Assembly: GCA_963730935.1 (NCBI GenBank)
Contig: CAVSTP010000003.1
Location: 608,001 to 672,000, forward strand
Source of the DNA: an uncultured Nitrospiraceae bacterium
GTDB lineage: Bacteria > Nitrospirota > Nitrospiria > Nitrospirales > Nitrospiraceae
DNA: 64,000 nucleotides
Reading direction: 5' to 3'
The notes beneath the pieces were generated by a model. That model made no database searches. It was not told the DNA's origin and saw nothing but the letters and a program-made list of their open reading frames with translations. The position numbers and the translations under genes were made by a program. Below are positions 1 through 64,000 of the stretch, one piece after another (positions within the stretch are counted from its first letter, which is position 1; the number at the start of each line of letters is the position of its first letter).

Positions 1-1
1 G

Positions 2-388
2 TCCGCGCTCGAATCGCTCGCGATCATCGCGTACAAACAGCCGTTGGTGCGCGCAGAGATCGAAGAAATTCGCGGTGTCGAGACGTCCGGCGTGCTGAGA
101 ACGCTGCTCGAACGGAAACTCGTCCGTATCGTCGGACGAAAAGAGGTGCCTGGGCGCCCGATCATGTACGGCACCACCAAATTTTTCATGGAACATTTCG
201 GGCTTCAAGACCTCGCCCAACTGCCTCCGCTTCGTGAATTCAAAGAACTGGGGGAAGCCGAGCAGGCGCTGCTTCCCATGGAGCGGGAAGAGGTCGCTCT
301 CGAGCCTCAGTCGGCTCCTTCGACGGAGCAGGAACTGGCATCGTGGGAACCGCAGTCGTTGATGCCTGAACCGGTTGAGCAGGGCTAA
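2..388 (+). CDS. scpB: SMC-Scp complex subunit ScpB (5'-truncated by window edge)
   Basis: Translation [26 protein letters not shown]...[24 protein letters not shown] matches ScpB motifs. Confidence 0.95.
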
Positions 389-581
389 CGAGCGCATTCC
401 TGTCGACTCCGGGTCTCATGGTCAGTTCCCCCTCTAGGTGCTCTAGCTCCCGAGTTCTGCTTCCGGAGAACCGCTCAGAATTCTCTGTCCGATCGAAGCA
501 GATTTCTCTGGCTCAGCCCGGGAATTTTGCAGAATCTCGGCCTTCTGCCGTCACCCACAAATCAGACAGTTCGTGCCTCCC

Positions 582-611
582 TTGCAATTCGTCTTTTTGC
601 TTTGTTAGACT
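582..611 (+). promoter_or_regulatory. Putative sigma70 promoter for the NHL-repeat gene
   Basis: TTGCAA-N18-TAGACT with TGn extended -10, about 80 nt upstream of ATG 689. Confidence 0.35.
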
Positions 612-688
612 CCCCAATCCCGATCTAACTCATTGAAAGACGCTCGTTTCTTGGTTGTAACCCTGTCGAGGAACAAGAGGCACCACCT

Positions 689-3659
689 ATGATGAAGGCA
701 TGGCTCCTGGACGAGATGTTTCGATTCCATCGTGCGGCACTCACTGTCGAAGGGAGCCAGAGTGAATGGGGTGCTGGCGACTCGATCGCGGAGGAAGAAG
801 AACTGCCTCCAGCGCCGGCGAACGTCGCGGCCAAGTGTGGAAACGGCCGGATCACGATCACCTGGGACACCGTCCCCGATGCCATGTACTACAACCTCTA
901 CTTCCAAACGACCAAGGGCGTCCAGATTAAGTTTTCTGAACTGACCCGGCCCATCGCGGGTCCGGAGGACTTCAAGACCGTCATCGGGGTGAAGAAGGAA
1001 AAAGCCACCTGTCTGGAGGGGGCGCAGTCTCCATTTGTCCACGACGATCTCGCCAACGGCAGCTGCTATCACTACGTCGTGACGGTCGTCACGCCGAAAG
1101 GCGAAAGTCCGGAATCGCAGGAAGTGATGGCCATCCCGTCGCCCTATCTGCTGGCGGCCTGTATCGGGCAAGAAGGTGTTGACGAAGGAGAGTTCAGTTC
1201 GCCCACCGGAATCACCCTCGACAAAGAAGGCAATCTCTACGTGGCCGACACGGACAATCACTCGATCCAAAAATTCGACAAGACCGGAAAATTTGTGGCG
1301 CGGTGGGGCGGCGAGCCGTCCGCCCAGGAAGGCAGCTTCTACTATCCTCGCGGGTTGGCGGTCGGCGCGAACGACGCTGTCTACGTCGCCGACAGCGGGA
1401 ACAATCGAGTGCAGAAATTCGATCTCGACGGCAACGCCATGCAGGCGTGGGGAAAATTCGGATTTGCCTGGCGAGGCGCAGACATGGGCAAGTTCGATGT
1501 GCCCTGGGGCGTCGCGACGGATCAGGAAGGCAATCTCTACGTTTCCGATACGAGCAATGCCCGCATTCAAAAATTCAAAGCGGACGGCACGCCTCTCGTG
1601 AAATGGGGGCGCGACGGAAGCTTCGATGGAGCGTTCTTTTTCCCGCGGGGCGTGGCGGTGGACTTCGTCGGCAATATCTACGTGGCCGATGAAGGCAACA
1701 ACCGTGTTCAAAAATTCGACGCCCGCGGCAGCTTCCTGACGAAGTGGGGCCGGGAGGGCGCGGGGCCCGGACAGTTCAAGACGCCGTGGGGCATCGCATG
1801 CGACGCGCTGGGGAACGTCTATGTCGTGGACACCGGCAATCACCGGATCCAGAAGTTCGACGGCAACGGCACCTTCCTCTGCGCCTGGGGCAACCGCGGC
1901 AAATCGGAAGGCCAATTGAATTTTCCCTACGGGATCGCCGTCGACAAAGAAGGGTGTGTGTATGTGGTCGACAGCGGCAACAACCGCGTCTTGAAGTATG
2001 TGCCGACCGACGAAGAGATCAATCGGGGCAAGGACGAGAAGCCGAAGTCTCAGGCGACGACCGCCACTCCGCCCCCGAACAATGTCGCGGTGAAGGCCGG
2101 CGATACGGAAACGTTCCTCAGTTGGATGGAGGTGCCCGGCGCGATCTCCTACAACCTGTACTTCAATACCTCTCCGCAGCTGACGAAGCAAAGCGGAACC
2201 AAGATCGAGGGTGTGAGCAATCCCTTCACGCATACGGGTCTCACGAACGACACGGCCTATTTCTATGCCGTGGCGGCGGTGTTCGACGGGGACGTCGAAA
2301 GCGAACTGTCGAACCAGGTGTCCGCCACGCCGGTGCTGATCGATATTACGGCGCCGCAGAATTCCTACGCGGTCATCAATCACGGCGCGTTCATGACCAA
2401 TACACCGGAAGTGGTCGTGACGATTTCCGCGAACGACATCGATACGGGCGTCGGCGCCTACTATGTCTCAGAAGCGCCGATGACGCCGATGGCCGGCACG
2501 CCGGGATGGGTCGACGTGACGCCGGCGTTGAAATTCGGCGCCACGATTCCGTTCATTCTGTCACCGGGCGACGGCCAGAAGACAATTTACGTCTGGTTCA
2601 AGGACGTCGGCGGGAACGTGTCGACACCGGCCAGCGCGACGATTCTGGTCAATACTTCGGGCTACCTCTGCGTGTCGCGTTGGGGACGGTCGGGTCGTGG
2701 CGCGTCGCTCCTCCACGGCGGCGAGTTCATGGCGCCGATCTACGGCCTGTGCGTGGACCAGCAAGGGGCTCTCTTCGTCGTGGACAACGGGAACAACCGC
2801 GTTCAGAAATTCGACAATGCCGGCAACTTCATTATCTTGTGGGGCAACTTTGGCGCCGCGAATGCCAATTTCCACAACCCCACCGGCATCGCCTGCGACG
2901 GCAAAGGCGACGTATGGGTCGTCGATACGAACAACCATCGCGTCCAGAAGTTCGACGGCAAGCTGGGCGGCTACCTTATGAAGTTCGGCTCGCGGGGCAA
3001 CGGCGAAGGGCCAGTTCAACTCCCCCTGGGGTATTGCCGTCGATCGCGTCCGCGGGTACGTGTACGTCGTCGACAGCGCCAACTTCCGGGTACAGAAATT
3101 CGACATGACCGGCGAATTCATCATGTCCTGGGGCAGCTTCGGCAACGGCGACGGCCAGTTCTATTTCCCGCGAGGCATCGCCGTCGATCAGTCTGACGGC
3201 GCCGTCTATGTCGTGGACATGGGCAATCACCGGATGCAGAAGTTCGACACTAGCACTAACGTGCTGCCTCAATTGTTGACAAAGTGGGGCGGCAGTGCGG
3301 AGGCGGGGCACGCGAGCAGCGCCTTGTCGCAGGAGGCCGGACAGTTGCGGTCGCCCTGGGGCATTGCCATCGACGCAGCCGGGGATGTGTATGTCACGGA
3401 CACCGGCAATCATCGCATCGAGAAATTCGACAAAGAAGGCAATTTCATCACGCAGTGGGGCGGGTTCGGCAACGGCGACGGGCAATTCAATTTCCCATAT
3501 GGCATTGCGGTCGATGCGAAGGGCAGCGTGTTCGCCGTCGACAGCGGCAACACCCGCGTTCAGCAGTTCATGCCGGCCGACGAAGGCAGTGAGCGGCTGC
3601 AGGAAGAGGCGGAAGCGGCGGCAGAAATCGAGAAAGCGCAACAACCCCAAAAGGCCTGA
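689..3659 (+). CDS. Large protein with two FN3-like domains and two NHL-repeat beta-propellers; one frameshift near 3010
   Basis: Repeated F..P.GIA.D..GN.YV.D.GN.R.QKF NHL units; FN3-like segments (PAPANV...ITW...YNLYF...YYVVT). ORFs 689..3196 and 3060..3659 join if one G is removed from gaagggccag. Confidence 0.85.
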
Positions 3660-3680
3660 TGGCCCCGGCTACGGAGGACT

Positions 3681-5148
3681 ATGCTCGAGAAAGAACCACG
3701 CCTCGGACTCACGTATGACGACGTGGTTCTGGTGCCTTCGAAATCCGCCGTCCTGCCCAGCGAAGTCGATATCCGCACGCACCTCACTCGGAACATCCAG
3801 ATCAATATTCCCATCATCAGCTCCGCAATGGATACGGTCACAGAATCGCGGCTGGCGATCGCCATGGCGCGTGAAGGCGGAGTCGGCATCATTCACCGAG
3901 TCTTGATCCCGCCGATCAAGCGGCGGAAGTCGACCGGGTCAAGAAATCCGAAAGCGGGATGATTCTGGATCCGGTCACAATCTCGCCGGATCAAACCATC
4001 CGCGACGCCCATGCAGTTGATGGCCAAATACCGCATCTCGGGCATTCCCGTCACCAAGAATAAGAAGCTGGTCGGCATCCTGACGAATCGCGATCTGCGG
4101 TTCGAGACCCGGATGGATCTCAAGGTGTCGCAGGTCATGAAGCGGGACAAGCTTAGTCACGGCGCCGGAAGGGACCAGCCTCGAAAAGGCCCGCGAGATC
4201 CTGCATGAGCATCGGATCGAGAAGCTCCCGGTCGTCAACAAGCAGTTCGACCTCAAGGGACTGATCACCATCAAGGACATCGAAAAGCGGATCAAATATC
4301 CCAATGCCTGCAAGGATGCTCATGGCCGGTTGCGCGTTGGCGCGGCCGTCGGTGTCGGAGCGGATACGGAAGAACGGCTCGCCCAGCTCAAAAAGGCCGG
4401 CGTCGATCTCATCGTGGTGGACACCGCGCACGGCCATGCGCAGGCGGTTCTCGATACGGTCAAGATGATCAAGAAGCAGCATCCGAGCGTGGAATTGATG
4501 GCCGGCAACATCGCCACTGCAGAGGCGGCCAAAGATTTGCTGAACGCCGGCGTCGATGCGGTCAAGGTCGGCGTGGGACCCGGGTCGATTTGTACCACGC
4601 GCATCGTGTCCGGTGCAGGAATGCCGCAACTGACCGCGATTGCCGATTGCGCCAAAGTGCTGGCGGGCAGCGGAGTGCCGATTGTTGCGGATGGGGGCAT
4701 TAAGTTTTCTGGCGACATCACAAGGCGCTGGCGGCCGGGGCCTCGTCGGTCATGCTGGGTGGACTACTTGGCCGGGACAGAGGAGTCGCCCGGAGAGACC
4801 GTGCTTTACCAGGCCAGAACGTATAAGGTGTACCGAGGCATGGGATCGATCGGCGCCATGGAACGAGGCGGCGGAGATCGGTATGGCCAGAGTGGGCGTC
4901 CGCCGCAGAAGCTGGTGCCTGAAGGCATCGAAGGGCGCGTGCCGTATAAGGGCCCTTTGTCGGCGGTCATCTATCAGCTGGTCGGCGGCGTCAAATCCGG
5001 CATGGGCTATTGCGGATGCAGGACGATTTCCGATCTCCAGCAGAAGGCGACGTTCATCCGTCAGACGGTCGCAGGCCTCCGCGAAAGCCACGTGCACGAC
5101 GTCATCATCACCAAAGAAGCGCCGAACTATCGCATGGATTGGGAATAA
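3681..5148 (+). CDS. guaB: IMP dehydrogenase with CBS domains (several frameshifts, probably sequencing errors)
   Basis: [19 protein letters not shown], catalytic [23 protein letters not shown] spread over several frames. Confidence 0.95.
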
Positions 5149-5264
5149 CGCCATCAGCGTTCATCCGTCGGTTGTCAGCCCTTCCCCGATCAGAACTCGT
5201 CATTGGCCCGCTGTTGGTGTCCCGCTGTTGACCGCTCACAACTAACCGCTTGAAAGCGAATTTC

Positions 5265-6829
5265 ATGGAACTCTGGCACGATAGAATTCTGGTCCTGGAT
5301 TTCGGATCGCAGTACACCCAGCTGATCGCCCGCCGCATTCGTGAAGCGCACGTCTATTCGCAAATCCTTCCCTGTACCGTGCCATTGGCGACCGTGTCTG
5401 GCCTATCGCCCGCAGGGTATCGTTTTGTCCGGTGGTCCCTCCAGTGTCTATGAGAAGAAGGCGCCCAGCGTTTCAAAGGAGCTTTTCGACCAGGGCATCC
5501 CCATCCTGGGCATCTGTTATGGCATGCAGCTGGTCACGCATCTGTCCGGCGGCGAGGTGGCAAAGTCCAAGCACCGGGAATATGGCCGTGCAGAACTCAC
5601 CATCGACGACGCCGGCGATCTCTTTGCCGGGATTGGAACGGGCGGATCGACCGTCGTCTGGATGTCGCACGGCGACCGGATCGAGCGGATGCCGCCGGGG
5701 TTCCGATCGATTGCCCACACGAGCAATTCGCCGATTGCGGCCATGAAGCAGCGACGATCGGCAAGCGCCGAATCTACTGCCTGCAGTTCCATCCGGAAGT
5801 CGCGCACACGCCGGAAGGGGCACAACTGCTTCGAAATTTCGTGTATCGACATCTGCGGGTGCAAACCGACCTGGACGATGCAATCCTATGTCGAAACGGC
5901 GGTCGAGCAGATCCGAGAACAGGTCGGCAAGGAGCGCGTCATCTGCGCGTTGAGCGGCGGCGTGGATTCATCGGTCGCGGCGGCGCTTACCCATCGGGCC
6001 ATCGGCGATCAGCTGACCTGCATCTTCGTCGACAATGGCGTGCTTGAGGGCGGGGGAGCGCGATCAGGTGCAAAAGACGTTTGCCTCTCAATTGCATTTG
6101 AATCTGCGGATCCTCGATCGGACCGAGCAGTTTCTGGCCGGATTGAAGGGCGTCTCCGACCCTGAGAAGAAACGCAAGATCATCGGTGGTCTCTTCATCA
6201 AGAATTTTGAAGCTGAAGCGAAGAAGTTGAAGGGCATCAAGTATTCTAGTCCAGGGCACGTTGTACCCCGATGTCATCGAGAGCGTGAGCTTCAAGGGGC
6301 CGTCGGCGACCATCAAGACGCATCACAATGTCGGTGGGTTGCCGGCCCGCATGAGGCTGAAGTTGATCGAACCCCTGCGAGAACTGTTCAAGGACGAAGT
6401 GCGCGTGCTGGGAAAGGAATTAGGATTGCCGGACGAGATCATCTGGCGGCAGCCGTTTCCCGGCCCTGGCCTCGCTATTCGGGTGCTGGGAGCGGTGACC
6501 AAGGAGCGGCTGGCCATCCTGCGTGCCGCGGAAACCATCGTCGATCAAGAGATTCGCGGCGCCGGCCTGTATCGGGAGATCTGGCAGGCGTTTGCCGTAT
6601 TGCTGCCGATCCGGACGGTCGGCGTGATGGGGGATCAGCGGACGTATGAGCACGTCATGGCGCATCCGCGCCGTCACGAGCTTGGATGGCATGACGGCCG
6701 ACTGGGCGAAGATTCCCGAACGACGTGTTGGGCAGGATGTCCAATCGGATCATCAACGAAGTGAAGGGCGTGAATCGTGTCGTCTACGACATCAGCTCCA
6801 AGCCACCAGCCACCATCGAGTGGGAGTAA
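5265..6829 (+). CDS. guaA: GMP synthase, glutamine-hydrolysing (several frameshifts)
   Basis: [54 protein letters not shown] across frames; directly follows guaB. Confidence 0.95.
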
Positions 6830-6833
6830 GGGA

Positions 6834-6986
6834 GGGCGACCAGGTGGCTCCTGTGCTCGCCCGCGTTGGCTCCGGGTCGAACAACTTTGGTTTGGCAGTG
6901 CTCGCTGGGAAAGGTACGCGTCTTGGCGCGACCGGGGCTGGGCGGTTGAAAATTAGTGCGCGCAGTTGGAACCAACCTGGCCACCC
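6834..6986. repeat. Intergenic element with imperfect terminal inverted repeats (REP/MITE-like)
   Basis: Left arm gggcgaccaggtggctcc (6834-6851); reverse complement of right arm (6968-6986) is gggtggccaggttggttcc. Confidence 0.5.
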
Positions 6987-6999
6987 AGCAAAGACGGAG

Positions 7000-7853
7000 A
7001 TGGAAATAAGACTGCAAAAATTGATTGCCGGAACCGGCGTTGCGTCGCGCCGGAAGGCTGAAGCGTTGATCGCCGCCGGTCGCGTGATGGTCAACGGCAA
7101 GACGGTGACGGAGTTGGGCACCAAGGTCGATCCCGGACGTGATCACGTCAAGGTCGACGGCAAACACTTGGGTGCGCCGCAGCCGTTCGTCTATTTGATG
7201 TTGAACAAACCCAAGAATGTCGTCTCCACCCTGGACGATCCCGGGGGGCGGACGACGGTCAAGGATTATCTGCGCGGGGTTTCCGTGCGGGTGTTCCCTG
7301 TCGGCCGGTTGGATTTCGACAGTGAAGGGTTGATGCTCTTGACCAACAACGGCGACTCGCCCAGGCGATGCTTCACCCCCGGTATCACGTCCCCAAGACC
7401 TATCTGATCAAGGTGAAGGGTGTCCTGACCGACGACGAGATCAGAAGTCTTGAGGAGGGTGTGAGACTCGAAGATGGCATGACGAGCCCGGCGCAGCTCA
7501 GGAAGGTTCGGAAGGTCGAGGCGAATTCCTGGTTGGAGATTACCATCCGTGAAGGGCGCAAGCATCAAGTCAAGCGGATGCTGGAAGTGGTCGGACATCC
7601 GGTGATCAAGCTCCTGCGGATCCGGATGGGATCGATTTCGCTCGGTGACCTGCAGCCGGGTGAATTCCGTTTTTTGACCGATCGGGAAGCCAATACGCTG
7701 CGCCGACTGGTGGAAGAGCGGGTGGCGTCGGTCGAGGAACCGGTGGCGGGTACTCCTTCGCGGCCGTCAAGGCGCGAGGGATGGGCACGAGCGAAAAAGA
7801 ACAAGAGTCAACGTCGGCGAGGGCCTTGGTCGTCGACACGAAAGCGAGCGTGA
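7000..7853 (+). CDS. rluB: rRNA pseudouridine synthase, RsuA/RluB family with S4 domain (frameshift near 7360)
   Basis: MEIRLQKLIA...SRRKAE, GRLDFDSEGL, EGRKHQVKRM; near scpB. Confidence 0.85.
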
Positions 7854-7854
7854 C

Positions 7855-9622
7855 ATGAAGAGCAGAACGCATCGATGCGGAGAGTTAAACAAAGTGCATG
7901 TGGGCCAGACCGTGGTCTTGAAGGGGTGGGTGCATGGCCGCCGCGACCACGGCATGGTCATGTTCATTGATCTGCGTGACCGGACGGGAATCACGCAAGT
8001 CGTGTTCAACGCCGAACGGAACAGCGGATGTCCATCAAGGCGGCCCACACGCTTACGGAGTGAGTGCGTCGTGTCGGTCACGGGCCAGGTCATGGCGCGT
8101 CCTGAGGACTCCAAAAATCCTCATCTGCCGACCGGCGACATCGAGGTGTTCGTGGACGCCGTCGAGATTTTGAACGAGGCCAAGACACCGCCGTTCGTTA
8201 TCGAGGACGATGCCGAGGTGACGGAAGGCGCTCCGGTTGAAGTACCGCTATCTCGATCTTCGCCGGCCCAAGATGCAGCGGCTGTTGAGTCTGCGGCACA
8301 ACATCATGCAAGCCGTTCACGGCTTCCTCAACCGAGAGGGGTTTCTGGAAGTCGAGACACCGATTCTCACGAAAAGCACGCCGGAAGGCGCACGGGACTA
8401 TCTGGTCCCAAGTCGCGTGAATCCTGGTCAGTTCTTTGCTCTTCCCCAATCGCCGCAGCTTTTCAAGCAGGTGCTGATGGTGAGCGGCGTTGACCGATAT
8501 TACCAGATTGCCCGCTGTTTCCGGGACGAAGACCTGCGCAACGACCGCCAGCCGGAGTTTACCCAGATCGATCTTGAGATGTCCTTCGTCGATCGCGAAC
8601 AGGTCATGAGTCTGATGGAGCGGATGATCGTGACGGTGTTTCGCGAAGCGGGCGGCGTTCAGCTTCCGACCCCGTTTCCTCGGATGACCTATGCCGACGC
8701 CATGGGGCGCTATGGATCGGACAAGCCGGACCTTCGGTTTGAGATGCCTCTCTATGACGTCACCGCGTTTGGGGCGACGAGCGAGTTCAAGGTGTTTCGA
8801 GAGGCGGCAGGGAAGGGAAAAATCGTCAAGGCGCTGATCGTGAAGGGCGGTCAAAGTATCGCTCGAAGCCGAATCGATGCGCTGGGCGAAACGGCCAGAA
8901 GTTTTGGAGCGAAGGGACTCGCCTGGCTCAAAATCACGGCCGATGGCCAGCTGGATTCGGTCATTGCAAAGTTTCTCGATGCCAAAGCGTTTGCCCATGC
9001 GTTGCCCGAAGCCAACCCGGGCGATCTCGTGTTGTTCGGAGCGGATACACCGGCCGTCGTCCACGACGTGCTGGGGCGGATGCGTCTGCTCCTCGGCGAA
9101 GAGCTCAATCTCATCGACAAGTCAGCCTGGAAGCCAGTCTGGGTCACCGATTTCCCGCTGCTCGATTATTCCCAAGAAGAGAAGCGCTACATTTTCATGC
9201 ACAATCCCTTTGCCGCGCCGATCGACGAGGATCTTCCGTTGCTGGACACCGAGCCGCTGCAGGCCCGCGCCAAGGCCTACGATATGGTGCTCAACGGCAA
9301 CGAGATCGGCGGTGGCAGCATCCGCAACCATCGAAGCGACGTGCAGTTGCGGATTTTGGATCTGCTCGGGATCAGCAAAGAGCAGGCGCAGGCCAAGTTC
9401 GGCTTCTTGCTGGAAGCCTTGGATTACGGTGCCCCTCCACACGGCGGCATCGCCTTCGGCCTCGACCGCCTCATCATGCTCCTGGGCGGTGCCGAATCGA
9501 TTCGCGATGTGATCGCGTTTCCGAAAACGCAGCGTGCCCAGTGCCCGCTGACGGACGCGCCGTCAGCCGTTGCCGCCGAGCAACTCAAGGAGCTGCGCAT
9601 CAAGCTCGACCTCGTGGAGTAG
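7855..9622 (+). CDS. aspS: Aspartate-tRNA ligase, possibly non-discriminating (frameshifts near 8030-8240)
   Basis: [50 protein letters not shown]. Confidence 0.95.
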
Positions 9623-9625
9623 GTT

Positions 9626-10789
9626 ATGGCCGGCAATACCTTTGGTCACATCTTTACCGTGACGTCTTTCGGCGAAAGCCACGGTCCGGCCATCGGGTGC
9701 GTCGTCGATGGTTGCCCCCCAGGCCTGGCGCTGTCCCCCGACGATATCCAACACGATCTGGATCGCCGCAAACCCGGCACGTCACGACACGTGACCCAGC
9801 GGCAGGAATCCGACAGGGTCGAAATCCTGTCCGGCATCTTTGAAGGCAAGACGACTGGCACACCGATCGCGTTGTTGATCCGCAATGAAGACGCACGGAG
9901 CAAAGACTACGGGAATCTAATCGACACGTTCCGCCCCGGCCACGCCGATTACACCTACTGGCAGAAATACGGCATCCGCGACCACCGCGGGGGCGGGCGG
10001 GCATCTGCCCGGGAGACCGCCGTTCGGGTTGCCGCTGCGGCGATTGCCAGGAAATGGCTCCGCGAGACCCATGGCGTCGTCATCCGCGGCTACCTGAGCC
10101 AGCTGGGACCGCACGAGATCCCCTTCAAATCCTGGGATGCCGTCGGCGACAATCCGTTTTTCGCAGCGAACCAGGACGTCGTGGCGAAACTCGAATCGTT
10201 CATGGACGAACTGCGGAAGGCCGGCGACTCAGTCGGCGCCAGGATTACCACGGTGGCCGAACATGTTCCCGTCGGATGGGGCGCTCCGGTCTATGCCAAG
10301 CTGGACGCGGATCTGGCGGCCGCGATGATGAGCATCAATGCCGTCAAGGCGGTCGAAATCGGCTCAGGATTCGCGTCGGTCACCCAGCGCGGCTCCGAAC
10401 ATGGCGACGAGCTGACGCCAGAAGGGTTCATCACGAACCATGCTGGCGGCATCCTGGGCGGCATTTCCACCGGTCAGGACATTGTGGTGACGATCGGCAT
10501 CAAGCCGACCTCGAGCATCCGTGTGTCACGCCGCTCGATCGATAAGCAGGGGAACCCGGTGACGGTGGAGACGAACGGCCGCCACGATCCGTGCGTTGGG
10601 ATTCGAGCCACCCCCATCGCCGAAGCGATGATGGCGCTGGTCCTGATGGACCATGCCCTGCTCCATCGCGCGCAAAACGCGGGCGTGCAGACGCCGACGC
10701 CGCGCATCGCCGGTTCCTCGAAGCCGTCGGCCTCCCAGGATCGGCGAAAGCCGGTGGCCAAGGTCAACCCCGAGCCCCACGAAGCCTGA
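9626..10789 (+). CDS. aroC: Chorismate synthase
   Basis: [28 protein letters not shown] signatures. Confidence 0.97.
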
Positions 10790-10821
10790 TGCCTCACACC
10801 GCATTGCTGTAGTCGCGCCGC

Positions 10822-11625
10822 ATGCCCGCTCCTCCAGACGACGGCCGCATCCTCGAGATCAAAAACGCGCAAGTCTACCGCGGGGACACCTGTGTCTTCG
10901 ACAATCTCTCGTTTCTGCTGGAGGCGGATCAGCACACGGCCATCCTCGGGCCGAATGGCGCCGGGAAGTCGACCATTCTCAAGCTCCTGGCCGGCGAAGT
11001 GCACGCGGTGCCGAAAGAGGACACTTCCATCCGGCTCTTCGGCGAAGCGCAGTGGAACGTCTGGGACGTGCGGAAGCATTTGGGAATGGTCTCACACGAT
11101 CTGCAGCATCAGTATATGGAGCAGGTGACCGGCCTGAAAGTCGTCCTGTCCGGCTACTATGCGAGCATCGGCACCTATGGCCATCAGGAATTTACCTATG
11201 CGCAGATCGCCCGGGCGCGGGCCGTGATGGAGGACCTGGGCATCGGTGCGATGACCGACCGCAGGTATGCGGCCATGTCAACCGGCGAGCAGCGGCGTTG
11301 TCTCTTGGCGCGTGCCCTGGTCCACGGGCCATCGGTGCTGGTGCTCGATGAGCCCACGAGCGGGCTCGACCTGACGGCCACCTTTCATTATTTGGATCTG
11401 GTGCGCGGCTACATGCGCAAAGGCAAGACCATCCTGCTCGTCACCCATCATATTCATGAGATCCCCCCGGAGATCCGGAGAGTCGTCTTGTTGAAGAAGG
11501 GGAGAATTCTCGAGGACGGCGAGAAGAAAGCGGTGCTGTCAGAGAGAAACCTCAGTCAGCTGTTCGATTGCCCCGTGACACTCGTCTGTGCCAATGGCTG
11601 GTATCAAGCGCTGCCAGGAAGCTGA
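10822..11625 (+). CDS. ABC transporter ATP-binding protein (ModF-like); no adjacent permease
   Basis: Walker A GPNGAGKS, signature MSTGE, Walker B LVLDEP, H-loop VTHH. Confidence 0.85.
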   Translation: MPAPPDDGRILEIKNAQVYRGDTCVFDNLSFLLEADQHTAILGPNGAGKSTILKLLAGEVHAVPKEDTSIRLFGEAQWNVWDVRKHLGMVSHDLQHQYMEQVTGLKVVLSGYYASIGTYGHQEFTYAQIARARAVMEDLGIGAMTDRRYAAMSTGEQRRCLLARALVHGPSVLVLDEPTSGLDLTATFHYLDLVRGYMRKGKTILLVTHHIHEIPPEIRRVVLLKKGRILEDGEKKAVLSERNLSQLFDCPVTLVCANGWYQALPGS

Positions 11626-11637
11626 AGTACCGTTGTT

Positions 11638-12660
11638 CTATCCGCCCGCTAAGGTGACGGTGAAGGTGAGGTCAGCCTCGGCCCGGCGGACTTTGAGGCT
11701 CACGCGCTGGCCGGGGACCGTCCGTTCGATGAGATAGTTTTTCAGGTGGGCAGCATCCAGAATTTCCGTGTCTTCAATCGCCAGCAGAATGTCGTGTTTC
11801 TGGATGCCGGCCGCCTTGGCCGGATCCGAGACGTCCTTCACCGCCATGCGCCACTTGGTCCCTTCTTTGACTGCCGTCATGTGAATGCCCAGCTTCGAGA
11901 AGGCCAGCGGTTTTCCTTCGATGGCGGCGGCTACGATGCGCGAGGCGAGCGTGGCGGGAATCGCAAAGGCCATCTGGCTGCAGAAGACGTGAGTTTCGTC
12001 CTTGTCCGTCTGGATCACGGCATGCATGATGCCGACCACTTCGCCGGCGTGATTATAGAGCGCGCCTCCCGAGTTACCGCTGCAGGCAGAGAGATCGGCT
12101 TGCAGGAGTCGAGTCTCGACGGTTTGCAAAAACGTATTGACGTTACCGATGCGGCCGAAGGCCATGGTGGGGCCCCAGCCCATCGGATATCCCACCGTGA
12201 ACACCTCGCTGCCGACGACCGGCGCATCTGTGGCAAAGCTGGTGGCAAGATCGAGCACCGGCCGGTCTTTTTGATTTAAGCGGTAGACGACGACGTCCAT
12301 GTAGGCGCTTTCTCCAACGATCTGGGCGACGAGCTCGTGGAGATCGGTGGTCAGGACATGAATGACCTTCGGCACGACGTGCCCCGTCGGACTGTTTTTC
12401 TCGACCGCGTGTCTCGCCGTGACAATGTAGCCGTCATGCAGATGAAAGCCGGTTCCGCGGATCTTAATTTTGCCGGGCTGGTCGGGAGTACGGGGATCTT
12501 GCGTGTCTTCCAGGATGCCAACGGTGGCCCGCTTCGCCCGCTCAATCACATTCGGTGGCGCCCCTGGCCCGGCGGAGGCATACGGCGCGGCGCATGCGAG
12601 GATGGCGACCAGACAGGCCAAAATCGAACGCTGGCGTCTGCGCTCAGCCAGGACGAACAT
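11638..12660 (-). CDS. Secreted trypsin-like (S1C/HtrA-like) serine protease with C-terminal PDZ domain
   Basis: Signal peptide; triad motifs TARH, MDVV, GNSGG; PDZ-like PAKAAGIQKHDILLAI. Confidence 0.85.
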   Translation of the reverse strand: MFVLAERRRQRSILACLVAILACAAPYASAGPGAPPNVIERAKRATVGILEDTQDPRTPDQPGKIKIRGTGFHLHDGYIVTARHAVEKNSPTGHVVPKVIHVLTTDLHELVAQIVGESAYMDVVVYRLNQKDRPVLDLATSFATDAPVVGSEVFTVGYPMGWGPTMAFGRIGNVNTFLQTVETRLLQADLSACSGNSGGALYNHAGEVVGIMHAVIQTDKDETHVFCSQMAFAIPATLASRIVAAAIEGKPLAFSKLGIHMTAVKEGTKWRMAVKDVSDPAKAAGIQKHDILLAIEDTEILDAAHLKNYLIERTVPGQRVSLKVRRAEADLTFTVTLAGG

Positions 12661-12730
12661 GAAATAATCCTTTCACTGTATGAAGCCTATGCCGCACAGT
12701 ATAATGAGCTTTAATGACAGGGGAAAGGCC

Positions 12731-13030
12731 ATGAGAGGCTCGATTGCCACGATATCTATCTGTATGCTGGTTGCGGCCATCCTGAACTATGGGGCGGTCG
12801 GCGCCGCCGAGTCGGACGGCGATAGTAACGCGTCATTCTCTGAGAAGGTTGGTGAAGGGGCCAAAAAGATCGGTCAGGCAATTGCAGACGGTATCAAGAA
12901 AACCGCGAAAAAGCTTGAAGACAAGCACGTACCCGAAAAGGTGGAACAGAAATTCAAGAAGGCGGCGGATAAGACCGCCGAAGGCTTTGGTAAGGCGGAG
13001 CGGAAAATCAAAGAAAAGCTGGCCGATTAG
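12731..13030 (+). CDS. Small secreted Lys/Ala-rich helical hypothetical protein
   Basis: GGAAAGG RBS, signal peptide, amphipathic helical repeats. Confidence 0.65.
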   Translation: MRGSIATISICMLVAAILNYGAVGAAESDGDSNASFSEKVGEGAKKIGQAIADGIKKTAKKLEDKHVPEKVEQKFKKAADKTAEGFGKAERKIKEKLAD

Positions 13031-13054
13031 CTGCCGAACACCTTCCTCGCCCTC

Positions 13055-13501
13055 TCATTTCTTCCGGAAACCGAAAAACGATCCGGCTCCTGCCGCCCCT
13101 GCCGAAGGCAAAAATCCGGTCACCACGTTCTTGAACCCTTCCGCTTCGCCGTGAAGCCACTGGATTGTTCGGGTAATCTGCCCTTCCAGCGCGTTCCAAT
13201 CCACGTCGATCCAGCCGGTCGTCTTCATGGCCGCCATGCACGCCAACACAACGGCCACCAGCATGGCGGCGATTCTCAAAAACCGGCGGAAGGCCCAACC
13301 GATCAAGAAGCCGCCGAGGTAACTGCCGCCGATCTGAGCGACGGCCGGGGAGGTGAAATTCCCGATCCAAGACGCTAGACCGCCGATCGTGGCCACGGCA
13401 ACGGCGAGAAACGATTTCGCCGCCCAGGGCGGGTCCGCGAGCATGGCCTCCCAGGCGGATGGGGCATGCGGGGCGGTTGAACAGGCCTCTTCTTCGATCA
13501 T
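13055..13501 (-). CDS. FUN14-family membrane protein
   Basis: IGGSYLGGFLIGWAFRR...GWIDVDW...GSFFGFRKK pattern typical of FUN14. Confidence 0.7.
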   Translation of the reverse strand: MIEEEACSTAPHAPSAWEAMLADPPWAAKSFLAVAVATIGGLASWIGNFTSPAVAQIGGSYLGGFLIGWAFRRFLRIAAMLVAVVLACMAAMKTTGWIDVDWNALEGQITRTIQWLHGEAEGFKNVVTGFLPSAGAAGAGSFFGFRKK

Positions 13502-13517
13502 GAAGTACTCCAGTCTT

Positions 13518-14378
13518 CTAAAGCTGGTTTGAAGAGAAGGTATCGCAGACGTCGGGATTGCCGGTCTCCAGTCCCTTCCGCAGCCAGGTCTTCCGCTGTT
13601 GAGACGAGCCGTGTGTCCAACTTTCTGGCTGCACGTACCCGCGGGACATCTTCTGCAGTCGATCATCTCCAATGGCTGCCGCAGCCGCGAGTCCCTCTTC
13701 AAAATCTCCGGGCTCGATCACGCCCCGTTCGCGGCTGGCATGGTAACCCCAGACTCCCGCAAGACAATCCGCCTGCAGTTCCATTCGCACCGAGAGGGCG
13801 TTGCCTTCCGTTTCGCTCGCGTGTCGCTGTAGGCGCTGAACTTTCTCCGCAATCCCAAGAAGATTCTGAACATGGTGGCCCACTTCGTGGGCGATGACAT
13901 AGGCCTGGGCAAAATCACCGGAAGCACCAAGCCGCTGAGACATTTCCTGAAAGAAGGACAGGTCCAGGTACAGCTTGCGGTCCTGTGGGCAATAGAACGG
14001 CCCCACTGCCGACGAGGTTGCGCCGCAGGCGGAATGCACGGCGCCGGTAAACAAGACCAGCCGCGGATTCTCGTATTGACGTCCCGCCTTGGGAAGCAGT
14101 TGGTGCCAGGTATCTTCGGTGTCGGCCAACACGACCGAGGCGAATCGACCGATCTCGTCTTTGACCGGCCCGGTCGGCACGGACTCGATCTGCGGCTCCG
14201 TCGTACTCTGGAGGCCGCTCATCAACTCGAGGAGGGTTAAGGGGTTCATGCCGGTGAAATAGCTGACCGCGAGGACGAGGACGATGCCACCGATCCCCAG
14301 TCCCCCGCCCATTCTCGCCGGGCCCAAGCTCCGCCTATCCTCAACATTCTCACTTTCACGTTGGCCCTGCCAGCGCAC
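13518..14378 (-). CDS. ypfJ: Neutral zinc metallopeptidase (YpfJ family)
   Basis: RWQGQRESENVEDRR start, GPFYCP, AHEVGHHVQ, ELQADCLAG, WTHGSS. Confidence 0.9.
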   Translation of the reverse strand: MRWQGQRESENVEDRRSLGPARMGGGLGIGGIVLVLAVSYFTGMNPLTLLELMSGLQSTTEPQIESVPTGPVKDEIGRFASVVLADTEDTWHQLLPKAGRQYENPRLVLFTGAVHSACGATSSAVGPFYCPQDRKLYLDLSFFQEMSQRLGASGDFAQAYVIAHEVGHHVQNLLGIAEKVQRLQRHASETEGNALSVRMELQADCLAGVWGYHASRERGVIEPGDFEEGLAAAAAIGDDRLQKMSRGYVQPESWTHGSSQQRKTWLRKGLETGNPDVCDTFSSNQL

Positions 14379-14512
14379 TCGCGTCCCCTCCCTCGTCGAG
14401 CAGTTGGATCCACGATACTGCGGTGCGGGAGAGAAGTCCAGGTGTGCGGTGATGAGATGCGAGGCCTTCCACAGTGGAAGGCCTCGCGATAGAGGCAACG
14501 AGAGGGGGTCAA

Positions 14513-15763
14513 TTATTGGGCGGCGACCTGCGACAAATCTTTCGGATACAGGACAATCTCGATTCGCCGGTTGGAGGACCGCCCTTGTTCCGAGTCATTG
14601 CTGTCGATGGGATGGGTATCCGCATATCCGACGGCCGATAGGGACTGAGGCTGGACCCCTCCCTGATCGATCAAGTAGCGCACGACGGTCGTCGCGCGCG
14701 CGGTGGAGAGCTCCCAATTGGTTTTGAACTTGTCCTGCAGCTTCGTGCTGATCGGGACGTTGTCGGTATGGCCTTCGATTCTGATTTGCTTGTCCGTAAT
14801 TTTGTTTAACACATCGCTGACTTGCTTGAGGACCTTCAAGCCCGCCGGCTTGATTTCGGCGCGGCCTGAGTCGAACAGCACACGGTCGACCATGTTGATC
14901 GTGAGACGATCCCGTACTTGTTGGATCTTGATGTTGCCTTTGGCGATCTCGTCCTTGAGTGACTGCGACAACTCTTCCTGCGTCTTGGTCAGGCGGCGAA
15001 TCTCGTCTTCCTTGGCGGCGCGTTCCTGTTCAAGGCGGGCTTTTTCTTCCGCCTCGGCCTTGAGGCGCTTCCGCTCTTCCTCCAGACTCGCGGACAGCTG
15101 GGACTGCTCCTGCTGGAGCCGTTCATGTTCCTTGGCGAGCCGGGCCTTTTCTTCCGCCTCGGCTTTCAGCCGCTGGCGTTCCTGATCAAGACTGGCAGAC
15201 AGCCTGGACTGTTCCTGGCGCAACTGCTCCCGCTCCTTCGCTACCCGGGCAGACTCGGCCTCCAGTTCCGCGGCCCGCTGTTGAAGCTTGACGATCTCGC
15301 TTTGAGCCGTGGCCGTCCCGCTGGCAAGCTGCTGCTTGTCGTTTTCCAGGGCGGCAATTTGCGCGCGTACGTCGCTCAACTCGCTACCAAGCTGGCCTTT
15401 TTCGCGCTCGAGACCGTCGAGCCGGCTCTGAAGTTCCGCCGAACGGGCAGACAACGCTTCGCGCTCTTTCTCAAGCGAGGCCGCCTGCTGTTCCGCGCTT
15501 TTGCGCTGGCTCGTCTCCTGATCGAGATTTTGCTGGAGTCCTGTCAATTGCTGCTGCATCTGATCAGAGTCGGCCTTGGACTTCTTTCTCAGTGCGTCTA
15601 ATTCCGCCGATTGGCTGGCCGACAGCTGCTTGGCCTTTTCCAGTTCCTCCAGCGCTTTCTGGTGCGTGTCGGTCGAGACACATCCGGCCCCCATGAGCAT
15701 GACAGAGGCCATCATGCCCGCTTGCAAGAAGATCCGATAATGACGGATGCGGTGCGGTGTCAT
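14513..15763 (-). CDS. Lipoprotein with long coiled coil and C-terminal OmpA/MotB peptidoglycan-binding domain
   Basis: Lipobox GAGC; VLFDSG, IEGHTDN, NWELSTARA, NRRIEI. Confidence 0.9.
   Translation of the reverse strand: MTPHRIRHYRIFLQAGMMASVMLMGAGCVSTDTHQKALEELEKAKQLSASQSAELDALRKKSKADSDQMQQQLTGLQQNLDQETSQRKSAEQQAASLEKEREALSARSAELQSRLDGLEREKGQLGSELSDVRAQIAALENDKQQLASGTATAQSEIVKLQQRAAELEAESARVAKEREQLRQEQSRLSASLDQERQRLKAEAEEKARLAKEHERLQQEQSQLSASLEEERKRLKAEAEEKARLEQERAAKEDEIRRLTKTQEELSQSLKDEIAKGNIKIQQVRDRLTINMVDRVLFDSGRAEIKPAGLKVLKQVSDVLNKITDKQIRIEGHTDNVPISTKLQDKFKTNWELSTARATTVVRYLIDQGGVQPQSLSAVGYADTHPIDSNDSEQGRSSNRRIEIVLYPKDLSQVAAQ
15020..15230 (-). repeat. Intragenic tandem duplication, 2 x 105 bp (35 aa)
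   Basis: EQLRQEQSRLSASLDQERQRLKAEAEEKARLAKEH / ERLQQEQSQLSASLEEERKRLKAEAEEKARLEQER. Confidence 0.8.
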
Positions 15764-16355
15764 AAGCCCTCCTGCATGAAGATGTAGATGTAGGATGAAT
15801 CAACCACGAGCAAAGTCGATGCCGTCAGTGAACCTGAATAGAGAAAACCCTAAAATGTGAGAAAGCACGGGAGTCTGAAGGTCTTCACTCGAGTAAAGTG
15901 GGATCATCACCGCGTCGACCGGTGCCAGAAGAAAGCGCCTCACCTGTAGGGACCAACGTACAGTGTGTACGGACCTATGGTGCACTGAACGCGCGGACCA
16001 ATCAAGATGCTCAAGCAAGACGTCCAAGAGGAGTGTGGAAAATTGTAGGCGGATGGGAGCGTGGGTAGAGATGTGAGGGAAGGCAGCGGGCGCTGCGCTC
16101 CCCGTTCAGGTAAATGGCTCGACGAGGCAGCGTTGTGGCCATGAGCAAATGCGATGCCGTGTTGAATCATTTCCCTCAAGCGTACAGAACTAGGAAGGCT
16201 CCCTGATTTGTGGTCGTGAGCTTTGCCATGGGGTCGGAAATGGGTTCGAGAGGGAAATGCGTCATTTACGACTGGATAATCACCCGTAGGGGACTGCATA
16301 CAATTTACAGGACCGCTGCTGAAGGGGGTTGACTCCCCCCTCGGACCTTCCCTTT

Positions 16356-16949
16356 ATGGTGGTTATGACGTTCTCCAGGCCCAAGACCATTCTCTTTCAT
16401 AAGCCCTACGATGTTCTGCCCTGTTTTACCGATCCTGAGGGACGGCCAACTCTCGCCGATTACATTGCTACGCCTGATGTGTACGCGGCCGGCCGTCTGG
16501 ACCGCGATAGCGAAGGCCTCATGATCCTCACCTCGGACGGGGCCCTGGCTCATCGCATTACAGATCCCACACACAAATTGCCTAAAGTCTATTGGGTCCA
16601 GGTGGAGCGCATCCCGGATGACGCAGCACTCGACCGCCTGCGCCATGGCGTCGTCTTGAGCGGCACACGCACGAGACCTGCCAAGGTACGACGCCTCACG
16701 CCGGAGCCGGCATTACCGGAACGGCCGGTGCCTATCAGAGTCCGCCGGTCTGTTCCCACTGTCTGGCTGGAGATGGTGCTTCACGAGGGCATGAACCGGC
16801 AGGTCAGGCGCATGACGGCTGCCGTCGGCCATCCGACGCTCCGGCTCGTGCGAGTGGCAATTGGTCCTGTCAAGCTCGGCGATCTTGCCCCCGGCCGTTG
16901 GCGCGTGATGACGCCTCAGGAGAGGGCGTCCCTTGACCGGCAAGGGTAG
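16356..16949 (+). CDS. rluE: 23S rRNA pseudouridine synthase E
   Basis: ILFHKPYDVL, AAGRLDRDSEGL, KVYWVQVE, EGMNRQVRRMTAAVGHPTLRL; no S4 domain. Confidence 0.85.
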   Translation: MVVMTFSRPKTILFHKPYDVLPCFTDPEGRPTLADYIATPDVYAAGRLDRDSEGLMILTSDGALAHRITDPTHKLPKVYWVQVERIPDDAALDRLRHGVVLSGTRTRPAKVRRLTPEPALPERPVPIRVRRSVPTVWLEMVLHEGMNRQVRRMTAAVGHPTLRLVRVAIGPVKLGDLAPGRWRVMTPQERASLDRQG

Positions 16950-16995
16950 GATGCGGGATTTGATGAATTTGTTGCCAAGAGCCACATTCGGTTCA

Positions 16996-17019
16996 TACTT
17001 ACGCTCAACAACGTAAGTA
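16996..17019. promoter_or_regulatory. Perfect 8-bp inverted repeat, candidate operator
   Basis: TACTTACG-N8-CGTAAGTA, 44 nt upstream of ATG 17063. Confidence 0.4.
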
Positions 17020-17062
17020 CCCACCACAGCTTCTCACCTTTCTGTTAGGAACGGAGGGGACC

Positions 17063-17296
17063 ATGAGAACTCACACGCAGCAAGCTTCCACCTCCCACCC
17101 AGTGGATCGGACGATGCTCTGGGCACTCAAGCGGCGGGGAGCCCAGACCATGGAAGGGCTCTCGTCGTTGACTGGGATCGGGTGGACACAGGTCTTTTTA
17201 TCGGTGGACCGCCTAAGCCGGATCGGCAAAGTGTCGTTAACCCCAGTCCGACCCTGTGAATATCGGATATCGATCGCTGGGCTGCTTCGTCGCTAG
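17063..17296 (+). CDS. Small hypothetical protein, possible winged-helix fold
   Basis: GGAGGGG RBS; LKRRGAQTMEGLSSLTGIGWTQVFLSVDRLSRIGKVSL has wHTH-like spacing. Confidence 0.6.
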   Translation: MRTHTQQASTSHPVDRTMLWALKRRGAQTMEGLSSLTGIGWTQVFLSVDRLSRIGKVSLTPVRPCEYRISIAGLLRR

Positions 17297-17321
17297 TCGA
17301 AGGAGAGGAGGGCGCTCGAGG

Positions 17322-18146
17322 TCAACGGCTGCGTATCATCCGGCCGATGATGCCGATGCCGATGCCGAGCAGAAGGTAGCCGGCGAGAACATTGATGACC
17401 ACTATGATCTGGCTCACGACATGAGTGGGCTGGTAATCCACGAGCCCTAGAGCCGCCGTGACATTCACGGAGTAGTAGACCGCCGACCACAACGGAATCC
17501 AGGCAGAGACGGTGTCCGAGCCAATCGGCTGAAGCCACTGTAGCTGGAAAAATAGCTCATACAGCACGCTGAACACGGCGATGGTGCCGATCACCCAGAG
17601 TCCCCAACGGGAGAAACTCGTGCCGTAGTTACTCGTGACCTTCCAGGCGAGTTGTCCCCAGGGGTGCTTCCCTTCCATTTTCGCCCATGTCACACGGGCA
17701 TTGCGCTCGTTCAAGTATTCCGTTTCAGACCAATCCAGCTCGCCCACTTCCGCGAAACAATGATTAGCCCGTGAGTACGAACGCACGGCCAAGTGTTGAA
17801 GATCATGCCGTGATGCGGTGGCCGTGGCCATTCGGGCCGCGCGCTCGGCCTGGTGTCCGGCGCTGGAATAGGCGCGAGCGGCCTGCGTGAACTGGCCGAT
17901 CCTGTGCAACTGTTGCCCTGCCTGGTGATAGGCCCGTGCTGATTCCTTGGCATCTCGGCTCTCCAGAAAATGCGCCGCCGCCAAAAAATAGAACGCCGAC
18001 TGCATGACTTCCGCCCGCGCCTCTTTTTGGCCGAACGCCTCCGCCTGTCGCAGGACGGCCTCGGCGGATTGGGCGGACTCCAACTCCATCTCGCCCTGTC
18101 GGTAATATTCTTGAGCGAGAGGATCGGTAAAGGTTTGCTCAGCCAT
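17322..18146 (-). CDS. TPR/SNAP-like helical domain fused to a 2-TM ion-channel-like pore domain
   Basis: Ala-rich helical repeats, then TSNYGTS, TM helix, pore-helix-like SAVYYSVNVTAALGLVDYQP, second TM helix. Confidence 0.65.
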   Translation of the reverse strand: MAEQTFTDPLAQEYYRQGEMELESAQSAEAVLRQAEAFGQKEARAEVMQSAFYFLAAAHFLESRDAKESARAYHQAGQQLHRIGQFTQAARAYSSAGHQAERAARMATATASRHDLQHLAVRSYSRANHCFAEVGELDWSETEYLNERNARVTWAKMEGKHPWGQLAWKVTSNYGTSFSRWGLWVIGTIAVFSVLYELFFQLQWLQPIGSDTVSAWIPLWSAVYYSVNVTAALGLVDYQPTHVVSQIIVVINVLAGYLLLGIGIGIIGRMIRSR

Positions 18147-18301
18147 CAGATCAGATCATGAGCAGGTGGTGTTGGGACGCCATATTACTCGAAAGACAGC
18201 CTGGCAGGAAAGCCCGTCCGAAGCGGGGGGTGCGTATTGACAACCCCGGTTGGCAGGGAGAAGAATTAACAGAAAAGGCCTTCCCATGGAGGGGAGACAT
18301 C

Positions 18302-18658
18302 ATGCGAGGGCTGCTGCTGTTTTCTCTATTGATCCTTTCGGCCTGTGCACTGCTGATCCCACCGGAATGCCGATACCTGAAGGCCGCGCAACACCATGCC
18401 ACAATGGCGGACGTCCAAGAGCGCCTTGGGCTGCCATTGACGAGAAATGATACACCCAACGGGACAACGTGGCTCTACGAAGTACTGGAAGAGCAACCGA
18501 CTCATCGCGGCACGCCGACCGGCTTCTGGTGCGACGAATATCGAGTAAGCTTCGATTCGAAGGGCGTCCTGCGAGCCTGGACCCACCGATCGTTTTTCCA
18601 TAAGGGAGAATTACAGCCCGAACCTTGTCAGGCGGGTTACGAGCATCTGGCGCTGTAG
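18302..18658 (+). CDS. Hypothetical lipoprotein (SmpA/BamE-like topology)
   Basis: GGAGGGGAG RBS, lipobox LSAC, TMADVQERLGLP...WLYE pattern. Confidence 0.7.
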   Translation: MRGLLLFSLLILSACALLIPPECRYLKAAQHHATMADVQERLGLPLTRNDTPNGTTWLYEVLEEQPTHRGTPTGFWCDEYRVSFDSKGVLRAWTHRSFFHKGELQPEPCQAGYEHLAL

Positions 18659-18780
18659 ATTGAAGTTGCTCTTGCCACCCATGCCATCACAAGCGGTCTC
18701 ATAGGTCTGGTCACCCTGCTGCTCTATCTACTCCGGTATGAGACGGATCTCCTAGCGGCTTCTGAATCGATTCTGTCGAA

Positions 18781-18830
18781 GGCCGCCGCCTGTGTCTTGA
18801 ACGTTCCGAGGTTCGGCGTTTCCCCGTTTT
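18781..18830 (-). pseudogene. Degenerate partial copy of the 49-aa gene at 18968-19117
   Basis: About 50-bp imperfect direct repeat of 19010-19060 encoding KTGKR/NLGTFKTQAAA, with a 1-bp deletion. Confidence 0.6.
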
Positions 18831-18967
18831 GCCCCTGTACGACACGGCACTCGCCGCGCCGCCCTAGCGCTCATTCTAACTACTTAGGAGGGTTGTTTGA
18901 CAATCGCACAGGAGAGTTTGTGGGATCAGGAACAGAGTAAAGAAGTTCTGTAGAGAAATTGGGCTTG

Positions 18968-19117
18968 TTAATGCCGTTTGAAGTACTGCACTTCCCGTTC
19001 ATGCTGCTCGGCTGCTGCCCGCGTCTTGAATGTTCCGAGGTTCCGGCGCTTCCCGGTCTTCGGGTTCTTCTTGCGCGAATACAACCGGTATCCGCCCGAT
19101 GACAATTTCCGGATCAT
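18968..19117 (-). CDS. 49-aa highly basic small protein (absent from the ORF track)
   Basis: MIRKLSSGGYRLYSRKKNPKTGKRRNLGTFKTRAAAEQHEREVQYFKRH*; starts 22 nt after the upstream oxidoreductase stop. Confidence 0.8.
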   Translation of the reverse strand: MIRKLSSGGYRLYSRKKNPKTGKRRNLGTFKTRAAAEQHEREVQYFKRH

Positions 19118-19138
19118 GCGATGTGACTCAGCGGGAAT

Positions 19139-20188
19139 CTAGATTTCAGCGACTTCCGCGATGATGGTGTGATAACCCGATGCGCCGGCCGGCTGGGGTC
19201 GGACCAGTTCAGCAATCTGCAGCTGGCCTTTGGTGTCGGTTGCCCGGACGACCGTTTGATACTTTCCGGGCTTAGGTGGCTTCCACGTGTAGCTCCAGAT
19301 GACCCATGAATAGGGGGACATGGGCGGTTCGATGCGACATTCATTCCACGTCCGGCCGGCATCGAGACTCAGTTCGACCTTGGCGATCGTGTGGGGTCCG
19401 CCAAACGCGATACCGCGGAAGGTCTGCTCGGGTCCTTTCAATGGCTGGTAGTGACCGGGGGAGTCGATCCGTGAAAAGACCTTGATCGTGCCGTCGTCCG
19501 TCCAACCTTTGCGCTGCCAGTAGCCAAGGTAGTCGCCAGGATACACTTCGATTTCGTGAATCCATTTCACGTTCTTGATGCCATAGAGGCCGGGCACGAT
19601 CAGACGGAGTGGGAATCCGTGCTCCTTCGGCAACTTCTCTCCGTTCATCAAAAAGGCGAGCATCACATCATCCTGCATCGCCCTGGTGAACGGGATGCTG
19701 TCATCGTATCCATCGATCCCGCGAAAGATCACGTCGCGCGCCGTTTCTTCGTCCGCGCCAGAATCTTGCAGCAGCTTTTTGAGTGAGATCCCCCGCCAGG
19801 TCGCATTTCCCAGGCTGTCGCCGCCGGGCAAGGTATCGATGCACATGAGGGTGGACACCTGGTCGTAAGAGTCCCGATTCAGGATGTCACGCCAGCCCAA
19901 GGACATCGGTGTTTTCACTTCACCTTTGACGGTCAATTTCCATTGTTCGATGTTGACCTCGCGGGAGACTGAAACGACGCTGTCGGCGTAGTTGACGACG
20001 TAGAACTTTGAATTACTGGTGAAGTAGGTCGTATCGCGGGGCGGGACCGCAAACATGCGACCGAAGACGCCCCCGACGGCGTCACAGCCGCCGGTCATGC
20101 CCATGAGGGCGCCAAGGCCGGTGGCTTTCAAGATGGTTCGACGCGAGATGCGCATGGGTTCGTATCCGTTGAGAATTCTTTCATTCAT
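19139..20188 (-). CDS. Tat-exported molybdopterin oxidoreductase, sulfite oxidase family (start may be 20155)
   Basis: Tat motif SRRTILK plus GGC; Mo-ligand Cys in TLMCID; EHGFPLRLIVPGLYGIKNVKW; C-terminal dimerisation domain. Confidence 0.9.
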   Translation of the reverse strand: MNERILNGYEPMRISRRTILKATGLGALMGMTGGCDAVGGVFGRMFAVPPRDTTYFTSNSKFYVVNYADSVVSVSREVNIEQWKLTVKGEVKTPMSLGWRDILNRDSYDQVSTLMCIDTLPGGDSLGNATWRGISLKKLLQDSGADEETARDVIFRGIDGYDDSIPFTRAMQDDVMLAFLMNGEKLPKEHGFPLRLIVPGLYGIKNVKWIHEIEVYPGDYLGYWQRKGWTDDGTIKVFSRIDSPGHYQPLKGPEQTFRGIAFGGPHTIAKVELSLDAGRTWNECRIEPPMSPYSWVIWSYTWKPPKPGKYQTVVRATDTKGQLQIAELVRPQPAGASGYHTIIAEVAEI

Positions 20189-20329
20189 TATCGTACAGCC
20201 GCCATACTTGCTGCAACGTGCGGCTCACGCTCGTGCGGCTGATAGTGCGTGACTGAACGAGTACCCCGCTGCTTACATCCAACTACGACGAGAGGAGGCG
20301 AGAGCGATACTCATTGAAGAGGAATCGTC

Positions 20330-20377
20330 AACTGTCAGTTTTGACAGTTCCTCTGATCGCAGCCTCGTGGCTACACT
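20330..20377 (+). promoter_or_regulatory. Regulon palindrome site 1 plus -10 element
   Basis: AACTGTCA-GTTT-TGACAGTT (core 20332-20347); TACACT at 20372. Confidence 0.75.
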
Positions 20378-20408
20378 AGTCGGCCATTCTCTTCACGGAG
20401 GAGGGAGT

Positions 20409-20891
20409 GTGTTTGACAAGGCACTTCACGATGCTGCCCCAGGGAAGGTGCGTATGGCCTCATGTGATGATGAGGTGCGGTGGCTGCGGCTCACGATCTG
20501 CGCGTTAGTGGTAGGTGTATGTGCCGGTTGCGCCGGAGGGTCGCCTCAACAGGACGCCTCCTGGAAGGTGGTGCCGATCACCGAAGTTGGGATGGTCGTC
20601 GGTGAATGGGAAGGGCTGGTGAAGAAGGATCATGCGTCGCTCCCCGAAGGATCGGTTCGTCTCATGATTCGGGCCAACGGCACCTATCTGTTTGCGGGTC
20701 AAACCGCGTCCAGAGCGGCTGTTGGGTCCGGAGATCTCGAAACGCGCGACGGCCGATTGGTCGGAGACACAGAGAAGCGCGCCGTCACATTTACGTTGTA
20801 CGACCATAAGGGTAAAGCCGTGGTGCTCGTCGAATCGATTATCCATGAAACAGGAGAGCGCTATCGCGGTGAATTTACCAAGGTGCAGTGA
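20409..20891 (+). CDS. Hypothetical lipoprotein
   Basis: GGAGGAGGG RBS before GTG 20409 (alternative ATG 20454); hydrophobic stretch with CAGC lipobox. Confidence 0.65.
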   Translation: MFDKALHDAAPGKVRMASCDDEVRWLRLTICALVVGVCAGCAGGSPQQDASWKVVPITEVGMVVGEWEGLVKKDHASLPEGSVRLMIRANGTYLFAGQTASRAAVGSGDLETRDGRLVGDTEKRAVTFTLYDHKGKAVVLVESIIHETGERYRGEFTKVQ

Positions 20892-20976
20892 GGATCGTAG
20901 GGCATCTGAATTCTGGGATCTTGCATAGAGGACGACGCTTGAACGAAGATGGCGTTGTCATCTGTGAGGCACTGCC

Positions 20977-21603
20977 ATGCGAATGTTTCGAACGAACAGA
21001 GTCTCCCTCTGGCCGTTCATCGGTTTCACGGTTGTGCTGCTCTGGCAGGGATGCAGCGGAGACCGATACAAGACGGTGGTCGATGCGGCGGGAGCCGGAC
21101 TCAGCTCCCTAACCCTGGCGGACGACTATCGACACCAGCGACGCATACAGGAAGTCTTAGTTGCAGAGCCTAAGTTCGCCGGCCTCGTGCTGACAGCCTA
21201 TGTCTTCATGGATCACGGCTATGTTGTCGGCCATGTGCATAGTCCCGAGCAGGCCGAAGCTGTGTACAAGACGGCGAGGAAGGTGGAAGGTCTCAGATCG
21301 CTCAACGCGTTTCTCCCGGTCAAACATACTTCGACCGTCGATACCGTTGGGAAGGTCTCACCGGATGCCGCATTGAAGGCGCAAGTCGAGGCAGAGCTTG
21401 CGCGCACTCCTGGTGTGGTGGACACGCGCGTGCACGTCGAAATCCTAGACGACCGTGCGATTTTGCTCGGTGTCGTGTCAGGTAGCGAAGAAAAGACACG
21501 TGCGGAACATGCCGCGGCATCCACCCTCGGCGTCAAGCGCATCATCAACTGGTTGTTGTTGCCGGAAACTGAGTATTTGGCGATCCGGTCACAGGTGTTT
21601 TAG
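20977..21603 (+). CDS. Dual BON-domain lipoprotein (OsmY/DolP-like)
   Basis: Lipobox WQGC; DAALKAQVEAEL...VHVEI...AILLGVV...LGVKRIIN BON pattern. Confidence 0.8.
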   Translation: MRMFRTNRVSLWPFIGFTVVLLWQGCSGDRYKTVVDAAGAGLSSLTLADDYRHQRRIQEVLVAEPKFAGLVLTAYVFMDHGYVVGHVHSPEQAEAVYKTARKVEGLRSLNAFLPVKHTSTVDTVGKVSPDAALKAQVEAELARTPGVVDTRVHVEILDDRAILLGVVSGSEEKTRAEHAAASTLGVKRIINWLLLPETEYLAIRSQVF

Positions 21604-21615
21604 AGACGCGGTGTT

Positions 21616-22863
21616 ATGGAGAAGATCGGGGTGGAGAAGATCGGTTTCCACAGTGTCCGTCGCGCACAGCCCCGGCTGTTTCTTTCGCTCCTGGCGGTAG
21701 TCCTCGTTGCCGGCTGCGTGGAGCCGACCCGCGAAGCCTTACGGGAGCCGACGGGCACGCCGATGCCGCGGATCACGTTACTGACCTACAACACGCTGCA
21801 CGGACTTGAGCCAAGCGGGATGACGGTCAAGGCGAGCGAATCGCAGGAGGTCCGGCAAGCGAGGCTCGACCTCCAATTTCGCCAACTTTCTCTCATCCAG
21901 CCCGACGTCATGCTTCTTCAAGAAGTCAATCCCCTTCCGGAAATGGCCGAGCGATACATCGCGGCGATGAAGCGCTCCGGTTTGGACTACCAATCGGTTC
22001 ATCAGGTGGATGCCTGCGGAGTGCGTTTGGCTCCTGGACTTGCGGTCGTCCCGGGCTTGAACAATGGCTTAGCCGTGCTCGCCAAGGCTCCTCTGCGCCT
22101 ACGAAAAGTGGAGGGTCTCAAGCTCAGTGGAGGCTTCGGGCGCTGCGACGACTACATGGGCTTTCAAACGGGGGAGCTGCGGTATGCACTGATCGCTGAA
22201 GTCGAAAATCCCAATACGGGCAGGAAACTCTTGACGGTCAGTCTGCATCTGCATTCCGGGATTGAACGGAATGCGTTTTTCATACAAAAAATTCAGGATG
22301 CGGTGAAGGCGGGAAAGGCGCGGCAGGAGGATTTTGCAGAGATCGTGGCCGCGATGGAGCAGGACCAGGAACGACGGCTCGAAGAGATTCGTCTGCTCGT
22401 GAAGGAGATCGACACGCTGTATGCGAAAGGGTCCTATCTGGGTGTCCTCGTGGGAGGAGATTTCAACTTTGAGCCCGACGACCCGGAATACCGTGAACTC
22501 GAACGGGCGGGCCTCACAGACACGTACGCGATGGCGCATCCTGAAACGGAAGTCTACAGTCTTGATCCTCAGCGAAACGTGATCGCAGGCCATGGCATAC
22601 AAGAAGTGCCATCGACGCTTCGTGCGGCAATGAGACGGCTTCCTGAAAGCCAGCAGCAGAAAATTCTCGAAGGCTATCAAAAGGGGATCACTCAGGCGAG
22701 GCGGGTGGACTTTTTGTTCCTCATGAGAAAGCCATCCGACAGTGCGACAGGCTGTTTCCGGCAGGAACTGTTCGGCCAATCCGAGGCGGTTTCAACCGCA
22801 CCAGGATCAGATCACTATGGTGTGCTCGTCACGTATATGGCCGATGCATCCCAGTGCGGCTAG
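21616..22863 (+). CDS. Endonuclease/exonuclease/phosphatase-family lipoprotein
   Basis: Lipobox VAGC; LTYNT, LLQEV, GGDFN, RVDF, SDHYGV. Confidence 0.85.
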   Translation: MEKIGVEKIGFHSVRRAQPRLFLSLLAVVLVAGCVEPTREALREPTGTPMPRITLLTYNTLHGLEPSGMTVKASESQEVRQARLDLQFRQLSLIQPDVMLLQEVNPLPEMAERYIAAMKRSGLDYQSVHQVDACGVRLAPGLAVVPGLNNGLAVLAKAPLRLRKVEGLKLSGGFGRCDDYMGFQTGELRYALIAEVENPNTGRKLLTVSLHLHSGIERNAFFIQKIQDAVKAGKARQEDFAEIVAAMEQDQERRLEEIRLLVKEIDTLYAKGSYLGVLVGGDFNFEPDDPEYRELERAGLTDTYAMAHPETEVYSLDPQRNVIAGHGIQEVPSTLRAAMRRLPESQQQKILEGYQKGITQARRVDFLFLMRKPSDSATGCFRQELFGQSEAVSTAPGSDHYGVLVTYMADASQCG

Positions 22864-22890
22864 GAACCTCGTATGTGATGGAGGATCCAC

Positions 22891-23226
22891 ATGTCATTGC
22901 CGTTGCATGAAATTATCGGCTTCGTGGCGGGATTCGGGACGACATTTGCCGCCCTGCCAGATCTCATCGCTATGCTCAAGCGGCGATCCTGTGAAGGCAT
23001 GAATCCGACGATGGCCGCGATCATGGGCACGTTTCAAATCGTGTGGGTGTATTACGGGATTTTGGTCGAGTCGAGGCCGGTGATCGTGTGGAATATCATC
23101 GCCGTGGGGATCAATTTTTTAGTCGTCGGGGCCTATTTCTACTTTGCTTCTACCACACCGCGGCACACTCCGTTGATCAATCATCCCGCGCCGGGTGAGA
23201 GCACGAAGAATTCCCCCGGCAGATAG
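22891..23226 (+). CDS. SemiSWEET / PQ-loop family transporter
   Basis: 3 TM helices; IGFVAGFGTTFAALPDL, WVYYG, PVIVWN. Confidence 0.8.
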   Translation: MSLPLHEIIGFVAGFGTTFAALPDLIAMLKRRSCEGMNPTMAAIMGTFQIVWVYYGILVESRPVIVWNIIAVGINFLVVGAYFYFASTTPRHTPLINHPAPGESTKNSPGR

Positions 23227-23260
23227 AGACGACAGAAGAACCAGAAGGTGGAGGAGGTTC

Positions 23261-23833
23261 ATGCATCGTCGCCGAATCGCGTGTATAGTGATAGGCCTCG
23301 CGCTCAGCCTCTCGGCCTGTAACGAGTTCAAGGTGCAGACCGACCATGACTCTACCGCAGAGTTCAGCGCATTCAAGACATTCGCCTTTGCGGGACTTGC
23401 CGACGTCAATAAAGGCGGGATCTACGACAATTCATTGACGCAAAAACGCGTCGAGACGGCCGTCGTTCGAGAGCTCAGTGCGAAAGGACTTCGTCAAGTC
23501 GGATTGGATGAACATCCTGATCTCTTGGTCCATTACTGGTTCAACGTCCAGGATAAACAACGCCTTGAAAGCGGCGGCACGAGTGTTGGCGTGGCGCGCG
23601 GTCCTTACGGCGGCTATGGATGGGGGGCAGGGTATGGCGGAGGGGTCACGACGGTTGAATACAGAGAAGGCACGTTGATTCTGGATCTCGTCGAACCGGC
23701 TCAAAAGCAGCTCGTGTGGCGGGCCACGATCGTAGGTACATTGCAGGATTCGACGAAAGACAACGTTGAGCTGGGAAACAAGGCGATTGCCAAAGCATTC
23801 GAAAGTTACCCACCGTCCCCCAAAGCACCGTGA
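23261..23833 (+). CDS. DUF4136-family lipoprotein
   Basis: Lipobox LSAC; FSAFKTFAF, PDLLVHY, EYREGTLILDLV...LVWR, FESYPP. Confidence 0.85.
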   Translation: MHRRRIACIVIGLALSLSACNEFKVQTDHDSTAEFSAFKTFAFAGLADVNKGGIYDNSLTQKRVETAVVRELSAKGLRQVGLDEHPDLLVHYWFNVQDKQRLESGGTSVGVARGPYGGYGWGAGYGGGVTTVEYREGTLILDLVEPAQKQLVWRATIVGTLQDSTKDNVELGNKAIAKAFESYPPSPKAP

Positions 23834-23858
23834 ACTTTATTCAACAAAGGAGGGAGTC

Positions 23859-24578
23859 ATGAAACAAGTAGCAACTGATCGCGTTCACCGGATTGTGGCG
23901 TGCGCCGGCGTTATTGCGGCGTTGACCCTTGGGCTGGTCGTGACGCCAGTCCAGGGTCTGGCGGAGGACGCTAGCGATGCCAAAGCCATCGTCGATCAAG
24001 CCGAAGTCTCGCTGAAGAATTTTTTGAGTGACCCGGACATGAAATGGTTCGGCAGTCACCTACAAGAGGCAAAGGGTGTCTTCATCGTGCCAAACCTCAA
24101 GAAGGGAGCCTTCATCTTCGGTGTGGAAGGGGGCACCGGCGTCGTGCTTGCGCGCGATGAAAAAGGCGGTGCATGGAGCGAACCGGTATTTTATGAAACC
24201 TCAGCAGCCAGCTTTGGCCTCCAGGCAGGAGCACAGACATCAGAGGCCATCGTGTTGATCATGACGCAGAAAGGTGTGGATTCCCTCTTGGCGAACAAGC
24301 TCACGCTTGGTGCCGACGGATCTGTTGCAATAGGACCGAAGGGGATGGGAGCCGACACAAATCTCAAGGCGGATTTCGTGACGTTCACGCGTGCGAAGGG
24401 ATTATATGCGGGAGTCTCGTTCGACGGAGCGTCGATCAGGACAAGGGATGACCTCAATACTGCCTATTTCGGAGAGGATGTTCGTCCGTCGGACATTATC
24501 ATTGCCCACAAGGCCAAACCCAATCCGCATTCCAATGAATTGCACGCCATGCTGAAAACGGCCAACGCTAAACCGTAG
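23859..24578 (+). CDS. Periplasmic SYLF/Ysc84 lipid-binding domain protein (paralog 1)
   Basis: Signal peptide; AKGVFIVP, KGAFIFG.EGG.GV, SFGLQAG, RAKGLYAGVSFDG. Confidence 0.9.
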   Translation: MKQVATDRVHRIVACAGVIAALTLGLVVTPVQGLAEDASDAKAIVDQAEVSLKNFLSDPDMKWFGSHLQEAKGVFIVPNLKKGAFIFGVEGGTGVVLARDEKGGAWSEPVFYETSAASFGLQAGAQTSEAIVLIMTQKGVDSLLANKLTLGADGSVAIGPKGMGADTNLKADFVTFTRAKGLYAGVSFDGASIRTRDDLNTAYFGEDVRPSDIIIAHKAKPNPHSNELHAMLKTANAKP

Positions 24579-24587
24579 CATGTGTGA

Positions 24588-24637
24588 ACGGCAGCGCAGT
24601 GGGAGGACGAACGAATGATGAGTGGCTGCGCTGCCGT
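24588..24637 (+). terminator. GC-rich hairpin at the end of the first accessory operon
   Basis: 12-bp perfect stem acggcagcgcag / ctgcgctgccgt with 26-nt loop; no strong U-tract. Confidence 0.4.
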
Positions 24638-24653
24638 GTGTCTCTCTTACCCT

Positions 24654-24698
24654 CTGTCACTTTTGACAGTTCCTGCCTTAGCTGAATGGTGCTAGCGT
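24654..24698 (+). promoter_or_regulatory. Regulon palindrome site 2 plus -10 element
   Basis: CTGTCA-CTTT-TGACAG (24654-24669); TAGCGT at 24693. Confidence 0.75.
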
Positions 24699-24745
24699 GT
24701 CCCCGCCGATGTCGTGTCAGCCCGCGGTCGGCGAGAGAAGGTCCT

Positions 24746-25450
24746 ATGCCTCACATGTCCTGGCGGTCCATGGTGCCTCTGATCGGCGTGGTGTTGGCTG
24801 CTGTCGTCACGGCGACAATGAGTCCAGCATACCTGGAAGCCTCGACCGAGCAGCAGCAACTTGTCGATAAAGCGAGGCTCACGGTGGAAGCGTTTGCCAT
24901 GGACCCGCAACAAGAGGACGTTCGGCAGTGGGTGTCGAGCGGCAAAGGCGTCTTCATCGTCCCACAGCTTCTTCGCGGCGCCTTCGTGTTTGGAGGTGCG
25001 GGTGGCGGCGGCATCCTGCTGATCCGCGATGAGAAGTCGGGCGAATGGTCGCAGCCGGCCTTCTACAACATCGGCGCGGTCAGTTTCGGTCTCCAGGCCG
25101 GCGCCGACACGTCCGAGTTGGTTGTGATCGTGAGAACCCAGAAGGGGCTGGAGGAGTTCTATCGCTCGGATTTCAAACTAGGCGCCGACGTGGGAGTATC
25201 CGTCGGACCGCTGGGCAGCAGCGCGGCCATGGGAGGCATCGCTGCGGATCTCGTGTCCTTCGGCCGCAGTAAAGGCGCATTCATGGGCATGGCGCTCGAC
25301 GGCGCCGTGATCGCAGTCTCCGACGACTCCAACTCAACGTATTATGGAAAGGCTGTCCGCCCGACGGACATTCTTGTGAAAAAGTCAGTGACAAACCCCG
25401 CATCGGCTCAATTGCGCGATGCCATCTCGGTGTTGACGAAGGAGAAGTAA
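24746..25450 (+). CDS. Periplasmic SYLF/Ysc84 domain protein (paralog 2)
   Basis: Signal peptide; KGVFIVP, GAFVFGGAGGGG, SFGLQAG, SKGAFMGMALDG. Confidence 0.9.
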   Translation: MPHMSWRSMVPLIGVVLAAVVTATMSPAYLEASTEQQQLVDKARLTVEAFAMDPQQEDVRQWVSSGKGVFIVPQLLRGAFVFGGAGGGGILLIRDEKSGEWSQPAFYNIGAVSFGLQAGADTSELVVIVRTQKGLEEFYRSDFKLGADVGVSVGPLGSSAAMGGIAADLVSFGRSKGAFMGMALDGAVIAVSDDSNSTYYGKAVRPTDILVKKSVTNPASAQLRDAISVLTKEK

Positions 25451-25483
25451 CCAGGTGTACCCTCAACAGAAAGGACGCACATC

Positions 25484-25969
25484 ATGATGAAGGTCGTATC
25501 GTTGTTCTTCACCGGGCTGATGCTTTGTACTGTCTCGGCCATTGCACAGCCGGCATCGGATACCAGCGCCGATACCAATATGGAAATTTTGAAGCAGAAG
25601 CTGAAGGCGGACAAAAAGCTCCTGGTGGCGGGGAATATGGATCTCTCGGATGCGGAGGCCAAAAAGTTCTGGCCGGTCTATGACGCCTATCAGAAGGACT
25701 TGGAACAGGTAAATCAGAAACTGGGACAAACGATCAAGGAGTATGCGGAGGCCTTCAACAAAGGCTCGGTCCCGGACAATACGGCGAAGAAACTGCTCAA
25801 CAACGCGTTGTCGGTGGAGGAGCAGGAAACCAAGCTGAAACGAACCTACGCGGAAAAGCTCGAGAAGGTCCTCCCGTTCAACAAGGTTGCGCGCTACATC
25901 CAGATAGAAAACAAGATCCGGGCCTTGATCAAGATGGAGTTGGCACAGCAGATTCCTCTCGTCTATTGA
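25484..25969 (+). CDS. Periplasmic helical protein, Spy/CpxP-like (paralog A)
   Basis: Signal peptide; KKLLVAGNMDLSDAEAKKFWPVYDAYQ...ARYIQIE. Confidence 0.7.
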   Translation: MMKVVSLFFTGLMLCTVSAIAQPASDTSADTNMEILKQKLKADKKLLVAGNMDLSDAEAKKFWPVYDAYQKDLEQVNQKLGQTIKEYAEAFNKGSVPDNTAKKLLNNALSVEEQETKLKRTYAEKLEKVLPFNKVARYIQIENKIRALIKMELAQQIPLVY

Positions 25970-26031
25970 GGAAGAGATTGTCCGACAAAGGTTGATTCTC
26001 TCGCCGGTGCGAGAGGGAGGAAGGAGCCGTC

Positions 26032-26640
26032 ATGAAGCCGCTTGCTGTGACCGGCCTGTGTCTTCTGTGTCTCGTCGTGGGTGCTGGTTCTGCGCTGAAT
26101 GCCGAAGAGCCCACGCTGAAGGTCGTCCACATTCGTCCGAGCCTTGACACCGAGAAGCTTCAATACATTCTGTCCACGGAACGCAAATCGGTGTTCGAAC
26201 GGAATATGAACCTGGACGAGAAGCAGAGCGAGGTCTTTTGGGGCGTCTATCATCGATACGAGAAGGAAAAAGAGCAGCTCGAGGCCAAGCGGCTCCGTCT
26301 GTTGGGCACGTACATCGAAAAATATGACTCGCTCAGCAACGACGATGTCATGAAGATCGTCAAGCAGTCCGGCGAGAATCAGCAGGCCGACCTTGCGTTG
26401 CGTCAAAAATACTTCCAGATCTACAGCAAGAAGTTGAATCCCATGGCAGCCGCCCGTTTCATGCAACTCGATGATATCGTCGGGATGGTCACACGCCTTG
26501 CGATCCTGGGCAATCTGCCTTTGATCGGGGATGTTCCTCACGTCGCTGCCTCTGGATCACCCGATGAAAAGTCATCGCAGACCCCGAATCCGGAAACAGC
26601 GCCGACGGTGGACCAACCCTCGACGGAAACAGCGAAATAG
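26032..26640 (+). CDS. Periplasmic helical protein, Spy/CpxP-like (paralog B)
   Basis: Signal peptide; RKSVFERNMNLDEKQSEVFWGVYHRYE...ARFMQLD. Confidence 0.7.
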   Translation: MKPLAVTGLCLLCLVVGAGSALNAEEPTLKVVHIRPSLDTEKLQYILSTERKSVFERNMNLDEKQSEVFWGVYHRYEKEKEQLEAKRLRLLGTYIEKYDSLSNDDVMKIVKQSGENQQADLALRQKYFQIYSKKLNPMAAARFMQLDDIVGMVTRLAILGNLPLIGDVPHVAASGSPDEKSSQTPNPETAPTVDQPSTETAK

Positions 26641-26674
26641 TGCTCGCTCATTTATGGAACTGCGAGGAGGCCTC

Positions 26675-27142
26675 ATGCGTCGTTCACGATTGCTGTTCAT
26701 CGTGATAGGGGTGCTGTTCATGACCGGTGAAGCGTTTGCCGGCATGGATGTGTTCGTCTATCCCAGCAAGGGTCAGACTAAGGAGCAACAGGAACAGGAT
26801 GAGTTCAGTTGTTATAAATGGGCCAAAGAACAAACGGGATTCGATCCAACTCAGCCGGTGCAGCAGGCGGCGGCGCCTCCCCCTCAGGGCGGCGCCGCGA
26901 AGGGCGCGGCAAAAGGTGCCGCGATCGGCGCGATTGGAGGCGCCATCGGCGGTGACGCAGGCAAAGGAGCGGCGATCGGCGCAGGGGTAGGTGCAGCGGG
27001 AGGAGCAGCGCGCCGGCGAAAAGGCGAGCAGCAACAAGCCGCCGCCCAACAAAAAGCAAAGCAAGAGTACAATGCGGAGGTAGACGGCTATAAGCGGGCC
27101 TTTTCAGCCTGCATGACGGGGCGAGGGTACACCGTCAGTTGA
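26675..27142 (+). CDS. Glycine-zipper family exported protein
   Basis: VYPSKGQTKEQQEQDEFSC, GxxxG repeats, CMTGRGYTV. Confidence 0.85.
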   Translation: MRRSRLLFIVIGVLFMTGEAFAGMDVFVYPSKGQTKEQQEQDEFSCYKWAKEQTGFDPTQPVQQAAAPPPQGGAAKGAAKGAAIGAIGGAIGGDAGKGAAIGAGVGAAGGAARRRKGEQQQAAAQQKAKQEYNAEVDGYKRAFSACMTGRGYTVS

Positions 27143-27176
27143 TCGGCGACTATTCCTCGACCGACAGGAAAGCGAA

Positions 27177-28622
27177 TTGAGAACTCACTCACCTTCTTCA
27201 ACACACACATGGTTCGGCATCCTCTGCTGTTCGATGTGGCTCTCGGCTTTCTGCGCCGCAAGCGCTTGGGCGACCTCGGAGCTTAACATTCCTAAGCCCA
27301 CCGATCCGCTCATGCCTGCGCCTCCGCCGCCGGCCTTAGAGGCGTCCGCCGTCAATCTTGAAGTTCGGCTCACGGCCGAAGGCCTGGCTGCCGCTGTCGA
27401 TGAGGGCTTTCCTCAGGTCGCGGCGCGCGAGAACGATTGGAGTGAGGCCGTCACGCTGGGAGCACAGGAGGACATTCGGTTCTTGTATCGCGTCGTCAGA
27501 GGATCGTTTCGATACCGTATGGATCATGATCAGTTTCGGGTGTCGTTTGACCAGGTGCGCTATCGAGTTTGGGCGCGCAGGAATCAGGGTGACGGGTTCG
27601 TCGAAGGTCGCTGCGGACATGGCGATGACCCGCCCAGACGGCTGAATCTTTCCGCCCGGTCGGCACTGTCCTGGTCCGACCGATGGCGCCTGCAATCGCA
27701 GACGACGTTCGACGAACCTGTGTTTGTCGAGCCCTGCCTGCTCACGGGACTCGATGTCGATGCGACACCTGTGTTGAAAGCGGTGTTGCAACCGAGGCTC
27801 GCGGCGCTGGCGCAGAGTATCGACCGGATCGTGCGCGACCGGACGGAAGCCAAACAGCGCGCGGAGACAGTGTGGCAGAAGTTACAGGAGCCCGTCGAGT
27901 TCGCTCCCAACCAGTGGCTCCAGTTTCATCCACGCGACGCCCGGGTCAGTCCGATCACCTCAAACGGCACGCTCGTGCTCCACACGTCCGTGAATCTGGT
28001 CGTGGAGCCCAGGATCGTCAGTGGCCAGAAACCTGATCACACGACAATCCCGCTGCCACCGCTGCAATTGACTCCTCTTCCGTTGGAAGGCTTCCATCTC
28101 GCCCTTCCGATCACCGTCGACTACGGACGCATCAATCAACGGCTTGAGGAGGAGATGATTGGACAGGAGTTCCAGACGCCTGTCGGCGATACCTTGAGAG
28201 TCGAAGGCGTGCAACTCTATGGAAGCGGCGACAAGCTGATTCTCGCGCTCCGGGTGTCAGGAGGTGTGAACGGAACCGTGTACGCGACCGGGACACCGGT
28301 GTTCGATGAGGGGCTTGGGATGCTGCGGTTCGTCGATCTGGATTTCACACTGGACACCCGTAACGTGTTGGTGCAATCGGCAAACTGGATGTTCCATCAA
28401 GACATCTTGTCGAGCCTGAGGTCCCAGGCCTACATTGATCTCTCCGGCCAGCTGCAAACGCTTCGTTCCCGCCTCACGAGTGCCCTGACGCGAGAGATGG
28501 GGCCGAACGCCCGGCTTGAAGGAGAAGTCACATCCCTTCGGCCCCGTGGCGTGTACCCGACGGCAGGAGGTGTGGAAGTGCATATCATCGCGGAGGGCTC
28601 CATGTGGGTGGAATTGCAGTGA
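27177..28622 (+). CDS. DUF4403-family exported protein
   Basis: 481 aa, signal peptide, beta-rich; WQKLQEP...WLQFHP, GTVYATGTPVFD. Confidence 0.7.
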   Translation: MRTHSPSSTHTWFGILCCSMWLSAFCAASAWATSELNIPKPTDPLMPAPPPPALEASAVNLEVRLTAEGLAAAVDEGFPQVAARENDWSEAVTLGAQEDIRFLYRVVRGSFRYRMDHDQFRVSFDQVRYRVWARRNQGDGFVEGRCGHGDDPPRRLNLSARSALSWSDRWRLQSQTTFDEPVFVEPCLLTGLDVDATPVLKAVLQPRLAALAQSIDRIVRDRTEAKQRAETVWQKLQEPVEFAPNQWLQFHPRDARVSPITSNGTLVLHTSVNLVVEPRIVSGQKPDHTTIPLPPLQLTPLPLEGFHLALPITVDYGRINQRLEEEMIGQEFQTPVGDTLRVEGVQLYGSGDKLILALRVSGGVNGTVYATGTPVFDEGLGMLRFVDLDFTLDTRNVLVQSANWMFHQDILSSLRSQAYIDLSGQLQTLRSRLTSALTREMGPNARLEGEVTSLRPRGVYPTAGGVEVHIIAEGSMWVELQ

Positions 28623-28669
28623 GCCGAGTCTCCAATCTCCCGACGTTCTTCAATGAACGAGAGGTATCT

Positions 28670-29173
28670 ATGAACGTGTCCAAGCGTCTCGTTGCTGCGG
28701 TGTGTCTTGCGTGCCTCGGATACCTGGTTCAGACCGTTGAGCCGGCTCCGGCGCGTGGAGCGGGGGAAGGCATGTCCGAATCTGATTTTGAGCTCATGCG
28801 CTCCGATATCAGGACGAAGAAGGCCAGCCTCATTGCCGACCGCATGAAGTTCACGGACCGGGAAGCGTCGGCGTTCTGGCCAGTGTATCGTCAGTATGAA
28901 GCCGATCTTGCGGCGATCAATGACAAAAAGGTGTCGATCATGAAGGACTATATGAGCCGCCATGAGGCATTGACCGAGCAGCAAGCCAAGCAACTTGCGG
29001 AGGACGTGTTTGACGTAGACCAGAAGACGCTAGATCTCCGCGAAAAATGTTTTGGTGCGCTGGAAAAGGCCATCCCAGCGAAGACGATCGTCCGATGGCT
29101 GCAGCTTGAGCGGCGACTGCAGCTCCTGGTCGATGCGCAGCTTGCCAAAGATCTTCCCGTGATTCAGAAATAG
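28670..29173 (+). CDS. Periplasmic helical protein, Spy/CpxP-like (paralog C)
   Basis: Signal peptide; KKASLIADRMKFTDREASAFWPVYRQYE...VRWLQLE. Confidence 0.7.
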   Translation: MNVSKRLVAAVCLACLGYLVQTVEPAPARGAGEGMSESDFELMRSDIRTKKASLIADRMKFTDREASAFWPVYRQYEADLAAINDKKVSIMKDYMSRHEALTEQQAKQLAEDVFDVDQKTLDLREKCFGALEKAIPAKTIVRWLQLERRLQLLVDAQLAKDLPVIQK

Positions 29174-29187
29174 ACGTGCATGGCGGC

Positions 29188-29648
29188 TCATTGAACCTGC
29201 CGCGGCTGTAAGACCAGGTCCGGCGAGACGAAGGTGTGCCCGATCATCGCTTTGCGAACGGCGACAAGCAGGTCTGAGCCTAGCCGCGGCTTGATCAACA
29301 TAGCCGATGAGCTCCCGCCGAAAACGCTTCCTCCACGAATTCCTGATCCTGGTGCACCGTCAAGAAGACGATCTTGGCTTTGGACCCGATCCGCGTGAGC
29401 AGGCGTGCGGCTTCCAGACCGCTCATCACGCGCATGGAAATATCGAGAATAAGGACGTCCGGTTTGAGGGACTCCGTGGCTTCAAGCACATCCTGACCGT
29501 CGTCGACGGTGCCCACGATCTGAAACTCCGGTTCGAGGATCCTGCGTGCGGCCTGCAGCATGGGGGGGCTGTCGTCGGCCAGGAGGACACGCACGAGGGT
29601 GTGGCCTGTACTGCTGCTTTTCGCAGATGGCGACATTCGCCGCTCCAT
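29188..29648 (-). CDS. Receiver-only response regulator of NarL type (two apparent 1-bp insertions near 29295-29312)
   Basis: VLLADDS, DVLILDISM, VFLT; continues as GYVIKPRLGSDLLVAVRKAMIGHTFVSP...* after frame correction; no HTH. Confidence 0.8.
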
Positions 29649-29673
29649 TCAGGCAAACAATCTGACACGCAGG

Positions 29674-29719
29674 TTCTTATCATTTACATCGCTGTCGGCG
29701 ATACTGGCAAAAGTAACAG
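29674..29719 (-). promoter_or_regulatory. Regulon palindrome site 3 plus -10 element
   Basis: Minus strand CTGTTA-CTTT-TGCCAG (29719-29704); TGaTAAGAA with hexamer at 29679-29674, upstream of the receiver-only regulator. Confidence 0.6.
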
Positions 29720-29810
29720 ATTCTTTCGGTCCTGCCGTAGCCGAGTCGTCTTAGGGAATTCAAAGGGAACTCGTTGGAAGCAGAGATGCAGTAACGACAG
29801 AGGATCTGGA

Positions 29811-30467
29811 TCAGCGCCGGCTACTTGTGGGAGTGCTGAGCGTCAGCCGCTGGTCAATGGCAAACTGAATGAGTTCTGCGTTGCTTTTGAGACGAAACTG
29901 CTGCATGACACGGTATTTGTGAAAGGCGACGGTGCGGGCTGTGACATGCAGGACGTCGGCAGCTTCCTTCATCGTGTGCCCTTCAGCCAGCAGTTGCAGA
30001 ACTTCACGTTGGCGGGACGTCAATTCACTACCGTTCGAACGATCCCCTCCTTGGATGAACGACTCGACCATGCGTTGTGAGGCCTGGGAGGTCACATAGG
30101 TGTCGCCCCGCATGACTGTCCGGATGGCCTCAGGCAGCTCGCGGGCGGCCGAGGTTTTGAGCAGGAAGCCGGACGCTCCGAGGCCAAGCGCCTCCTTCGC
30201 CAGATCGGGATCTTCGTTCATTGTCAAGAAAATCAGTTTGACGACGGGCATCGAGTGTTTGATCTGGCGGCCGGCATCGAGCCCGTTCAACAGGGGCATG
30301 CCGATGTCAAGCACGATGACGTCGGGATGGAGCGCGATGGCCTTGGGAAGCAGCGCTCGTCCATCCGTCACGATACCGACGACTTCGCACTCCGGCTCGA
30401 GGAGGGCGACGCAGGCTTCCACAACCAGCCGGTGGTCGTCAGCGAGCAACACGCGTGGACGCGGCAT
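29811..30467 (-). CDS. NarL/FixJ-family response regulator (REC plus LuxR-type HTH)
   Basis: VLLADDH, DVIVLDIGMP, GFLLK; LTSRQREVLQLLAEG.TMKE.A..L.VT.RTV..H. Confidence 0.95.
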   Translation of the reverse strand: MPRPRVLLADDHRLVVEACVALLEPECEVVGIVTDGRALLPKAIALHPDVIVLDIGMPLLNGLDAGRQIKHSMPVVKLIFLTMNEDPDLAKEALGLGASGFLLKTSAARELPEAIRTVMRGDTYVTSQASQRMVESFIQGGDRSNGSELTSRQREVLQLLAEGHTMKEAADVLHVTARTVAFHKYRVMQQFRLKSNAELIQFAIDQRLTLSTPTSSRR

Positions 30468-30491
30468 GATTCCTCCTTCGCGACAAACGGC

Positions 30492-31613
30492 TCATGCCGC
30501 CAGGTGAACGGAAATCCTCGTGCCACGCGACGGCCGTGATTCTACGGCAATGGTGCCGCCCGCGGCATGTACCCGCTCCTGCATGCTGATCAGACCAAGA
30601 TGTCCCTTGGCGGAGACGACTTCCGGATCGAAACCAGCGCCGGCATCCGAGATACAGAGATGCAAAGTTCCCCGATGGCCAAACAACTCGAGCTGCCCGT
30701 CTTTCACACCGCTGTGCCTCATCGTGTTGTTCAAGGCTTCCTGAGCGACGCGGAACAGGCACAAGGCCGACTCCTTGGAAATTGAAGCGGGAACATCGCG
30801 GTAGAGAAAGTTGATCTGAGCGCCGTATTGCTCGGACATCTCCCGGCAGAGTCCTTTGATTGCCGCCACGAGACCAAGATGTTCCAGCTTGGCGGGGTGA
30901 AGTTGATGCGACAGACGATGGACATCCGATGCAACTTCCTGCGTTAACCGGCGCAAATCTCCGATGTGACTCCGACAGGTGCCATTGGTCTCCGTGCTCT
31001 GTTCCAGTCGCTCGAGGCCGATCGACAGCAAGGCCAGCCGTTGATTGAAATCATCATGGAGTTCTCGAGCGATGCGGCTGCGTTCTTCCTCTTGGGCGCT
31101 GATCAACCGGCCGGTCATTTCCTTCAGCGAACGCTCAGCGCGTTTGCGTTCCGTGATGTCCACCATGACGCCGATCATCTCCTTCAACGTTCCGTCTTCG
31201 ACGACGGCGTGGACCGAGTCGTGGAACCAGACTTCTCGCCCGTCGGCGGCCACCATACGATATTCCAGCGCATGATGCCGTTTGTCGTGCGTCGCGCGAC
31301 GGTACGACGCGACGGCTTTTAAGCGATCCTCGGGGTGAAGATGCGCCTCCCAGAAGGCTGGTTCGCAGAGCCATTGTGTAATCGGGTATCCCAAAATGCT
31401 TTCCGCCCGCTTGCTCACATAGCTGGTTCGAAAACTCCCGGCATCCGCGCGCCACACGATGGCTTCCAACGAGTCCACCAGTTCTTCGTAGCGCCGTTGA
31501 GCCTGGCGTATCGCGGCCTCTGCCTGCTGTACTAACGCGAAGGTTTCCTGCGGATCGGTCCTAGGGGATGAACGTGTGAGCATGGCCTCATCTCCGTCCA
31601 GATGGTCTGGCAC
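30492..31613 (-). CDS. Soluble PAS-domain sensor histidine kinase (HisKA_3)
   Basis: PAS/PAC (LHPEDR...EYRM...DITERK); ERSRIARELHDD; QEALNN, DAGAGFD, LGLISMQER; no TM segment. Confidence 0.92.
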   Translation of the reverse strand: MPDHLDGDEAMLTRSSPRTDPQETFALVQQAEAAIRQAQRRYEELVDSLEAIVWRADAGSFRTSYVSKRAESILGYPITQWLCEPAFWEAHLHPEDRLKAVASYRRATHDKRHHALEYRMVAADGREVWFHDSVHAVVEDGTLKEMIGVMVDITERKRAERSLKEMTGRLISAQEEERSRIARELHDDFNQRLALLSIGLERLEQSTETNGTCRSHIGDLRRLTQEVASDVHRLSHQLHPAKLEHLGLVAAIKGLCREMSEQYGAQINFLYRDVPASISKESALCLFRVAQEALNNTMRHSGVKDGQLELFGHRGTLHLCISDAGAGFDPEVVSAKGHLGLISMQERVHAAGGTIAVESRPSRGTRISVHLAA

Positions 31614-31766
31614 GTGCCAACGGGGAACCGAGCATGAACCTCTCCCCTGTAGGAGTCAAGGAGGAATAAGGCTGTTGTCGGAGAGACGATGACAGGTGGA
31701 ATGAGAGGGGGCAGACCTGTGCATAGGGAGTAAGTACTGCCTAAGGGTTTCAACGTGGCCGGATCC

Positions 31767-31811
31767 CTGTCAAATGTAACAGTTTCCCCCGTGGAATCCA
31801 GGTTGTAAAGT
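31767..31811 (+). promoter_or_regulatory. Regulon palindrome site 4 plus -10 element
   Basis: CTGTCA-AATG-TAACAG (31767-31782); TAAAGT at 31806. Confidence 0.72.
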
Positions 31812-31940
31812 GCTCATCCCACGGGTTGGAGAAATAATTTAATGCTGGCGTAACACAACGTCGGACAAAGCAGAATGCTGAACTGCATCCCACCTCATGT
31901 TGCCAGCGGACGGTCGCAAGCGTAAGCCCAGGAGGACGCC

Positions 31941-34730
<2,790 letters not shown>

Positions 34731-34733
34731 GCA

Positions 34734-36203
34734 ATGACTCCCTGGTCTCAGCATCCGACGATCTATGAGATCAACACCTGGGTCTGGCTTCACGAGCTGA
34801 GCGAGCAGGCACAGCGTCCCGTCACCCTCGGCAACGTCCCGACGCAGGTCTGGGACGGCCTGGCCTTCTACGGATGTGACGCCGTCTGGTTGATGGGGGT
34901 GTGGGAGCGAAGTCCGGCGGGTATCGCAGTATCCATGCGAAACGATGCGCTTGTGAACGAATTCCGTCGGCTCTTGTCTGATTTTACCGCTCAAGACAAT
35001 GTCGGCTCCGCCTATTGCGTGAAGGATTACCGTGTGGACGCACGCCTCGGCGGTCCGAAAGGGTTGGCGCAGGCCAGATCGGAGTTGGCCGCACGGGGCA
35101 TGCGATTGATCCTGGATTTTGTGCCCAACCATGTGGCGCCGGATCATTCGTGGGCAACGGAACATCCGGAATACTTCATTCAAGGCAGCGCACCCGAGTT
35201 GGCCGAACGTCCCGGCGAGTTCCTCCGGATCGGCGATCATGTGCTGGCTTGTGGGCGGGATCCCTATTTCCCTCCTTGGCAGGACGTTTTACAGTTGAAT
35301 GCCTTCAGGCCGAATCTGCGGAAAGCCACCATCGCGACGGTCCTGTCGATCGCTGACCAGTGCGACGGGATGCGCTGTGACATGGCGATGCTGCTGCTCA
35401 ACCAGGTGTTTGAACGCACATGGGGGCAACGTGCCGGTGCCATGCCGCAGACCGAGTATTGGCGTGATGTGATCGGTGTCGTGAAGCAGCGGTATCCGGA
35501 TGTGCTCTTCATGGCCGAGGCCTATTGGGATTTGGAATGGCAGCTGCAACAGCAAGGCTTCGACTTCTGCTACGACAAGCGGCTCTACGATCGCCTGGAG
35601 CACGACAACCCGGAAGCGATCAGGCTTCATCTCTGCGCCGAGTCCGGGTATCAGCAGAAACTTGTCAGGTTCATCGAAAATCATGATGAGCCTCGTGCCG
35701 CAGCGACGTTCCCTGCGTTAAAGGCGAGGGCGGCGGCCGTCACGGTTTCCACCCTACAGGGCGCGGTGTTGTTCCACGACGGACAGTTCGAAGGGCGGCG
35801 CGTCAGACTTCCCGTGTTCTTGCGGCGTGGTCCGAAGGAGCCGACCGACCGCAACCTCCAGGAGTTTTACACGAAGCTTCTTCGAGCCCTTCGCCGCGAC
35901 GATTTCAGGGAAGGGCAATGGCAGCTCTGCGAGCGGACGGGATGGCCGGATAACCACAGCTATGCCAACCTGGTGGCCTGGTGTTGGACTCATGAAGAGA
36001 CGGGCCACCTCATTGTCGTCAACCTGTCCGACCAGCCGGCGCAGGGCAGGGTCCGGATTCCTGTACCGACTCTTGCCGGGAAAAGCTGGCGCGTGACGGA
36101 TGAATTCAGCGGGACGGTCTTTGAGCGGGAGGGGAATGAGCTGCAGCAAGACGGACTGTACGTCGAGCTCGATGCATGGGGTTTTCATGTGCTGAAGTTC
36201 TGA
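34734..36203 (+). CDS. Alpha-amylase family (GH13) protein
   Basis: LDFVPNH, DGMRCDMA, FMAEAYW, FIENHDE catalytic regions. Confidence 0.9.
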   Translation: MTPWSQHPTIYEINTWVWLHELSEQAQRPVTLGNVPTQVWDGLAFYGCDAVWLMGVWERSPAGIAVSMRNDALVNEFRRLLSDFTAQDNVGSAYCVKDYRVDARLGGPKGLAQARSELAARGMRLILDFVPNHVAPDHSWATEHPEYFIQGSAPELAERPGEFLRIGDHVLACGRDPYFPPWQDVLQLNAFRPNLRKATIATVLSIADQCDGMRCDMAMLLLNQVFERTWGQRAGAMPQTEYWRDVIGVVKQRYPDVLFMAEAYWDLEWQLQQQGFDFCYDKRLYDRLEHDNPEAIRLHLCAESGYQQKLVRFIENHDEPRAAATFPALKARAAAVTVSTLQGAVLFHDGQFEGRRVRLPVFLRRGPKEPTDRNLQEFYTKLLRALRRDDFREGQWQLCERTGWPDNHSYANLVAWCWTHEETGHLIVVNLSDQPAQGRVRIPVPTLAGKSWRVTDEFSGTVFEREGNELQQDGLYVELDAWGFHVLKF

Positions 36204-36261
36204 GCGATGTATCATGGCGCAGTGGTCCCGGAGTAGAGCAAATCGGCCCAAGGAGGTGGAC

Positions 36262-36693
36262 ATGTGGCAGAGACGGTCATGGGGTTCGCTTTTGATACTG
36301 ATGGCCATGCTTAATTGGGGCTGCGGAGCACTGCAATCCATGGGCGGGACGGATGTCCTGACGGGGTTGCTGACCAACCAGTTGGGCGTCACGTCGAATC
36401 AGGCGATGGGCGGCGTGGGATCCATTCTCACCCTCGCAAAGGAACGGCTGTCGGGGATGGATTTCACCGCCTTGACCAAATTGATCCCCGGCGCAGATAC
36501 CTACATGAAGACCGCGAAAGACCTGGGTGCCGTGACGGGACCGGTTGGTGATCAGGCGGGGCTAACGTCTGCCTTCTCGCGGTTGGGGATGGGTCCTGAT
36601 ATGGTACCGAAATTCACGCAGACCCTTTCCGATTTTGTAGGGAAAGGGGGAGGAGAATCGGCCAAGAACCTTGTAGCAGCTGCCGTTCGGTAA
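36262..36693 (+). CDS. DUF2780-like lipoprotein
   Basis: Lipobox WGC; QLGVTSNQAMGGVGSIL, AFSRLGMGPDMV. Confidence 0.75.
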   Translation: MWQRRSWGSLLILMAMLNWGCGALQSMGGTDVLTGLLTNQLGVTSNQAMGGVGSILTLAKERLSGMDFTALTKLIPGADTYMKTAKDLGAVTGPVGDQAGLTSAFSRLGMGPDMVPKFTQTLSDFVGKGGGESAKNLVAAAVR

Positions 36694-36712
36694 CGGCAGC
36701 AGGAGTACGATC

Positions 36713-37225
36713 ATGAAGGAAGCCATGGGACGCAGGTGGATAATAATACCGCTGCTCGTGCTGTCGGCATCCTGTGCGACGATGCCGACAGGCTTTGAAG
36801 CGCCGCGCGTCACGATTACCGATCTCACTCCCAAGGAGATGGCGATCTTTGAGCAGAAGTTCGACGTGAAACTGAGGATTCAAAACGCGAATGACACCGA
36901 ACTCAGCATCAACGGTCTTCGGTTTGACATCGAATTGAATGACCGCGAGTTTGCCAATGGTATGTCCGGGCAGCGCGTCACTGTGCCACGGTTTGGATCG
37001 GAAGTTGTGGACGTCGAAGTTTTTACGACGCTTGCCAGCTTTCTGCGTCAAGTCCAAGATCTCAGCGCGGGCGCAGGACAAAAAATCAGATACCGGCTGA
37101 AAGGCACGGCATTCGTTGACTCCCCCGGCACCTTCAAGGCGCCATTCGACGAGAAGGGTGAAATTGACCTGAATCTTGGGACTGGTGCTGAGAAGTCGCC
37201 AGTCGATGGTTCGAAGGGATTTTAA
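36713..37225 (+). CDS. LEA_2 / WHy-domain lipoprotein
   Basis: Lipobox SASC; EQKFDVKLRIQNAND..L.I.GL.F.IELN. Confidence 0.85.
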   Translation: MKEAMGRRWIIIPLLVLSASCATMPTGFEAPRVTITDLTPKEMAIFEQKFDVKLRIQNANDTELSINGLRFDIELNDREFANGMSGQRVTVPRFGSEVVDVEVFTTLASFLRQVQDLSAGAGQKIRYRLKGTAFVDSPGTFKAPFDEKGEIDLNLGTGAEKSPVDGSKGF

Positions 37226-37240
37226 GAGAAGGACGCTCAC

Positions 37241-37948
37241 ATGAGGGCACGACTCACTACGGCCTTCAGACGCATGTTGGTCGGCATGGGAGTCACCATG
37301 ACGCTGGTCATGGTGACTCCCATGCCAGGGCTCTCGGCCGATGCGACGACACAGCAGCAACTCGTGGACAAGGCGCAACTGACGCTTGAGGCCTTTGCGT
37401 CCGATGGCCAGTTGAAGGATGTGTTCAAACAGCTGAGCAAGGAAGCGAGAGCGCTCTTCATCATTCCGCAGTTCATGCGGGGAGCCTTCATCTTCGGCGG
37501 CGCCGGCGGCAGCGGCGTGTTGATCGCACGGGATGAACGGACGGGAAAATGGGGAGATCCGGTGTTCTACAACATCGGCTCGGCCAGTTTCGGTGCACAG
37601 ATCGGTGCCGATGTCTCTGAAATGGTCTTGGTCGTCCGGACCAAGAAAGGGCTGGAAGAGTTTTTCACAAACGATTTCAAGCTTGGGGCCAATGCCGGGA
37701 TGGCGACCGGTCCCGTCGGCGCAGGCATGGCCACTCAAGGTATCACGGCGGATATCATCTCCTACGCCAGACAGAAGGGCGCATTTGCGGGCATGGCCGT
37801 CGATGGAGCGTTCGTGTCGGTTTCAAATGACTCCAATCAGGCGTATTATGGGAAATCCGTGCGCCCGACCGACATTATTGTGAAGAAGGAAATCGGAAAT
37901 CCCAAGTCACTGCAGCTTCGGGCCGCCGCTGATAAGCTAATGAATTAG
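37241..37948 (+). CDS. Periplasmic SYLF/Ysc84 domain protein (paralog 3)
   Basis: QQQLVDKA, GAFIFGGAGGSG, SFGAQIG, QKGAFAGMAVDG. Confidence 0.9.
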   Translation: MRARLTTAFRRMLVGMGVTMTLVMVTPMPGLSADATTQQQLVDKAQLTLEAFASDGQLKDVFKQLSKEARALFIIPQFMRGAFIFGGAGGSGVLIARDERTGKWGDPVFYNIGSASFGAQIGADVSEMVLVVRTKKGLEEFFTNDFKLGANAGMATGPVGAGMATQGITADIISYARQKGAFAGMAVDGAFVSVSNDSNQAYYGKSVRPTDIIVKKEIGNPKSLQLRAAADKLMN

Positions 37949-37983
37949 ACGGCGAGCCGGAGATCTGTGAGCGCCACAGCTAG

Positions 37984-38994
37984 ATGAGCGAAAGGCCATG
38001 CGGTCGATCACTGGGCGCAGCAGTGCTGGGCATCTTCCTGATGTTCATGTGGAGTGGCCACGGATCGGCCCATGGGGAAGTCAACGGCACAGATCGCTCA
38101 TCCGAAAGCACGTCGAGCCCGGTGTTGGAGTCGCCGGCAATAGAGAACGAGCCCGAGAGCGAACCCGAGAGCGAACCCGAGGGACCTGCATCACCATCAG
38201 AAAAGGAACCCGAACGCCGGATCTTCAAGCGGATCGGGCCGCAGCCCATGACGCCGGAGCAGCGGGAAGAGGCCGAACGGCTTCGCAAGGTCGCTGCGAG
38301 ATACGGAACGGATCCCACGGCGATCGTGGGACGCATCCAACTCACCAGCCAATACCTCGATCTGACTCAGGGCGCAAACGCGACGGTATCGACGGTGCGC
38401 GTCGATCTCCCGTTTCGGAACGATTTTCTGCTCCGAATGGATATGCCGTTCCTCAGGACGAACGATCCCAATAACCCTGGAATGAGCGGTCACCGTGGCG
38501 TCAGCGATCTTGCCGTTACCGCCGCATGGCGCGCGTATAATACGCCAGAATACGCGCTCCTGGTTGGTGTACTGTCCACGTTTCCAACCGCCGCCCAGGA
38601 CACCCTCGGCTTGGGCAAGTACACGGTTGGCCCCGCAATTGCCACTGCCCGGTTCCTTCCTCGATTGGATTCATTCCTGATCGGCCTCTTGTCATATCAA
38701 ACGTCCGTGGGCGGAGATCCATCCAGAAAAGACGTCTCATTGTTCAACGTGACCGCGCAGGTGAATTCCTTCTGGGGACAGCGATGGTGGACCATCGTTC
38801 AGTCGGTCTGGCAAGTCGATTTCGAACGGAGCGGAAAAAGCAGCATGGTCATGGAATTCGAAGGCGGCAGGAATTTGATCGGGCGGGTAGGAGCCTACGT
38901 CCGGCCGGGCGTAGGAATCTATGGACGTGATGTCGCCGGGGCTTATATCTGGAATATTGAAGTCGGCATCCGCTACATGTTCAAGAGTTTCTGA
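37984..38994 (+). CDS. Putative outer-membrane beta-barrel protein
   Basis: Signal peptide, acidic EPES linker, alternating beta strands, C-terminal Phe (YMFKSF). Confidence 0.6.
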   Translation: MSERPCGRSLGAAVLGIFLMFMWSGHGSAHGEVNGTDRSSESTSSPVLESPAIENEPESEPESEPEGPASPSEKEPERRIFKRIGPQPMTPEQREEAERLRKVAARYGTDPTAIVGRIQLTSQYLDLTQGANATVSTVRVDLPFRNDFLLRMDMPFLRTNDPNNPGMSGHRGVSDLAVTAAWRAYNTPEYALLVGVLSTFPTAAQDTLGLGKYTVGPAIATARFLPRLDSFLIGLLSYQTSVGGDPSRKDVSLFNVTAQVNSFWGQRWWTIVQSVWQVDFERSGKSSMVMEFEGGRNLIGRVGAYVRPGVGIYGRDVAGAYIWNIEVGIRYMFKSF

Positions 38995-38997
38995 TCT

Positions 38998-39894
38998 TTA
39001 TTTCAGCGCTTCCGCGCCGCCGACGATGTCCATGAGTTCTTTGGTGATTACGGCCTGCCGGGTTTTGTTGTAGTAAATCGTCAGTTTCTTGATCAGTTCG
39101 CCGGCATTGCGCGTCGCACCGTCCATGGCTGTCATGCGGGCTCCCTGTTCTGCGGCCGACGATTCCAGCAGCATGCGATAGGCTTGGACGTGGAAATTAC
39201 GGTGCAGCAGTTGCTCCAACACTTCGGCTTCGCTCGGCTCGTAGAGATAGCCGCCGGGCATCTGCTCCATCGTGTGTTCAACGTCTTTCACGTCTGCAAT
39301 CTCGACAACCCAATCAATCGGAAGCAGCCGTTCGACGACGACACGCTGCTGAATGGCGGATTTGAACTCGTTGTAGATGGCATACACCGCATCGGTTCGC
39401 CCGGTCACATAGTCGTCGATGGCTTGAAGCTCCGTGCCCAGGAGCATGCCGTGCTCGAACGAGAGCTTGTCGAAGATGTCGACGACTTCGCGGCGGACCT
39501 TCCAGCTGCGTCGTCGGAAGAAATCGCGGCCTTTCTTGCCGATGACCGCCACTTCGACCTCCATCCCTTTCGACTCGAACTCCTTAAGCGCGGCGGCCGC
39601 AGTGCGAAGGATGTTGGCGTTGAAGGCGCCGCATAATCCCCGATCGCTCGTGACCACGGCAATGACGAGGTGATGCTCCTCACGCTTCTTGAGCAAGGGG
39701 TGCGCGTCTCGATTCACGCGCCGGCTGAGCGTTCGAATCGTATCCCGCATCTTGTGAGCGTACGGGCGGGCGGCGAGAATGCGGTCCTGCGTCCGCTTGA
39801 GCTTGGCCGCAGCGACCATCTTCATCGCTTTCGTGATCTTTTGGGTTTTCTTGACGGAATCGATCTTCCGCCTGACGGATTGGAGGCTTGGCAT
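38998..39894 (-). CDS. atpG: F1F0 ATP synthase gamma subunit, stand-alone copy
   Basis: KITKAMKMVAAAKL, SDRGLCGAFN, EQGARMTAMDGATRNA, NKTRQAVITKELMDIVGGAEAL; 298 aa, intact. Confidence 0.97.
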   Translation of the reverse strand: MPSLQSVRRKIDSVKKTQKITKAMKMVAAAKLKRTQDRILAARPYAHKMRDTIRTLSRRVNRDAHPLLKKREEHHLVIAVVTSDRGLCGAFNANILRTAAAALKEFESKGMEVEVAVIGKKGRDFFRRRSWKVRREVVDIFDKLSFEHGMLLGTELQAIDDYVTGRTDAVYAIYNEFKSAIQQRVVVERLLPIDWVVEIADVKDVEHTMEQMPGGYLYEPSEAEVLEQLLHRNFHVQAYRMLLESSAAEQGARMTAMDGATRNAGELIKKLTIYYNKTRQAVITKELMDIVGGAEALK

Positions 39895-39920
39895 ACAGGG
39901 TGATCCGAATGGGGAGCCGC

Positions 39921-39950
39921 ACCGTACCATTTGGCTGCAAGGCAGGTCAA
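39921..39950 (-). promoter_or_regulatory. Putative sigma70 promoter of the orphan atpG
   Basis: Minus strand TTGACC-N18-TACGGT with TGn, ending 26 nt before the ATG. Confidence 0.45.
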
Positions 39951-40028
39951 GGCAAGGGACAACGACGTTGCGACCTAACGGATCTCTGTTGTACTGTCGC
40001 GGCGTGGAAGACCATGAGGAGTGTCGAC

Positions 40029-40391
40029 ATGCTCAGCCATGAACTGTTGCGCGACGAGGGGATTCTGATCCTTCGGCCCCAGGGACCCCTTCAGGCGGGC
40101 GATTTCATCTCGCTTGCCACGGTTGTTGATCCGTATCTGCAGGAACACCGCACATTACGAGGGATTATGGTCGACGCGCAGTCTTTTCCGGGATGGGACT
40201 CGTTTGCCGCGCTGGTCTCCCACCTTGAATTTGTTCGCGACCATCATCGCCTGATCGGCAAGATCGCGGCGGTTTCAGATAGTCCGGTCCTTTCCCTGGC
40301 GCCCCAACTGGCCAAGCATTTTGTGAAGGCCGAGATTCGCCATTTCAGCGCGAACGAACGGGCAGCGGCGCTGGCCTGGCTTCGCCAGTAA
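40029..40391 (+). CDS. STAS/SEC14 (SpoIIAA-like) domain protein
   Basis: GILILRPQGPL...FPGWDSFAAL..HL.FVRDHH..I.KIAAVSD...AEIRHF...AALAWL. Confidence 0.8.
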   Translation: MLSHELLRDEGILILRPQGPLQAGDFISLATVVDPYLQEHRTLRGIMVDAQSFPGWDSFAALVSHLEFVRDHHRLIGKIAAVSDSPVLSLAPQLAKHFVKAEIRHFSANERAAALAWLRQ

Positions 40392-40530
40392 ATCCTTCCT
40401 TCAAGACTTCCTTTCCGGTCTATCGCTCGAAGGTACGGACGTGTATGCGTGTGGGAAACAGCCGTCTTGTGGGAAGGATGCCGAAGGGTCCTGGGGAGGC
40501 TCCTAGGCCATATGTTGCCGCCATAGGGGT

Positions 40531-40575
40531 CTGTCAAATTTGACAGTGTTCCCGGCAAAGTTGGCGTTGTAGAGT
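40531..40575 (+). promoter_or_regulatory. Regulon palindrome site 5 plus -10 element
   Basis: Perfect palindrome CTGTCAAATTTGACAG (40531-40546); TAGAGT at 40570. Confidence 0.78.
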
Positions 40576-40651
40576 GCGTTTCCGACTGCGCAGTGTTCGT
40601 ACAGACAATGATGACGACTGACTGGCAAGAATTGCAGGGGAGGCTTCCACC

Positions 40652-41554
40652 ATGAACACTCTCAGCTCTCACGAGCAACAACAGCGGCAGATGAAGACAC
40701 ATCCCGGTTTCATTGCGGCACTGGACCAAAGCGGGGGCAGCACGCCCAAGGCGCTGCATCAATATGGAATCAAGGAAGGAGCATGGTCCAACGACAATGA
40801 AATGTTTACTATCGTACATCAGATGCGCGCGCGCATCATTACCAGTCCCGGTTTTTCCGGCAAGCGGATCATTGCCGCCATCTTGTTCGAAGACACCATG
40901 AATAGGGAGATCGCGGGGAAACCTACTGCGGACTATCTTTGGAATGAGAAGCAAGTGGTCCCTTTCCTCAAAGTGGACAAAGGCCTTTTGCCTGAAGAGA
41001 ACGGGGTTCAGTTGATGAAGCCCATCTCCGGACTTGCCGCACTGCTCGACAAAGCCAAAACGAAAAACATCTTCGGGACCAAGATGCGTTCTGTCATCAA
41101 GGAAGCCAATGGAGCCGGCATCAAGAACATCGTGAATCAGCAGTTCGAGATTGGGGGGCAGATCATCTCCGCTGGCCTCGTACCGATCCTCGAGCCTGAA
41201 GTTGACATTCGCTGTCCTGAGAAGGGCAAAGCCGAAGGGCTGCTCAAGGACGCCATCCTGAAGCAACTCAGCGAACTGCCGGCGAATCAATTGGTCATGC
41301 TCAAGCTCACAATTCCGGATCAAGACGACTTCTACCTTGATTGCATTCGACATCCTAAGGTGTTGAGGGTCGTCGCGCTGTCGGGCGGTTATACGAGGGA
41401 AGAAGCCAACAACCGTCTGCGGCGGAATCATGGACTCATCGCGAGCTTTTCGCGGGCACTGGTAGAAGGGCTGTCGGCCCAGCAATCCGATGCTGAGTTC
41501 AACGCCATGCTGGATAAATTCATTCAGAGCATCTTTGATGCGTCCAATACTTAA
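40652..41554 (+). CDS. fda: Class I fructose-bisphosphate aldolase (bacterial Fda type)
   Basis: [56 protein letters not shown]. Confidence 0.92.
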
Positions 41555-41621
41555 GATAAGCGGTCTGCTCTACTCGGACTGATGATAACTGAGGCGCAGG
41601 CCCTGACACTTCAGCGTTGAC

Positions 41622-42842
41622 ATGCGGATCCTGGTGATTAATAGCGGAAGCTCATCGATCAAATTCCGGCTCGCAGAGGTCGTAGAGGAAAAGGGCACAC
41701 TGGCAACGCGACCGGGCCTGCTCGAAGGGGCCGTCAAAGGGATTGGAGGCGCGCCGAGCGTCGACATGACTGGACAACTGGTGAGCCGTTCAACGACCAA
41801 GATAGAAGCTCGAGACCATACCCAGGCCATGCGTGTGCTCATGAATCAGCTTGGCAATTCGCTGAGCAGCATCCAAGCCGTGGGACACAGGGTGGTGCAC
41901 GGCGGAGACCGCTACGTCGAGTCCACTGTGATTACCGACCAGATTGAAGCTGGAATCGATGCGCTATCCGAATTGGCGCCGCTCCACAACCCTGCCTGTC
42001 TCGCGGGCATTCGGGGGGCGAAAGCGGCCTTGGGATCAACCGTTCCGATGGTGGCTGTCTTCGATACGGCGTTTCACCGAACGATGCCTGAAGTCGCCAG
42101 GCACTATGCGATCTCAACCGAGCTCGCCGATCGCCATCACATCCGCCGATATGGATTTCACGGGATCGCGCATGCGTCGCTCGCTAACGGCTACGGGGTC
42201 TGCACTGGAAACTCGTTGAAGCAGGCGCGCATCATCACGCTTCAGTTGGGCAACGGCTGTTCGGTCGCCGCGATTGCAGAAGGGAAATCGATCGAGACTT
42301 CGATGGGGTTTACTCCGTTGGAAGGCTTGGTTATGGGGACACGCTCGGGAGATATCGATCCTTCCGTCGTCAGTTATCTTTCCGAGCGGGAAAAAGTCGA
42401 ACCGGCCGAAGTGGAACGATGGCTCAACCAGCGATCCGGCCTCCTGGGACTCTCAGGACGATCCAATGACATGCGGGAGCTCTTGCGCGCCGTCGAGCAG
42501 GAAGGGGACCAGCGCGCCGAGTTCGCCGTCGATCTCTTTTGCTACCGGGTGCGTAAATATCTGGGCGCCTACCTGGCCGTATTGGGTGGCGCGGATGCGA
42601 TCGTCTTTGGAGGCGGCATTGGGGAAAACGCGCCGGAGGTTCGGAAACGAATCTGCCGGAACATGGAGTGGTGCGGGATGAGTGTTCATCCAGACCGCAA
42701 TCGGACTGCCGTAGGACTCAGCGCGGGGTCGGCGGGGAAGATCAGTACGGATGATTCGCGGGTGGCGGTGTACGTCGTGGCGGCCGACGAAGAAACATGG
42801 ATTGCAAAAGAAACGGCTCGCTGTGTGCGGGCGATCAATTGA
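41622..42842 (+). CDS. ackA: Acetate kinase
   Basis: ILVINSGSSSIK, GHRVVHGG, LAPLHN, DTAFH, RYGFHG, MGFTPLEGLVMGTRSGD. Confidence 0.96.
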   Translation: MRILVINSGSSSIKFRLAEVVEEKGTLATRPGLLEGAVKGIGGAPSVDMTGQLVSRSTTKIEARDHTQAMRVLMNQLGNSLSSIQAVGHRVVHGGDRYVESTVITDQIEAGIDALSELAPLHNPACLAGIRGAKAALGSTVPMVAVFDTAFHRTMPEVARHYAISTELADRHHIRRYGFHGIAHASLANGYGVCTGNSLKQARIITLQLGNGCSVAAIAEGKSIETSMGFTPLEGLVMGTRSGDIDPSVVSYLSEREKVEPAEVERWLNQRSGLLGLSGRSNDMRELLRAVEQEGDQRAEFAVDLFCYRVRKYLGAYLAVLGGADAIVFGGGIGENAPEVRKRICRNMEWCGMSVHPDRNRTAVGLSAGSAGKISTDDSRVAVYVVAADEETWIAKETARCVRAIN

Positions 42843-42896
42843 TTATTTTGCAGGCGCCATCCATGAATCGGGGTGGCGGCAGGGAGGGAACGCCTC

Positions 42897-45302
42897 ATGG
42901 GAAATGCACTTTCGGATAAAGAGCTGAAGCTGATTGATGCGTATTGGCGGGCGGCGAATTATCTCTCCGTCGGTCAGATCTACTTGTTCGACAACCCGCT
43001 GTTGAAACAACCGCTGAAGAAAGAGCACATCAAACCCCGCCTGCTCGGCCACTGGGGTACGACGCCGGGGCTGAATTTTCTCTATGCGCACTTGAATCGA
43101 GTGATCAAGCAGCGGGACCTGAACATGATGTACATCATCGGTCCAGGGCACGGCGGTCCCGCGATCGTGGCCAACGCTTACATGGAGGGGACCTACTCGG
43201 AAGTGTATCCGAACATGGCTCAGGACGAAGAGGGCATGAAGCGGCTGTTCAAGCAGTTTTCATTTCCGGGCGGCATTCCGAGTCACGTGGCGCCGGAGAC
43301 TCCCGGCTCCATCCATGAGGGCGGTGAATTGGGCTACGCGGTGTCGCATGCCTATGGCGCGGCGTACGACAATCCCGACCTGATCGTCGCCTGCGTCGTC
43401 GGAGACGGGGAGGCCGAAACCGGTCCGCTGGCGACGTCGTGGCACTCGAACAAGTTTCTCAACCCACTCACCGACGGCGTCGTGCTCCCGATTCTGCATT
43501 TGAACGGCTACAAGATCGCCAACCCCTGTGTGCTGGCCCGCATCAGCCATCAGGAGTTGGACCAGCTCTTCCGGGGCTACGGCTACACCCCGTATTTTGT
43601 CGAGGGAAGCGATCCCGAGAAGATGCACCAGATCATGGCGGCGACGCTCGACACGATCATTGAAGACATACACCGCATCAAGACTGAGGCGCGGCGGACG
43701 GGTGCCAAGAAGCGGCCGCTGTGGCCGATGATCATTCTTCGTTCTCCCAAAGGATGGACCTGTCCAAAAGAAATTGACGGGAAACGGTGCGAGGACTACT
43801 GGCGGAGCCATCAAGTGCCGATGGGCGACATGGAAAAGACAGAACACGTCAAGATCCTCGAAAAATGGATGAAGAGCTACAAGCCGGAAGACCTCTTCGA
43901 CAAGACCGGCCGCCTGAAACCTGAGTTGGCGGAGATGCCGCCGAAGGGTGATCGCCGCATGAGTGCTAATCCGCATGCCAACGGCGGGCTGCTGCTCAGG
44001 GATTTGCGGTTGCCCGACTATCAGGACTATGCGGTCCAAGTCGTCAAGCCCGGCGCGACGACGGCAGAATCCACCCGCCACATGGGAAAGTTCTTGCGCG
44101 ACACGATGAAGCTGAATCTGGAAAGCCGTAATTTTCGTCTGTTCAGTCCTGACGAGAACAACTCAAATCGCTGGCAGGACGTGTTGGAAGTCACGAATCG
44201 CGCTTGGATGGCGGAGAGTTTTCCATATGATGATCACCTGGCGCCGGATGGCCGCGTGATGGAAATGCTGAGCGAGCACCAGTGCCAGGGATGGCTGGAA
44301 GGGTATCTCCTGACGGGTCGGCACGGGTTCTTTTCCTGCTATGAGGCGTTCATCCACATCATCGATTCCATGTTCAATCAGCACGCCAAATGGCTGAAGG
44401 TCTGTAACGAGATCCCCTGGCGGAGATCCATCGCCTCGCTCAACTATTTGCTGAGCTCTCATGTGTGGCGGCAGGACCACAACGGATTCAGCCATCAGGA
44501 CCCGGGCTTCATCGATCACGTCGTCAATAAGAAAGCCGACGTCGTGAGGGTCTATCTGCCACCCGATGCGAACACGCTCTTGTCCGTGACCGATCACTGC
44601 CTGCGCAGCAGGAACTACGTCAACGTCATCGTGGCGGGTAAGCAGCCGGCACCGCAATGGCTGACGATGGACCAGGCGATCAAGCATTGTGCGGCCGGTA
44701 TCGGCATTTGGGAATGGGCGAGCAACGACAAAGGCTCAGATCCCGACGTCGTCATGGCGTGTTGCGGGGACGTGCCCACGCTCGAAACACTCGCCGCCGT
44801 GGACATTATCCGGCAGTACGTTCCGGCTTTGAAGATCCGCGTCGTGAACGTGGTAAATCTCATGAAATTACAGCCGCCCAGCGAGCATCCGCACGGTCTT
44901 TCGGACTTCGATTTCGATGCACTCTTTACGAAAGACAAGCCCGTGGTGTTCGCCTTCCACGGCTACCCGTGGTTGATTCATCGTCTCACCTATCGAAGGA
45001 CCAATCACAAGAACCTCCACGTGCGTGGGTACAAAGAGGAAGGCACGACCAGCACGCCGTTCGACATGGTCGTCATGAACGATCTCGACCGGTTCCACCT
45101 CATTGGCGATGTCGTGGACCGCTTGCCGCAACTTGGGTCTCGGGCTGCCTATGCCAAACAGGCGATCCAGGAGAAGCTGCTCGAGCACAAGCAATACATT
45201 GCCAAATACGGCGAGGACATGCCCGAGATCACCAATTGGCAATGGGGGCAGGGAAGTGGCAAGACGAAGCGCACAAGCTCAACGGAAGGCGACAACGTCT
45301 AG
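42897..45302 (+). CDS. xfp: Xylulose-5-P/fructose-6-P phosphoketolase
   Basis: [50 protein letters not shown]. Confidence 0.97.
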
Positions 45303-45333
45303 TTGCATCTTCTCCTTGTCGGAGGAGGGTTAA

Positions 45334-47808
45334 ATGACACAGGAACAGCTCCAACACTTGCTGCAGCAATACGGCGTGGGGCCCATCCAATTTTCCGGCA
45401 ATCACGACGCCCTGTATGAACGGCATTTGACCTTCGATAACGTCGTTGATCTCAAGAGCGCGACCATGCGGGAACGGTTTGAAGCGGCGGCGCATGCCAT
45501 CCGCGACATCGTGTCGCAACGCTGGCTGCTGACGGAGAAAACGTATGCCGAGAAGAATCCGAAGCGGGTCTATTACCTGTCGATGGAATATCTCCTGGGG
45601 AGGTCGTTTGCCAACAACATGACGAATGCGCTACTCCGCCCATTGGCAGCCGAACGTCAAAAACACCTAGGTCTAGATCCATTTGCATTGATCGAAAGTG
45701 AGCCGGATGCCGGACTGGGCAACGGCGGCCTTGGCAGATTGGCCGCCTGTTTCATCGATTCGATGGCGACGATGGAGATTCCAGGCATGGGGTACGGCCT
45801 GCGCTATGAGTACGGGATTTTCAAGCAAACGATCCAGGACGGGTGGCAACGGGAGCAGCCGGATAACTGGCTTCGGAGACCGGATCCTTGGGAGGTCGTG
45901 CGGCCGGATGATGCGGTCGAGGTGAAACTGAATTGTACGTTCGAACTTCGGGAAGGCATGCTGCGTCCCATCGTCGGTCGGCCTTCGGTTCTCCTCGGCA
46001 TCCCGTTCGATCGTCCGGTCATCGGTTACGGGGGCAAAACCATCAATACGCTGCGGCTCTGGGCGGCGAGCACTCCGGATTTTTTTGATTTTCAGCTGTT
46101 CAGTCGAGGGCATTTCGTGGGGGCGTTCGCAGAGATGCTTGCTGCGGAATCACTCACGCGCGTGCTCTACCCCGATGACTCGACAATCAGGGGGCAAGGT
46201 TTGCGATTTTTGCAAGAGTATTTTTTGGTGGCCTGTTCGCTGGGCGATCTGGTTCGGCGCTTTCGTCGTGGCAATCAAGATTGGAATGCTCTTCCGGAAA
46301 AAGCCGCCATCCAGTTGAATGACACCCATCCCACCATGGCCGTTCCCGAACTCATGCGTATCCTGCTCGATGAGGCCCATCTGGGATGGGATCAGGCCTG
46401 GGATCTCACACAACGGACGCTTGCCTATACGAACCATACCCTGTTGCCGGAGGCGTTGGAGACATGGCCGCTCGAATGGTTCGACGATATGCTGCCGCGG
46501 CATCTTGAAATTATTCTCGAGATCAACCGCCGCCTGCTGGAGGTGGTTCGAAACCGTTTTCCCGGAGACGACGGACGGCTAGCACGCGTCAGCCTTGTCG
46601 AGGAAGGGCAGCGGCGCAAGATCCGTATGGCCAACCTGGCGATTGTCGGGTCGCACAGCACCAACGGTGTGGCCGCCATCCATTCCAAGCTGCTCCGGAC
46701 GATGACCGTCAAGGACCTGGCCGACCTCTATCCCGAGCGGTTCAACAACAAGACCAACGGCGTTACCCCGCGGCGATGGCTGCTCCTGGCGAATCCGGCC
46801 CTCTCATCTGTGATTACCGAGGCCATCGGCGACGGATGGATTACCGATCTGAGCAAGCTTGCGCAGCTCAAGAAATTGGCCGACGATCCTCAATATCAAG
46901 AGGCGTTCCGCAAAGCAAAACGTGAAGCGAAGACGGCCTTTGCCCAGTGGCTTAAGACGACGTCCGGTCAATCCGTCGATCCGGACAGCATGTTCGATTG
47001 CCAAGTCAAACGCATTCACGAATACAAGCGGCAGCTGTTGAACGCGCTGCGCATCGTCGTGCTGTACAACCGCCTCCGTGAGAACCCCAACATGAGGATG
47101 GCCCCTCGAACGTTCTTTTTTGCCGGCAAAGCCGCGCCGGCCTATCACCTGGCCAAGGTCATCATCAAGTTCGTGAGCAATCTCGCCGGCACCATCGACG
47201 GGGATCCGAACGCTCGGGGAAAGATCAAAGTGGTATTCCTGCCCGAGTATTGCGTTTCGCTCGCCGAGCGGTTGATTCCCGCCACCGATGTCTCCAATCA
47301 GATTTCGACGGCCGGGTATGAGGCCAGCGGCACGAGCAATATGAAGTTCATGATGAATGGCGCGTTGACCTTGGGGACGCGAGACGGCGCTACGATCGAA
47401 ATGGCGGAGGAAGCGGGGGAGGATAACTTCTTTCTCTTCGGCCTCACGGCGGACCAAGTGGCGGGGAGCCGAGGTTGGTACGACCCATGGTGGCACTATG
47501 AACATGAGCCGCAAACGAGAGCGGCGCTCGATCTGATCTTCTCCAACTACTTCAGCCGGAATGAACCGGGAGCCTTTGCGCCGCTGGAACATGCGTTGCT
47601 GACGGGCGGGGATCATTACATGCATTTGGCCGACTTGACGTCCTACGTGAACGCCGACCGCGACGTCACCGATCTGTACGCCGACGCGAACGGTTGGGCG
47701 CGCAAGGCGATCTTGAACATTGCGGCCTCAGGGAAGTTCTCCAGCGATCGGACGATCGCCGAATATGCCGCGGGGATTTGGAATGTAAAGCCCTGTCCCG
47801 TTTCCTGA
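45334..47808 (+). CDS. glgP: Glycogen/starch phosphorylase
   Basis: LGNGGLGRLAAC, QLNDTHP, KRIHEYKRQ, PLP site EASGTSNMK. Confidence 0.97.
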   Translation: MTQEQLQHLLQQYGVGPIQFSGNHDALYERHLTFDNVVDLKSATMRERFEAAAHAIRDIVSQRWLLTEKTYAEKNPKRVYYLSMEYLLGRSFANNMTNALLRPLAAERQKHLGLDPFALIESEPDAGLGNGGLGRLAACFIDSMATMEIPGMGYGLRYEYGIFKQTIQDGWQREQPDNWLRRPDPWEVVRPDDAVEVKLNCTFELREGMLRPIVGRPSVLLGIPFDRPVIGYGGKTINTLRLWAASTPDFFDFQLFSRGHFVGAFAEMLAAESLTRVLYPDDSTIRGQGLRFLQEYFLVACSLGDLVRRFRRGNQDWNALPEKAAIQLNDTHPTMAVPELMRILLDEAHLGWDQAWDLTQRTLAYTNHTLLPEALETWPLEWFDDMLPRHLEIILEINRRLLEVVRNRFPGDDGRLARVSLVEEGQRRKIRMANLAIVGSHSTNGVAAIHSKLLRTMTVKDLADLYPERFNNKTNGVTPRRWLLLANPALSSVITEAIGDGWITDLSKLAQLKKLADDPQYQEAFRKAKREAKTAFAQWLKTTSGQSVDPDSMFDCQVKRIHEYKRQLLNALRIVVLYNRLRENPNMRMAPRTFFFAGKAAPAYHLAKVIIKFVSNLAGTIDGDPNARGKIKVVFLPEYCVSLAERLIPATDVSNQISTAGYEASGTSNMKFMMNGALTLGTRDGATIEMAEEAGEDNFFLFGLTADQVAGSRGWYDPWWHYEHEPQTRAALDLIFSNYFSRNEPGAFAPLEHALLTGGDHYMHLADLTSYVNADRDVTDLYADANGWARKAILNIAASGKFSSDRTIAEYAAGIWNVKPCPVS

Positions 47809-47837
47809 CAAGCGCGTGCACCGAACAGGTAGGTGTC

Positions 47838-48449
47838 ATGAACGAACATCTTCCCATCGTCTATCTCGCGAGGCACGGTGAAACGGCATGGACGATTTCG
47901 GGGCAGCACACAGGGCTGACCGATCTGCCGTTGACCGAACGCGGTGAGCGCACAGCCCGCAGACTAGGCGAACGGCTCAAAGGGTTGACGTTTGACTTAG
48001 TATTGACCAGTCCCCTGCAGCGGGCGGCCAGGACCTGCGAGCTTGCCGGCTTCAAGTCGGCGGCTGAAGTCGATAAAGACCTGGTGGAATGGGACTATGG
48101 TCAATATGAGGGACGCCGGACGGCCGACATTCTCGCGGAACGCCCGGGCTGGGAGTTGTTCCGCGACGGCTGTCCCGGAGGAGAGTCACCTCAACAAGTC
48201 AGCGTACGGGCCGACCGGGTGGTGAAGCGAGTGCGTGAGGTGGACGGAGACGTTCTCATCTTCACGAGCGGACATGTCATGCGAGTGCTCGCGGTGCGCT
48301 GGCTGGGGCTTGAGCCCTCGGTCAACTGCAAGTTCTTCATGCTGAGCACGGCGAGCCTGAGCGCCTTGGGGTATGAACACAATCGGTCCCGGCCGGTGAT
48401 ACGACTCTGGAACGAAACTCGTCACGTCGAGATGGGGCAGAACGATTGA
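47838..48449 (+). CDS. Histidine phosphatase (Shb17/Gpm2-like, candidate sugar bisphosphatase)
   Basis: ARHGETAW.ISGQHTGLTDLPLT, SPLQRA, EWDYGQYEG, CPGGES, SGH. Confidence 0.85.
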   Translation: MNEHLPIVYLARHGETAWTISGQHTGLTDLPLTERGERTARRLGERLKGLTFDLVLTSPLQRAARTCELAGFKSAAEVDKDLVEWDYGQYEGRRTADILAERPGWELFRDGCPGGESPQQVSVRADRVVKRVREVDGDVLIFTSGHVMRVLAVRWLGLEPSVNCKFFMLSTASLSALGYEHNRSRPVIRLWNETRHVEMGQND

Positions 48450-48477
48450 ACGATCATAGCGAAAAGGGACGGCAATC

Positions 48478-50154
48478 ATGACCACGACCGCACGCAGCGC
48501 TCGCCCGAAGCTCAAGCGAATGACATTTCTCCCACGGCGGAAAGCCTGGAAGGCGCTGCAAGCTCATTATAAGGCTATGCAGGAGGTGCATCTGCGCACG
48601 TTGTTTGCGGAGGATGCTCAGCGAGGCACACGCTTGACCGCTGAAGCCGCAGGACTGTTTCTGGATTATTCCAAGAACCGGGTGACAGACGAGACCATCC
48701 GGCTGCTCGTACAGCTGGCCGAGGAGTCCGGGCTGCGCGACCGCATCGAGGCCATGTTCAGAGGCGACAAAATCAATGTGACGGAACATCGAGCGGTCCT
48801 GCATGTCGCCTTACGCGCACCGCGTGAAGCGTCAATTATGGTCGATGGTGAGAATGTGGTGCCCAAAGTCCATGCGGTGCTGGATCAAATGACCGTCTTT
48901 GCGAACCGTGTGCGGAGCGGCGATTGGAAGGGCCATACGGGCAAGCGGATCAAGAACGTCGTGAATATCGGCATCGGCGGATCGGACCTGGGACCGGTCA
49001 TGGCTTATGAGGCGCTCAAGTACTACAGCGAGCGGTCCATGACGTTCCGGTTCGTTTCAAATGTCGACGGGACCGATTTCACAGAAGCCGTCCGTGATCT
49101 CCAGCCCGATGAGACCTTGTTCATCGTGTCCTCAAAAACGTTCACGACGCTCGAAACCATGACCAACGCCAACAGCGCGCGCGAGTGGTCGCTCGCGGGC
49201 CTGGGCGGCGAACCGGCCGCAGTGGCGAAGCATTTTGTTGCGGTCTCCACGAATGCGGCGGAAGTCGGAAAGTTCGGCATCGACACCGCGAACATGTTTC
49301 CATTCTGGGATTGGGTGGGCGGCCGCTACTCGATGTTCTCGGCGATCGGACTCTCGACGATGCTGGCGATCGGTCCCGAGCAGTTCCGCGCCATGCTCAA
49401 TGGCGCTCATCAGATCGACGAGCATTTCCGCACCGCGTCCTTGGCAGAGAATCTCCCGGTACTCATGGGATTGCTCACGGTCTGGTACGTCAATTTCTTG
49501 GGGGCTGAGACCGTCGGGGTATTGCCCTATGAGCAGTATTTGAAACGATTCCCCGCCTATCTGCAGCAATTAACGATGGAGAGCAACGGCAAACACGTCA
49601 CCATCGACGGCAAGGGGGTGTCCTACGACACCGGCCCCGTGTTTTGGGGAGAGCCTGGGACCAACGGGCAACATTCGTTTTATCAGCTCATCCATCAGGG
49701 CACGAGGCTGATTCCTTGCGACTTCATCGCCTTTCACCGGTCGCTCAATCCGCTCGGCCGACACCACGAGTTGTTGGTGGCCAATGTCTTCGCGCAAACC
49801 GAGGCGCTGGCATTCGGCAAGACGGCCGAGGAGGTAAGAGCGGAGGGGACGCCGGAGTGGCTCGTGCCGCACCGGGTGTTCGAGGGAAACCGTCCCTCCA
49901 ATACGCTGTTCGCCGAGAGGTTGACGCCCGAGATGCTCGGCAAACTGGTCGCGCTGTACGAACACTCCGTGTTCACGCAAGGCATCATTTGGACCATCGA
50001 CTCATTCGACCAGTGGGGGGTCGAGCTGGGCAAGGTGTTGGCTCAACGCATCATTCCGGAGCTCGAAAGTCAGGAAGAGCCTGCGCTCAAACACGATAGT
50101 TCAACGAATCATCTGATTGGACGCCACCGTGCAAGGGCCCGCTCCAAGACGTAG
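48478..50154 (+). CDS. pgi: Glucose-6-phosphate isomerase
   Basis: [34 protein letters not shown]. Confidence 0.97.
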
Positions 50155-50170
50155 CTGAGTCTCGTCAAGC

Positions 50171-52294
50171 ATGAATGACAGACCACGCACTCTGCGCAGC
50201 GATTCTCCCGCTCGTTCAGAACGATCAGCCCTGTGGTCTCAAGGCGCGAGTGCCCCTCTCGGCGCGACCGTCACGGAAGGCGGTGTCAATTTCAGCATCT
50301 CCTCACGCGACGCCACCCACCTCGAACTGCTCTTCTTCGATCAGGCGGATGACCCGAAGCCATCGCAGATCTTCGAACTGGATCCGCGCGGGCACCGCAC
50401 GTATCACTACTGGCATGTCTTCGTGCCGGGCGTTTGCCCAGGACAACTCTACGGCTTCCGCGCTCACGGTCCCTTCGATCCCGCGCGGGGAATGCGTTTT
50501 GATCCTACTAAAGTGCTGCTCGATCCCTATGGTCGCGGTGTCGTCGTTCCGGAACAATACAGCCGTATCGCTGCCGGTCAGGATGGCGACAATGCTGCGA
50601 CAGCGATGAAGAGTGTGGTGGTGGATCCGTCCGCATATGATTGGGAGAATGAGCTGCCGCTCAGGCATCCTGACGCTCGGACCATCATCTACGAGATGCA
50701 CGTGCGCGGCTTTACGCGGCACCCAAGGTCGGGAGTCGCCGAACACGAGCGCGGCACCTATGCCGGCCTGATCGAAAAGATTCCCTATCTGCAGGAGTTG
50801 AGCATCACGGCCGTCGAGCTGCTGCCGATATTCCAGTTCGACGCTCAGGACTCCCCGCCGGGCAAAGTCAATTATTGGGGTTACGCACCGGTGTCCTTCT
50901 TTGCGCCCCATCAGGCCTATAGCTCTCGTCGAGAGCCTCTCGGGGCGGTCAACGAATTTCGCGACATGGTCAAAGCGCTCCATCGAGCCGGCATCGAGGT
51001 CATTCTCGATGTCGTCTTCAATCACACGGCCGAAGGAGACGAATGCGGGCCAACCCTCAGTTTCCGCGGCCTGGACAACAATGCGTACTACATCCTCGAG
51101 GAGGACCGATCGCATTACGCCAATTACACGGGCACCGGCAACACGCTGAATGCGAACCATCCCGTGGTCCGCCGCATGATCGTGGACAGTCTGCGTTATT
51201 GGGTGCAGGAGATGCACGTGGATGGATTCCGGTTCGATCTCGCGTCGATCCTGACGCGTGATGAGAACGGTCAGGTGATGCCAAGTCCACCGGTCTTGTG
51301 GGATATCGAATCAGACCCGTCGCTCGCCGGCACGAAACTGATTGCGGAAGCCTGGGATGCCGCCGGCCTCTACCAGGTCGGCAGTTTCATCGGAGATTGC
51401 TGGAAGGAATGGAACGGGCGCTTCCGGGACGACGTCCGCAGTTTCTTCCGCGGCGAAGAGGGATCGTTGGGCCGGTTTGCCGATCGCTTGGTCGGCAGCC
51501 CGGAAATTTACGCGCACAAGCAGCGCGAGCCGGAGCAAAGCGTAAACTTCGTGACCTGTCACGACGGCTTCACGATGAACGACCTGGTCTCCTACAACGG
51601 AAAGCACAACGAGGCGAACGGTGAAGGCAACCGCGACGGCGCCGACGACAACCGGAGCTGGAATTGCGGCGTTGAAGGGCCGACCGATGATGCGGCCATC
51701 GAAGAGCTCCGAAACCGCCAGGTAAAGAATTTCCTCACTGTCACGCTGCTCTCGATCGGCGTCCCGATGATTCTGATGGGCGATGAGGTGCGAAGGACGC
51801 AGCATGGCAACAACAATGCCTACTGCCACGATAACGAGCTCAACTGGTTCGATTGGACCCTGGTGGCCAAACATGCCGATGTCCATCGGTTTGTGACACT
51901 GCTCAACCAACGACGGATTTTGCGGCCTGTCGAGCACGAACGCCAACGGATGACTCTCGCTCAGCTCATCCAGCAGGCCAATAAATCGTGGCATGGAGTG
52001 AAAGTTGGGCAGCCTGACTGGAGTCCGACTTCTCACAGCGTGGCGCTGAACGCGGAGATCAAACACGAAGGATTTGTAGGGTATTTTATCTTCAACGCTT
52101 ACTGGGAACATCTGGAATTCGAGCTGCCGATGCCCCCTGGCAGCCCATGGCGCCGGTGGATTGATACCGCGCTCGACTCGCCGATGGATATTGTTCCGTG
52201 GCGGACCCTGGTTCCCGTTACCGGTCTTGCCTATCAGGTCCAACCGCGGTCGGTGGTCGTATTGGTTGCCGACCTCACGGGCACTTCAAGATGA
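50171..52294 (+). CDS. glgX: Glycogen debranching enzyme (isoamylase)
   Basis: NYWGY, DVVFNHT, DGFRFDLA, IAEAWD, NFVTCHDGF, NNNAYC. Confidence 0.95.
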   Translation: MNDRPRTLRSDSPARSERSALWSQGASAPLGATVTEGGVNFSISSRDATHLELLFFDQADDPKPSQIFELDPRGHRTYHYWHVFVPGVCPGQLYGFRAHGPFDPARGMRFDPTKVLLDPYGRGVVVPEQYSRIAAGQDGDNAATAMKSVVVDPSAYDWENELPLRHPDARTIIYEMHVRGFTRHPRSGVAEHERGTYAGLIEKIPYLQELSITAVELLPIFQFDAQDSPPGKVNYWGYAPVSFFAPHQAYSSRREPLGAVNEFRDMVKALHRAGIEVILDVVFNHTAEGDECGPTLSFRGLDNNAYYILEEDRSHYANYTGTGNTLNANHPVVRRMIVDSLRYWVQEMHVDGFRFDLASILTRDENGQVMPSPPVLWDIESDPSLAGTKLIAEAWDAAGLYQVGSFIGDCWKEWNGRFRDDVRSFFRGEEGSLGRFADRLVGSPEIYAHKQREPEQSVNFVTCHDGFTMNDLVSYNGKHNEANGEGNRDGADDNRSWNCGVEGPTDDAAIEELRNRQVKNFLTVTLLSIGVPMILMGDEVRRTQHGNNNAYCHDNELNWFDWTLVAKHADVHRFVTLLNQRRILRPVEHERQRMTLAQLIQQANKSWHGVKVGQPDWSPTSHSVALNAEIKHEGFVGYFIFNAYWEHLEFELPMPPGSPWRRWIDTALDSPMDIVPWRTLVPVTGLAYQVQPRSVVVLVADLTGTSR

Positions 52295-52324
52295 ATATTC
52301 GTAGTGTTTTGAGAGGAGTGAGCT

Positions 52325-53140
52325 ATGGCAAAAGACGGTAAGGGAGACGGCAACGGCAATTCCAAACTCAAGCGCAAGGAATACGAGAAGGAGCTGCGCC
52401 GGCTGCAGGCCGAATTGTGCCACCTTCAGGCCTGGGTAAAGCACAAGGGGCTTCGAATCATTATCCTGTTCGAAGGCCGCGATGGCGCTGGGAAAGGGGG
52501 GACCATTCGCGCCATTACCGAGCGTGTCAGTCCCCGTGTGTTCCGCGTGGTGGCGTTGCCTGCCCCCTCCGATCGCGAAAAGACGCAGATGTACTTACAA
52601 CGCTACATGACGCACTTCCCGGCGGCGGGTGAGATCGTGATTTTTGACCGGAGCTGGTACAACCGGGCAGGAGTCGAACATGTCATGGGCTTTTGCACCA
52701 AGGAGCAGTACAAAGCCTTTCTCGAACATGCGCCGACGGTCGAGGGCTACATCACCAAGGCAGGCATCCGACTGGTCAAGTACTGGCTCGAGGTCAGCAA
52801 TGACGAGCAAGAACGGCGCTTCCAGGCTCGCCTCGATGACCCGTTACGCCAGTGGAAACTCAGTCCGATAGATCTTCCTTCGCGGGAGAAATGGTACGAG
52901 TACTCGCGCGCACGCGACCGGATGCTGGAGGCCACGGACTCGAAGCACGCACCCTGGCATCTCGTGCGGTCGGACAATAAGCGAAGGGCGCGATTGAATA
53001 TTATCAAACACTTCTTGAGTTCTATCCCCTACAAAAAGATGCCCTATAAGAAGGTCAAGCTGCCCAAGCGATCGCACAAGCATGAATATGACGACCAGGC
53101 GACGCTGAAGGGAAGGAAGTTCATTCCCGAGGTGTACTGA
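52325..53140 (+). CDS. ppk2: Polyphosphate kinase 2 (single domain)
   Basis: EGRDGAGKGG, FDRSWYNRAGVE, WKLSPID. Confidence 0.95.
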   Translation: MAKDGKGDGNGNSKLKRKEYEKELRRLQAELCHLQAWVKHKGLRIIILFEGRDGAGKGGTIRAITERVSPRVFRVVALPAPSDREKTQMYLQRYMTHFPAAGEIVIFDRSWYNRAGVEHVMGFCTKEQYKAFLEHAPTVEGYITKAGIRLVKYWLEVSNDEQERRFQARLDDPLRQWKLSPIDLPSREKWYEYSRARDRMLEATDSKHAPWHLVRSDNKRRARLNIIKHFLSSIPYKKMPYKKVKLPKRSHKHEYDDQATLKGRKFIPEVY

Positions 53141-53150
53141 GGAGGCGCAC

Positions 53151-55958
53151 ATGCCTACACGAGCGACAGGAAGGGAGCAGGCCACGAAGGGGAAGCAGAC
53201 GTACCTGACCGTCGAGCATGAACGGTTGTCCACCGATGGACAGGCATGGAAACGCTGGGGCCCCTACCTGAGCGAGCGTCAGTGGGGAACGGTCCGGGAG
53301 GACTACAGCGAAGGCGGGGACGCCTGGAATTATTTTACCCACGACCACGCCCGCTCGCGCGCCTACCGCTGGGGCGAAGACGGCCTCGCCGGTTTGTCCG
53401 ACGAAGAGCAGCGACTGTGCTTTGCCCTGGCCCTCTGGAACGGCAGGGACCCCATTCTCAAGGAACGCCTCTTCGGCTTGACCAACAGCGAAGGCAACCA
53501 CGGAGAGGATGTCAAAGAATACTACTTCTACCTCGACAGCACGCCAACGCACTCCTACATGAAGTTTCTCTACAAGTATCCTCAGGCCGCCTATCCCTAT
53601 GATGAGCTGGTCCACACGAATAGGCAGCGGAGCCGGGAGATACCGGAATACGAATTGCTCGATACCGGGGTCTTCAACGACGACCGCTACTTCGACGTCT
53701 TCGTCGAATATGCGAAGGCTGGACCAGATGATGTTCTCATTCAGATCACGGCAGCGAACCGGGGGCCGGAGGCGGCTGATCTTCACATCTTCCCGACGTT
53801 GTGGTTCCGGAACAATTGGGCTTCTTGGCAATCCAGGCCTGTCGAGAAACCGTCATTGAAACAGGTGAAGGGACCCAGAGGGACCAAGATCGTAGCGGCC
53901 ACCCATCCAACTTTGGGCGAATACCTGCTGTACTGCGAGGGGGAAGCGCCGCTGCTCTTTACCGACAACGAAACCAACAACGAACGGCTCTTTCCTGAAT
54001 ATCCCAACGCCAGTCCCTATGTGAAAGACGGCATCAATAATTACGTCGTCCAAGGTCAACAGCATGCCATCAATCCCGACCAAACCGGCACGAAGGTCTC
54101 GGCGCACTACCGGTTCAAGATTGCCCCCGGCGGGACCGCGACGGCGAAACTGCGTTTGGTTCGGCAGAACGTGCCGGCGGCCAAAGGCGCCAATCCCACA
54201 AAGGCAGCAGAAAAAACGAAGGTGGCCTCCCCATTCGGCCAAGGCTTTAATGACATCATGCAAGATCGGTTGCGGGAAGCCGATGAGTTCTACCGCGCGG
54301 TGACCCCTCCTTCGGTCACGCCCGATGAGGCGAACGTCATGCGGCAGGCCTTGGCCGGCATGCTCTGGAGCAAGCAGTTCTACTATCTCGATGCCGATCA
54401 GTGGTTGGAAGAACATTTTGCGCATCCTCTTCACAGCGGAAGCCGAGAGTTTCGAAACCGCGAGTGGTTTCACATGGTCAACCGCGACATCATTTCGATG
54501 CCGGACAAATGGGAATATCCCTGGTATGCCGCCTGGGATTTGGCGTTTCATACGCTGCCGATTTCGATTGTGGATCCCGAGTTCGCGAAGCACCAGATGA
54601 AATTAATGTTTCACGGGTATTACCTCCATCCGAGCGGCCAGATTCCGGCCTATGAGTGGAACTTCAGCGACGTGAATCCGCCTGTGCACGCCTGGGCCAC
54701 CCTGTTTCTGCACCGGACCGAGCAGGCCCTGCGCGGCGAGGGGGACATTGATTTTCTCAAGTCGGCCTTCAACAAGCTCCTGCTCAACTTCACCTGGTGG
54801 GTGAATCGGAAAGATCGTTTCGGCAAGAACGTCTTCGAGGGCGGCTTTTTAGGTCTCGACAACATCGGTGTGTTCGACCGAAGCGCTCCCTTGCCGACGG
54901 GCGGTCACCTCGAACAGGCAGACGGCACCGCGTGGATGGCCTTGTTCAGTCAGAACATGCTCGAAATCGCGGTAGAAATTGCCCCTCATGACCGCACATA
55001 CGCCGACATGGTCGAAAAATTCGTCGAGCATTTTCTCTACATTGCTGCGGCCATGAATGGGTCCGGCTCCGACGGCATGTGGGACGAAGAAGATGGGTTT
55101 TACTACGATCTCCTGCGATTGCCCGATGGACACTCCACCAGACTGAAAGTCCGCTCCATGGTGGGTCTGCTGCCGCTTTGCGCGACCACCGTCGTTGAAG
55201 ACTGGCAGCGAGAGCGGGTGCCCGAGGTGGCCGCCACGCTTCAGCAGCGTATGGAACAGATGCCTGAACTCCTGACGTTCATCCACAAGACAGGGCGGGC
55301 GCACCGTGGAGTGGCCGACCGCGGCATTCTGGCGCTGGTCAATGAAGAGCGGTTACGTCGCATTCTCTCGAAGATGCTGGACGAGAACGAGTTTCTGAGC
55401 CCCTACGGCATTCGCTCGCTCTCCAAGTTTCATCAACAGCATCCGTTCGTATTTCATGTCGGGGGGCAGGTCTACCGAGTGGACTACCTTCCGGCCGAAT
55501 CCAACACGGGGATGTTCGGCGGCAACTCCAACTGGCGTGGGCCCGTTTGGATGCCAGTGAATGCCATGATCATCCGGGCGCTGCTGTCGTACTACCTCTA
55601 TTATGGTGACAACTTCAAAATCGAATGCCCCACTGGGTCCGGCCGGATGATGAACCTGTTCGAGGTCAGCAAGGAAATTGCCAACCGCCTTACGGGAATT
55701 TTTCTGCGGGACGCACAAGGCAAGCGTGCGGTGTACGGTGGAACGGAAACATTCCAGTCCGATCCGCATTGGCGCGATTATCTTCAGTTCTACGAGTACT
55801 TCCACGGGGACAACGGCGCCGGGCTGGGCGCCAACCATCAGACCGGCTGGACGGGTTTGGTCGCGAAGATGATCGAACTCTACGGCCGACTGGATCCACA
55901 AATGCTGCTCAAGGAAGGAAAACGCGGCGCGCATGCAGGAGGAAAAACGGGAAAGTGA
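53151..55958 (+). CDS. MGH1-like / GH63 glycoside hydrolase (paralog 2)
   Basis: Same motifs as 31941..34730, with long identical peptide stretches. Confidence 0.88.
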   Translation: MPTRATGREQATKGKQTYLTVEHERLSTDGQAWKRWGPYLSERQWGTVREDYSEGGDAWNYFTHDHARSRAYRWGEDGLAGLSDEEQRLCFALALWNGRDPILKERLFGLTNSEGNHGEDVKEYYFYLDSTPTHSYMKFLYKYPQAAYPYDELVHTNRQRSREIPEYELLDTGVFNDDRYFDVFVEYAKAGPDDVLIQITAANRGPEAADLHIFPTLWFRNNWASWQSRPVEKPSLKQVKGPRGTKIVAATHPTLGEYLLYCEGEAPLLFTDNETNNERLFPEYPNASPYVKDGINNYVVQGQQHAINPDQTGTKVSAHYRFKIAPGGTATAKLRLVRQNVPAAKGANPTKAAEKTKVASPFGQGFNDIMQDRLREADEFYRAVTPPSVTPDEANVMRQALAGMLWSKQFYYLDADQWLEEHFAHPLHSGSREFRNREWFHMVNRDIISMPDKWEYPWYAAWDLAFHTLPISIVDPEFAKHQMKLMFHGYYLHPSGQIPAYEWNFSDVNPPVHAWATLFLHRTEQALRGEGDIDFLKSAFNKLLLNFTWWVNRKDRFGKNVFEGGFLGLDNIGVFDRSAPLPTGGHLEQADGTAWMALFSQNMLEIAVEIAPHDRTYADMVEKFVEHFLYIAAAMNGSGSDGMWDEEDGFYYDLLRLPDGHSTRLKVRSMVGLLPLCATTVVEDWQRERVPEVAATLQQRMEQMPELLTFIHKTGRAHRGVADRGILALVNEERLRRILSKMLDENEFLSPYGIRSLSKFHQQHPFVFHVGGQVYRVDYLPAESNTGMFGGNSNWRGPVWMPVNAMIIRALLSYYLYYGDNFKIECPTGSGRMMNLFEVSKEIANRLTGIFLRDAQGKRAVYGGTETFQSDPHWRDYLQFYEYFHGDNGAGLGANHQTGWTGLVAKMIELYGRLDPQMLLKEGKRGAHAGGKTGK

Positions 55959-57302
55959 AAGAGCGATCACGCCGACGAGGGTGGATGCTCGACCACTGCG
56001 TGCACTTGTGGGCCGTCGCCATGCTCATCCTGACGGGTTGCGTGTTTCAGGAGGTGCGCACGCAACAGTCCAAGATGGAGACGTTTTGCCGAATAGACGG
56101 CTCCGTGAGCGCTCGGCAGGAGACACCGAGCCCGCTGCTGGTTGGTTTAGTGCGGCACAACGGCGGCGTCTTGGAGGATCAGGCGAATTGGAGCCTGATC
56201 GACCACTTTGTGTTGGAGTCGCCAGGGCGTTGGATGTTCCGCGCCGGCCCCGGCACGTACGGGCTTGTCGCCTTCAAGGATGTGAATGCCGACGGCGTGT
56301 ATCAACCAGGTGAACCGTTCCTGCCCGTCGACGCGAGCCAACTGGTGACCTGCGACAGCAGTCACCCCCACACCGAACTGGCGCTCCTCATCCCGGCGGA
56401 AGGTCGTTCGCGGGTTGAAGGAGAGATCGATTTCTTGAAGTTCCAGGCTCGTTCCGCGAGCGCCCAACTCCAACAGACCCTCGGAGCCGCGACCGCGTAT
56501 GGTGTGGTGACAACGCTCGAATGATCCGCGCTTCAGTGAGGAACATGCGACCAAAAGCCTGTGGCGACCGTATGACTTTATTTTCGATGTCGGCCCCGGC
56601 GTCTATTTCCTCGAGCCTTACGATGCCCGAAAGATTCCCGTGCTGTTCGTCCACGGCATTAATGGCACGCCAATAAACTTTCGTTTTCTCATCGAGCATC
56701 TCGACCGGACGAAGTATCAGCCCTGGCTGTACTATTACCCATCCGGAGTCCGTCTTGCCGGCCTGGCCGACCATCTCGACCAGACGATGAAGACATTGCA
56801 ACTCGAGCACGGCTTCACCCAGTACCACGTCATCGCCCACAGCATGGGTGGGCTGGTGTCGCGCGGGTTCCTCTTGAGAAATCAGTCGGGCGGAAGTCGT
56901 GCGCGCGTCCCGCTCTACATCACAATCTCCACGCCGTGGGCTGGGCATAAGGCTGCACAGGCGGGAGTCGATTATGCGCCGGCGGTGGTCTATGTCTGGA
57001 ACGACATGGTTCCCCGCAGTGCCTATCTTACCGATCTGTTCTTCACGGAGAGTGACGGCGAGCCAGTCCATCGACGGTTGCCGGATGGCGTCAAGCATCA
57101 TCTGCTATTTGGTTTCAAGCATCGCGGAAACGGCATCGGGGAAAGTTCTGACGGCACGGTCACTCTGGCGAGTCAACTGTATTCGGGTGCACAGGAGGAC
57201 GCCAGCCGGCTCTACGGTTTCGACGAGACACATATGAGCATCCTGGGCAGCATGGAAACCTCCCGATTAGTCAATCGTCTACTCAATGATGCGTCGCCTT
57301 GA
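55955..57302 (+). CDS. Alpha/beta-hydrolase lipoprotein (frameshift near 56518)
   Basis: Lipobox LTGC in the first frame; VLFVHGING, nucleophile AHSMGG, SDGTV, ETHMSIL in the second. Confidence 0.75.
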
Positions 57303-57352
57303 GAAAAAGAGGCTTGAAGATCACTCAGACCTCGCTACCAGTACACGAGAAA

Positions 57353-58349
57353 ATGACTATCAGACTCTGGTCTATAGTCGCCTTGGTTCTCAGTACTGCG
57401 GCGAGTCCGGTCACTTGCCGAGACGATGATCGAGGGCCGTGGCAATGTGTTCTATACGGATGATGTGGGCATCTTCTCAGCCACCCGGCGGCTGACCCGC
57501 GACGGCGACCCGACCCAGCCTGCCCTCGATACCAACCTTACCAACAAGGGATCCGATGTAGTGTTCGAGCCGGATGCCAAACTAGCGACCACGTTTGACA
57601 ATCGGTTTGGGAAGACCGAGTTGAACGTACGCGGGCAAGGCTTCATCTATGCGGACAACCCGCGTTTCAATCATGGAACCATGAGGGTTGAGGCCATCCA
57701 GGCCTTCGCGCCAGCCACACGTGTCCGGCTTCGGTACTACTATGCGCCGAACCTGTTTCTTGGCGAAAATGAAGACAGGCAACCAGGTGCAGAGGGGTTG
57801 GTGGATGAGACCGTCACCAGCCATATCTGGTCCGCGCGGGTGGAGCAGCGCCTGACGCAGACCGTAGAAGTGCGCCTCATGACGAGATATGGGATTCGCC
57901 GCTACAACGATGCGTTTGCCCAGCGGGACGTGGATTTCTGGACCATCGGTCCCCATCTCGAATGGCGTGTCTCCAAGCGGCTCACGCTAGGCCTGAGCTA
58001 CCATTATGAGCGCGGCCTCGCCGAGGGCCGGAACCAACCTCAGCTCAGGGACGACGTCTCGTATATTAATAATTACGTAAGCGCCGATGTGGACGCCGAG
58101 CTCATGGAGCGATTGTCGTTGTCGTTGGCCTTCCATTATGAACGAAACAATTGGACGAGCGGGATTCTTGGAGATGAGCGCAGGGGCGCCCACGAGGACG
58201 TCATTCAGGGGGACGTCGTGCTGATCCGCGAGTTAACGGATACGCTGCGCGTGTATGTGGGATTCCAAAGATCGAGTCGCAAACAGAGCTTCGAAGCAGA
58301 AGCCATCAAGAATACGAATGTCGGCATCGGAATTGGTAATCTCTTCTAA
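57353..58349 (+). CDS. Putative outer-membrane beta-barrel protein (frameshift near 57415)
   Basis: Signal peptide from ATG 57353 shifts into ORF 57426; amphipathic strands; C-terminal Phe. Confidence 0.65.
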
Positions 58350-58358
58350 CTCCCTGCT

Positions 58359-58934
58359 TCACATGCCGAGCATGCCCTTCTTCAGATCCTCTGTGGGTGG
58401 CTTCGGCCCCAGGAAGATTGAGAAGACAGCATCGCTGAAGCCCTTCCCTCCGAAGGCGCCCAGCTCCTTGTTCCCGACCTGTAGCATTGTGCCCTTTCCT
58501 GGCAGGTAGGTAAACGTCACCGTGTCGCCTTCCTTCACGTCGGGGATGAGCGCGAGCATCTTATCGAACGCAGCCTTCTGTCCGGTCTTGTCTTTCGCGT
58601 TCCCCTCGAAGCCAGATTGGAGGGCCTCCACGAGCTGCGCCTTGGTCAGGTCGCGCAGGAAATGCATGCGGATGGCCTTCGCCTGGTCGGCCGCCAGGAT
58701 CGCGCCTGCGTCCTTCGAGGGCGATTCGAGGTAGAGCCCCCCTACGTAGACCTTGAACACGGACTTTTTCCTGAGGCCCAAACCGTTCAGCTTCAGTGTC
58801 AAATCGCCGGACTTGAGCGTGTCAGGAAGCGTTGCGCCCGCCAGTTCGCCGGCCAGGGCGGTGTCGAGCATCGATACGGCCAAGATAAACGGGACAGCGG
58901 CGCGAAATAGTCTCGTCACGGTACAGCTTTTCAT
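58359..58934 (-). CDS. Periplasmic chalcone-isomerase-like protein
   Basis: Signal peptide; LKLNGLGLRKK..FKVYVGGLYL, IFLGPKP..EDLKKGMLG. Confidence 0.85.
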   Translation of the reverse strand: MKSCTVTRLFRAAVPFILAVSMLDTALAGELAGATLPDTLKSGDLTLKLNGLGLRKKSVFKVYVGGLYLESPSKDAGAILAADQAKAIRMHFLRDLTKAQLVEALQSGFEGNAKDKTGQKAAFDKMLALIPDVKEGDTVTFTYLPGKGTMLQVGNKELGAFGGKGFSDAVFSIFLGPKPPTEDLKKGMLGM

Positions 58935-59273
58935 GGTTCTGCTCTCCTTAATGTGATGTTTGCCTTGGAGGCCCCTTCCAGTGGTGTAAAAGCGAAACCT
59001 TGCCCTCACTCACTTTCCCGTAAAAGCTGTCAGTAGGAAAGGAAACCCTTGAAGAATGTCTGGGCGGGGTTCCGGTGCCTAGAATTCATAAGGCAGGCAC
59101 GCTAACAAGAAATGTCGTGAAATGGCAATCACACCCAACGGCTTCATGTATTGGTCTACGCCAATGGGAAAATACGGCAAGATTAGTTAAAACCGGGCGA
59201 TGCGGTGCGCCAGCACGATATCTTCCTCAGAACTCCTTCTTAGGGTAGCCGGCCGATCCGCTTACGGGACCCA

Positions 59274-59289
59274 CTGTTACTTCTGACAG
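59274..59289. promoter_or_regulatory. Regulon palindrome site 6
   Basis: (A)CTGTTA-CTTC-TGACAG(T) in the divergent intergenic region; the -10 assignment is less clear. Confidence 0.6.
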
Positions 59290-59417
59290 TACACACAAAC
59301 CTACTATTGTGGGAAAAGGTGCCCACAATAGGGAGAAGAGACATGACGAAACTGTTGAAAAGTTGGTGCACGTGGCTGGTGCTCTTGTTGTCATCGACAT
59401 ATCACAGTGAGGATTGT

Positions 59418-60878
59418 ATGGCGCCTCGAAACCGGTTCTTAATCAACGTTGATGCACCACACAGGGTAACAGCCCGGGTCGCCGTCGGGATGCTCCTGTC
59501 AATGCTAGTCCGGATGCGTGAGTTCTCCAGTCCATACACTTCCCCCGCCAAAGCCGGACCAGGCATCCTGCACCCATCCGATGAAACCGAGTGACACGCT
59601 GATCGGGATCGCCATATCGGGCGGGGGGAGTCGAGCGGCATTGTTCGGAGCGGCCGGCCTCGAAGCGTTGGCGAAGGTGCAAGTGGGACAACCTGCACAT
59701 TCTCTGTTGGAAGATGTCTCGCTGATCTCCAGCGTGTCTGGCGGCAGCATGGCGACGTCGTACTTTGCCTCTGTGAAACCTCAAAAGGACGTGCCGATCT
59801 TGACCTCGTCAGGTGAACTCAGCGCGGAATACGAGGCTTTTTTTGCACAGTACAAAAAAACCATGAACCAGGATTATGAGGATCCCCTCTTTTGGCGGAA
59901 CATGACGCGCTTGCGCTGGTTCAATCCGGCCTGGACGGCCAAGTCCCTCACTGAACATCTTAATAATCAGTTCTTGAACGGCCTGACATTTAAAAGTGTT
60001 CGAGAGCGGGAATTGAGCGGCGATATTCCTAGACTTCTTATCAATACCACCTTGTACAACGATGGGCGTCGTTTCGTGATCACGACGTTGCCGTCTTGAG
60101 CAGACCCAATACGACTTATTGAAAGATGTGAGTCGATCGGTCGGTACCGTCTCGATCGAAGGAATCCGTCGAATTGATGAAAGTCAAATGGGCATCGCTG
60201 CAGTCCGTGACTCCTGAAGCGCTGAACCTCGACCTGTGCCCCATTCAATTAGCCGGGGCAGTTGCGGCATCCATGTCGTTCCCTCCGGTGATCGGCCCCA
60301 TTACCTTCAAGGTTGAGGGAGAGGATCGGTACTTCCATGCAGGGGACGGGGGATTGTCCGACAATATGGGCCTGGAATCGTTGGCGACGGTTGCGTTCAA
60401 CGCGCTTCAGAAGAATGCGGCCCGTCGGGTCCTCATCATCGCGTTCGACAGTTCGTTCCCCTTCCAGATAGGGTCAGATCGACTGGATCATTTTCCGGAG
60501 GGATTTACATTATTTAATTACGACTATGGCCGCATCCCGGGAATCATGGAAGAACGGGCGTTAGCGTACCGCATACTCTATTTTCGAACGATGACGGAGC
60601 AAGGCGTGATGCCAGACGAGAGTCGATTGAAATTCCTTCAACTGAGACACATTGACGCGGTGTGGAAGGACGATCTGAGTGATCTCCCAGAATCATGCAA
60701 GAAGGAGAAGGTGAAGTTGGCAAACCCAGTGATGGTCACAAAGCGTCTCGCGAGCGTCGTGACCAGGCTCTGGCTCGAATCCGATTGCGATCGTGATTTG
60801 GTGGCCATGGCAGCGGTGAAGCTGGTGGAAGCGAAAAAGGATGTGATCCTGAAATTCTTGCAGGAGCCGCGACCATAG
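59418..60878 (+). CDS. Patatin-like phospholipase lipoprotein (frameshifts near 59510 and 60097-60175)
   Basis: ISGGGSRAA, SSVSGGS, ASMSFPP, GDGGLSDN across frames; LVGC lipobox after 1-bp correction. Confidence 0.75.
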
Positions 60879-61054
60879 CAACATTTGCCATCGTTTGTTC
60901 CGATCCGGCACTACATGTTCGGTGCCCAATACCCAAGATGTGGGGCTGTGTAATGAAAAACATCATGTGGTGGGGTTGGACAATAGGAGGATGAGCTAGC
61001 GGCTGAACGACTGGAACGAAATAATTCTGCAGCCAGTACAAGGGAGGAGAGAAC

Positions 61055-63482
61055 ATGCGAAAACATGTCATCCCGGCGACATTGAGTGCGCGCTCAACTG
61101 TAATTGGCTACGGCCGTTGTCGCCATCGATGGAGTTGCAGACAAGGCCGCCGACATCCCCACCCAACTGTCTGGGGAAATAGATCGAACGGTGCTTCCGA
61201 TCCCAGAACCAGACTATCCGCTCGCCACTGAACTCGACGCGCGTGATGCCACGGCGCCGCCAAGGTTCGAGGTGAAGCCGCCCAAGGGCGCGCCGAACGT
61301 CATCGTCTTCCTAATCGACGATATCGGATTCGGACATGCCAGCACGTTCGGCGGCGCCATTCCCATGCCGACGCTCGATCGTCTCGCGCGCCAGGGACTC
61401 AAGTACAACCGCTTCCACACCACGGCCCTCTGCTCGCCCACACGCGTGGCCCTCCTGACCGGTCGCAACCATCATATGAACAACGCGGGCGCGATCATGG
61501 AAGTGGCGACGGCATTCCCCGGTAATACCGGCGCGCGCCCACTCAGCGTCACGCCGCTGGCGGAGATCTTGCGCCAGAACGGCTATAGCACGGCCGCGTT
61601 CGGGAAATATCACGAAACTGCCCCATGGGAAGTGAGTGTGTCTGGACCGTTCGATCGATGGCCGACGCATTCAGGATTCGACAAGTTCTACGGCTTCATC
61701 GGCGGCGAAACCAACCAGTGGGCACCCCTCATCTTCGATGGCACGATTAAGGTCGAGCCGCCGCACGATCCAAAGTACCACTTCACGACCGATATGACGA
61801 ACCAGGCGATCCAATGGATCCGTAGTCAGCAGTCACTGACGCCGGACAAGCCCTTCTTCACCTATTTCGCCACCGGCGCCACCCACGCCCCGCATCACGT
61901 GCCCAAAGACTGGATCGCCAAGTTTAAGGGCAAGTTCGACGGAGGCTGGGATAAGTACCGCGAGGAGACCTTCGCCCGGCAAAAGCAGATGGGGATCATT
62001 CCTCAGGAGGCGAAGCTTGCGTCGAAACCTGAGGCGATCAAGGATTGGGACAAGCTGACGGCCGACGAGAAAAGGCTGTTCGCGCGGCAAATGGAGGTGT
62101 TCGCGGCGTTCGCGGCGCACACCGACCATGAGATCGGCCGGGTCGTGAAGGCCGTCGAGGACATGGGCAAGCTCGACAACACGCTGATCCTCTACCTCGT
62201 GGGCGACAATGGCTCCAGCGCCGAAGGCGGCATGGTCGGCATGTACAACGAGATGACGTACTTCAACGGGGTCGCCGAAAAGGTGCCTGACATGCTCAAG
62301 AACATCGACAAGTGGGGCGGGCCTGAGACCTTCCCGCACATGGCGGCCGGTTGGGCGGTGGCCGGCAACACGCCGTTCATGTGGACGAAGCAGGTCGCTG
62401 CCAACTTCGGAGGCTCCCGCAATCCGCTGGTGATTAGCTGGCCGGCACGCATCAAGGCCAAGGGCGAAATGCGCAGCCAATTCCAGCATGTGGTGGATAT
62501 CGCGCCGACCGTGCTCGAGGCCGCCGGCATTCCCGAGCCGAAGACGGTCAATGGCATTGAGCAGACCCCGATGGAAGGCGTCAGCATGGTGTACACCTTC
62601 GACGATGCCAAGGCCGCGGGCCGGCACAAGACACAATACTTCGAGATTTTCGGTAACCGCGCCATCTACCACGAAGGCTGGGTGGCGGCGACCGTGCATA
62701 AGGCTCCGTGGGAAGCGGCGCCAAGACACAAGCTCGCTGAGGACATGTGGGAGCTTTACAACGTGGACGAGGACTTCAGCGAGACGAACGACCTCGCGGC
62801 GAGCAATCCAGACAAGCTAAAGGAGCTGCAGGCGCTCTTCATGAAGGAAGCCGAGCGCTACCGCGTGCTGCCAATTGACGACCGAGTGATCGAACGGTTC
62901 GACCCCGCCATGGCGGGCCGTCCGGACCTCATGGCCGGCCGAAAGTCCTTGACGGTCTATGCGGGCATGACCGGCATGATGGAGAACGCCTTCATCAACG
63001 TGAAAAACCAATCGAAGACCATCACCGCCGACGTCGAGGTTGCTTCCAACGCCAATGGCGTCATCCTCTGCCAGGGCGGACGCTTCGGCGGGTGGAGCCT
63101 GTACGTGGTGAACGGCAAGCCGGCGTACACCTACAACCATGTGGGTCTTCACCAGTACACGATCAAGTCTACCGAAGCGCTTGCGCCAGGCAAAGCGACC
63201 ATCAAGCTCGAGTTCGCCTACGACGGCGGACGCGGCAAAGGCGGAACGGCCACCCTCTTCATCAATGGCAAGAAGGTCGGGTCCGGGCGCGTGGAGCAGA
63301 CCAACGCCAACATCTTCTCGGCCGACGACGCCGCCGATGTGGGCGTGGACGAAGGGACCAACGTGAGCTCGGCGTACAAGCAACACGGGAACAAGTTCAC
63401 CGGCAAGATCGAGAAAGTTCGAATCGACACCAAAGTGACAGCGATCCGAATGGCTGGAATTCGCGGTACTGTCAAAGACTAG
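61055..63482 (+). CDS. Arylsulfatase (Cys-type, formylglycine-dependent) with C-terminal beta-sandwich; probable frameshift near the 5' end
   Basis: [43 protein letters not shown] before ATG 61055. Confidence 0.92.
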
Positions 63483-63551
63483 AAGGCTGGTGATTGCCTC
63501 GCTGCGTCAAGAGCCGGAGTTGGTACCTGCGTGATGCGTCTCAGCCTCAAG

Positions 63552-64000
63552 ATGTGCGCGTCTCACGCTGATCGTTCCTGGTGATCGTTGAGTCGTGGGC
63601 GTGCCCGGCCGCGCAGGCAGCCGAAGGCGCGAGCAGCAACTACACGCCAGGAACGTACGGCAACCTTGGCCGTGGCACATGCAGCCAAAGCCGGGCTCTT
63701 TCGGGGTGATCAACTATCTGGGCTATGTGTCGAGCAGTGTAGATAGAGCCGTGTTGAACAACAAGGCGGCGACCAATGTCGACAGTAAACAAGTGTTTGA
63801 CGCGCCGCTGGGCCTGTACACCTTTAAGACTCCGGTCCTGGGCGGTGCTCTGTTCTCTGTCGGTGGCTGGCTCGCCTTTCCCTGGGCGTCTTTGGATACG
63901 ACGCTCACCACCGCCGGCGGGTCGGCGCAGTCGAGCAAGACCAATTTCGGGATCGGCCAGTCGGGCCTGATCCCGGCCTACCTGTCCTGGAAACTGGGCG
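63552..64000 (+). CDS. SphA / MetA-pathway-type outer-membrane transporter (partial, multiply frameshifted)
   Basis: Pieced translation AEGASSNYTPGTYGNL...TPVLGG...FGIGQSGLIPAYLSWKLG; runs off the window. Confidence 0.5.

Follow-up and report, generated by a model that had tools for sequence, protein, structure and literature searches.

The stretch of Nitrospira DNA analyzed here as a whole, referred to as the window, comprises 64,000 nucleotides and carries six exact or near-exact copies of the palindrome CTGTCA-N4-TGACAG and a two-component regulatory operon. The GC content is 0.57-0.61 throughout, giving no sign of a foreign island in the base composition, and Rfam and tRNA scans of the window returned no matches. 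The response regulator of the operon (29811-30467, minus strand) consists of a receiver (REC) domain, PF00072 at 6-116 (82.7 bits), and a GerE/LuxR-type helix-turn-helix (HTH), PF00196 at 148-203 (55.4 bits), which is the architecture of the NarL/FixJ family. In the alignment to VraR chains, the D of 'vivlD' in the receiver is aligned with the D of 'ILMD', and we take this residue to be the phospho-acceptor aspartate. The recognition helix reads RTVAFHKYRVM, in which the A and Y presumably fall at the base-contacting K188 and K192 of NarL. None of the NCBIfam equivalogs among the best 25 of 76 matches exceeded its cut-off with this protein; the best score was that of MctR (146.9 bits, cut-off 300), and NarL scored 94 against a cut-off of 250. 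The homologues of the regulator bear generic names only. In the same operon lies the gene for a soluble PAS-HisKA_3-HATPase_c histidine kinase (30492-31613, minus strand), the proposed sensor, and a stand-alone receiver-domain protein is encoded at 29295-29648 (minus strand).

An earlier note on this DNA had listed the six palindromes and described all of them as intergenic; all six were located, and their intergenic position was borne out. Operator 1 (20332-20347, plus strand) is exact, CTGTCAGTTTTGACAG, and is followed by the -10-like hexamer TACACT (20372-20377) and by target unit 1 (20409-24578, plus strand). This unit, the extent of which was inferred from strand and spacing, encodes a lipoprotein-like ORF, a BON protein, a member of the endonuclease/exonuclease/phosphatase family, and SemiSWEET-like, DUF4136 and Ysc84 proteins. 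Operator 2 (24654-24669, plus strand), also exact and with TAGCGT at 24693-24698, stands ahead of target unit 2 (24746-29173, plus strand), which encodes Ysc84, two unknown exported-type proteins, a glycine-zipper protein, DUF4403 and an unknown 189-aa protein. A counterpart of operator 2 is found ahead of a Ysc84 gene in the loci L117 and L023. Within this unit, 25484-25969 and 28604-29173 gave weak Atlas leads, below 0.9, to LTXXQ/Spy-like periplasmic proteins.

Operator 3 (29704-29719) has two mismatches, reads CTGTTACTTTTGCCAG on the minus strand, and is followed by TAAGAA (29679-29674). It separates the stand-alone receiver gene from that of the regulator, and it is the sole two-mismatch site that was retained, because its position is conserved. 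Six of 13 Nitrospira-type loci, and another four relatives (L103, L116, L117 and L118), keep a site with at most one mismatch here, 39-100 nt past the regulator gene and ahead of a stand-alone receiver, and the order kinase-regulator-site-receiver is retained in four diverged relatives. Operator 4 (31767-31782, plus strand, one mismatch) lies where the kinase-regulator operon and the GH63 unit diverge, with TAAAGT (31806-31811) facing the GH63 gene; it has counterparts in L023-L033 and, ahead of GH63, in L117. The corresponding target unit 4 (31941-38994, plus strand) encodes a GH63-like glucosidase, an alpha-amylase-family enzyme, DUF2780, LEA_2, Ysc84 and an unknown protein.

Operator 5 (40531-40546, plus strand) is exact, with TAGAGT at 40570-40575, and precedes a 15-kb sugar-reserve operon, target unit 5 (40652-55958, plus strand), containing genes for class I fructose-bisphosphate aldolase, acetate kinase, phosphoketolase, glycogen phosphorylase, glucose-6-phosphate isomerase, an isoamylase-type debranching enzyme, PPK2 and a second GH63-like enzyme. 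Assembled soil and rhizosphere metatranscriptome contigs, with small word shares, match parts of the coding regions from about 40700 within 40300-42300 and none of the promoter. Operator 6 (59274-59289, no strand assigned) has one mismatch and no TAnnnT-type -10 hexamer at the usual spacing of 23-24 on either side. It is flanked by a chalcone-isomerase-like gene (58359-59009, minus strand) and by a small exported ORF and patatin-like genes on the plus strand, and a paralogous gene pair on contig C4 likewise has a site.

The exact palindrome occurs three times in the window against 0.01 expected, a count reached in none of 100 shuffles, and the looser pattern CTGT-N8-ACAG occurs five times against 0.61 expected (again 0 of 100 shuffles). 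With up to two mismatches, six matches are found versus 2.46 expected, a number that 5 of 100 shuffles also reach and that is weak as a count alone. The earlier note saw no copy in the intergenic regions of the first 20 kb, and indeed no match with two or fewer mismatches precedes 20332. The 4.05-Mb genome holds 16 exact copies and 17 with one mismatch; the expectation for the exact palindrome, by our own arithmetic from base composition, is about 0.2, and the reversed control pattern gave 0. According to our own gene calls, which cover 77-83% of each contig, 30 of these 33 sites are intergenic, and three exact sites lie inside called genes. Two-mismatch sites in the genome are mostly noise-like (62 of 101 genic), and in their 202 flanks TAnnnT occurs just three times each at offsets 23 and 24. 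The palindrome is real and regulatory in its placement. The earlier idea that it is tied to an accessory block did not hold: about 30 sites are distributed genome-wide, 27 of the 33 outside the window, and the regulator-operator pair is also present in other phyla.

The five -10-like hexamers named previously were found as well, with 23 or 24 bases between palindrome and hexamer. Across the 33 genome sites with at most one mismatch (66 oriented flanks), the counts of TAnnnT are 14 at offset 23, three at offset 24 and 0-2 at each of the remaining offsets from 0 to 69, about 0.3 being expected per offset. The same spacing was observed in 67 loci of 20 kb around regulator homologues of 55-65% identity, from Acidobacteriota, Planctomycetota, Gemmatimonadota, Binatia, Chloroflexota-type and other bins; in their 306 flanks TAnnnT was counted 56 times at offset 23, 22 times at offset 24 and at most seven times elsewhere. 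The palindrome-hexamer spacing is not due to chance, and the 23-24 nt to the -10 hexamer place the predicted dyad centre near -43.5. In the -35 window, agreement with TTGACA averages 2.37 of 6 positions.

The regulator is the sole one of 21 GerE-domain genes in the genome within 8 kb of a site with at most one mismatch, at a distance of 1.9 kb from operator 4, and it lies about 100 nt from operator 3. In the genus Nitrospira, the motif was detected in 17 of 24 genomes and the module is missing from seven, and the regulator is present at an identity of at least 55% in 12 of the 17 motif-positive genomes, counts that overstate the support because kin are not independent. The five motif-positive genomes without such a regulator comprise three with a completeness of 59-76%, one that is 96% complete and has only two sites, and G022, where a copy of 49% identity bearing the same helix immediately adjoins a site. 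None of the seven motif-free genomes has the regulator at 55% identity or more, and their best matches bear (R/K)TVEFHK rather than RTVAFHKY. A kinase homologue adjoins the regulator in 11 of the 13 Nitrospira-type loci.

In the 67 loci of other phyla, 1.155 Mb in total, 61 exact and 92 one-mismatch sites were found, compared to 0 and 3 for the reversed control. A site with at most one mismatch is present in 52 of the loci and missing from 15. The helix RTVAFHKYR is nearly invariant in the regulator subfamily across phyla. The regulator subfamily and the motif co-occur, physically linked, in Nitrospira and at least five other phyla. The correspondence is also imperfect among the relatives of an acidobacterial genome, where 4 of 29 genomes without an exact site nonetheless have a 54-57% homologue, and seven genomes with 1-3 sites have no homologue at E<=1e-45. 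No common target set was found across the phyla, in that their site-linked genes do not map to the site-linked genes of this genome; the exceptions are the regulator itself, stand-alone receivers, which lie downstream of sites in eight loci, and a homologue of 28604-29173.

Judging from these sequence comparisons, CTGTCA-N4-TGACAG is probably the operator of the regulator 29811-30467 (estimated probability about 0.68). Phosphorylation by the adjacent PAS-HisKA_3 kinase would enable a dimer of the regulator to occupy the palindrome, some 43.5 bp ahead of the predicted transcription start, and to switch on promoters with a -10 but a poor -35 hexamer. The stand-alone receiver behind operator 3 may provide feedback, for example as a phosphate sink. 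The earlier note had named this NarL-type protein as its first candidate, and it is the best-supported binder through its proximity to sites, its co-occurrence with the motif across Nitrospira and its linkage in other phyla. That note proposed a single activator with a LuxR-type HTH, acting on a CTG-N10-CAG-like dyad near -43/-44 and co-controlling envelope-stress, glucosidase and glycogen-to-acetate units. The core of this proposal has withstood all the tests applied; its restriction to the accessory block and its quorum-sensing option have to be given up.

The same regulator could instead bind the dyad mainly as a repressor or dual regulator, the units being derepressed when it leaves the DNA, which we regard as unlikely. 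Repression is common among autoregulated regulators, TTGACA-like hexamers are found inside the dyad, and site 59274 is laid out differently, with possible -10-like hexamers nearer to the dyad. However, TAnnnT shows no peak at offsets 15-17, neither at the genome sites nor in the 67 other-phylum loci, so that a TTGACA inside the palindrome is ruled out as the -35. The dyad lies entirely upstream of a poor -35 window and at a rigid distance from the -10, and a dyad upstream of the -35 at a fixed -10 distance is the layout of class II-type activation.

Linkage leaves room for another product of the co-inherited module, which could be the actual binder, since co-inherited genes are inseparable by linkage or co-occurrence. 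The regulator would then be a mere neighbour and the dyad would be recognized by a small regulator or a CRP/FNR-type protein travelling with the module. FNR-type boxes have a 5-4-5 geometry, which the core TGTCA-N4-TGACA shares, and a distant member of the CRP/FNR family may bind the dyad. We consider a different binder quite unlikely: the five CRP-family genes of the genome all lie more than 5 kb from any site, and no further DNA-binding family is present among 66 site-downstream ORFs of other phyla or among the window genes. Around the sites, only the regulator (67/67 loci, by design) and the kinase (26/67) recur across phyla. In addition, many loci have sites directly upstream of the regulator gene, with 17 sites located 25-75 nt upstream of the regulator match, and the first ORF after the oriented site is the regulator in 13 loci.

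It is highly improbable that a quorum-sensing receptor of the LuxR/LasR type reads the dyad as a lux or las box: CTG(T/C)CA-N4-TG(A/G)CAG resembles such boxes and has its predicted centre near -42.5, but the site-linked regulator has a receiver domain instead. The quorum-sensing LuxR protein suggested earlier as an alternative was not encountered, as no autoinducer-binding domain (PF03472) exceeded the Pfam cut-off in the whole 99.9% complete genome. The best PF03472 match, at 21.6 bits, fell short of the cut-off of 23 and lies in an 862-aa frame without a GerE match, and the domain is absent from the regulator. Barely credible is a reading of the sites as LexA SOS boxes, although CTGT-N8-ACAG fits five of the six window sites, or as small repeats of a mobile or REP type, as recA and the site closest to it on the same contig are about 586 kb apart, repair genes are absent downstream of the sites, and the flanks are mutually unrelated apart from the spaced -10, leaving only 16 bp in common, which is not the pattern of repeat elements. 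The LexA DNA-binding domain PF01726 was not found in the genome.

The proposed regulator-operator pair shows similarities to several known systems. Like LuxR, LasR and TraR, it combines a GerE-type HTH with a dyad in the range of 16-20 bp that has outer CTG...CAG and abuts or overlaps a weak -35. Lux, las and tra boxes have their centre about 42-44 bp ahead of the start and support class II-type activation; here, the palindrome contains the CTG-N10-CAG dyad of LuxR-type boxes, and its centre is predicted at -43.5 from the -10 spacing. In contrast to the acyl-homoserine-lactone pocket of those proteins, the input here is a phospho-receiver with a HisKA_3 kinase, and the inner TCA/TGA and T-rich centre are specific to the present family. 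NarL and ComA likewise have REC and GerE domains, a partner kinase of the HisKA_3 type and an inverted repeat of 16 bp, which in the present case would be bound by a dimer. NarL recognizes 7-2-7 heptamer pairs and ComA 6-4-6 boxes, and 16-bp dyads of 6-4-6 or 7-2-7 are typical of GerE-type HTH dimers, including those at lux/las boxes. The operator sequence differs from those of NarL and ComA, and no equivalog level was reached.

DosR/DevR with DosS/DosT, which governs dormancy in mycobacteria, is also an autoregulated NarL-family system with soluble GAF/PAS HisKA_3 kinases and a palindromic box near the -35 of many stress promoters, and a universal stress protein and reserve metabolism likewise belong to its regulon. 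The similarity to DosR/DevR is at the family level only (3c3w, E 4.1e-21, below VraR), and the targets and the box, GGGACT..AGTCCC in DosR, are different. The closest solved structures belong to LiaR/VraR of Firmicutes (5hev, E 1.4e-32), which are autoregulated NarL-family regulators of envelope stress. Their kinases are of the membrane LiaS/VraS type, whereas the kinase here is a soluble PAS protein, and both the phyla and the operator differ. In content, the set of site-linked genes resembles the known contents of the RpoS, SigB and EcfG regulons, with OsmY-like BON, OsmB-like glycine-zipper, catalase-like, transaldolase, glycogen, USP and SDR/NmrA-type proteins. Unlike those regulons, it would depend on a two-component activator working at promoters with a sigma-70-like -10, with no alternative sigma factor.

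Genome-wide, the genes linked to sites include those for Ysc84, BON, glycine-zipper, LEA, USP, catalase-like, urease and transaldolase proteins and the glycogen-phosphoketolase-acetate kinase operon. A second kinase of the same genome, a GAF-PAS-HisKA_3-REC hybrid, is also site-linked. These gene families suggest that the role in Nitrospira may be a general stress, energy-starvation or dormancy program. Such a program would harden the envelope by means of Ysc84, BON, glycine-zipper, LEA_2, DUF4136 and porins, and would mobilize glycogen via phosphoketolase and acetate kinase for substrate-level ATP formation. Since there is little overlap in targets between phyla, a stress function is argued for Nitrospira only.

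Nitrospira species oxidize nitrite in soils, waters and treatment plants, and the Acidobacteriota and Planctomycetota belong to the bacteria that are most abundant in soil and water and most difficult to work with. To our knowledge, almost nothing is known about how stress or survival programs are switched on in these three groups. A search of the literature outside subscription journals yielded no description of the palindrome-regulator system, and searches of the same literature on Nitrospira starvation and stress transcriptomes, Nitrospira phosphoketolase and glycogen, and general stress regulons of Acidobacteria brought up nothing on it. The analysis supplies a concrete candidate regulator, an operator sharply delimited to 16 bp, promoters of constant layout and a list of targets. 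As a tentative and rather doubtful extension, the RTVAFHKYR subfamily with CTGTCA-N4-TGACAG might act as the master switch for a program of general stress, energy starvation or dormancy common to Nitrospirota, Acidobacteriota, Planctomycetota, Gemmatimonadota and other phyla without RpoS. If true, it would be a two-component counterpart of RpoS, SigB, EcfG and DosR, with an operator unchanged across phyla. In Nitrospira, the targets couple protection of the envelope to the breakdown of glycogen via phosphoketolase and acetate kinase, a route that would yield ATP whenever nitrite or oxygen is lacking. The operator could be used as a marker in comparative genomics, making regulons readable from metagenome bins, and the palindrome, as the likely binding site of the regulator, would mark out a new stress regulon in bacteria of environmental importance.

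The palindrome CTGTCA-N4-TGACAG (16 bp) had been reported in an earlier note at six positions of the window, and a pattern match recovers all of them, at 20332, 24654, 29704, 31767, 40531 and 59274 (operators 1 to 6). Three copies are exact, against 0.01 expected, and at least 3 were reached in 0 of 100 shuffles; the looser form CTGT-N8-ACAG occurs 5 times against 0.61 expected. Palindromes with up to two mismatches number 6 against 2.46 expected, with at least 6 in 5 of 100 shuffles, and since this two-mismatch count alone is unconvincing, the weaker window sites need further support. The palindrome had also been described as absent from the intergenic regions of the first 20 kb, and no match lies anywhere there. 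The five -10-like hexamers that had been listed are all present, 23 or 24 nt from the palindrome, and the site at 59274 has none at this spacing. Between this site and a small exported ORF starting at 59343, ahead of the ORF's ribosome-binding site, lies a perfect 10-bp inverted repeat (59304-59331; ctattgtggg, 8 nt, cccacaatag), which could act as a leader hairpin or as another operator.

The source genome (4.05 Mb, six contigs) contains 16 exact and 17 one-mismatch sites, with about 0.2 exact sites expected from base composition and 0 matches to the reversed control pattern. Genes were called with a crude codon-usage caller covering 77-83% of each contig, in which three start codons were shifted downstream of predicted promoters and operon extents were taken from strand and spacing. 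By these calls, 30 of the 33 sites with at most one mismatch are intergenic, and 24 of the 30 are upstream of at least one gene directed away from the site. Two-mismatch sites resemble background, 62 of 101 being genic. From the genome placement and intergenic bias of the 33 sites, it follows that the motif marks a genome-wide promoter set. Five of the 33, together with the two-mismatch site 29704, are in the window; the regulon proposed for its accessory block is therefore upheld in its sites but not in its confinement to the block, as most of the 33 are found elsewhere. On contig C4, two overlapping adjacent dyads (1779032 and 1779047; L021:3001-3031) are located within 2 kb that lack any called gene, and about 1 kb without a called gene lies ahead of the exact site at 725356 of contig C3. 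These gene-free stretches may contain non-coding RNAs or small genes that are controlled in the same way. A further exact dyad (position 3001 of the extracted locus L019) is within a called HlyD-type gene and is followed immediately, from C4:1522893 onward, by the 20-nt unit ggtcattaaccacgcatccg in tandem repeat.

The sites share a promoter geometry. In the 66 oriented flanks of the 33 genome sites (each one side of one site), the -10-like hexamer TAnnnT occurs 14 times at 23 nt from the palindrome end and 3 times at 24 nt, and 0-2 times at each remaining offset within 0-69, where ~0.3 is predicted from background frequency. On the promoter side, a T almost always follows the palindrome, and the hexamer after this T, at 17-nt spacing, is identical to TTGACA at a mean of 2.37 of 6 positions. 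TAnnnT is not enriched at offsets 15-17 of these flanks, so the TTGACA-like half-site does not serve as the -35 element. With the hexamer taken as the -10 at -12 to -7, the dyad is predicted to cover roughly -51 to -36 and to be centred near -43.5. The two halves of the palindrome differ functionally. Across oriented sites, the promoter-proximal half-site is more conserved than the distal one, with the proximal TGACAG almost invariant and the distal half-site varying at positions 4-5; the strand facing the promoter is rich in T at the four central bases. The dyad at C3:537924 (L007:3001), between divergent urease (gamma/beta) and urea-transporter genes, has a -10-like hexamer 23 nt away in each direction (TAGCCT and TAGAAT), and may on its own drive both directions.

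The binder favored in the earlier note was the NarL-type response regulator (REC and GerE HTH domains) encoded at 29811-30467 on the minus strand, and this candidate is strengthened here. Among 21 GerE-domain matches in the genome, it is the only one within 8 kb of a site with at most one mismatch, and its homologs co-occur with the motif, although imperfectly. Operator 4, at 1.9 kb, is upstream of the operon that it forms with a PAS kinase (30492-31613), and operator 3 is about 100 nt away. None of the five CRP-family genes of the genome is within 5 kb of any site, and a CRP-family binder is unlikely. The quorum-sensing LuxR protein that had been offered as an alternative fails because no autoinducer-binding domain reaches the cut-off in a profile search of the genome. 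An SOS reading fails as well, because no LexA domain was found in the genome and recA is far from every site.

Of 24 same-genus genomes, 17 carry the exact motif, as does 1 of 16 genomes belonging to other families in the order. Twelve of the 17 motif-positive same-genus genomes, and none of the 7 motif-free ones, encode a regulator with at least 55% identity; since the genomes are kin, these counts are not independent. The best regulator matches of the motif-free genomes have an (R/K)TVEFHK helix, as in a paralog also present in the source genome. Among the motif-positive genomes without an ortholog, G022 has a 49% copy that adjoins a site and carries the helix RTVAFHKYQ; three of the other four are 59%, 74% and 76% complete, and the fourth, G014, has only two sites. 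Four diverged relatives retain the order kinase, regulator, site and stand-alone receiver, and each of their sites has the T and, 23-24 nt away toward the receiver gene, a -10-like hexamer. Because of this conservation, the two-mismatch site 29704 was retained as genuine. One of the four also has orthologous sites at GH63 and Ysc84 promoters.

A cross-species scan, with one genome per species, returned 80 loci, and record titles assign 13 of these to Nitrospira, Nitrospiraceae or Nitrospirota (L023-L035). The other 67, with a regulator of 55-65% identity, belong to Acidobacteriota, Planctomycetota and Gemmataceae, Gemmatimonadaceae, Binatia, Limnocylindrales, Eremiobacteraceae and others. In these 67 loci (1.155 Mb), the palindrome occurs 61 times exactly and 92 times with one mismatch, compared with 0 and 3 matches to the reversed pattern, and 52 of the loci have at least one site. 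In 28 loci a site precedes the regulator match by no more than 500 nt, with 17 sites in the 25-75 nt bins, and in 14 loci a site follows the match within 200 nt. TAnnnT again peaks at offsets 23 and 24 (56 and 22 occurrences in 306 flanks), and in 13 loci the regulator is the first ORF behind an oriented site. Stand-alone receivers account for 8 of the 66 ORFs (of 80 behind such sites) that were searched against Pfam; sortases, MscS channels, outer-membrane barrels, HlyD-type proteins, phosphoglucomutase and DUF4136 are also found. The recognition helix RTVAFHKYR is near-invariant throughout the cross-species loci, and a PAS kinase homolog is present in 26 of the 67 other-phylum and 11 of the 13 Nitrospira-type loci. 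Five whole genomes with other-phylum loci have 1, 6, 10, 1 and 6 exact sites, and 0 for the control. In a comparison of one acidobacterial genome and 40 relatives, all four genomes with at least 4 sites have a homolog of at least 54% identity, and 25 of the 29 site-free genomes have none. The association of site and regulator is strong but imperfect, since the other four site-free genomes have a homolog and seven genomes with 1-3 sites do not.

The closest solved relatives of the regulator are VraR/LiaR, followed by DevR, DesR, NarL and RcsB, a likeness at family level only. No NCBIfam equivalog was reached, the homologs have generic database names only, and no description of the motif or the regulator was found in the literature searched. 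The palindrome was compared with the consensus boxes of LuxR, LasR, NarL, ComA and DosR, and the regulator with the NarL contact residues. The regulator is a member of the NarL/FixJ two-component kind and is classed as working like the lux/las-box activators; membership of the system in the quorum-sensing, DosR, LexA or CRP families was rejected.

The association of regulator with palindrome is an observed one; the binding itself, whether it activates, the feedback and the signal are inferences. The soluble PAS-HisKA_3 kinase would phosphorylate the regulator, which would dimerize on the dyad, immediately ahead of a weak -35, and bring in RNA polymerase in the manner of class II activators, LuxR-type ones included. 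Positive feedback would come from inducing the regulator's own operon, and negative feedback from inducing the stand-alone receiver (29295-29648), which may act as a phosphate sink.

Target genes were annotated using Pfam and NCBIfam. In the window, one unit encodes a lipoprotein-like ORF and BON, endonuclease/exonuclease/phosphatase-family, SemiSWEET-like, DUF4136 and Ysc84 proteins; a second encodes Ysc84, glycine-zipper, DUF4403 and unknown proteins; and a third encodes GH63-like, alpha-amylase-family, DUF2780, LEA_2 and Ysc84 proteins. The stand-alone receiver is also a target, as is a 15-kb run encoding class I aldolase, acetate kinase, phosphoketolase and glycogen phosphorylase along with glucose-6-phosphate isomerase, PPK2, a debranching enzyme and a second GH63-like enzyme. 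The target proteins encoded at 25484-25969 and 28604-29173, for which language-model leads are weak (0.84-0.87; LTXXQ/Spy/CpxP-like periplasmic proteins), have homologs near the regulator in 11 and 12 other-phylum loci, respectively. An ATP synthase gamma-subunit gene (38998-39930, minus strand) stands alone among plus-strand stress genes, has no other ATP synthase genes adjoining it, and is kept at ~90% identity in 6 Nitrospira-type loci. The patatin-like gene at 59518-60878 is read as two ORFs (59518-60099 and 60174-60878), its paralog on contig C4 as one of 464 aa (L022:763-2157); the split may be a frameshift or a split gene.

Outside the window, the targets include more Ysc84 genes with a porin or bestrophin-like protein, a universal stress protein unit, a catalase-like protein, an SDR, an NmrA-like protein, an EgtB-like DinB_2/FGE-sulfatase protein, sulfatases and formylglycine enzyme. 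Transaldolase, DUF3597, a second chalcone-isomerase-like/patatin pair, the divergent urease/urea-transporter promoter and a GAF-PAS-HisKA_3-REC hybrid kinase on contig C1 with a STAS protein are also among them. A role in stress is suggested, since by gene families, and by the contents of the RpoS, SigB and EcfG regulons, these targets resemble the general stress regulons of other bacteria.

Follow-up and report, generated by a model that had tools for sequence, protein, structure and literature searches.

The cyanobacterial phosphoketolase-acetate kinase (XPK-ACK) survival pathway is reportedly traced to Chuang and Liao (2021), and synthetic non-oxidative glycolysis (NOG) is said to stem from Bogorad (2013). 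XPK-ACK yields ATP for survival in darkness, in anaerobic conditions, and during osmotic stress, and the phosphoketolase SeXPK has an allosteric ATP site consisting of H706, Y710, R711, H719, R721, and R753 (PMC10365998). Enzymes of this SeXPK type are marked in vitro by inhibition with ATP but not with ADP. In E. coli NOG strains, most of the glucose fermented becomes acetate, and according to the same article no natural organism is known to depend on NOG as its only route for sugars (PMC5889684). For the SBP cycle with a trifunctional phosphoketolase acting on F6P, X5P, and S7P (SCTPK), Shb17 was among the SBPases tried (PMC10468489). In the bifid shunt and the heterolactic phosphoketolase pathway, triose is oxidised, and NADH is spent on lactate or ethanol. 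In comammox Nitrospira LK70, homoacetate fermentation was proposed in 2020 with carbon passing via POR and Pta, electron disposal being left open (PMC7078480).

In a 64,000-nucleotide stretch of DNA (the window) from a nitrite-oxidising Nitrospira, in whose genome AmoA was not found, we examined an operon encoding phosphoketolase (Xfp) and acetate kinase (AckA). It shares with cyanobacterial XPK-ACK the closest solved relative of Xfp, six ATP-site residues, the acetate kinase, and the suggested function of providing ATP when energy is short, and it is likely a stress-regulon ATP unit of this known kind. In contrast to the cyanobacterial system, the operon that encodes Xfp here also encodes GlgP, GlgX, Pgi, aldolase, a candidate for a non-classical bisphosphatase, and Ppk2, all behind one common box, and the host is an rTCA nitrite oxidiser (rTCA according to PMC7078480), which lacks a Calvin cycle that would need braking. 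We consider, with a probability of about 60%, that the operon is a stress-induced kit making ATP without respiration.

Organization of the operon

The initial annotation described a run of nine genes, and all nine ORFs were intact on the + strand, with intergenic gaps of 10–67 bp when the phosphatase is counted from the ATG at 47838. The products of fda, ackA, xfp, glgP, pgi, glgX, and ppk2 passed NCBIfam cut-offs, and the phosphatase (His_Phos_1) and the last gene product (GH63/MGH1-like) were called with Pfam.

40531–40546, no strand: box CTGTCA-N4-TGACAG, a 16-bp palindrome, predicted activator site (genome-wide counts, conservation)
40570–40575, + strand: predicted −10 hexamer TAGAGT, 23 bp past the box
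40652–41554, + strand: fda, class I fructose-bisphosphate aldolase (NF003784)
41622–42842, + strand: ackA, acetate kinase (NCBIfam; sole copy found)
42873–45302, + strand: xfp, phosphoketolase with SeXPK-type ATP-inhibition residues (NCBIfam, residue alignment)
45334–47808, + strand: glgP, glycogen phosphorylase (TIGR02093)
47838–48449, + strand: Gpm2/Shb17-like histidine phosphatase, predicted fructose/sedoheptulose bisphosphatase (homology, fold)
48478–50154, + strand: pgi, glucose-6-phosphate isomerase (only PF00342 match found in the genome)
50171–52294, + strand: glgX, glycogen debranching enzyme (NCBIfam; one of four paralogues in the genome)
52325–53140, + strand: ppk2, class I-like polyphosphate kinase 2, predicted to transfer phosphate from polyphosphate to ADP (TIGR03707)
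53151–55958, + strand: GH63/MGH1-like glycoside hydrolase (Pfam; one of four paralogues in the genome)

The aldolase is encoded in addition to a housekeeping DhnA-type aldolase, also present in the genome, and pgm is located outside the operon. Since pgi is the only copy found, the operon must also serve biosynthesis. A sequence search for solved relatives of the GH63 protein gave none. Because the next ORF begins only 26 bp downstream of the GH63 gene, and the same succession was seen in a relative (G032), the transcription unit probably extends past 55958. Generic scans for sigma-70 promoters (7 versus 6.9 expected) and terminators (17 versus 16.3 expected) were at chance level. The release of glucose-1-phosphate had been ascribed partly to GlgX, which was an error, as GlgX is a debranching hydrolase and glucose-1-phosphate is not its own product.

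The palindromic box and the regulon

A perfect palindrome had been reported ahead of the operon, and TGTCAAATTTGACA was indeed located at 40532–40545. Within the window alone, the palindrome was at chance level (4 matches at ≤3 mismatches; 9 of 100 shuffled sequences reached 4). Genome-wide, TGTCA-N4-TGACA occurred in 20 copies versus 1.9 expected, and the other spacer lengths (0–10) gave 0–7 copies each. This spacer test is a better control than that for the position weight matrix, which was loose (38 matches versus 0–17 with column-shuffled matrices). At ≤1 mismatch, the genome contained 33 box sites; across them, a spacing of exactly 23 bp between box and TAnnnT was counted 14 times, and any other spacing three times or fewer. 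The box was also kept ahead of the operon in relatives (G004, G013, G015, G022, G026, and G030), and it is predicted to be an activator-type site. It resembles the lux-box pattern CTG-N10-CAG; this identity was dropped, as no AHL-binding LuxR (PF03472) was found above the cut-off in the genome.

Two genes in the window encode a possible regulatory pair.

29811–30467, − strand: NarL/FixJ-type response regulator (co-occurrence with the box)
30492–31613, − strand: cytoplasmic PAS-HisKA_3 sensor kinase, candidate partner of the response regulator (domains)

Another box lies at 31767–31782, directly upstream of the sensor kinase gene. The response regulator and the box co-occurred among the 31 genomes compared, and this regulator is the candidate reader of the box.

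Further box-led genes encode a catalase HPII-like protein, HpnR, and EgtB/EgtD-like enzymes, and the box-led genes, judged by their predicted products, are a stress set. No box was present ahead of pgm, tkt, tpi, rpe, or rpiA, which counts against the proposed ATP kit. Elsewhere in the genome, tal-gnd-zwf is led by the same box, which stands before 4/4 tal orthologues and, in relative G022, heads the order box-tal-fda-gnd. The initial annotation had pointed to the lack of any dehydrogenase; this is true inside 40652–55958, and the argument fails at the regulon level because the box also heads tal-gnd-zwf.

These shared boxes, together with the catalase and ergothioneine-type genes, favor an alternative that we regard as rather unlikely overall, namely that the regulon is mainly an oxidative pentose phosphate stress kit. 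Glycogen would then supply Zwf and Gnd, which would make NAD(P)H, Fda, the phosphatase, Pgi, and Tal would recycle pentoses and trioses, and Xfp-AckA would skim off some ATP, with carbon partly released as CO2 and no closed redox-neutral loop. The aldolase-phosphatase-pgi trio would fit such cyclic oxidative recycling just as well.

Enzyme set and stoichiometry

Pgm, Tkt, Tpi, Rpe, and RpiA, whose confirmation the initial annotation had called for, were all present in the genome, as was Tal, and the NOG enzyme set was complete (phosphoketolase, Tal, Tkt, Tpi, Rpe, Rpi, aldolase, and an FBPase candidate). RpiB, bifunctional PGI/PMI, and FBPase class V were not found in the genome. The previously claimed yield was reproduced by a linear program with assumed activities, which gave 3 acetyl phosphate per glucosyl unit, or per F6P, with no NADH or CO2; there was no solution without aldolase and none without bisphosphatase, and Tkt was required if Xfp cannot cleave S7P. 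The presence of these rearrangement enzymes makes 3 ATP per glucosyl unit feasible without NADH. From the same enzymes, the model also obtains 12 NAD(P)H for each glucosyl unit, in line with the oxidative alternative. NOG calls for oxidative branches that are absent or off during cycling; zwf (three copies) and gnd (two copies) are present, along with pfk (two copies), gap, pgk, and pyk, and tal-gnd-zwf stands under the same box.

Phosphoketolase and the fate of acetyl phosphate

S. elongatus XPK was the closest solved relative of Xfp, and H703, Y707, R708, H716, R718, and R750 of Xfp correspond to the ATP site of SeXPK, with 6/6 residues kept. Xfp is predicted to be inhibited by ATP. The motif does not single out this operon, because 32 of the 38 Xfp rows have it. 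With E. coli queries, no match to Pta, AdhE, HypA, or HypB was obtained in the genome. Acetyl phosphate therefore has no evident exit except AckA, and neither an H2 sink nor an ethanol sink was seen. With regard to the lactate or ethanol disposal of NADH typical of the bifid shunt and heterolactic pathway, two D-2-hydroxyacid dehydrogenase-like matches at 28–37%, at most candidates for such a role, were found, and AdhE, as noted, was unmatched here.

The Gpm2/Shb17-like phosphatase

The best PDB matches of the phosphatase were Gpm2 (Rv3214; E 2e-34) and yeast Shb17/YK23 (E 5e-27), followed by the next family at E 2e-15. The alignment-based fold (pLDDT 92; single-sequence version only 31) also matched Gpm2 best and then Shb17 (PDB 2a6p, 3f3k, 3ll4, and 3oi7). 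R12, H13, R62, and E84 (the RHG nucleophile motif plus Arg and Glu), as well as His146 and Arg149, were invariant in 87/87 homologues; compared with Gpm2/Shb17, the RHG motif is retained, and so are the Arg, Glu, His178, and Arg181 found at aligned positions. The second pocket His belongs to the xHGH motif. This His, present in Gpm2 and Shb17 (His176), is replaced by Ser144, and Ser was found in 84 of the 87 homologues; the phosphatase also differs in having His at the Tyr24 position. From these data, the protein is predicted to be a fructose/sedoheptulose bisphosphatase, its identity to Gpm2/Shb17 of 30–38% being too low to fix the substrate. Gpm2 is an FBPase, and Shb17 is an FBPase/SBPase (PMC4535450); both work without a metal ion. 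In a quick tree, 13 Nitrospiraceae phosphatase rows formed one group (SH-aLRT 92), which supports no claim about a donor.

Synteny in relatives

The order fda-ackA-xfp was adjacent in 10 of the 32 same-genus genomes. A eukaryote-type class I aldolase occupies the place of fda in G008, G064, and G079, and by inspection in G006; G064 has the order box-aldolase-ackA-xfp-glgX-glgP-pgm-tkt-phosphatase-pgi and no match to the gnd of the host's tal-gnd-zwf. Two distinct aldolase families thus sit directly before ackA-xfp in Nitrospiraceae, which argues against the oxidative alternative, as does the occurrence of the tal orthologue in only 4 of the 24 same-genus genomes. In G001, G025, G031, and G005, xfp-ppk2(-GH63) is kept with ackA elsewhere, and neither an fda match nor a phosphatase orthologue was found, which counts against the proposed ATP kit.

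Outside Nitrospira, the aldolase and the phosphatase lie mostly beside oxidative pentose phosphate genes, as the oxidative alternative would predict. The fda subfamily occurs there in pgi-fda-(rpe)-gnd-zwf strings, and 80 related-fda loci carried pgi (55), gnd (32), and xfp (3), counts that are biased because the query came from a gnd-linked locus. Only 5 of 80 phosphatase loci carried fda or the eukaryote-type aldolase. The phosphatase loci without xfp had gnd or zwf in 26/53 cases; however, those with xfp had either gene within 10 kb in only 3/27, and host-type gnd lay within 15 kb in 4/19 genomes with xfp-bearing phosphatase loci.

Less probable still is a reading of the operon as a mosaic made up of general-stress carbohydrate genes, with a broad sugar phosphatase for phosphate scavenging or glucose release, Pgi and Fda for ordinary biosynthesis, and Xfp as an overflow valve instead of a source of energy: the wide variation in gene content of the cluster between relatives, the replaced pocket His, the broad specificity of Gpm2 (Km 5.5 mM for FBP; PMC4535450), the sole pgi, a GH63 protein without a place in the cycle, and the near-zero transcripts in LK70 (below) fit it, whereas the tight gene spacing, the conserved box, the adjacency of ackA and xfp in lineages across the order, the replacement of the aldolase in position by another family, and the invariant catalytic residues of the phosphatase argue against it.

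Expression in other Nitrospira

In N. marina under low O2, Xfp increased 2.2-fold (adjusted P 1.1e-4) and Ppk2 rose from 0 to 19–28 counts (5.5e-7), but three Zwf and two Gnd proteins were unchanged, contrary to the oxidative alternative (PMC8115632 Data Set 3). Phosphorylase and aldolase did not rise, and no row of this proteome table contained the word "acetate". In an unaerated tank, the LK70 cluster was nearly silent at 0–0.32 RPKM (a single sample, with the xfp tag assigned by gene order). These observations weigh against the proposed ATP kit. None of eight RNA runs contained half of the sequence words, and four runs gave short, mostly 90–95% matching pieces over the whole window, which are evidence for neither transcription nor induction. 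The Xfp ATP-site residues, the Gpm2/Shb17-like phosphatase, the complete set of rearrangement enzymes, the lack of a Pta match, the feasible stoichiometry, and the low-O2 rise of two of the proteins (Xfp, Ppk2) in N. marina speak for the survival-ATP pathway suggested initially; the genes would allow its redox-neutral cycle to close.

Proposed function

From the gene content, box, residues, synteny, and stoichiometric feasibility, we infer the ATP gating, bisphosphatase activity, regulator, inducing signal, and fluxes as likely features of an ATP-making stress kit. Stored glycogen would be broken down to hexose phosphate through GlgP and GlgX. With falling ATP, Xfp would split sugar phosphate to acetyl phosphate, AckA would convert it to ATP and acetate, and Ppk2 would supply extra ATP from polyphosphate. 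Fda, the phosphatase, and Pgi may form a recycling arm in which the triose and tetrose that Xfp leaves are built back into sugar phosphates. Together with the housekeeping enzymes Pgm, Tpi, Rpe, and RpiA, and whether or not Tkt/Tal take part, the arm could complete a redox-neutral loop giving up to 3 ATP per glucosyl unit when electron acceptors are exhausted, and it would serve the co-regulated tal-gnd-zwf branch if NAD(P)H is needed.

That the recycling arm makes the module a natural NOG/SBP cycle is a tentative proposal, less likely than not. Equally tentative is a natural self-gating form, in which low ATP releases Xfp and a short SBP cycle with Fda and the Shb17-like phosphatase turns glycogen into 3 acetate and 3 ATP per glucosyl unit with no CO2 or NADH, as the anoxia and starvation survival route of many soil nitrite oxidisers. 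All enzyme classes of synthetic NOG are shared and, by calculated stoichiometry, its 3 acetyl phosphate per F6P. Unlike synthetic NOG, EMP and oxidative pentose phosphate genes are intact here, tal-gnd-zwf shares the box, and the substrate is glycogen; because no Pta was found, the product would be ATP and acetate rather than acetyl-CoA. The two irreversible steps of the SCTPK cycle, phosphoketolase and SBPase, and its aldolase (PMC10468489) have candidates in the operon, and Tpi, Rpi, and Rpe are housekeeping enzymes here; S7P cleavage by Xfp, SBP formation by Fda, and the SBPase activity are putative.

A related locus in LK70 (L089) has the order ackA-xfp-pgi-phosphatase-orf-glgX-glgP-ppk2-pfk. 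Table S3a of PMC7078480 lists LK70 ackA, pgi, glgP, and ppk2, and the word "phosphoketolase" is absent from the text and two supplements of that article. A route through phosphoketolase can do without an electron sink and adjoins the listed ackA, and Xfp would remove the electron-disposal problem of the acetate fermentation proposal. In the literature covered, with subscription journals mostly outside it, no description of a Nitrospira phosphoketolase pathway or of a native NOG operon was found. The operon bears on how nominally aerobic nitrifiers survive without oxygen or nitrite. It natively groups candidates for the irreversible steps of NOG, and its gene content makes possible a loop that saves carbon and has until now been constructed by engineers alone; if the loop does not close, the operon would represent the cyanobacterial Xpk-AckA survival pathway extended in an ordinary way to Nitrospira. 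The large Gpm2/Shb17-like subfamily may also offer metal-independent bisphosphatases for engineered cycles.

Gene content and extent of the operon

All nine ORFs of fda-ackA-xfp-glgP-phosphatase-pgi-glgX-ppk2-GH63 were found intact on the + strand with gaps of 10–67 bp, in agreement with the tight, co-oriented spacing given in the initial annotation. The products of fda (NF003784), ackA, xfp, glgP, pgi, glgX, and ppk2 reached the NCBIfam cut-offs, the phosphatase and the last gene were assigned by Pfam to His_Phos_1 and GH63/MGH1, and the operon GC3 (0.65–0.76) was like that of the genome. The extent 40652..55958 held for the nine genes but probably not for the whole unit, which is likely to continue beyond GH63 because another ORF begins only 26 bp downstream. 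The favoured reading (probability about 0.6) is that the operon, as part of a stress regulon, supplies substrate-level ATP from glycogen and polyphosphate and has a recycling arm common to redox-neutral and oxidative modes.

Because the host genome (99.9% complete) carries two NxrA/NxrB-like loci and no match to AmoA, the host is a canonical nitrite oxidiser. At 600–9700, several housekeeping genes (guaB-, guaA-, rluB-, and aspS-like, and one for an NHL-repeat protein) look split across frames, which suggests indel errors in the assembly there but does not touch the operon.

Supporting enzymes and predicted stoichiometry

The rearrangement enzymes on which the annotation relied (Tkt, two Tal, Tpi, Rpe, and RpiA, with Pgm) were all present in the host genome, as was Acs; E. 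coli queries for Pta, GlpX, class II Fba, AdhE, HypA, and HypB had no match there. With activities assumed, a linear program reproduced the claimed stoichiometry of non-oxidative glycolysis (NOG), 3 acetyl-P and therefore 3 ATP, without NADH, per glucosyl from GlgP; the 3:1 ratio is consistent with passages of PMC10468489 and PMC5889684. This yield was reached via Tal/Tkt, and also without either enzyme provided that Xfp splits S7P; no solution existed without aldolase, without bisphosphatase, or with the box-led genes alone. Under the same assumptions, the network run as a cyclic oxidative pathway gave 12 NAD(P)H per glucosyl. Some basal operon expression is expected, since its pgi is the only PF00342 gene in the host genome and neither a bifunctional PGI/PMI nor a Tal-Pgi fusion was found there.

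The best PDB matches of the phosphatase, by sequence and by fold (model pLDDT 92), were Gpm2 and yeast Shb17. According to PMC4535450, Gpm2 is a phosphatase of broad specificity that also acts as an FBPase, and Shb17 is an FBPase/SBPase. In 87 aligned homologues, R12, H13, R62, E84, H146, and R149 were invariant, and the second pocket His was replaced by Ser in 84. The protein (window 47838–48449; compared loci L082–L161) belongs to a large cross-phylum histidine phosphatase subfamily with S-G-H replacing H-G-H (at least 8000 proteins at E<=1e-30, other subfamilies included), in which no characterised member was seen. The host also carries a class I FBPase adjoining a DhnA-type aldolase. AMP inhibits class I FBPases. 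That would account for a second bisphosphatase, one that is metal-independent and suited to low-energy states, the putative role of the operon phosphatase.

The closest solved relative of the operon Xfp was S. elongatus XPK. ATP gating is predicted, since all six ATP-site residues named in the relevant passage of PMC10365998 are retained; the motif was common to 32 of 38 Xfp rows. The operon would work like the cyanobacterial phosphoketolase-acetate kinase pathway; this locus adds the aldolase together with a bisphosphatase candidate, the regulon, and a candidate regulator.

Synteny in relatives and beyond Nitrospira

Among 32 same-genus genomes, xfp was matched in 28, ackA in 26, and fda in 16 (fragments counted), and fda-ackA-xfp were adjacent in 10. 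A eukaryote-type class I aldolase occupied the place of fda in G008, G064, G079, and, by inspection, G006. G064 had the order box-aldolase-ackA-xfp-glgX-glgP-pgm-tkt-phosphatase-pgi, plus a divergent PPi-Pfk, and no match to the host's box-led gnd. That one aldolase family replaces another at this position is the strongest argument for an aldolase working with Xfp. Against such a partnership, G001, G025, G031, and G005 had xfp with ppk2, ackA elsewhere, only a distant phosphatase match, and no match to fda.

In G031, G008, G064, and G079, the xfp unit is preceded, on the opposite strand, by a gene for a PPi-dependent phosphofructokinase (L031:3305-4576, L049, L140, L269); the phosphatase orthologue is absent from G031 and G008. 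Working in reverse, this enzyme could do the task of the bisphosphatase while conserving PPi.

The best 80 of 529 phosphatase loci, 42 of them with full flanks, came from Acidobacteriota, Planctomycetota, Verrucomicrobiota, Alphaproteobacteria, and others. Within 10 kb of the phosphatase, these 80 had glgP (40), pgi (31), xfp (27), gnd (27), pgm (25), tal (24), ackA (23), zwf (18), and fda (4). A related fda, with a query taken from a gnd-linked locus, neighboured pgi (55), gnd (32), rpe (26), zwf (20), and xfp (3) in the best 80 of 576 metagenome loci. These counts argue that glycogen and pentose-phosphate genes form a modular cluster found widely among bacteria, of which the operon is one version, and whose recycling trio (aldolase-phosphatase-pgi) would serve oxidative and non-oxidative partners alike. 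That the operon is mainly an oxidative pentose-phosphate kit for NAD(P)H is a less likely reading: among the 80 phosphatase loci, gnd or zwf lay near the phosphatase in 26 of 53 without xfp versus 3 of 27 with it, and the host-type gnd was within 15 kb of the phosphatase in 4 of 19 xfp-bearing genomes checked whole.

A stand-alone DUF2090 protein occurs in clusters L091, L110, L118, L122, L133, and L136; in L118, L122, and L136 (pgi-DUF2090-rpe), it fills the slot of fda in pgi-fda-rpe strings. Its match to the aldolase portion of NF047869 suggests a sugar-phosphate aldolase that has perhaps gone unrecognised. A LOG/SLOG-family ORF, possibly with a nucleotide-related role within the module, is inserted in the xfp clusters of LK70 (L089:5350-6129) and a planctomycete (L093:9220-9954).

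The box, its regulon, and a candidate regulator

The perfect palindrome (box) claimed before the operon was located at 40532–40545. TGTCA-N4-TGACA occurred 20 times genome-wide versus 1.9 expected (0–7 for other spacers), and the 16-mer CTGTCA-N4-TGACAG with at most one mismatch gave 33 sites versus 2–13 with other spacers. A TAnnnT hexamer lay exactly 23 bp from the box 14 times, and at most 3 times at any other distance. We infer that the box is bound by an activator at about -42.

A site with almost the same score (PWM 26.9 vs 27.2) precedes tal-gnd-zwf on host contig C4. In 24 same-genus genomes, four tal orthologues were found, each of them behind the box, and G022 had the order box-tal-fda-gnd. 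The regulon therefore holds dehydrogenases, and their reported absence is true of the operon only. The survival pathway first proposed was kept as a substrate-level ATP module; it was not classed as NOG because, in this host, the oxidative branches are intact and under the same box, and flux through the loop is a prediction. A closed natural SBP/NOG cycle in this host is less likely than not.

Box-led genes also include a catalase HPII-like protein, HpnR, EgtB/EgtD-like enzymes, urease, a urea transporter, SYLF lipoproteins, and GH63 paralogues; pgm, tkt, tpi, rpe, and rpiA had no box site in the host genome. To the reading of the operon as a loose stress mosaic we give little credence. Through a box between the urease genes and the urea transporter (L066:12925; host contig C3:537924), urea use is linked to this regulon as well.

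The best candidate reader of the box is a two-component pair:
Window 29811–31613 (29811–31782 with the box upstream): PAS-HisKA_3 kinase and NarL-type regulator

An orthologue of the regulator (at least 55% identity) was present in 14 of 31 genomes, all 14 with 2–16 exact boxes; 14 of the other 17 had zero boxes, the exceptions being G022 (9), G014 (2), and G079 (1). This co-occurrence is a lead only, because the genomes are kin and not independent.

Published expression data

In N. marina, at a different locus and in a different lineage from this operon, low O2 raised Xfp 2.2-fold (adj. P 1.1e-4), Ppk2 from 0 to 19–28 counts (5.5e-7), and an alpha-amylase neighbour 2.7-fold; no significant change was seen for Zwf, Gnd, Tkt, aldolase, Pgi, or phosphorylase, and "acetate" appears in no row (PMC8115632 Data Set 3). 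The comammox LK70 cluster (L089; ackA-xfp-pgi-phosphatase-orf-glgX-glgP-ppk2-pfk), whose genome has no exact box, was at 0–0.32 RPKM in one unaerated-tank sample of PMC7078480, where gene order served to assign the tags of xfp and the phosphatase. That study proposes acetate fermentation via POR and Pta, leaves electron disposal open, and never names phosphoketolase. Public soil RNA contigs were uninformative on the operon.

GH63 and F1 gamma paralogues

Four large GH63/MGH1-like paralogues (window 31941–34730, window 53151–55958, and host contigs C4:1796826 and C1:73193) had no solved relative by sequence; three of them sit in box-led units. An orphan second F1 gamma subunit (window 38998–39894, - strand), 64% identical to atpG of the main ATP synthase operon on host contig C2, adjoins the xfp unit both in the host and in G001, G005, G008, G013, G022, G025, G026, and G031, and might tune ATP synthase in energy stress.
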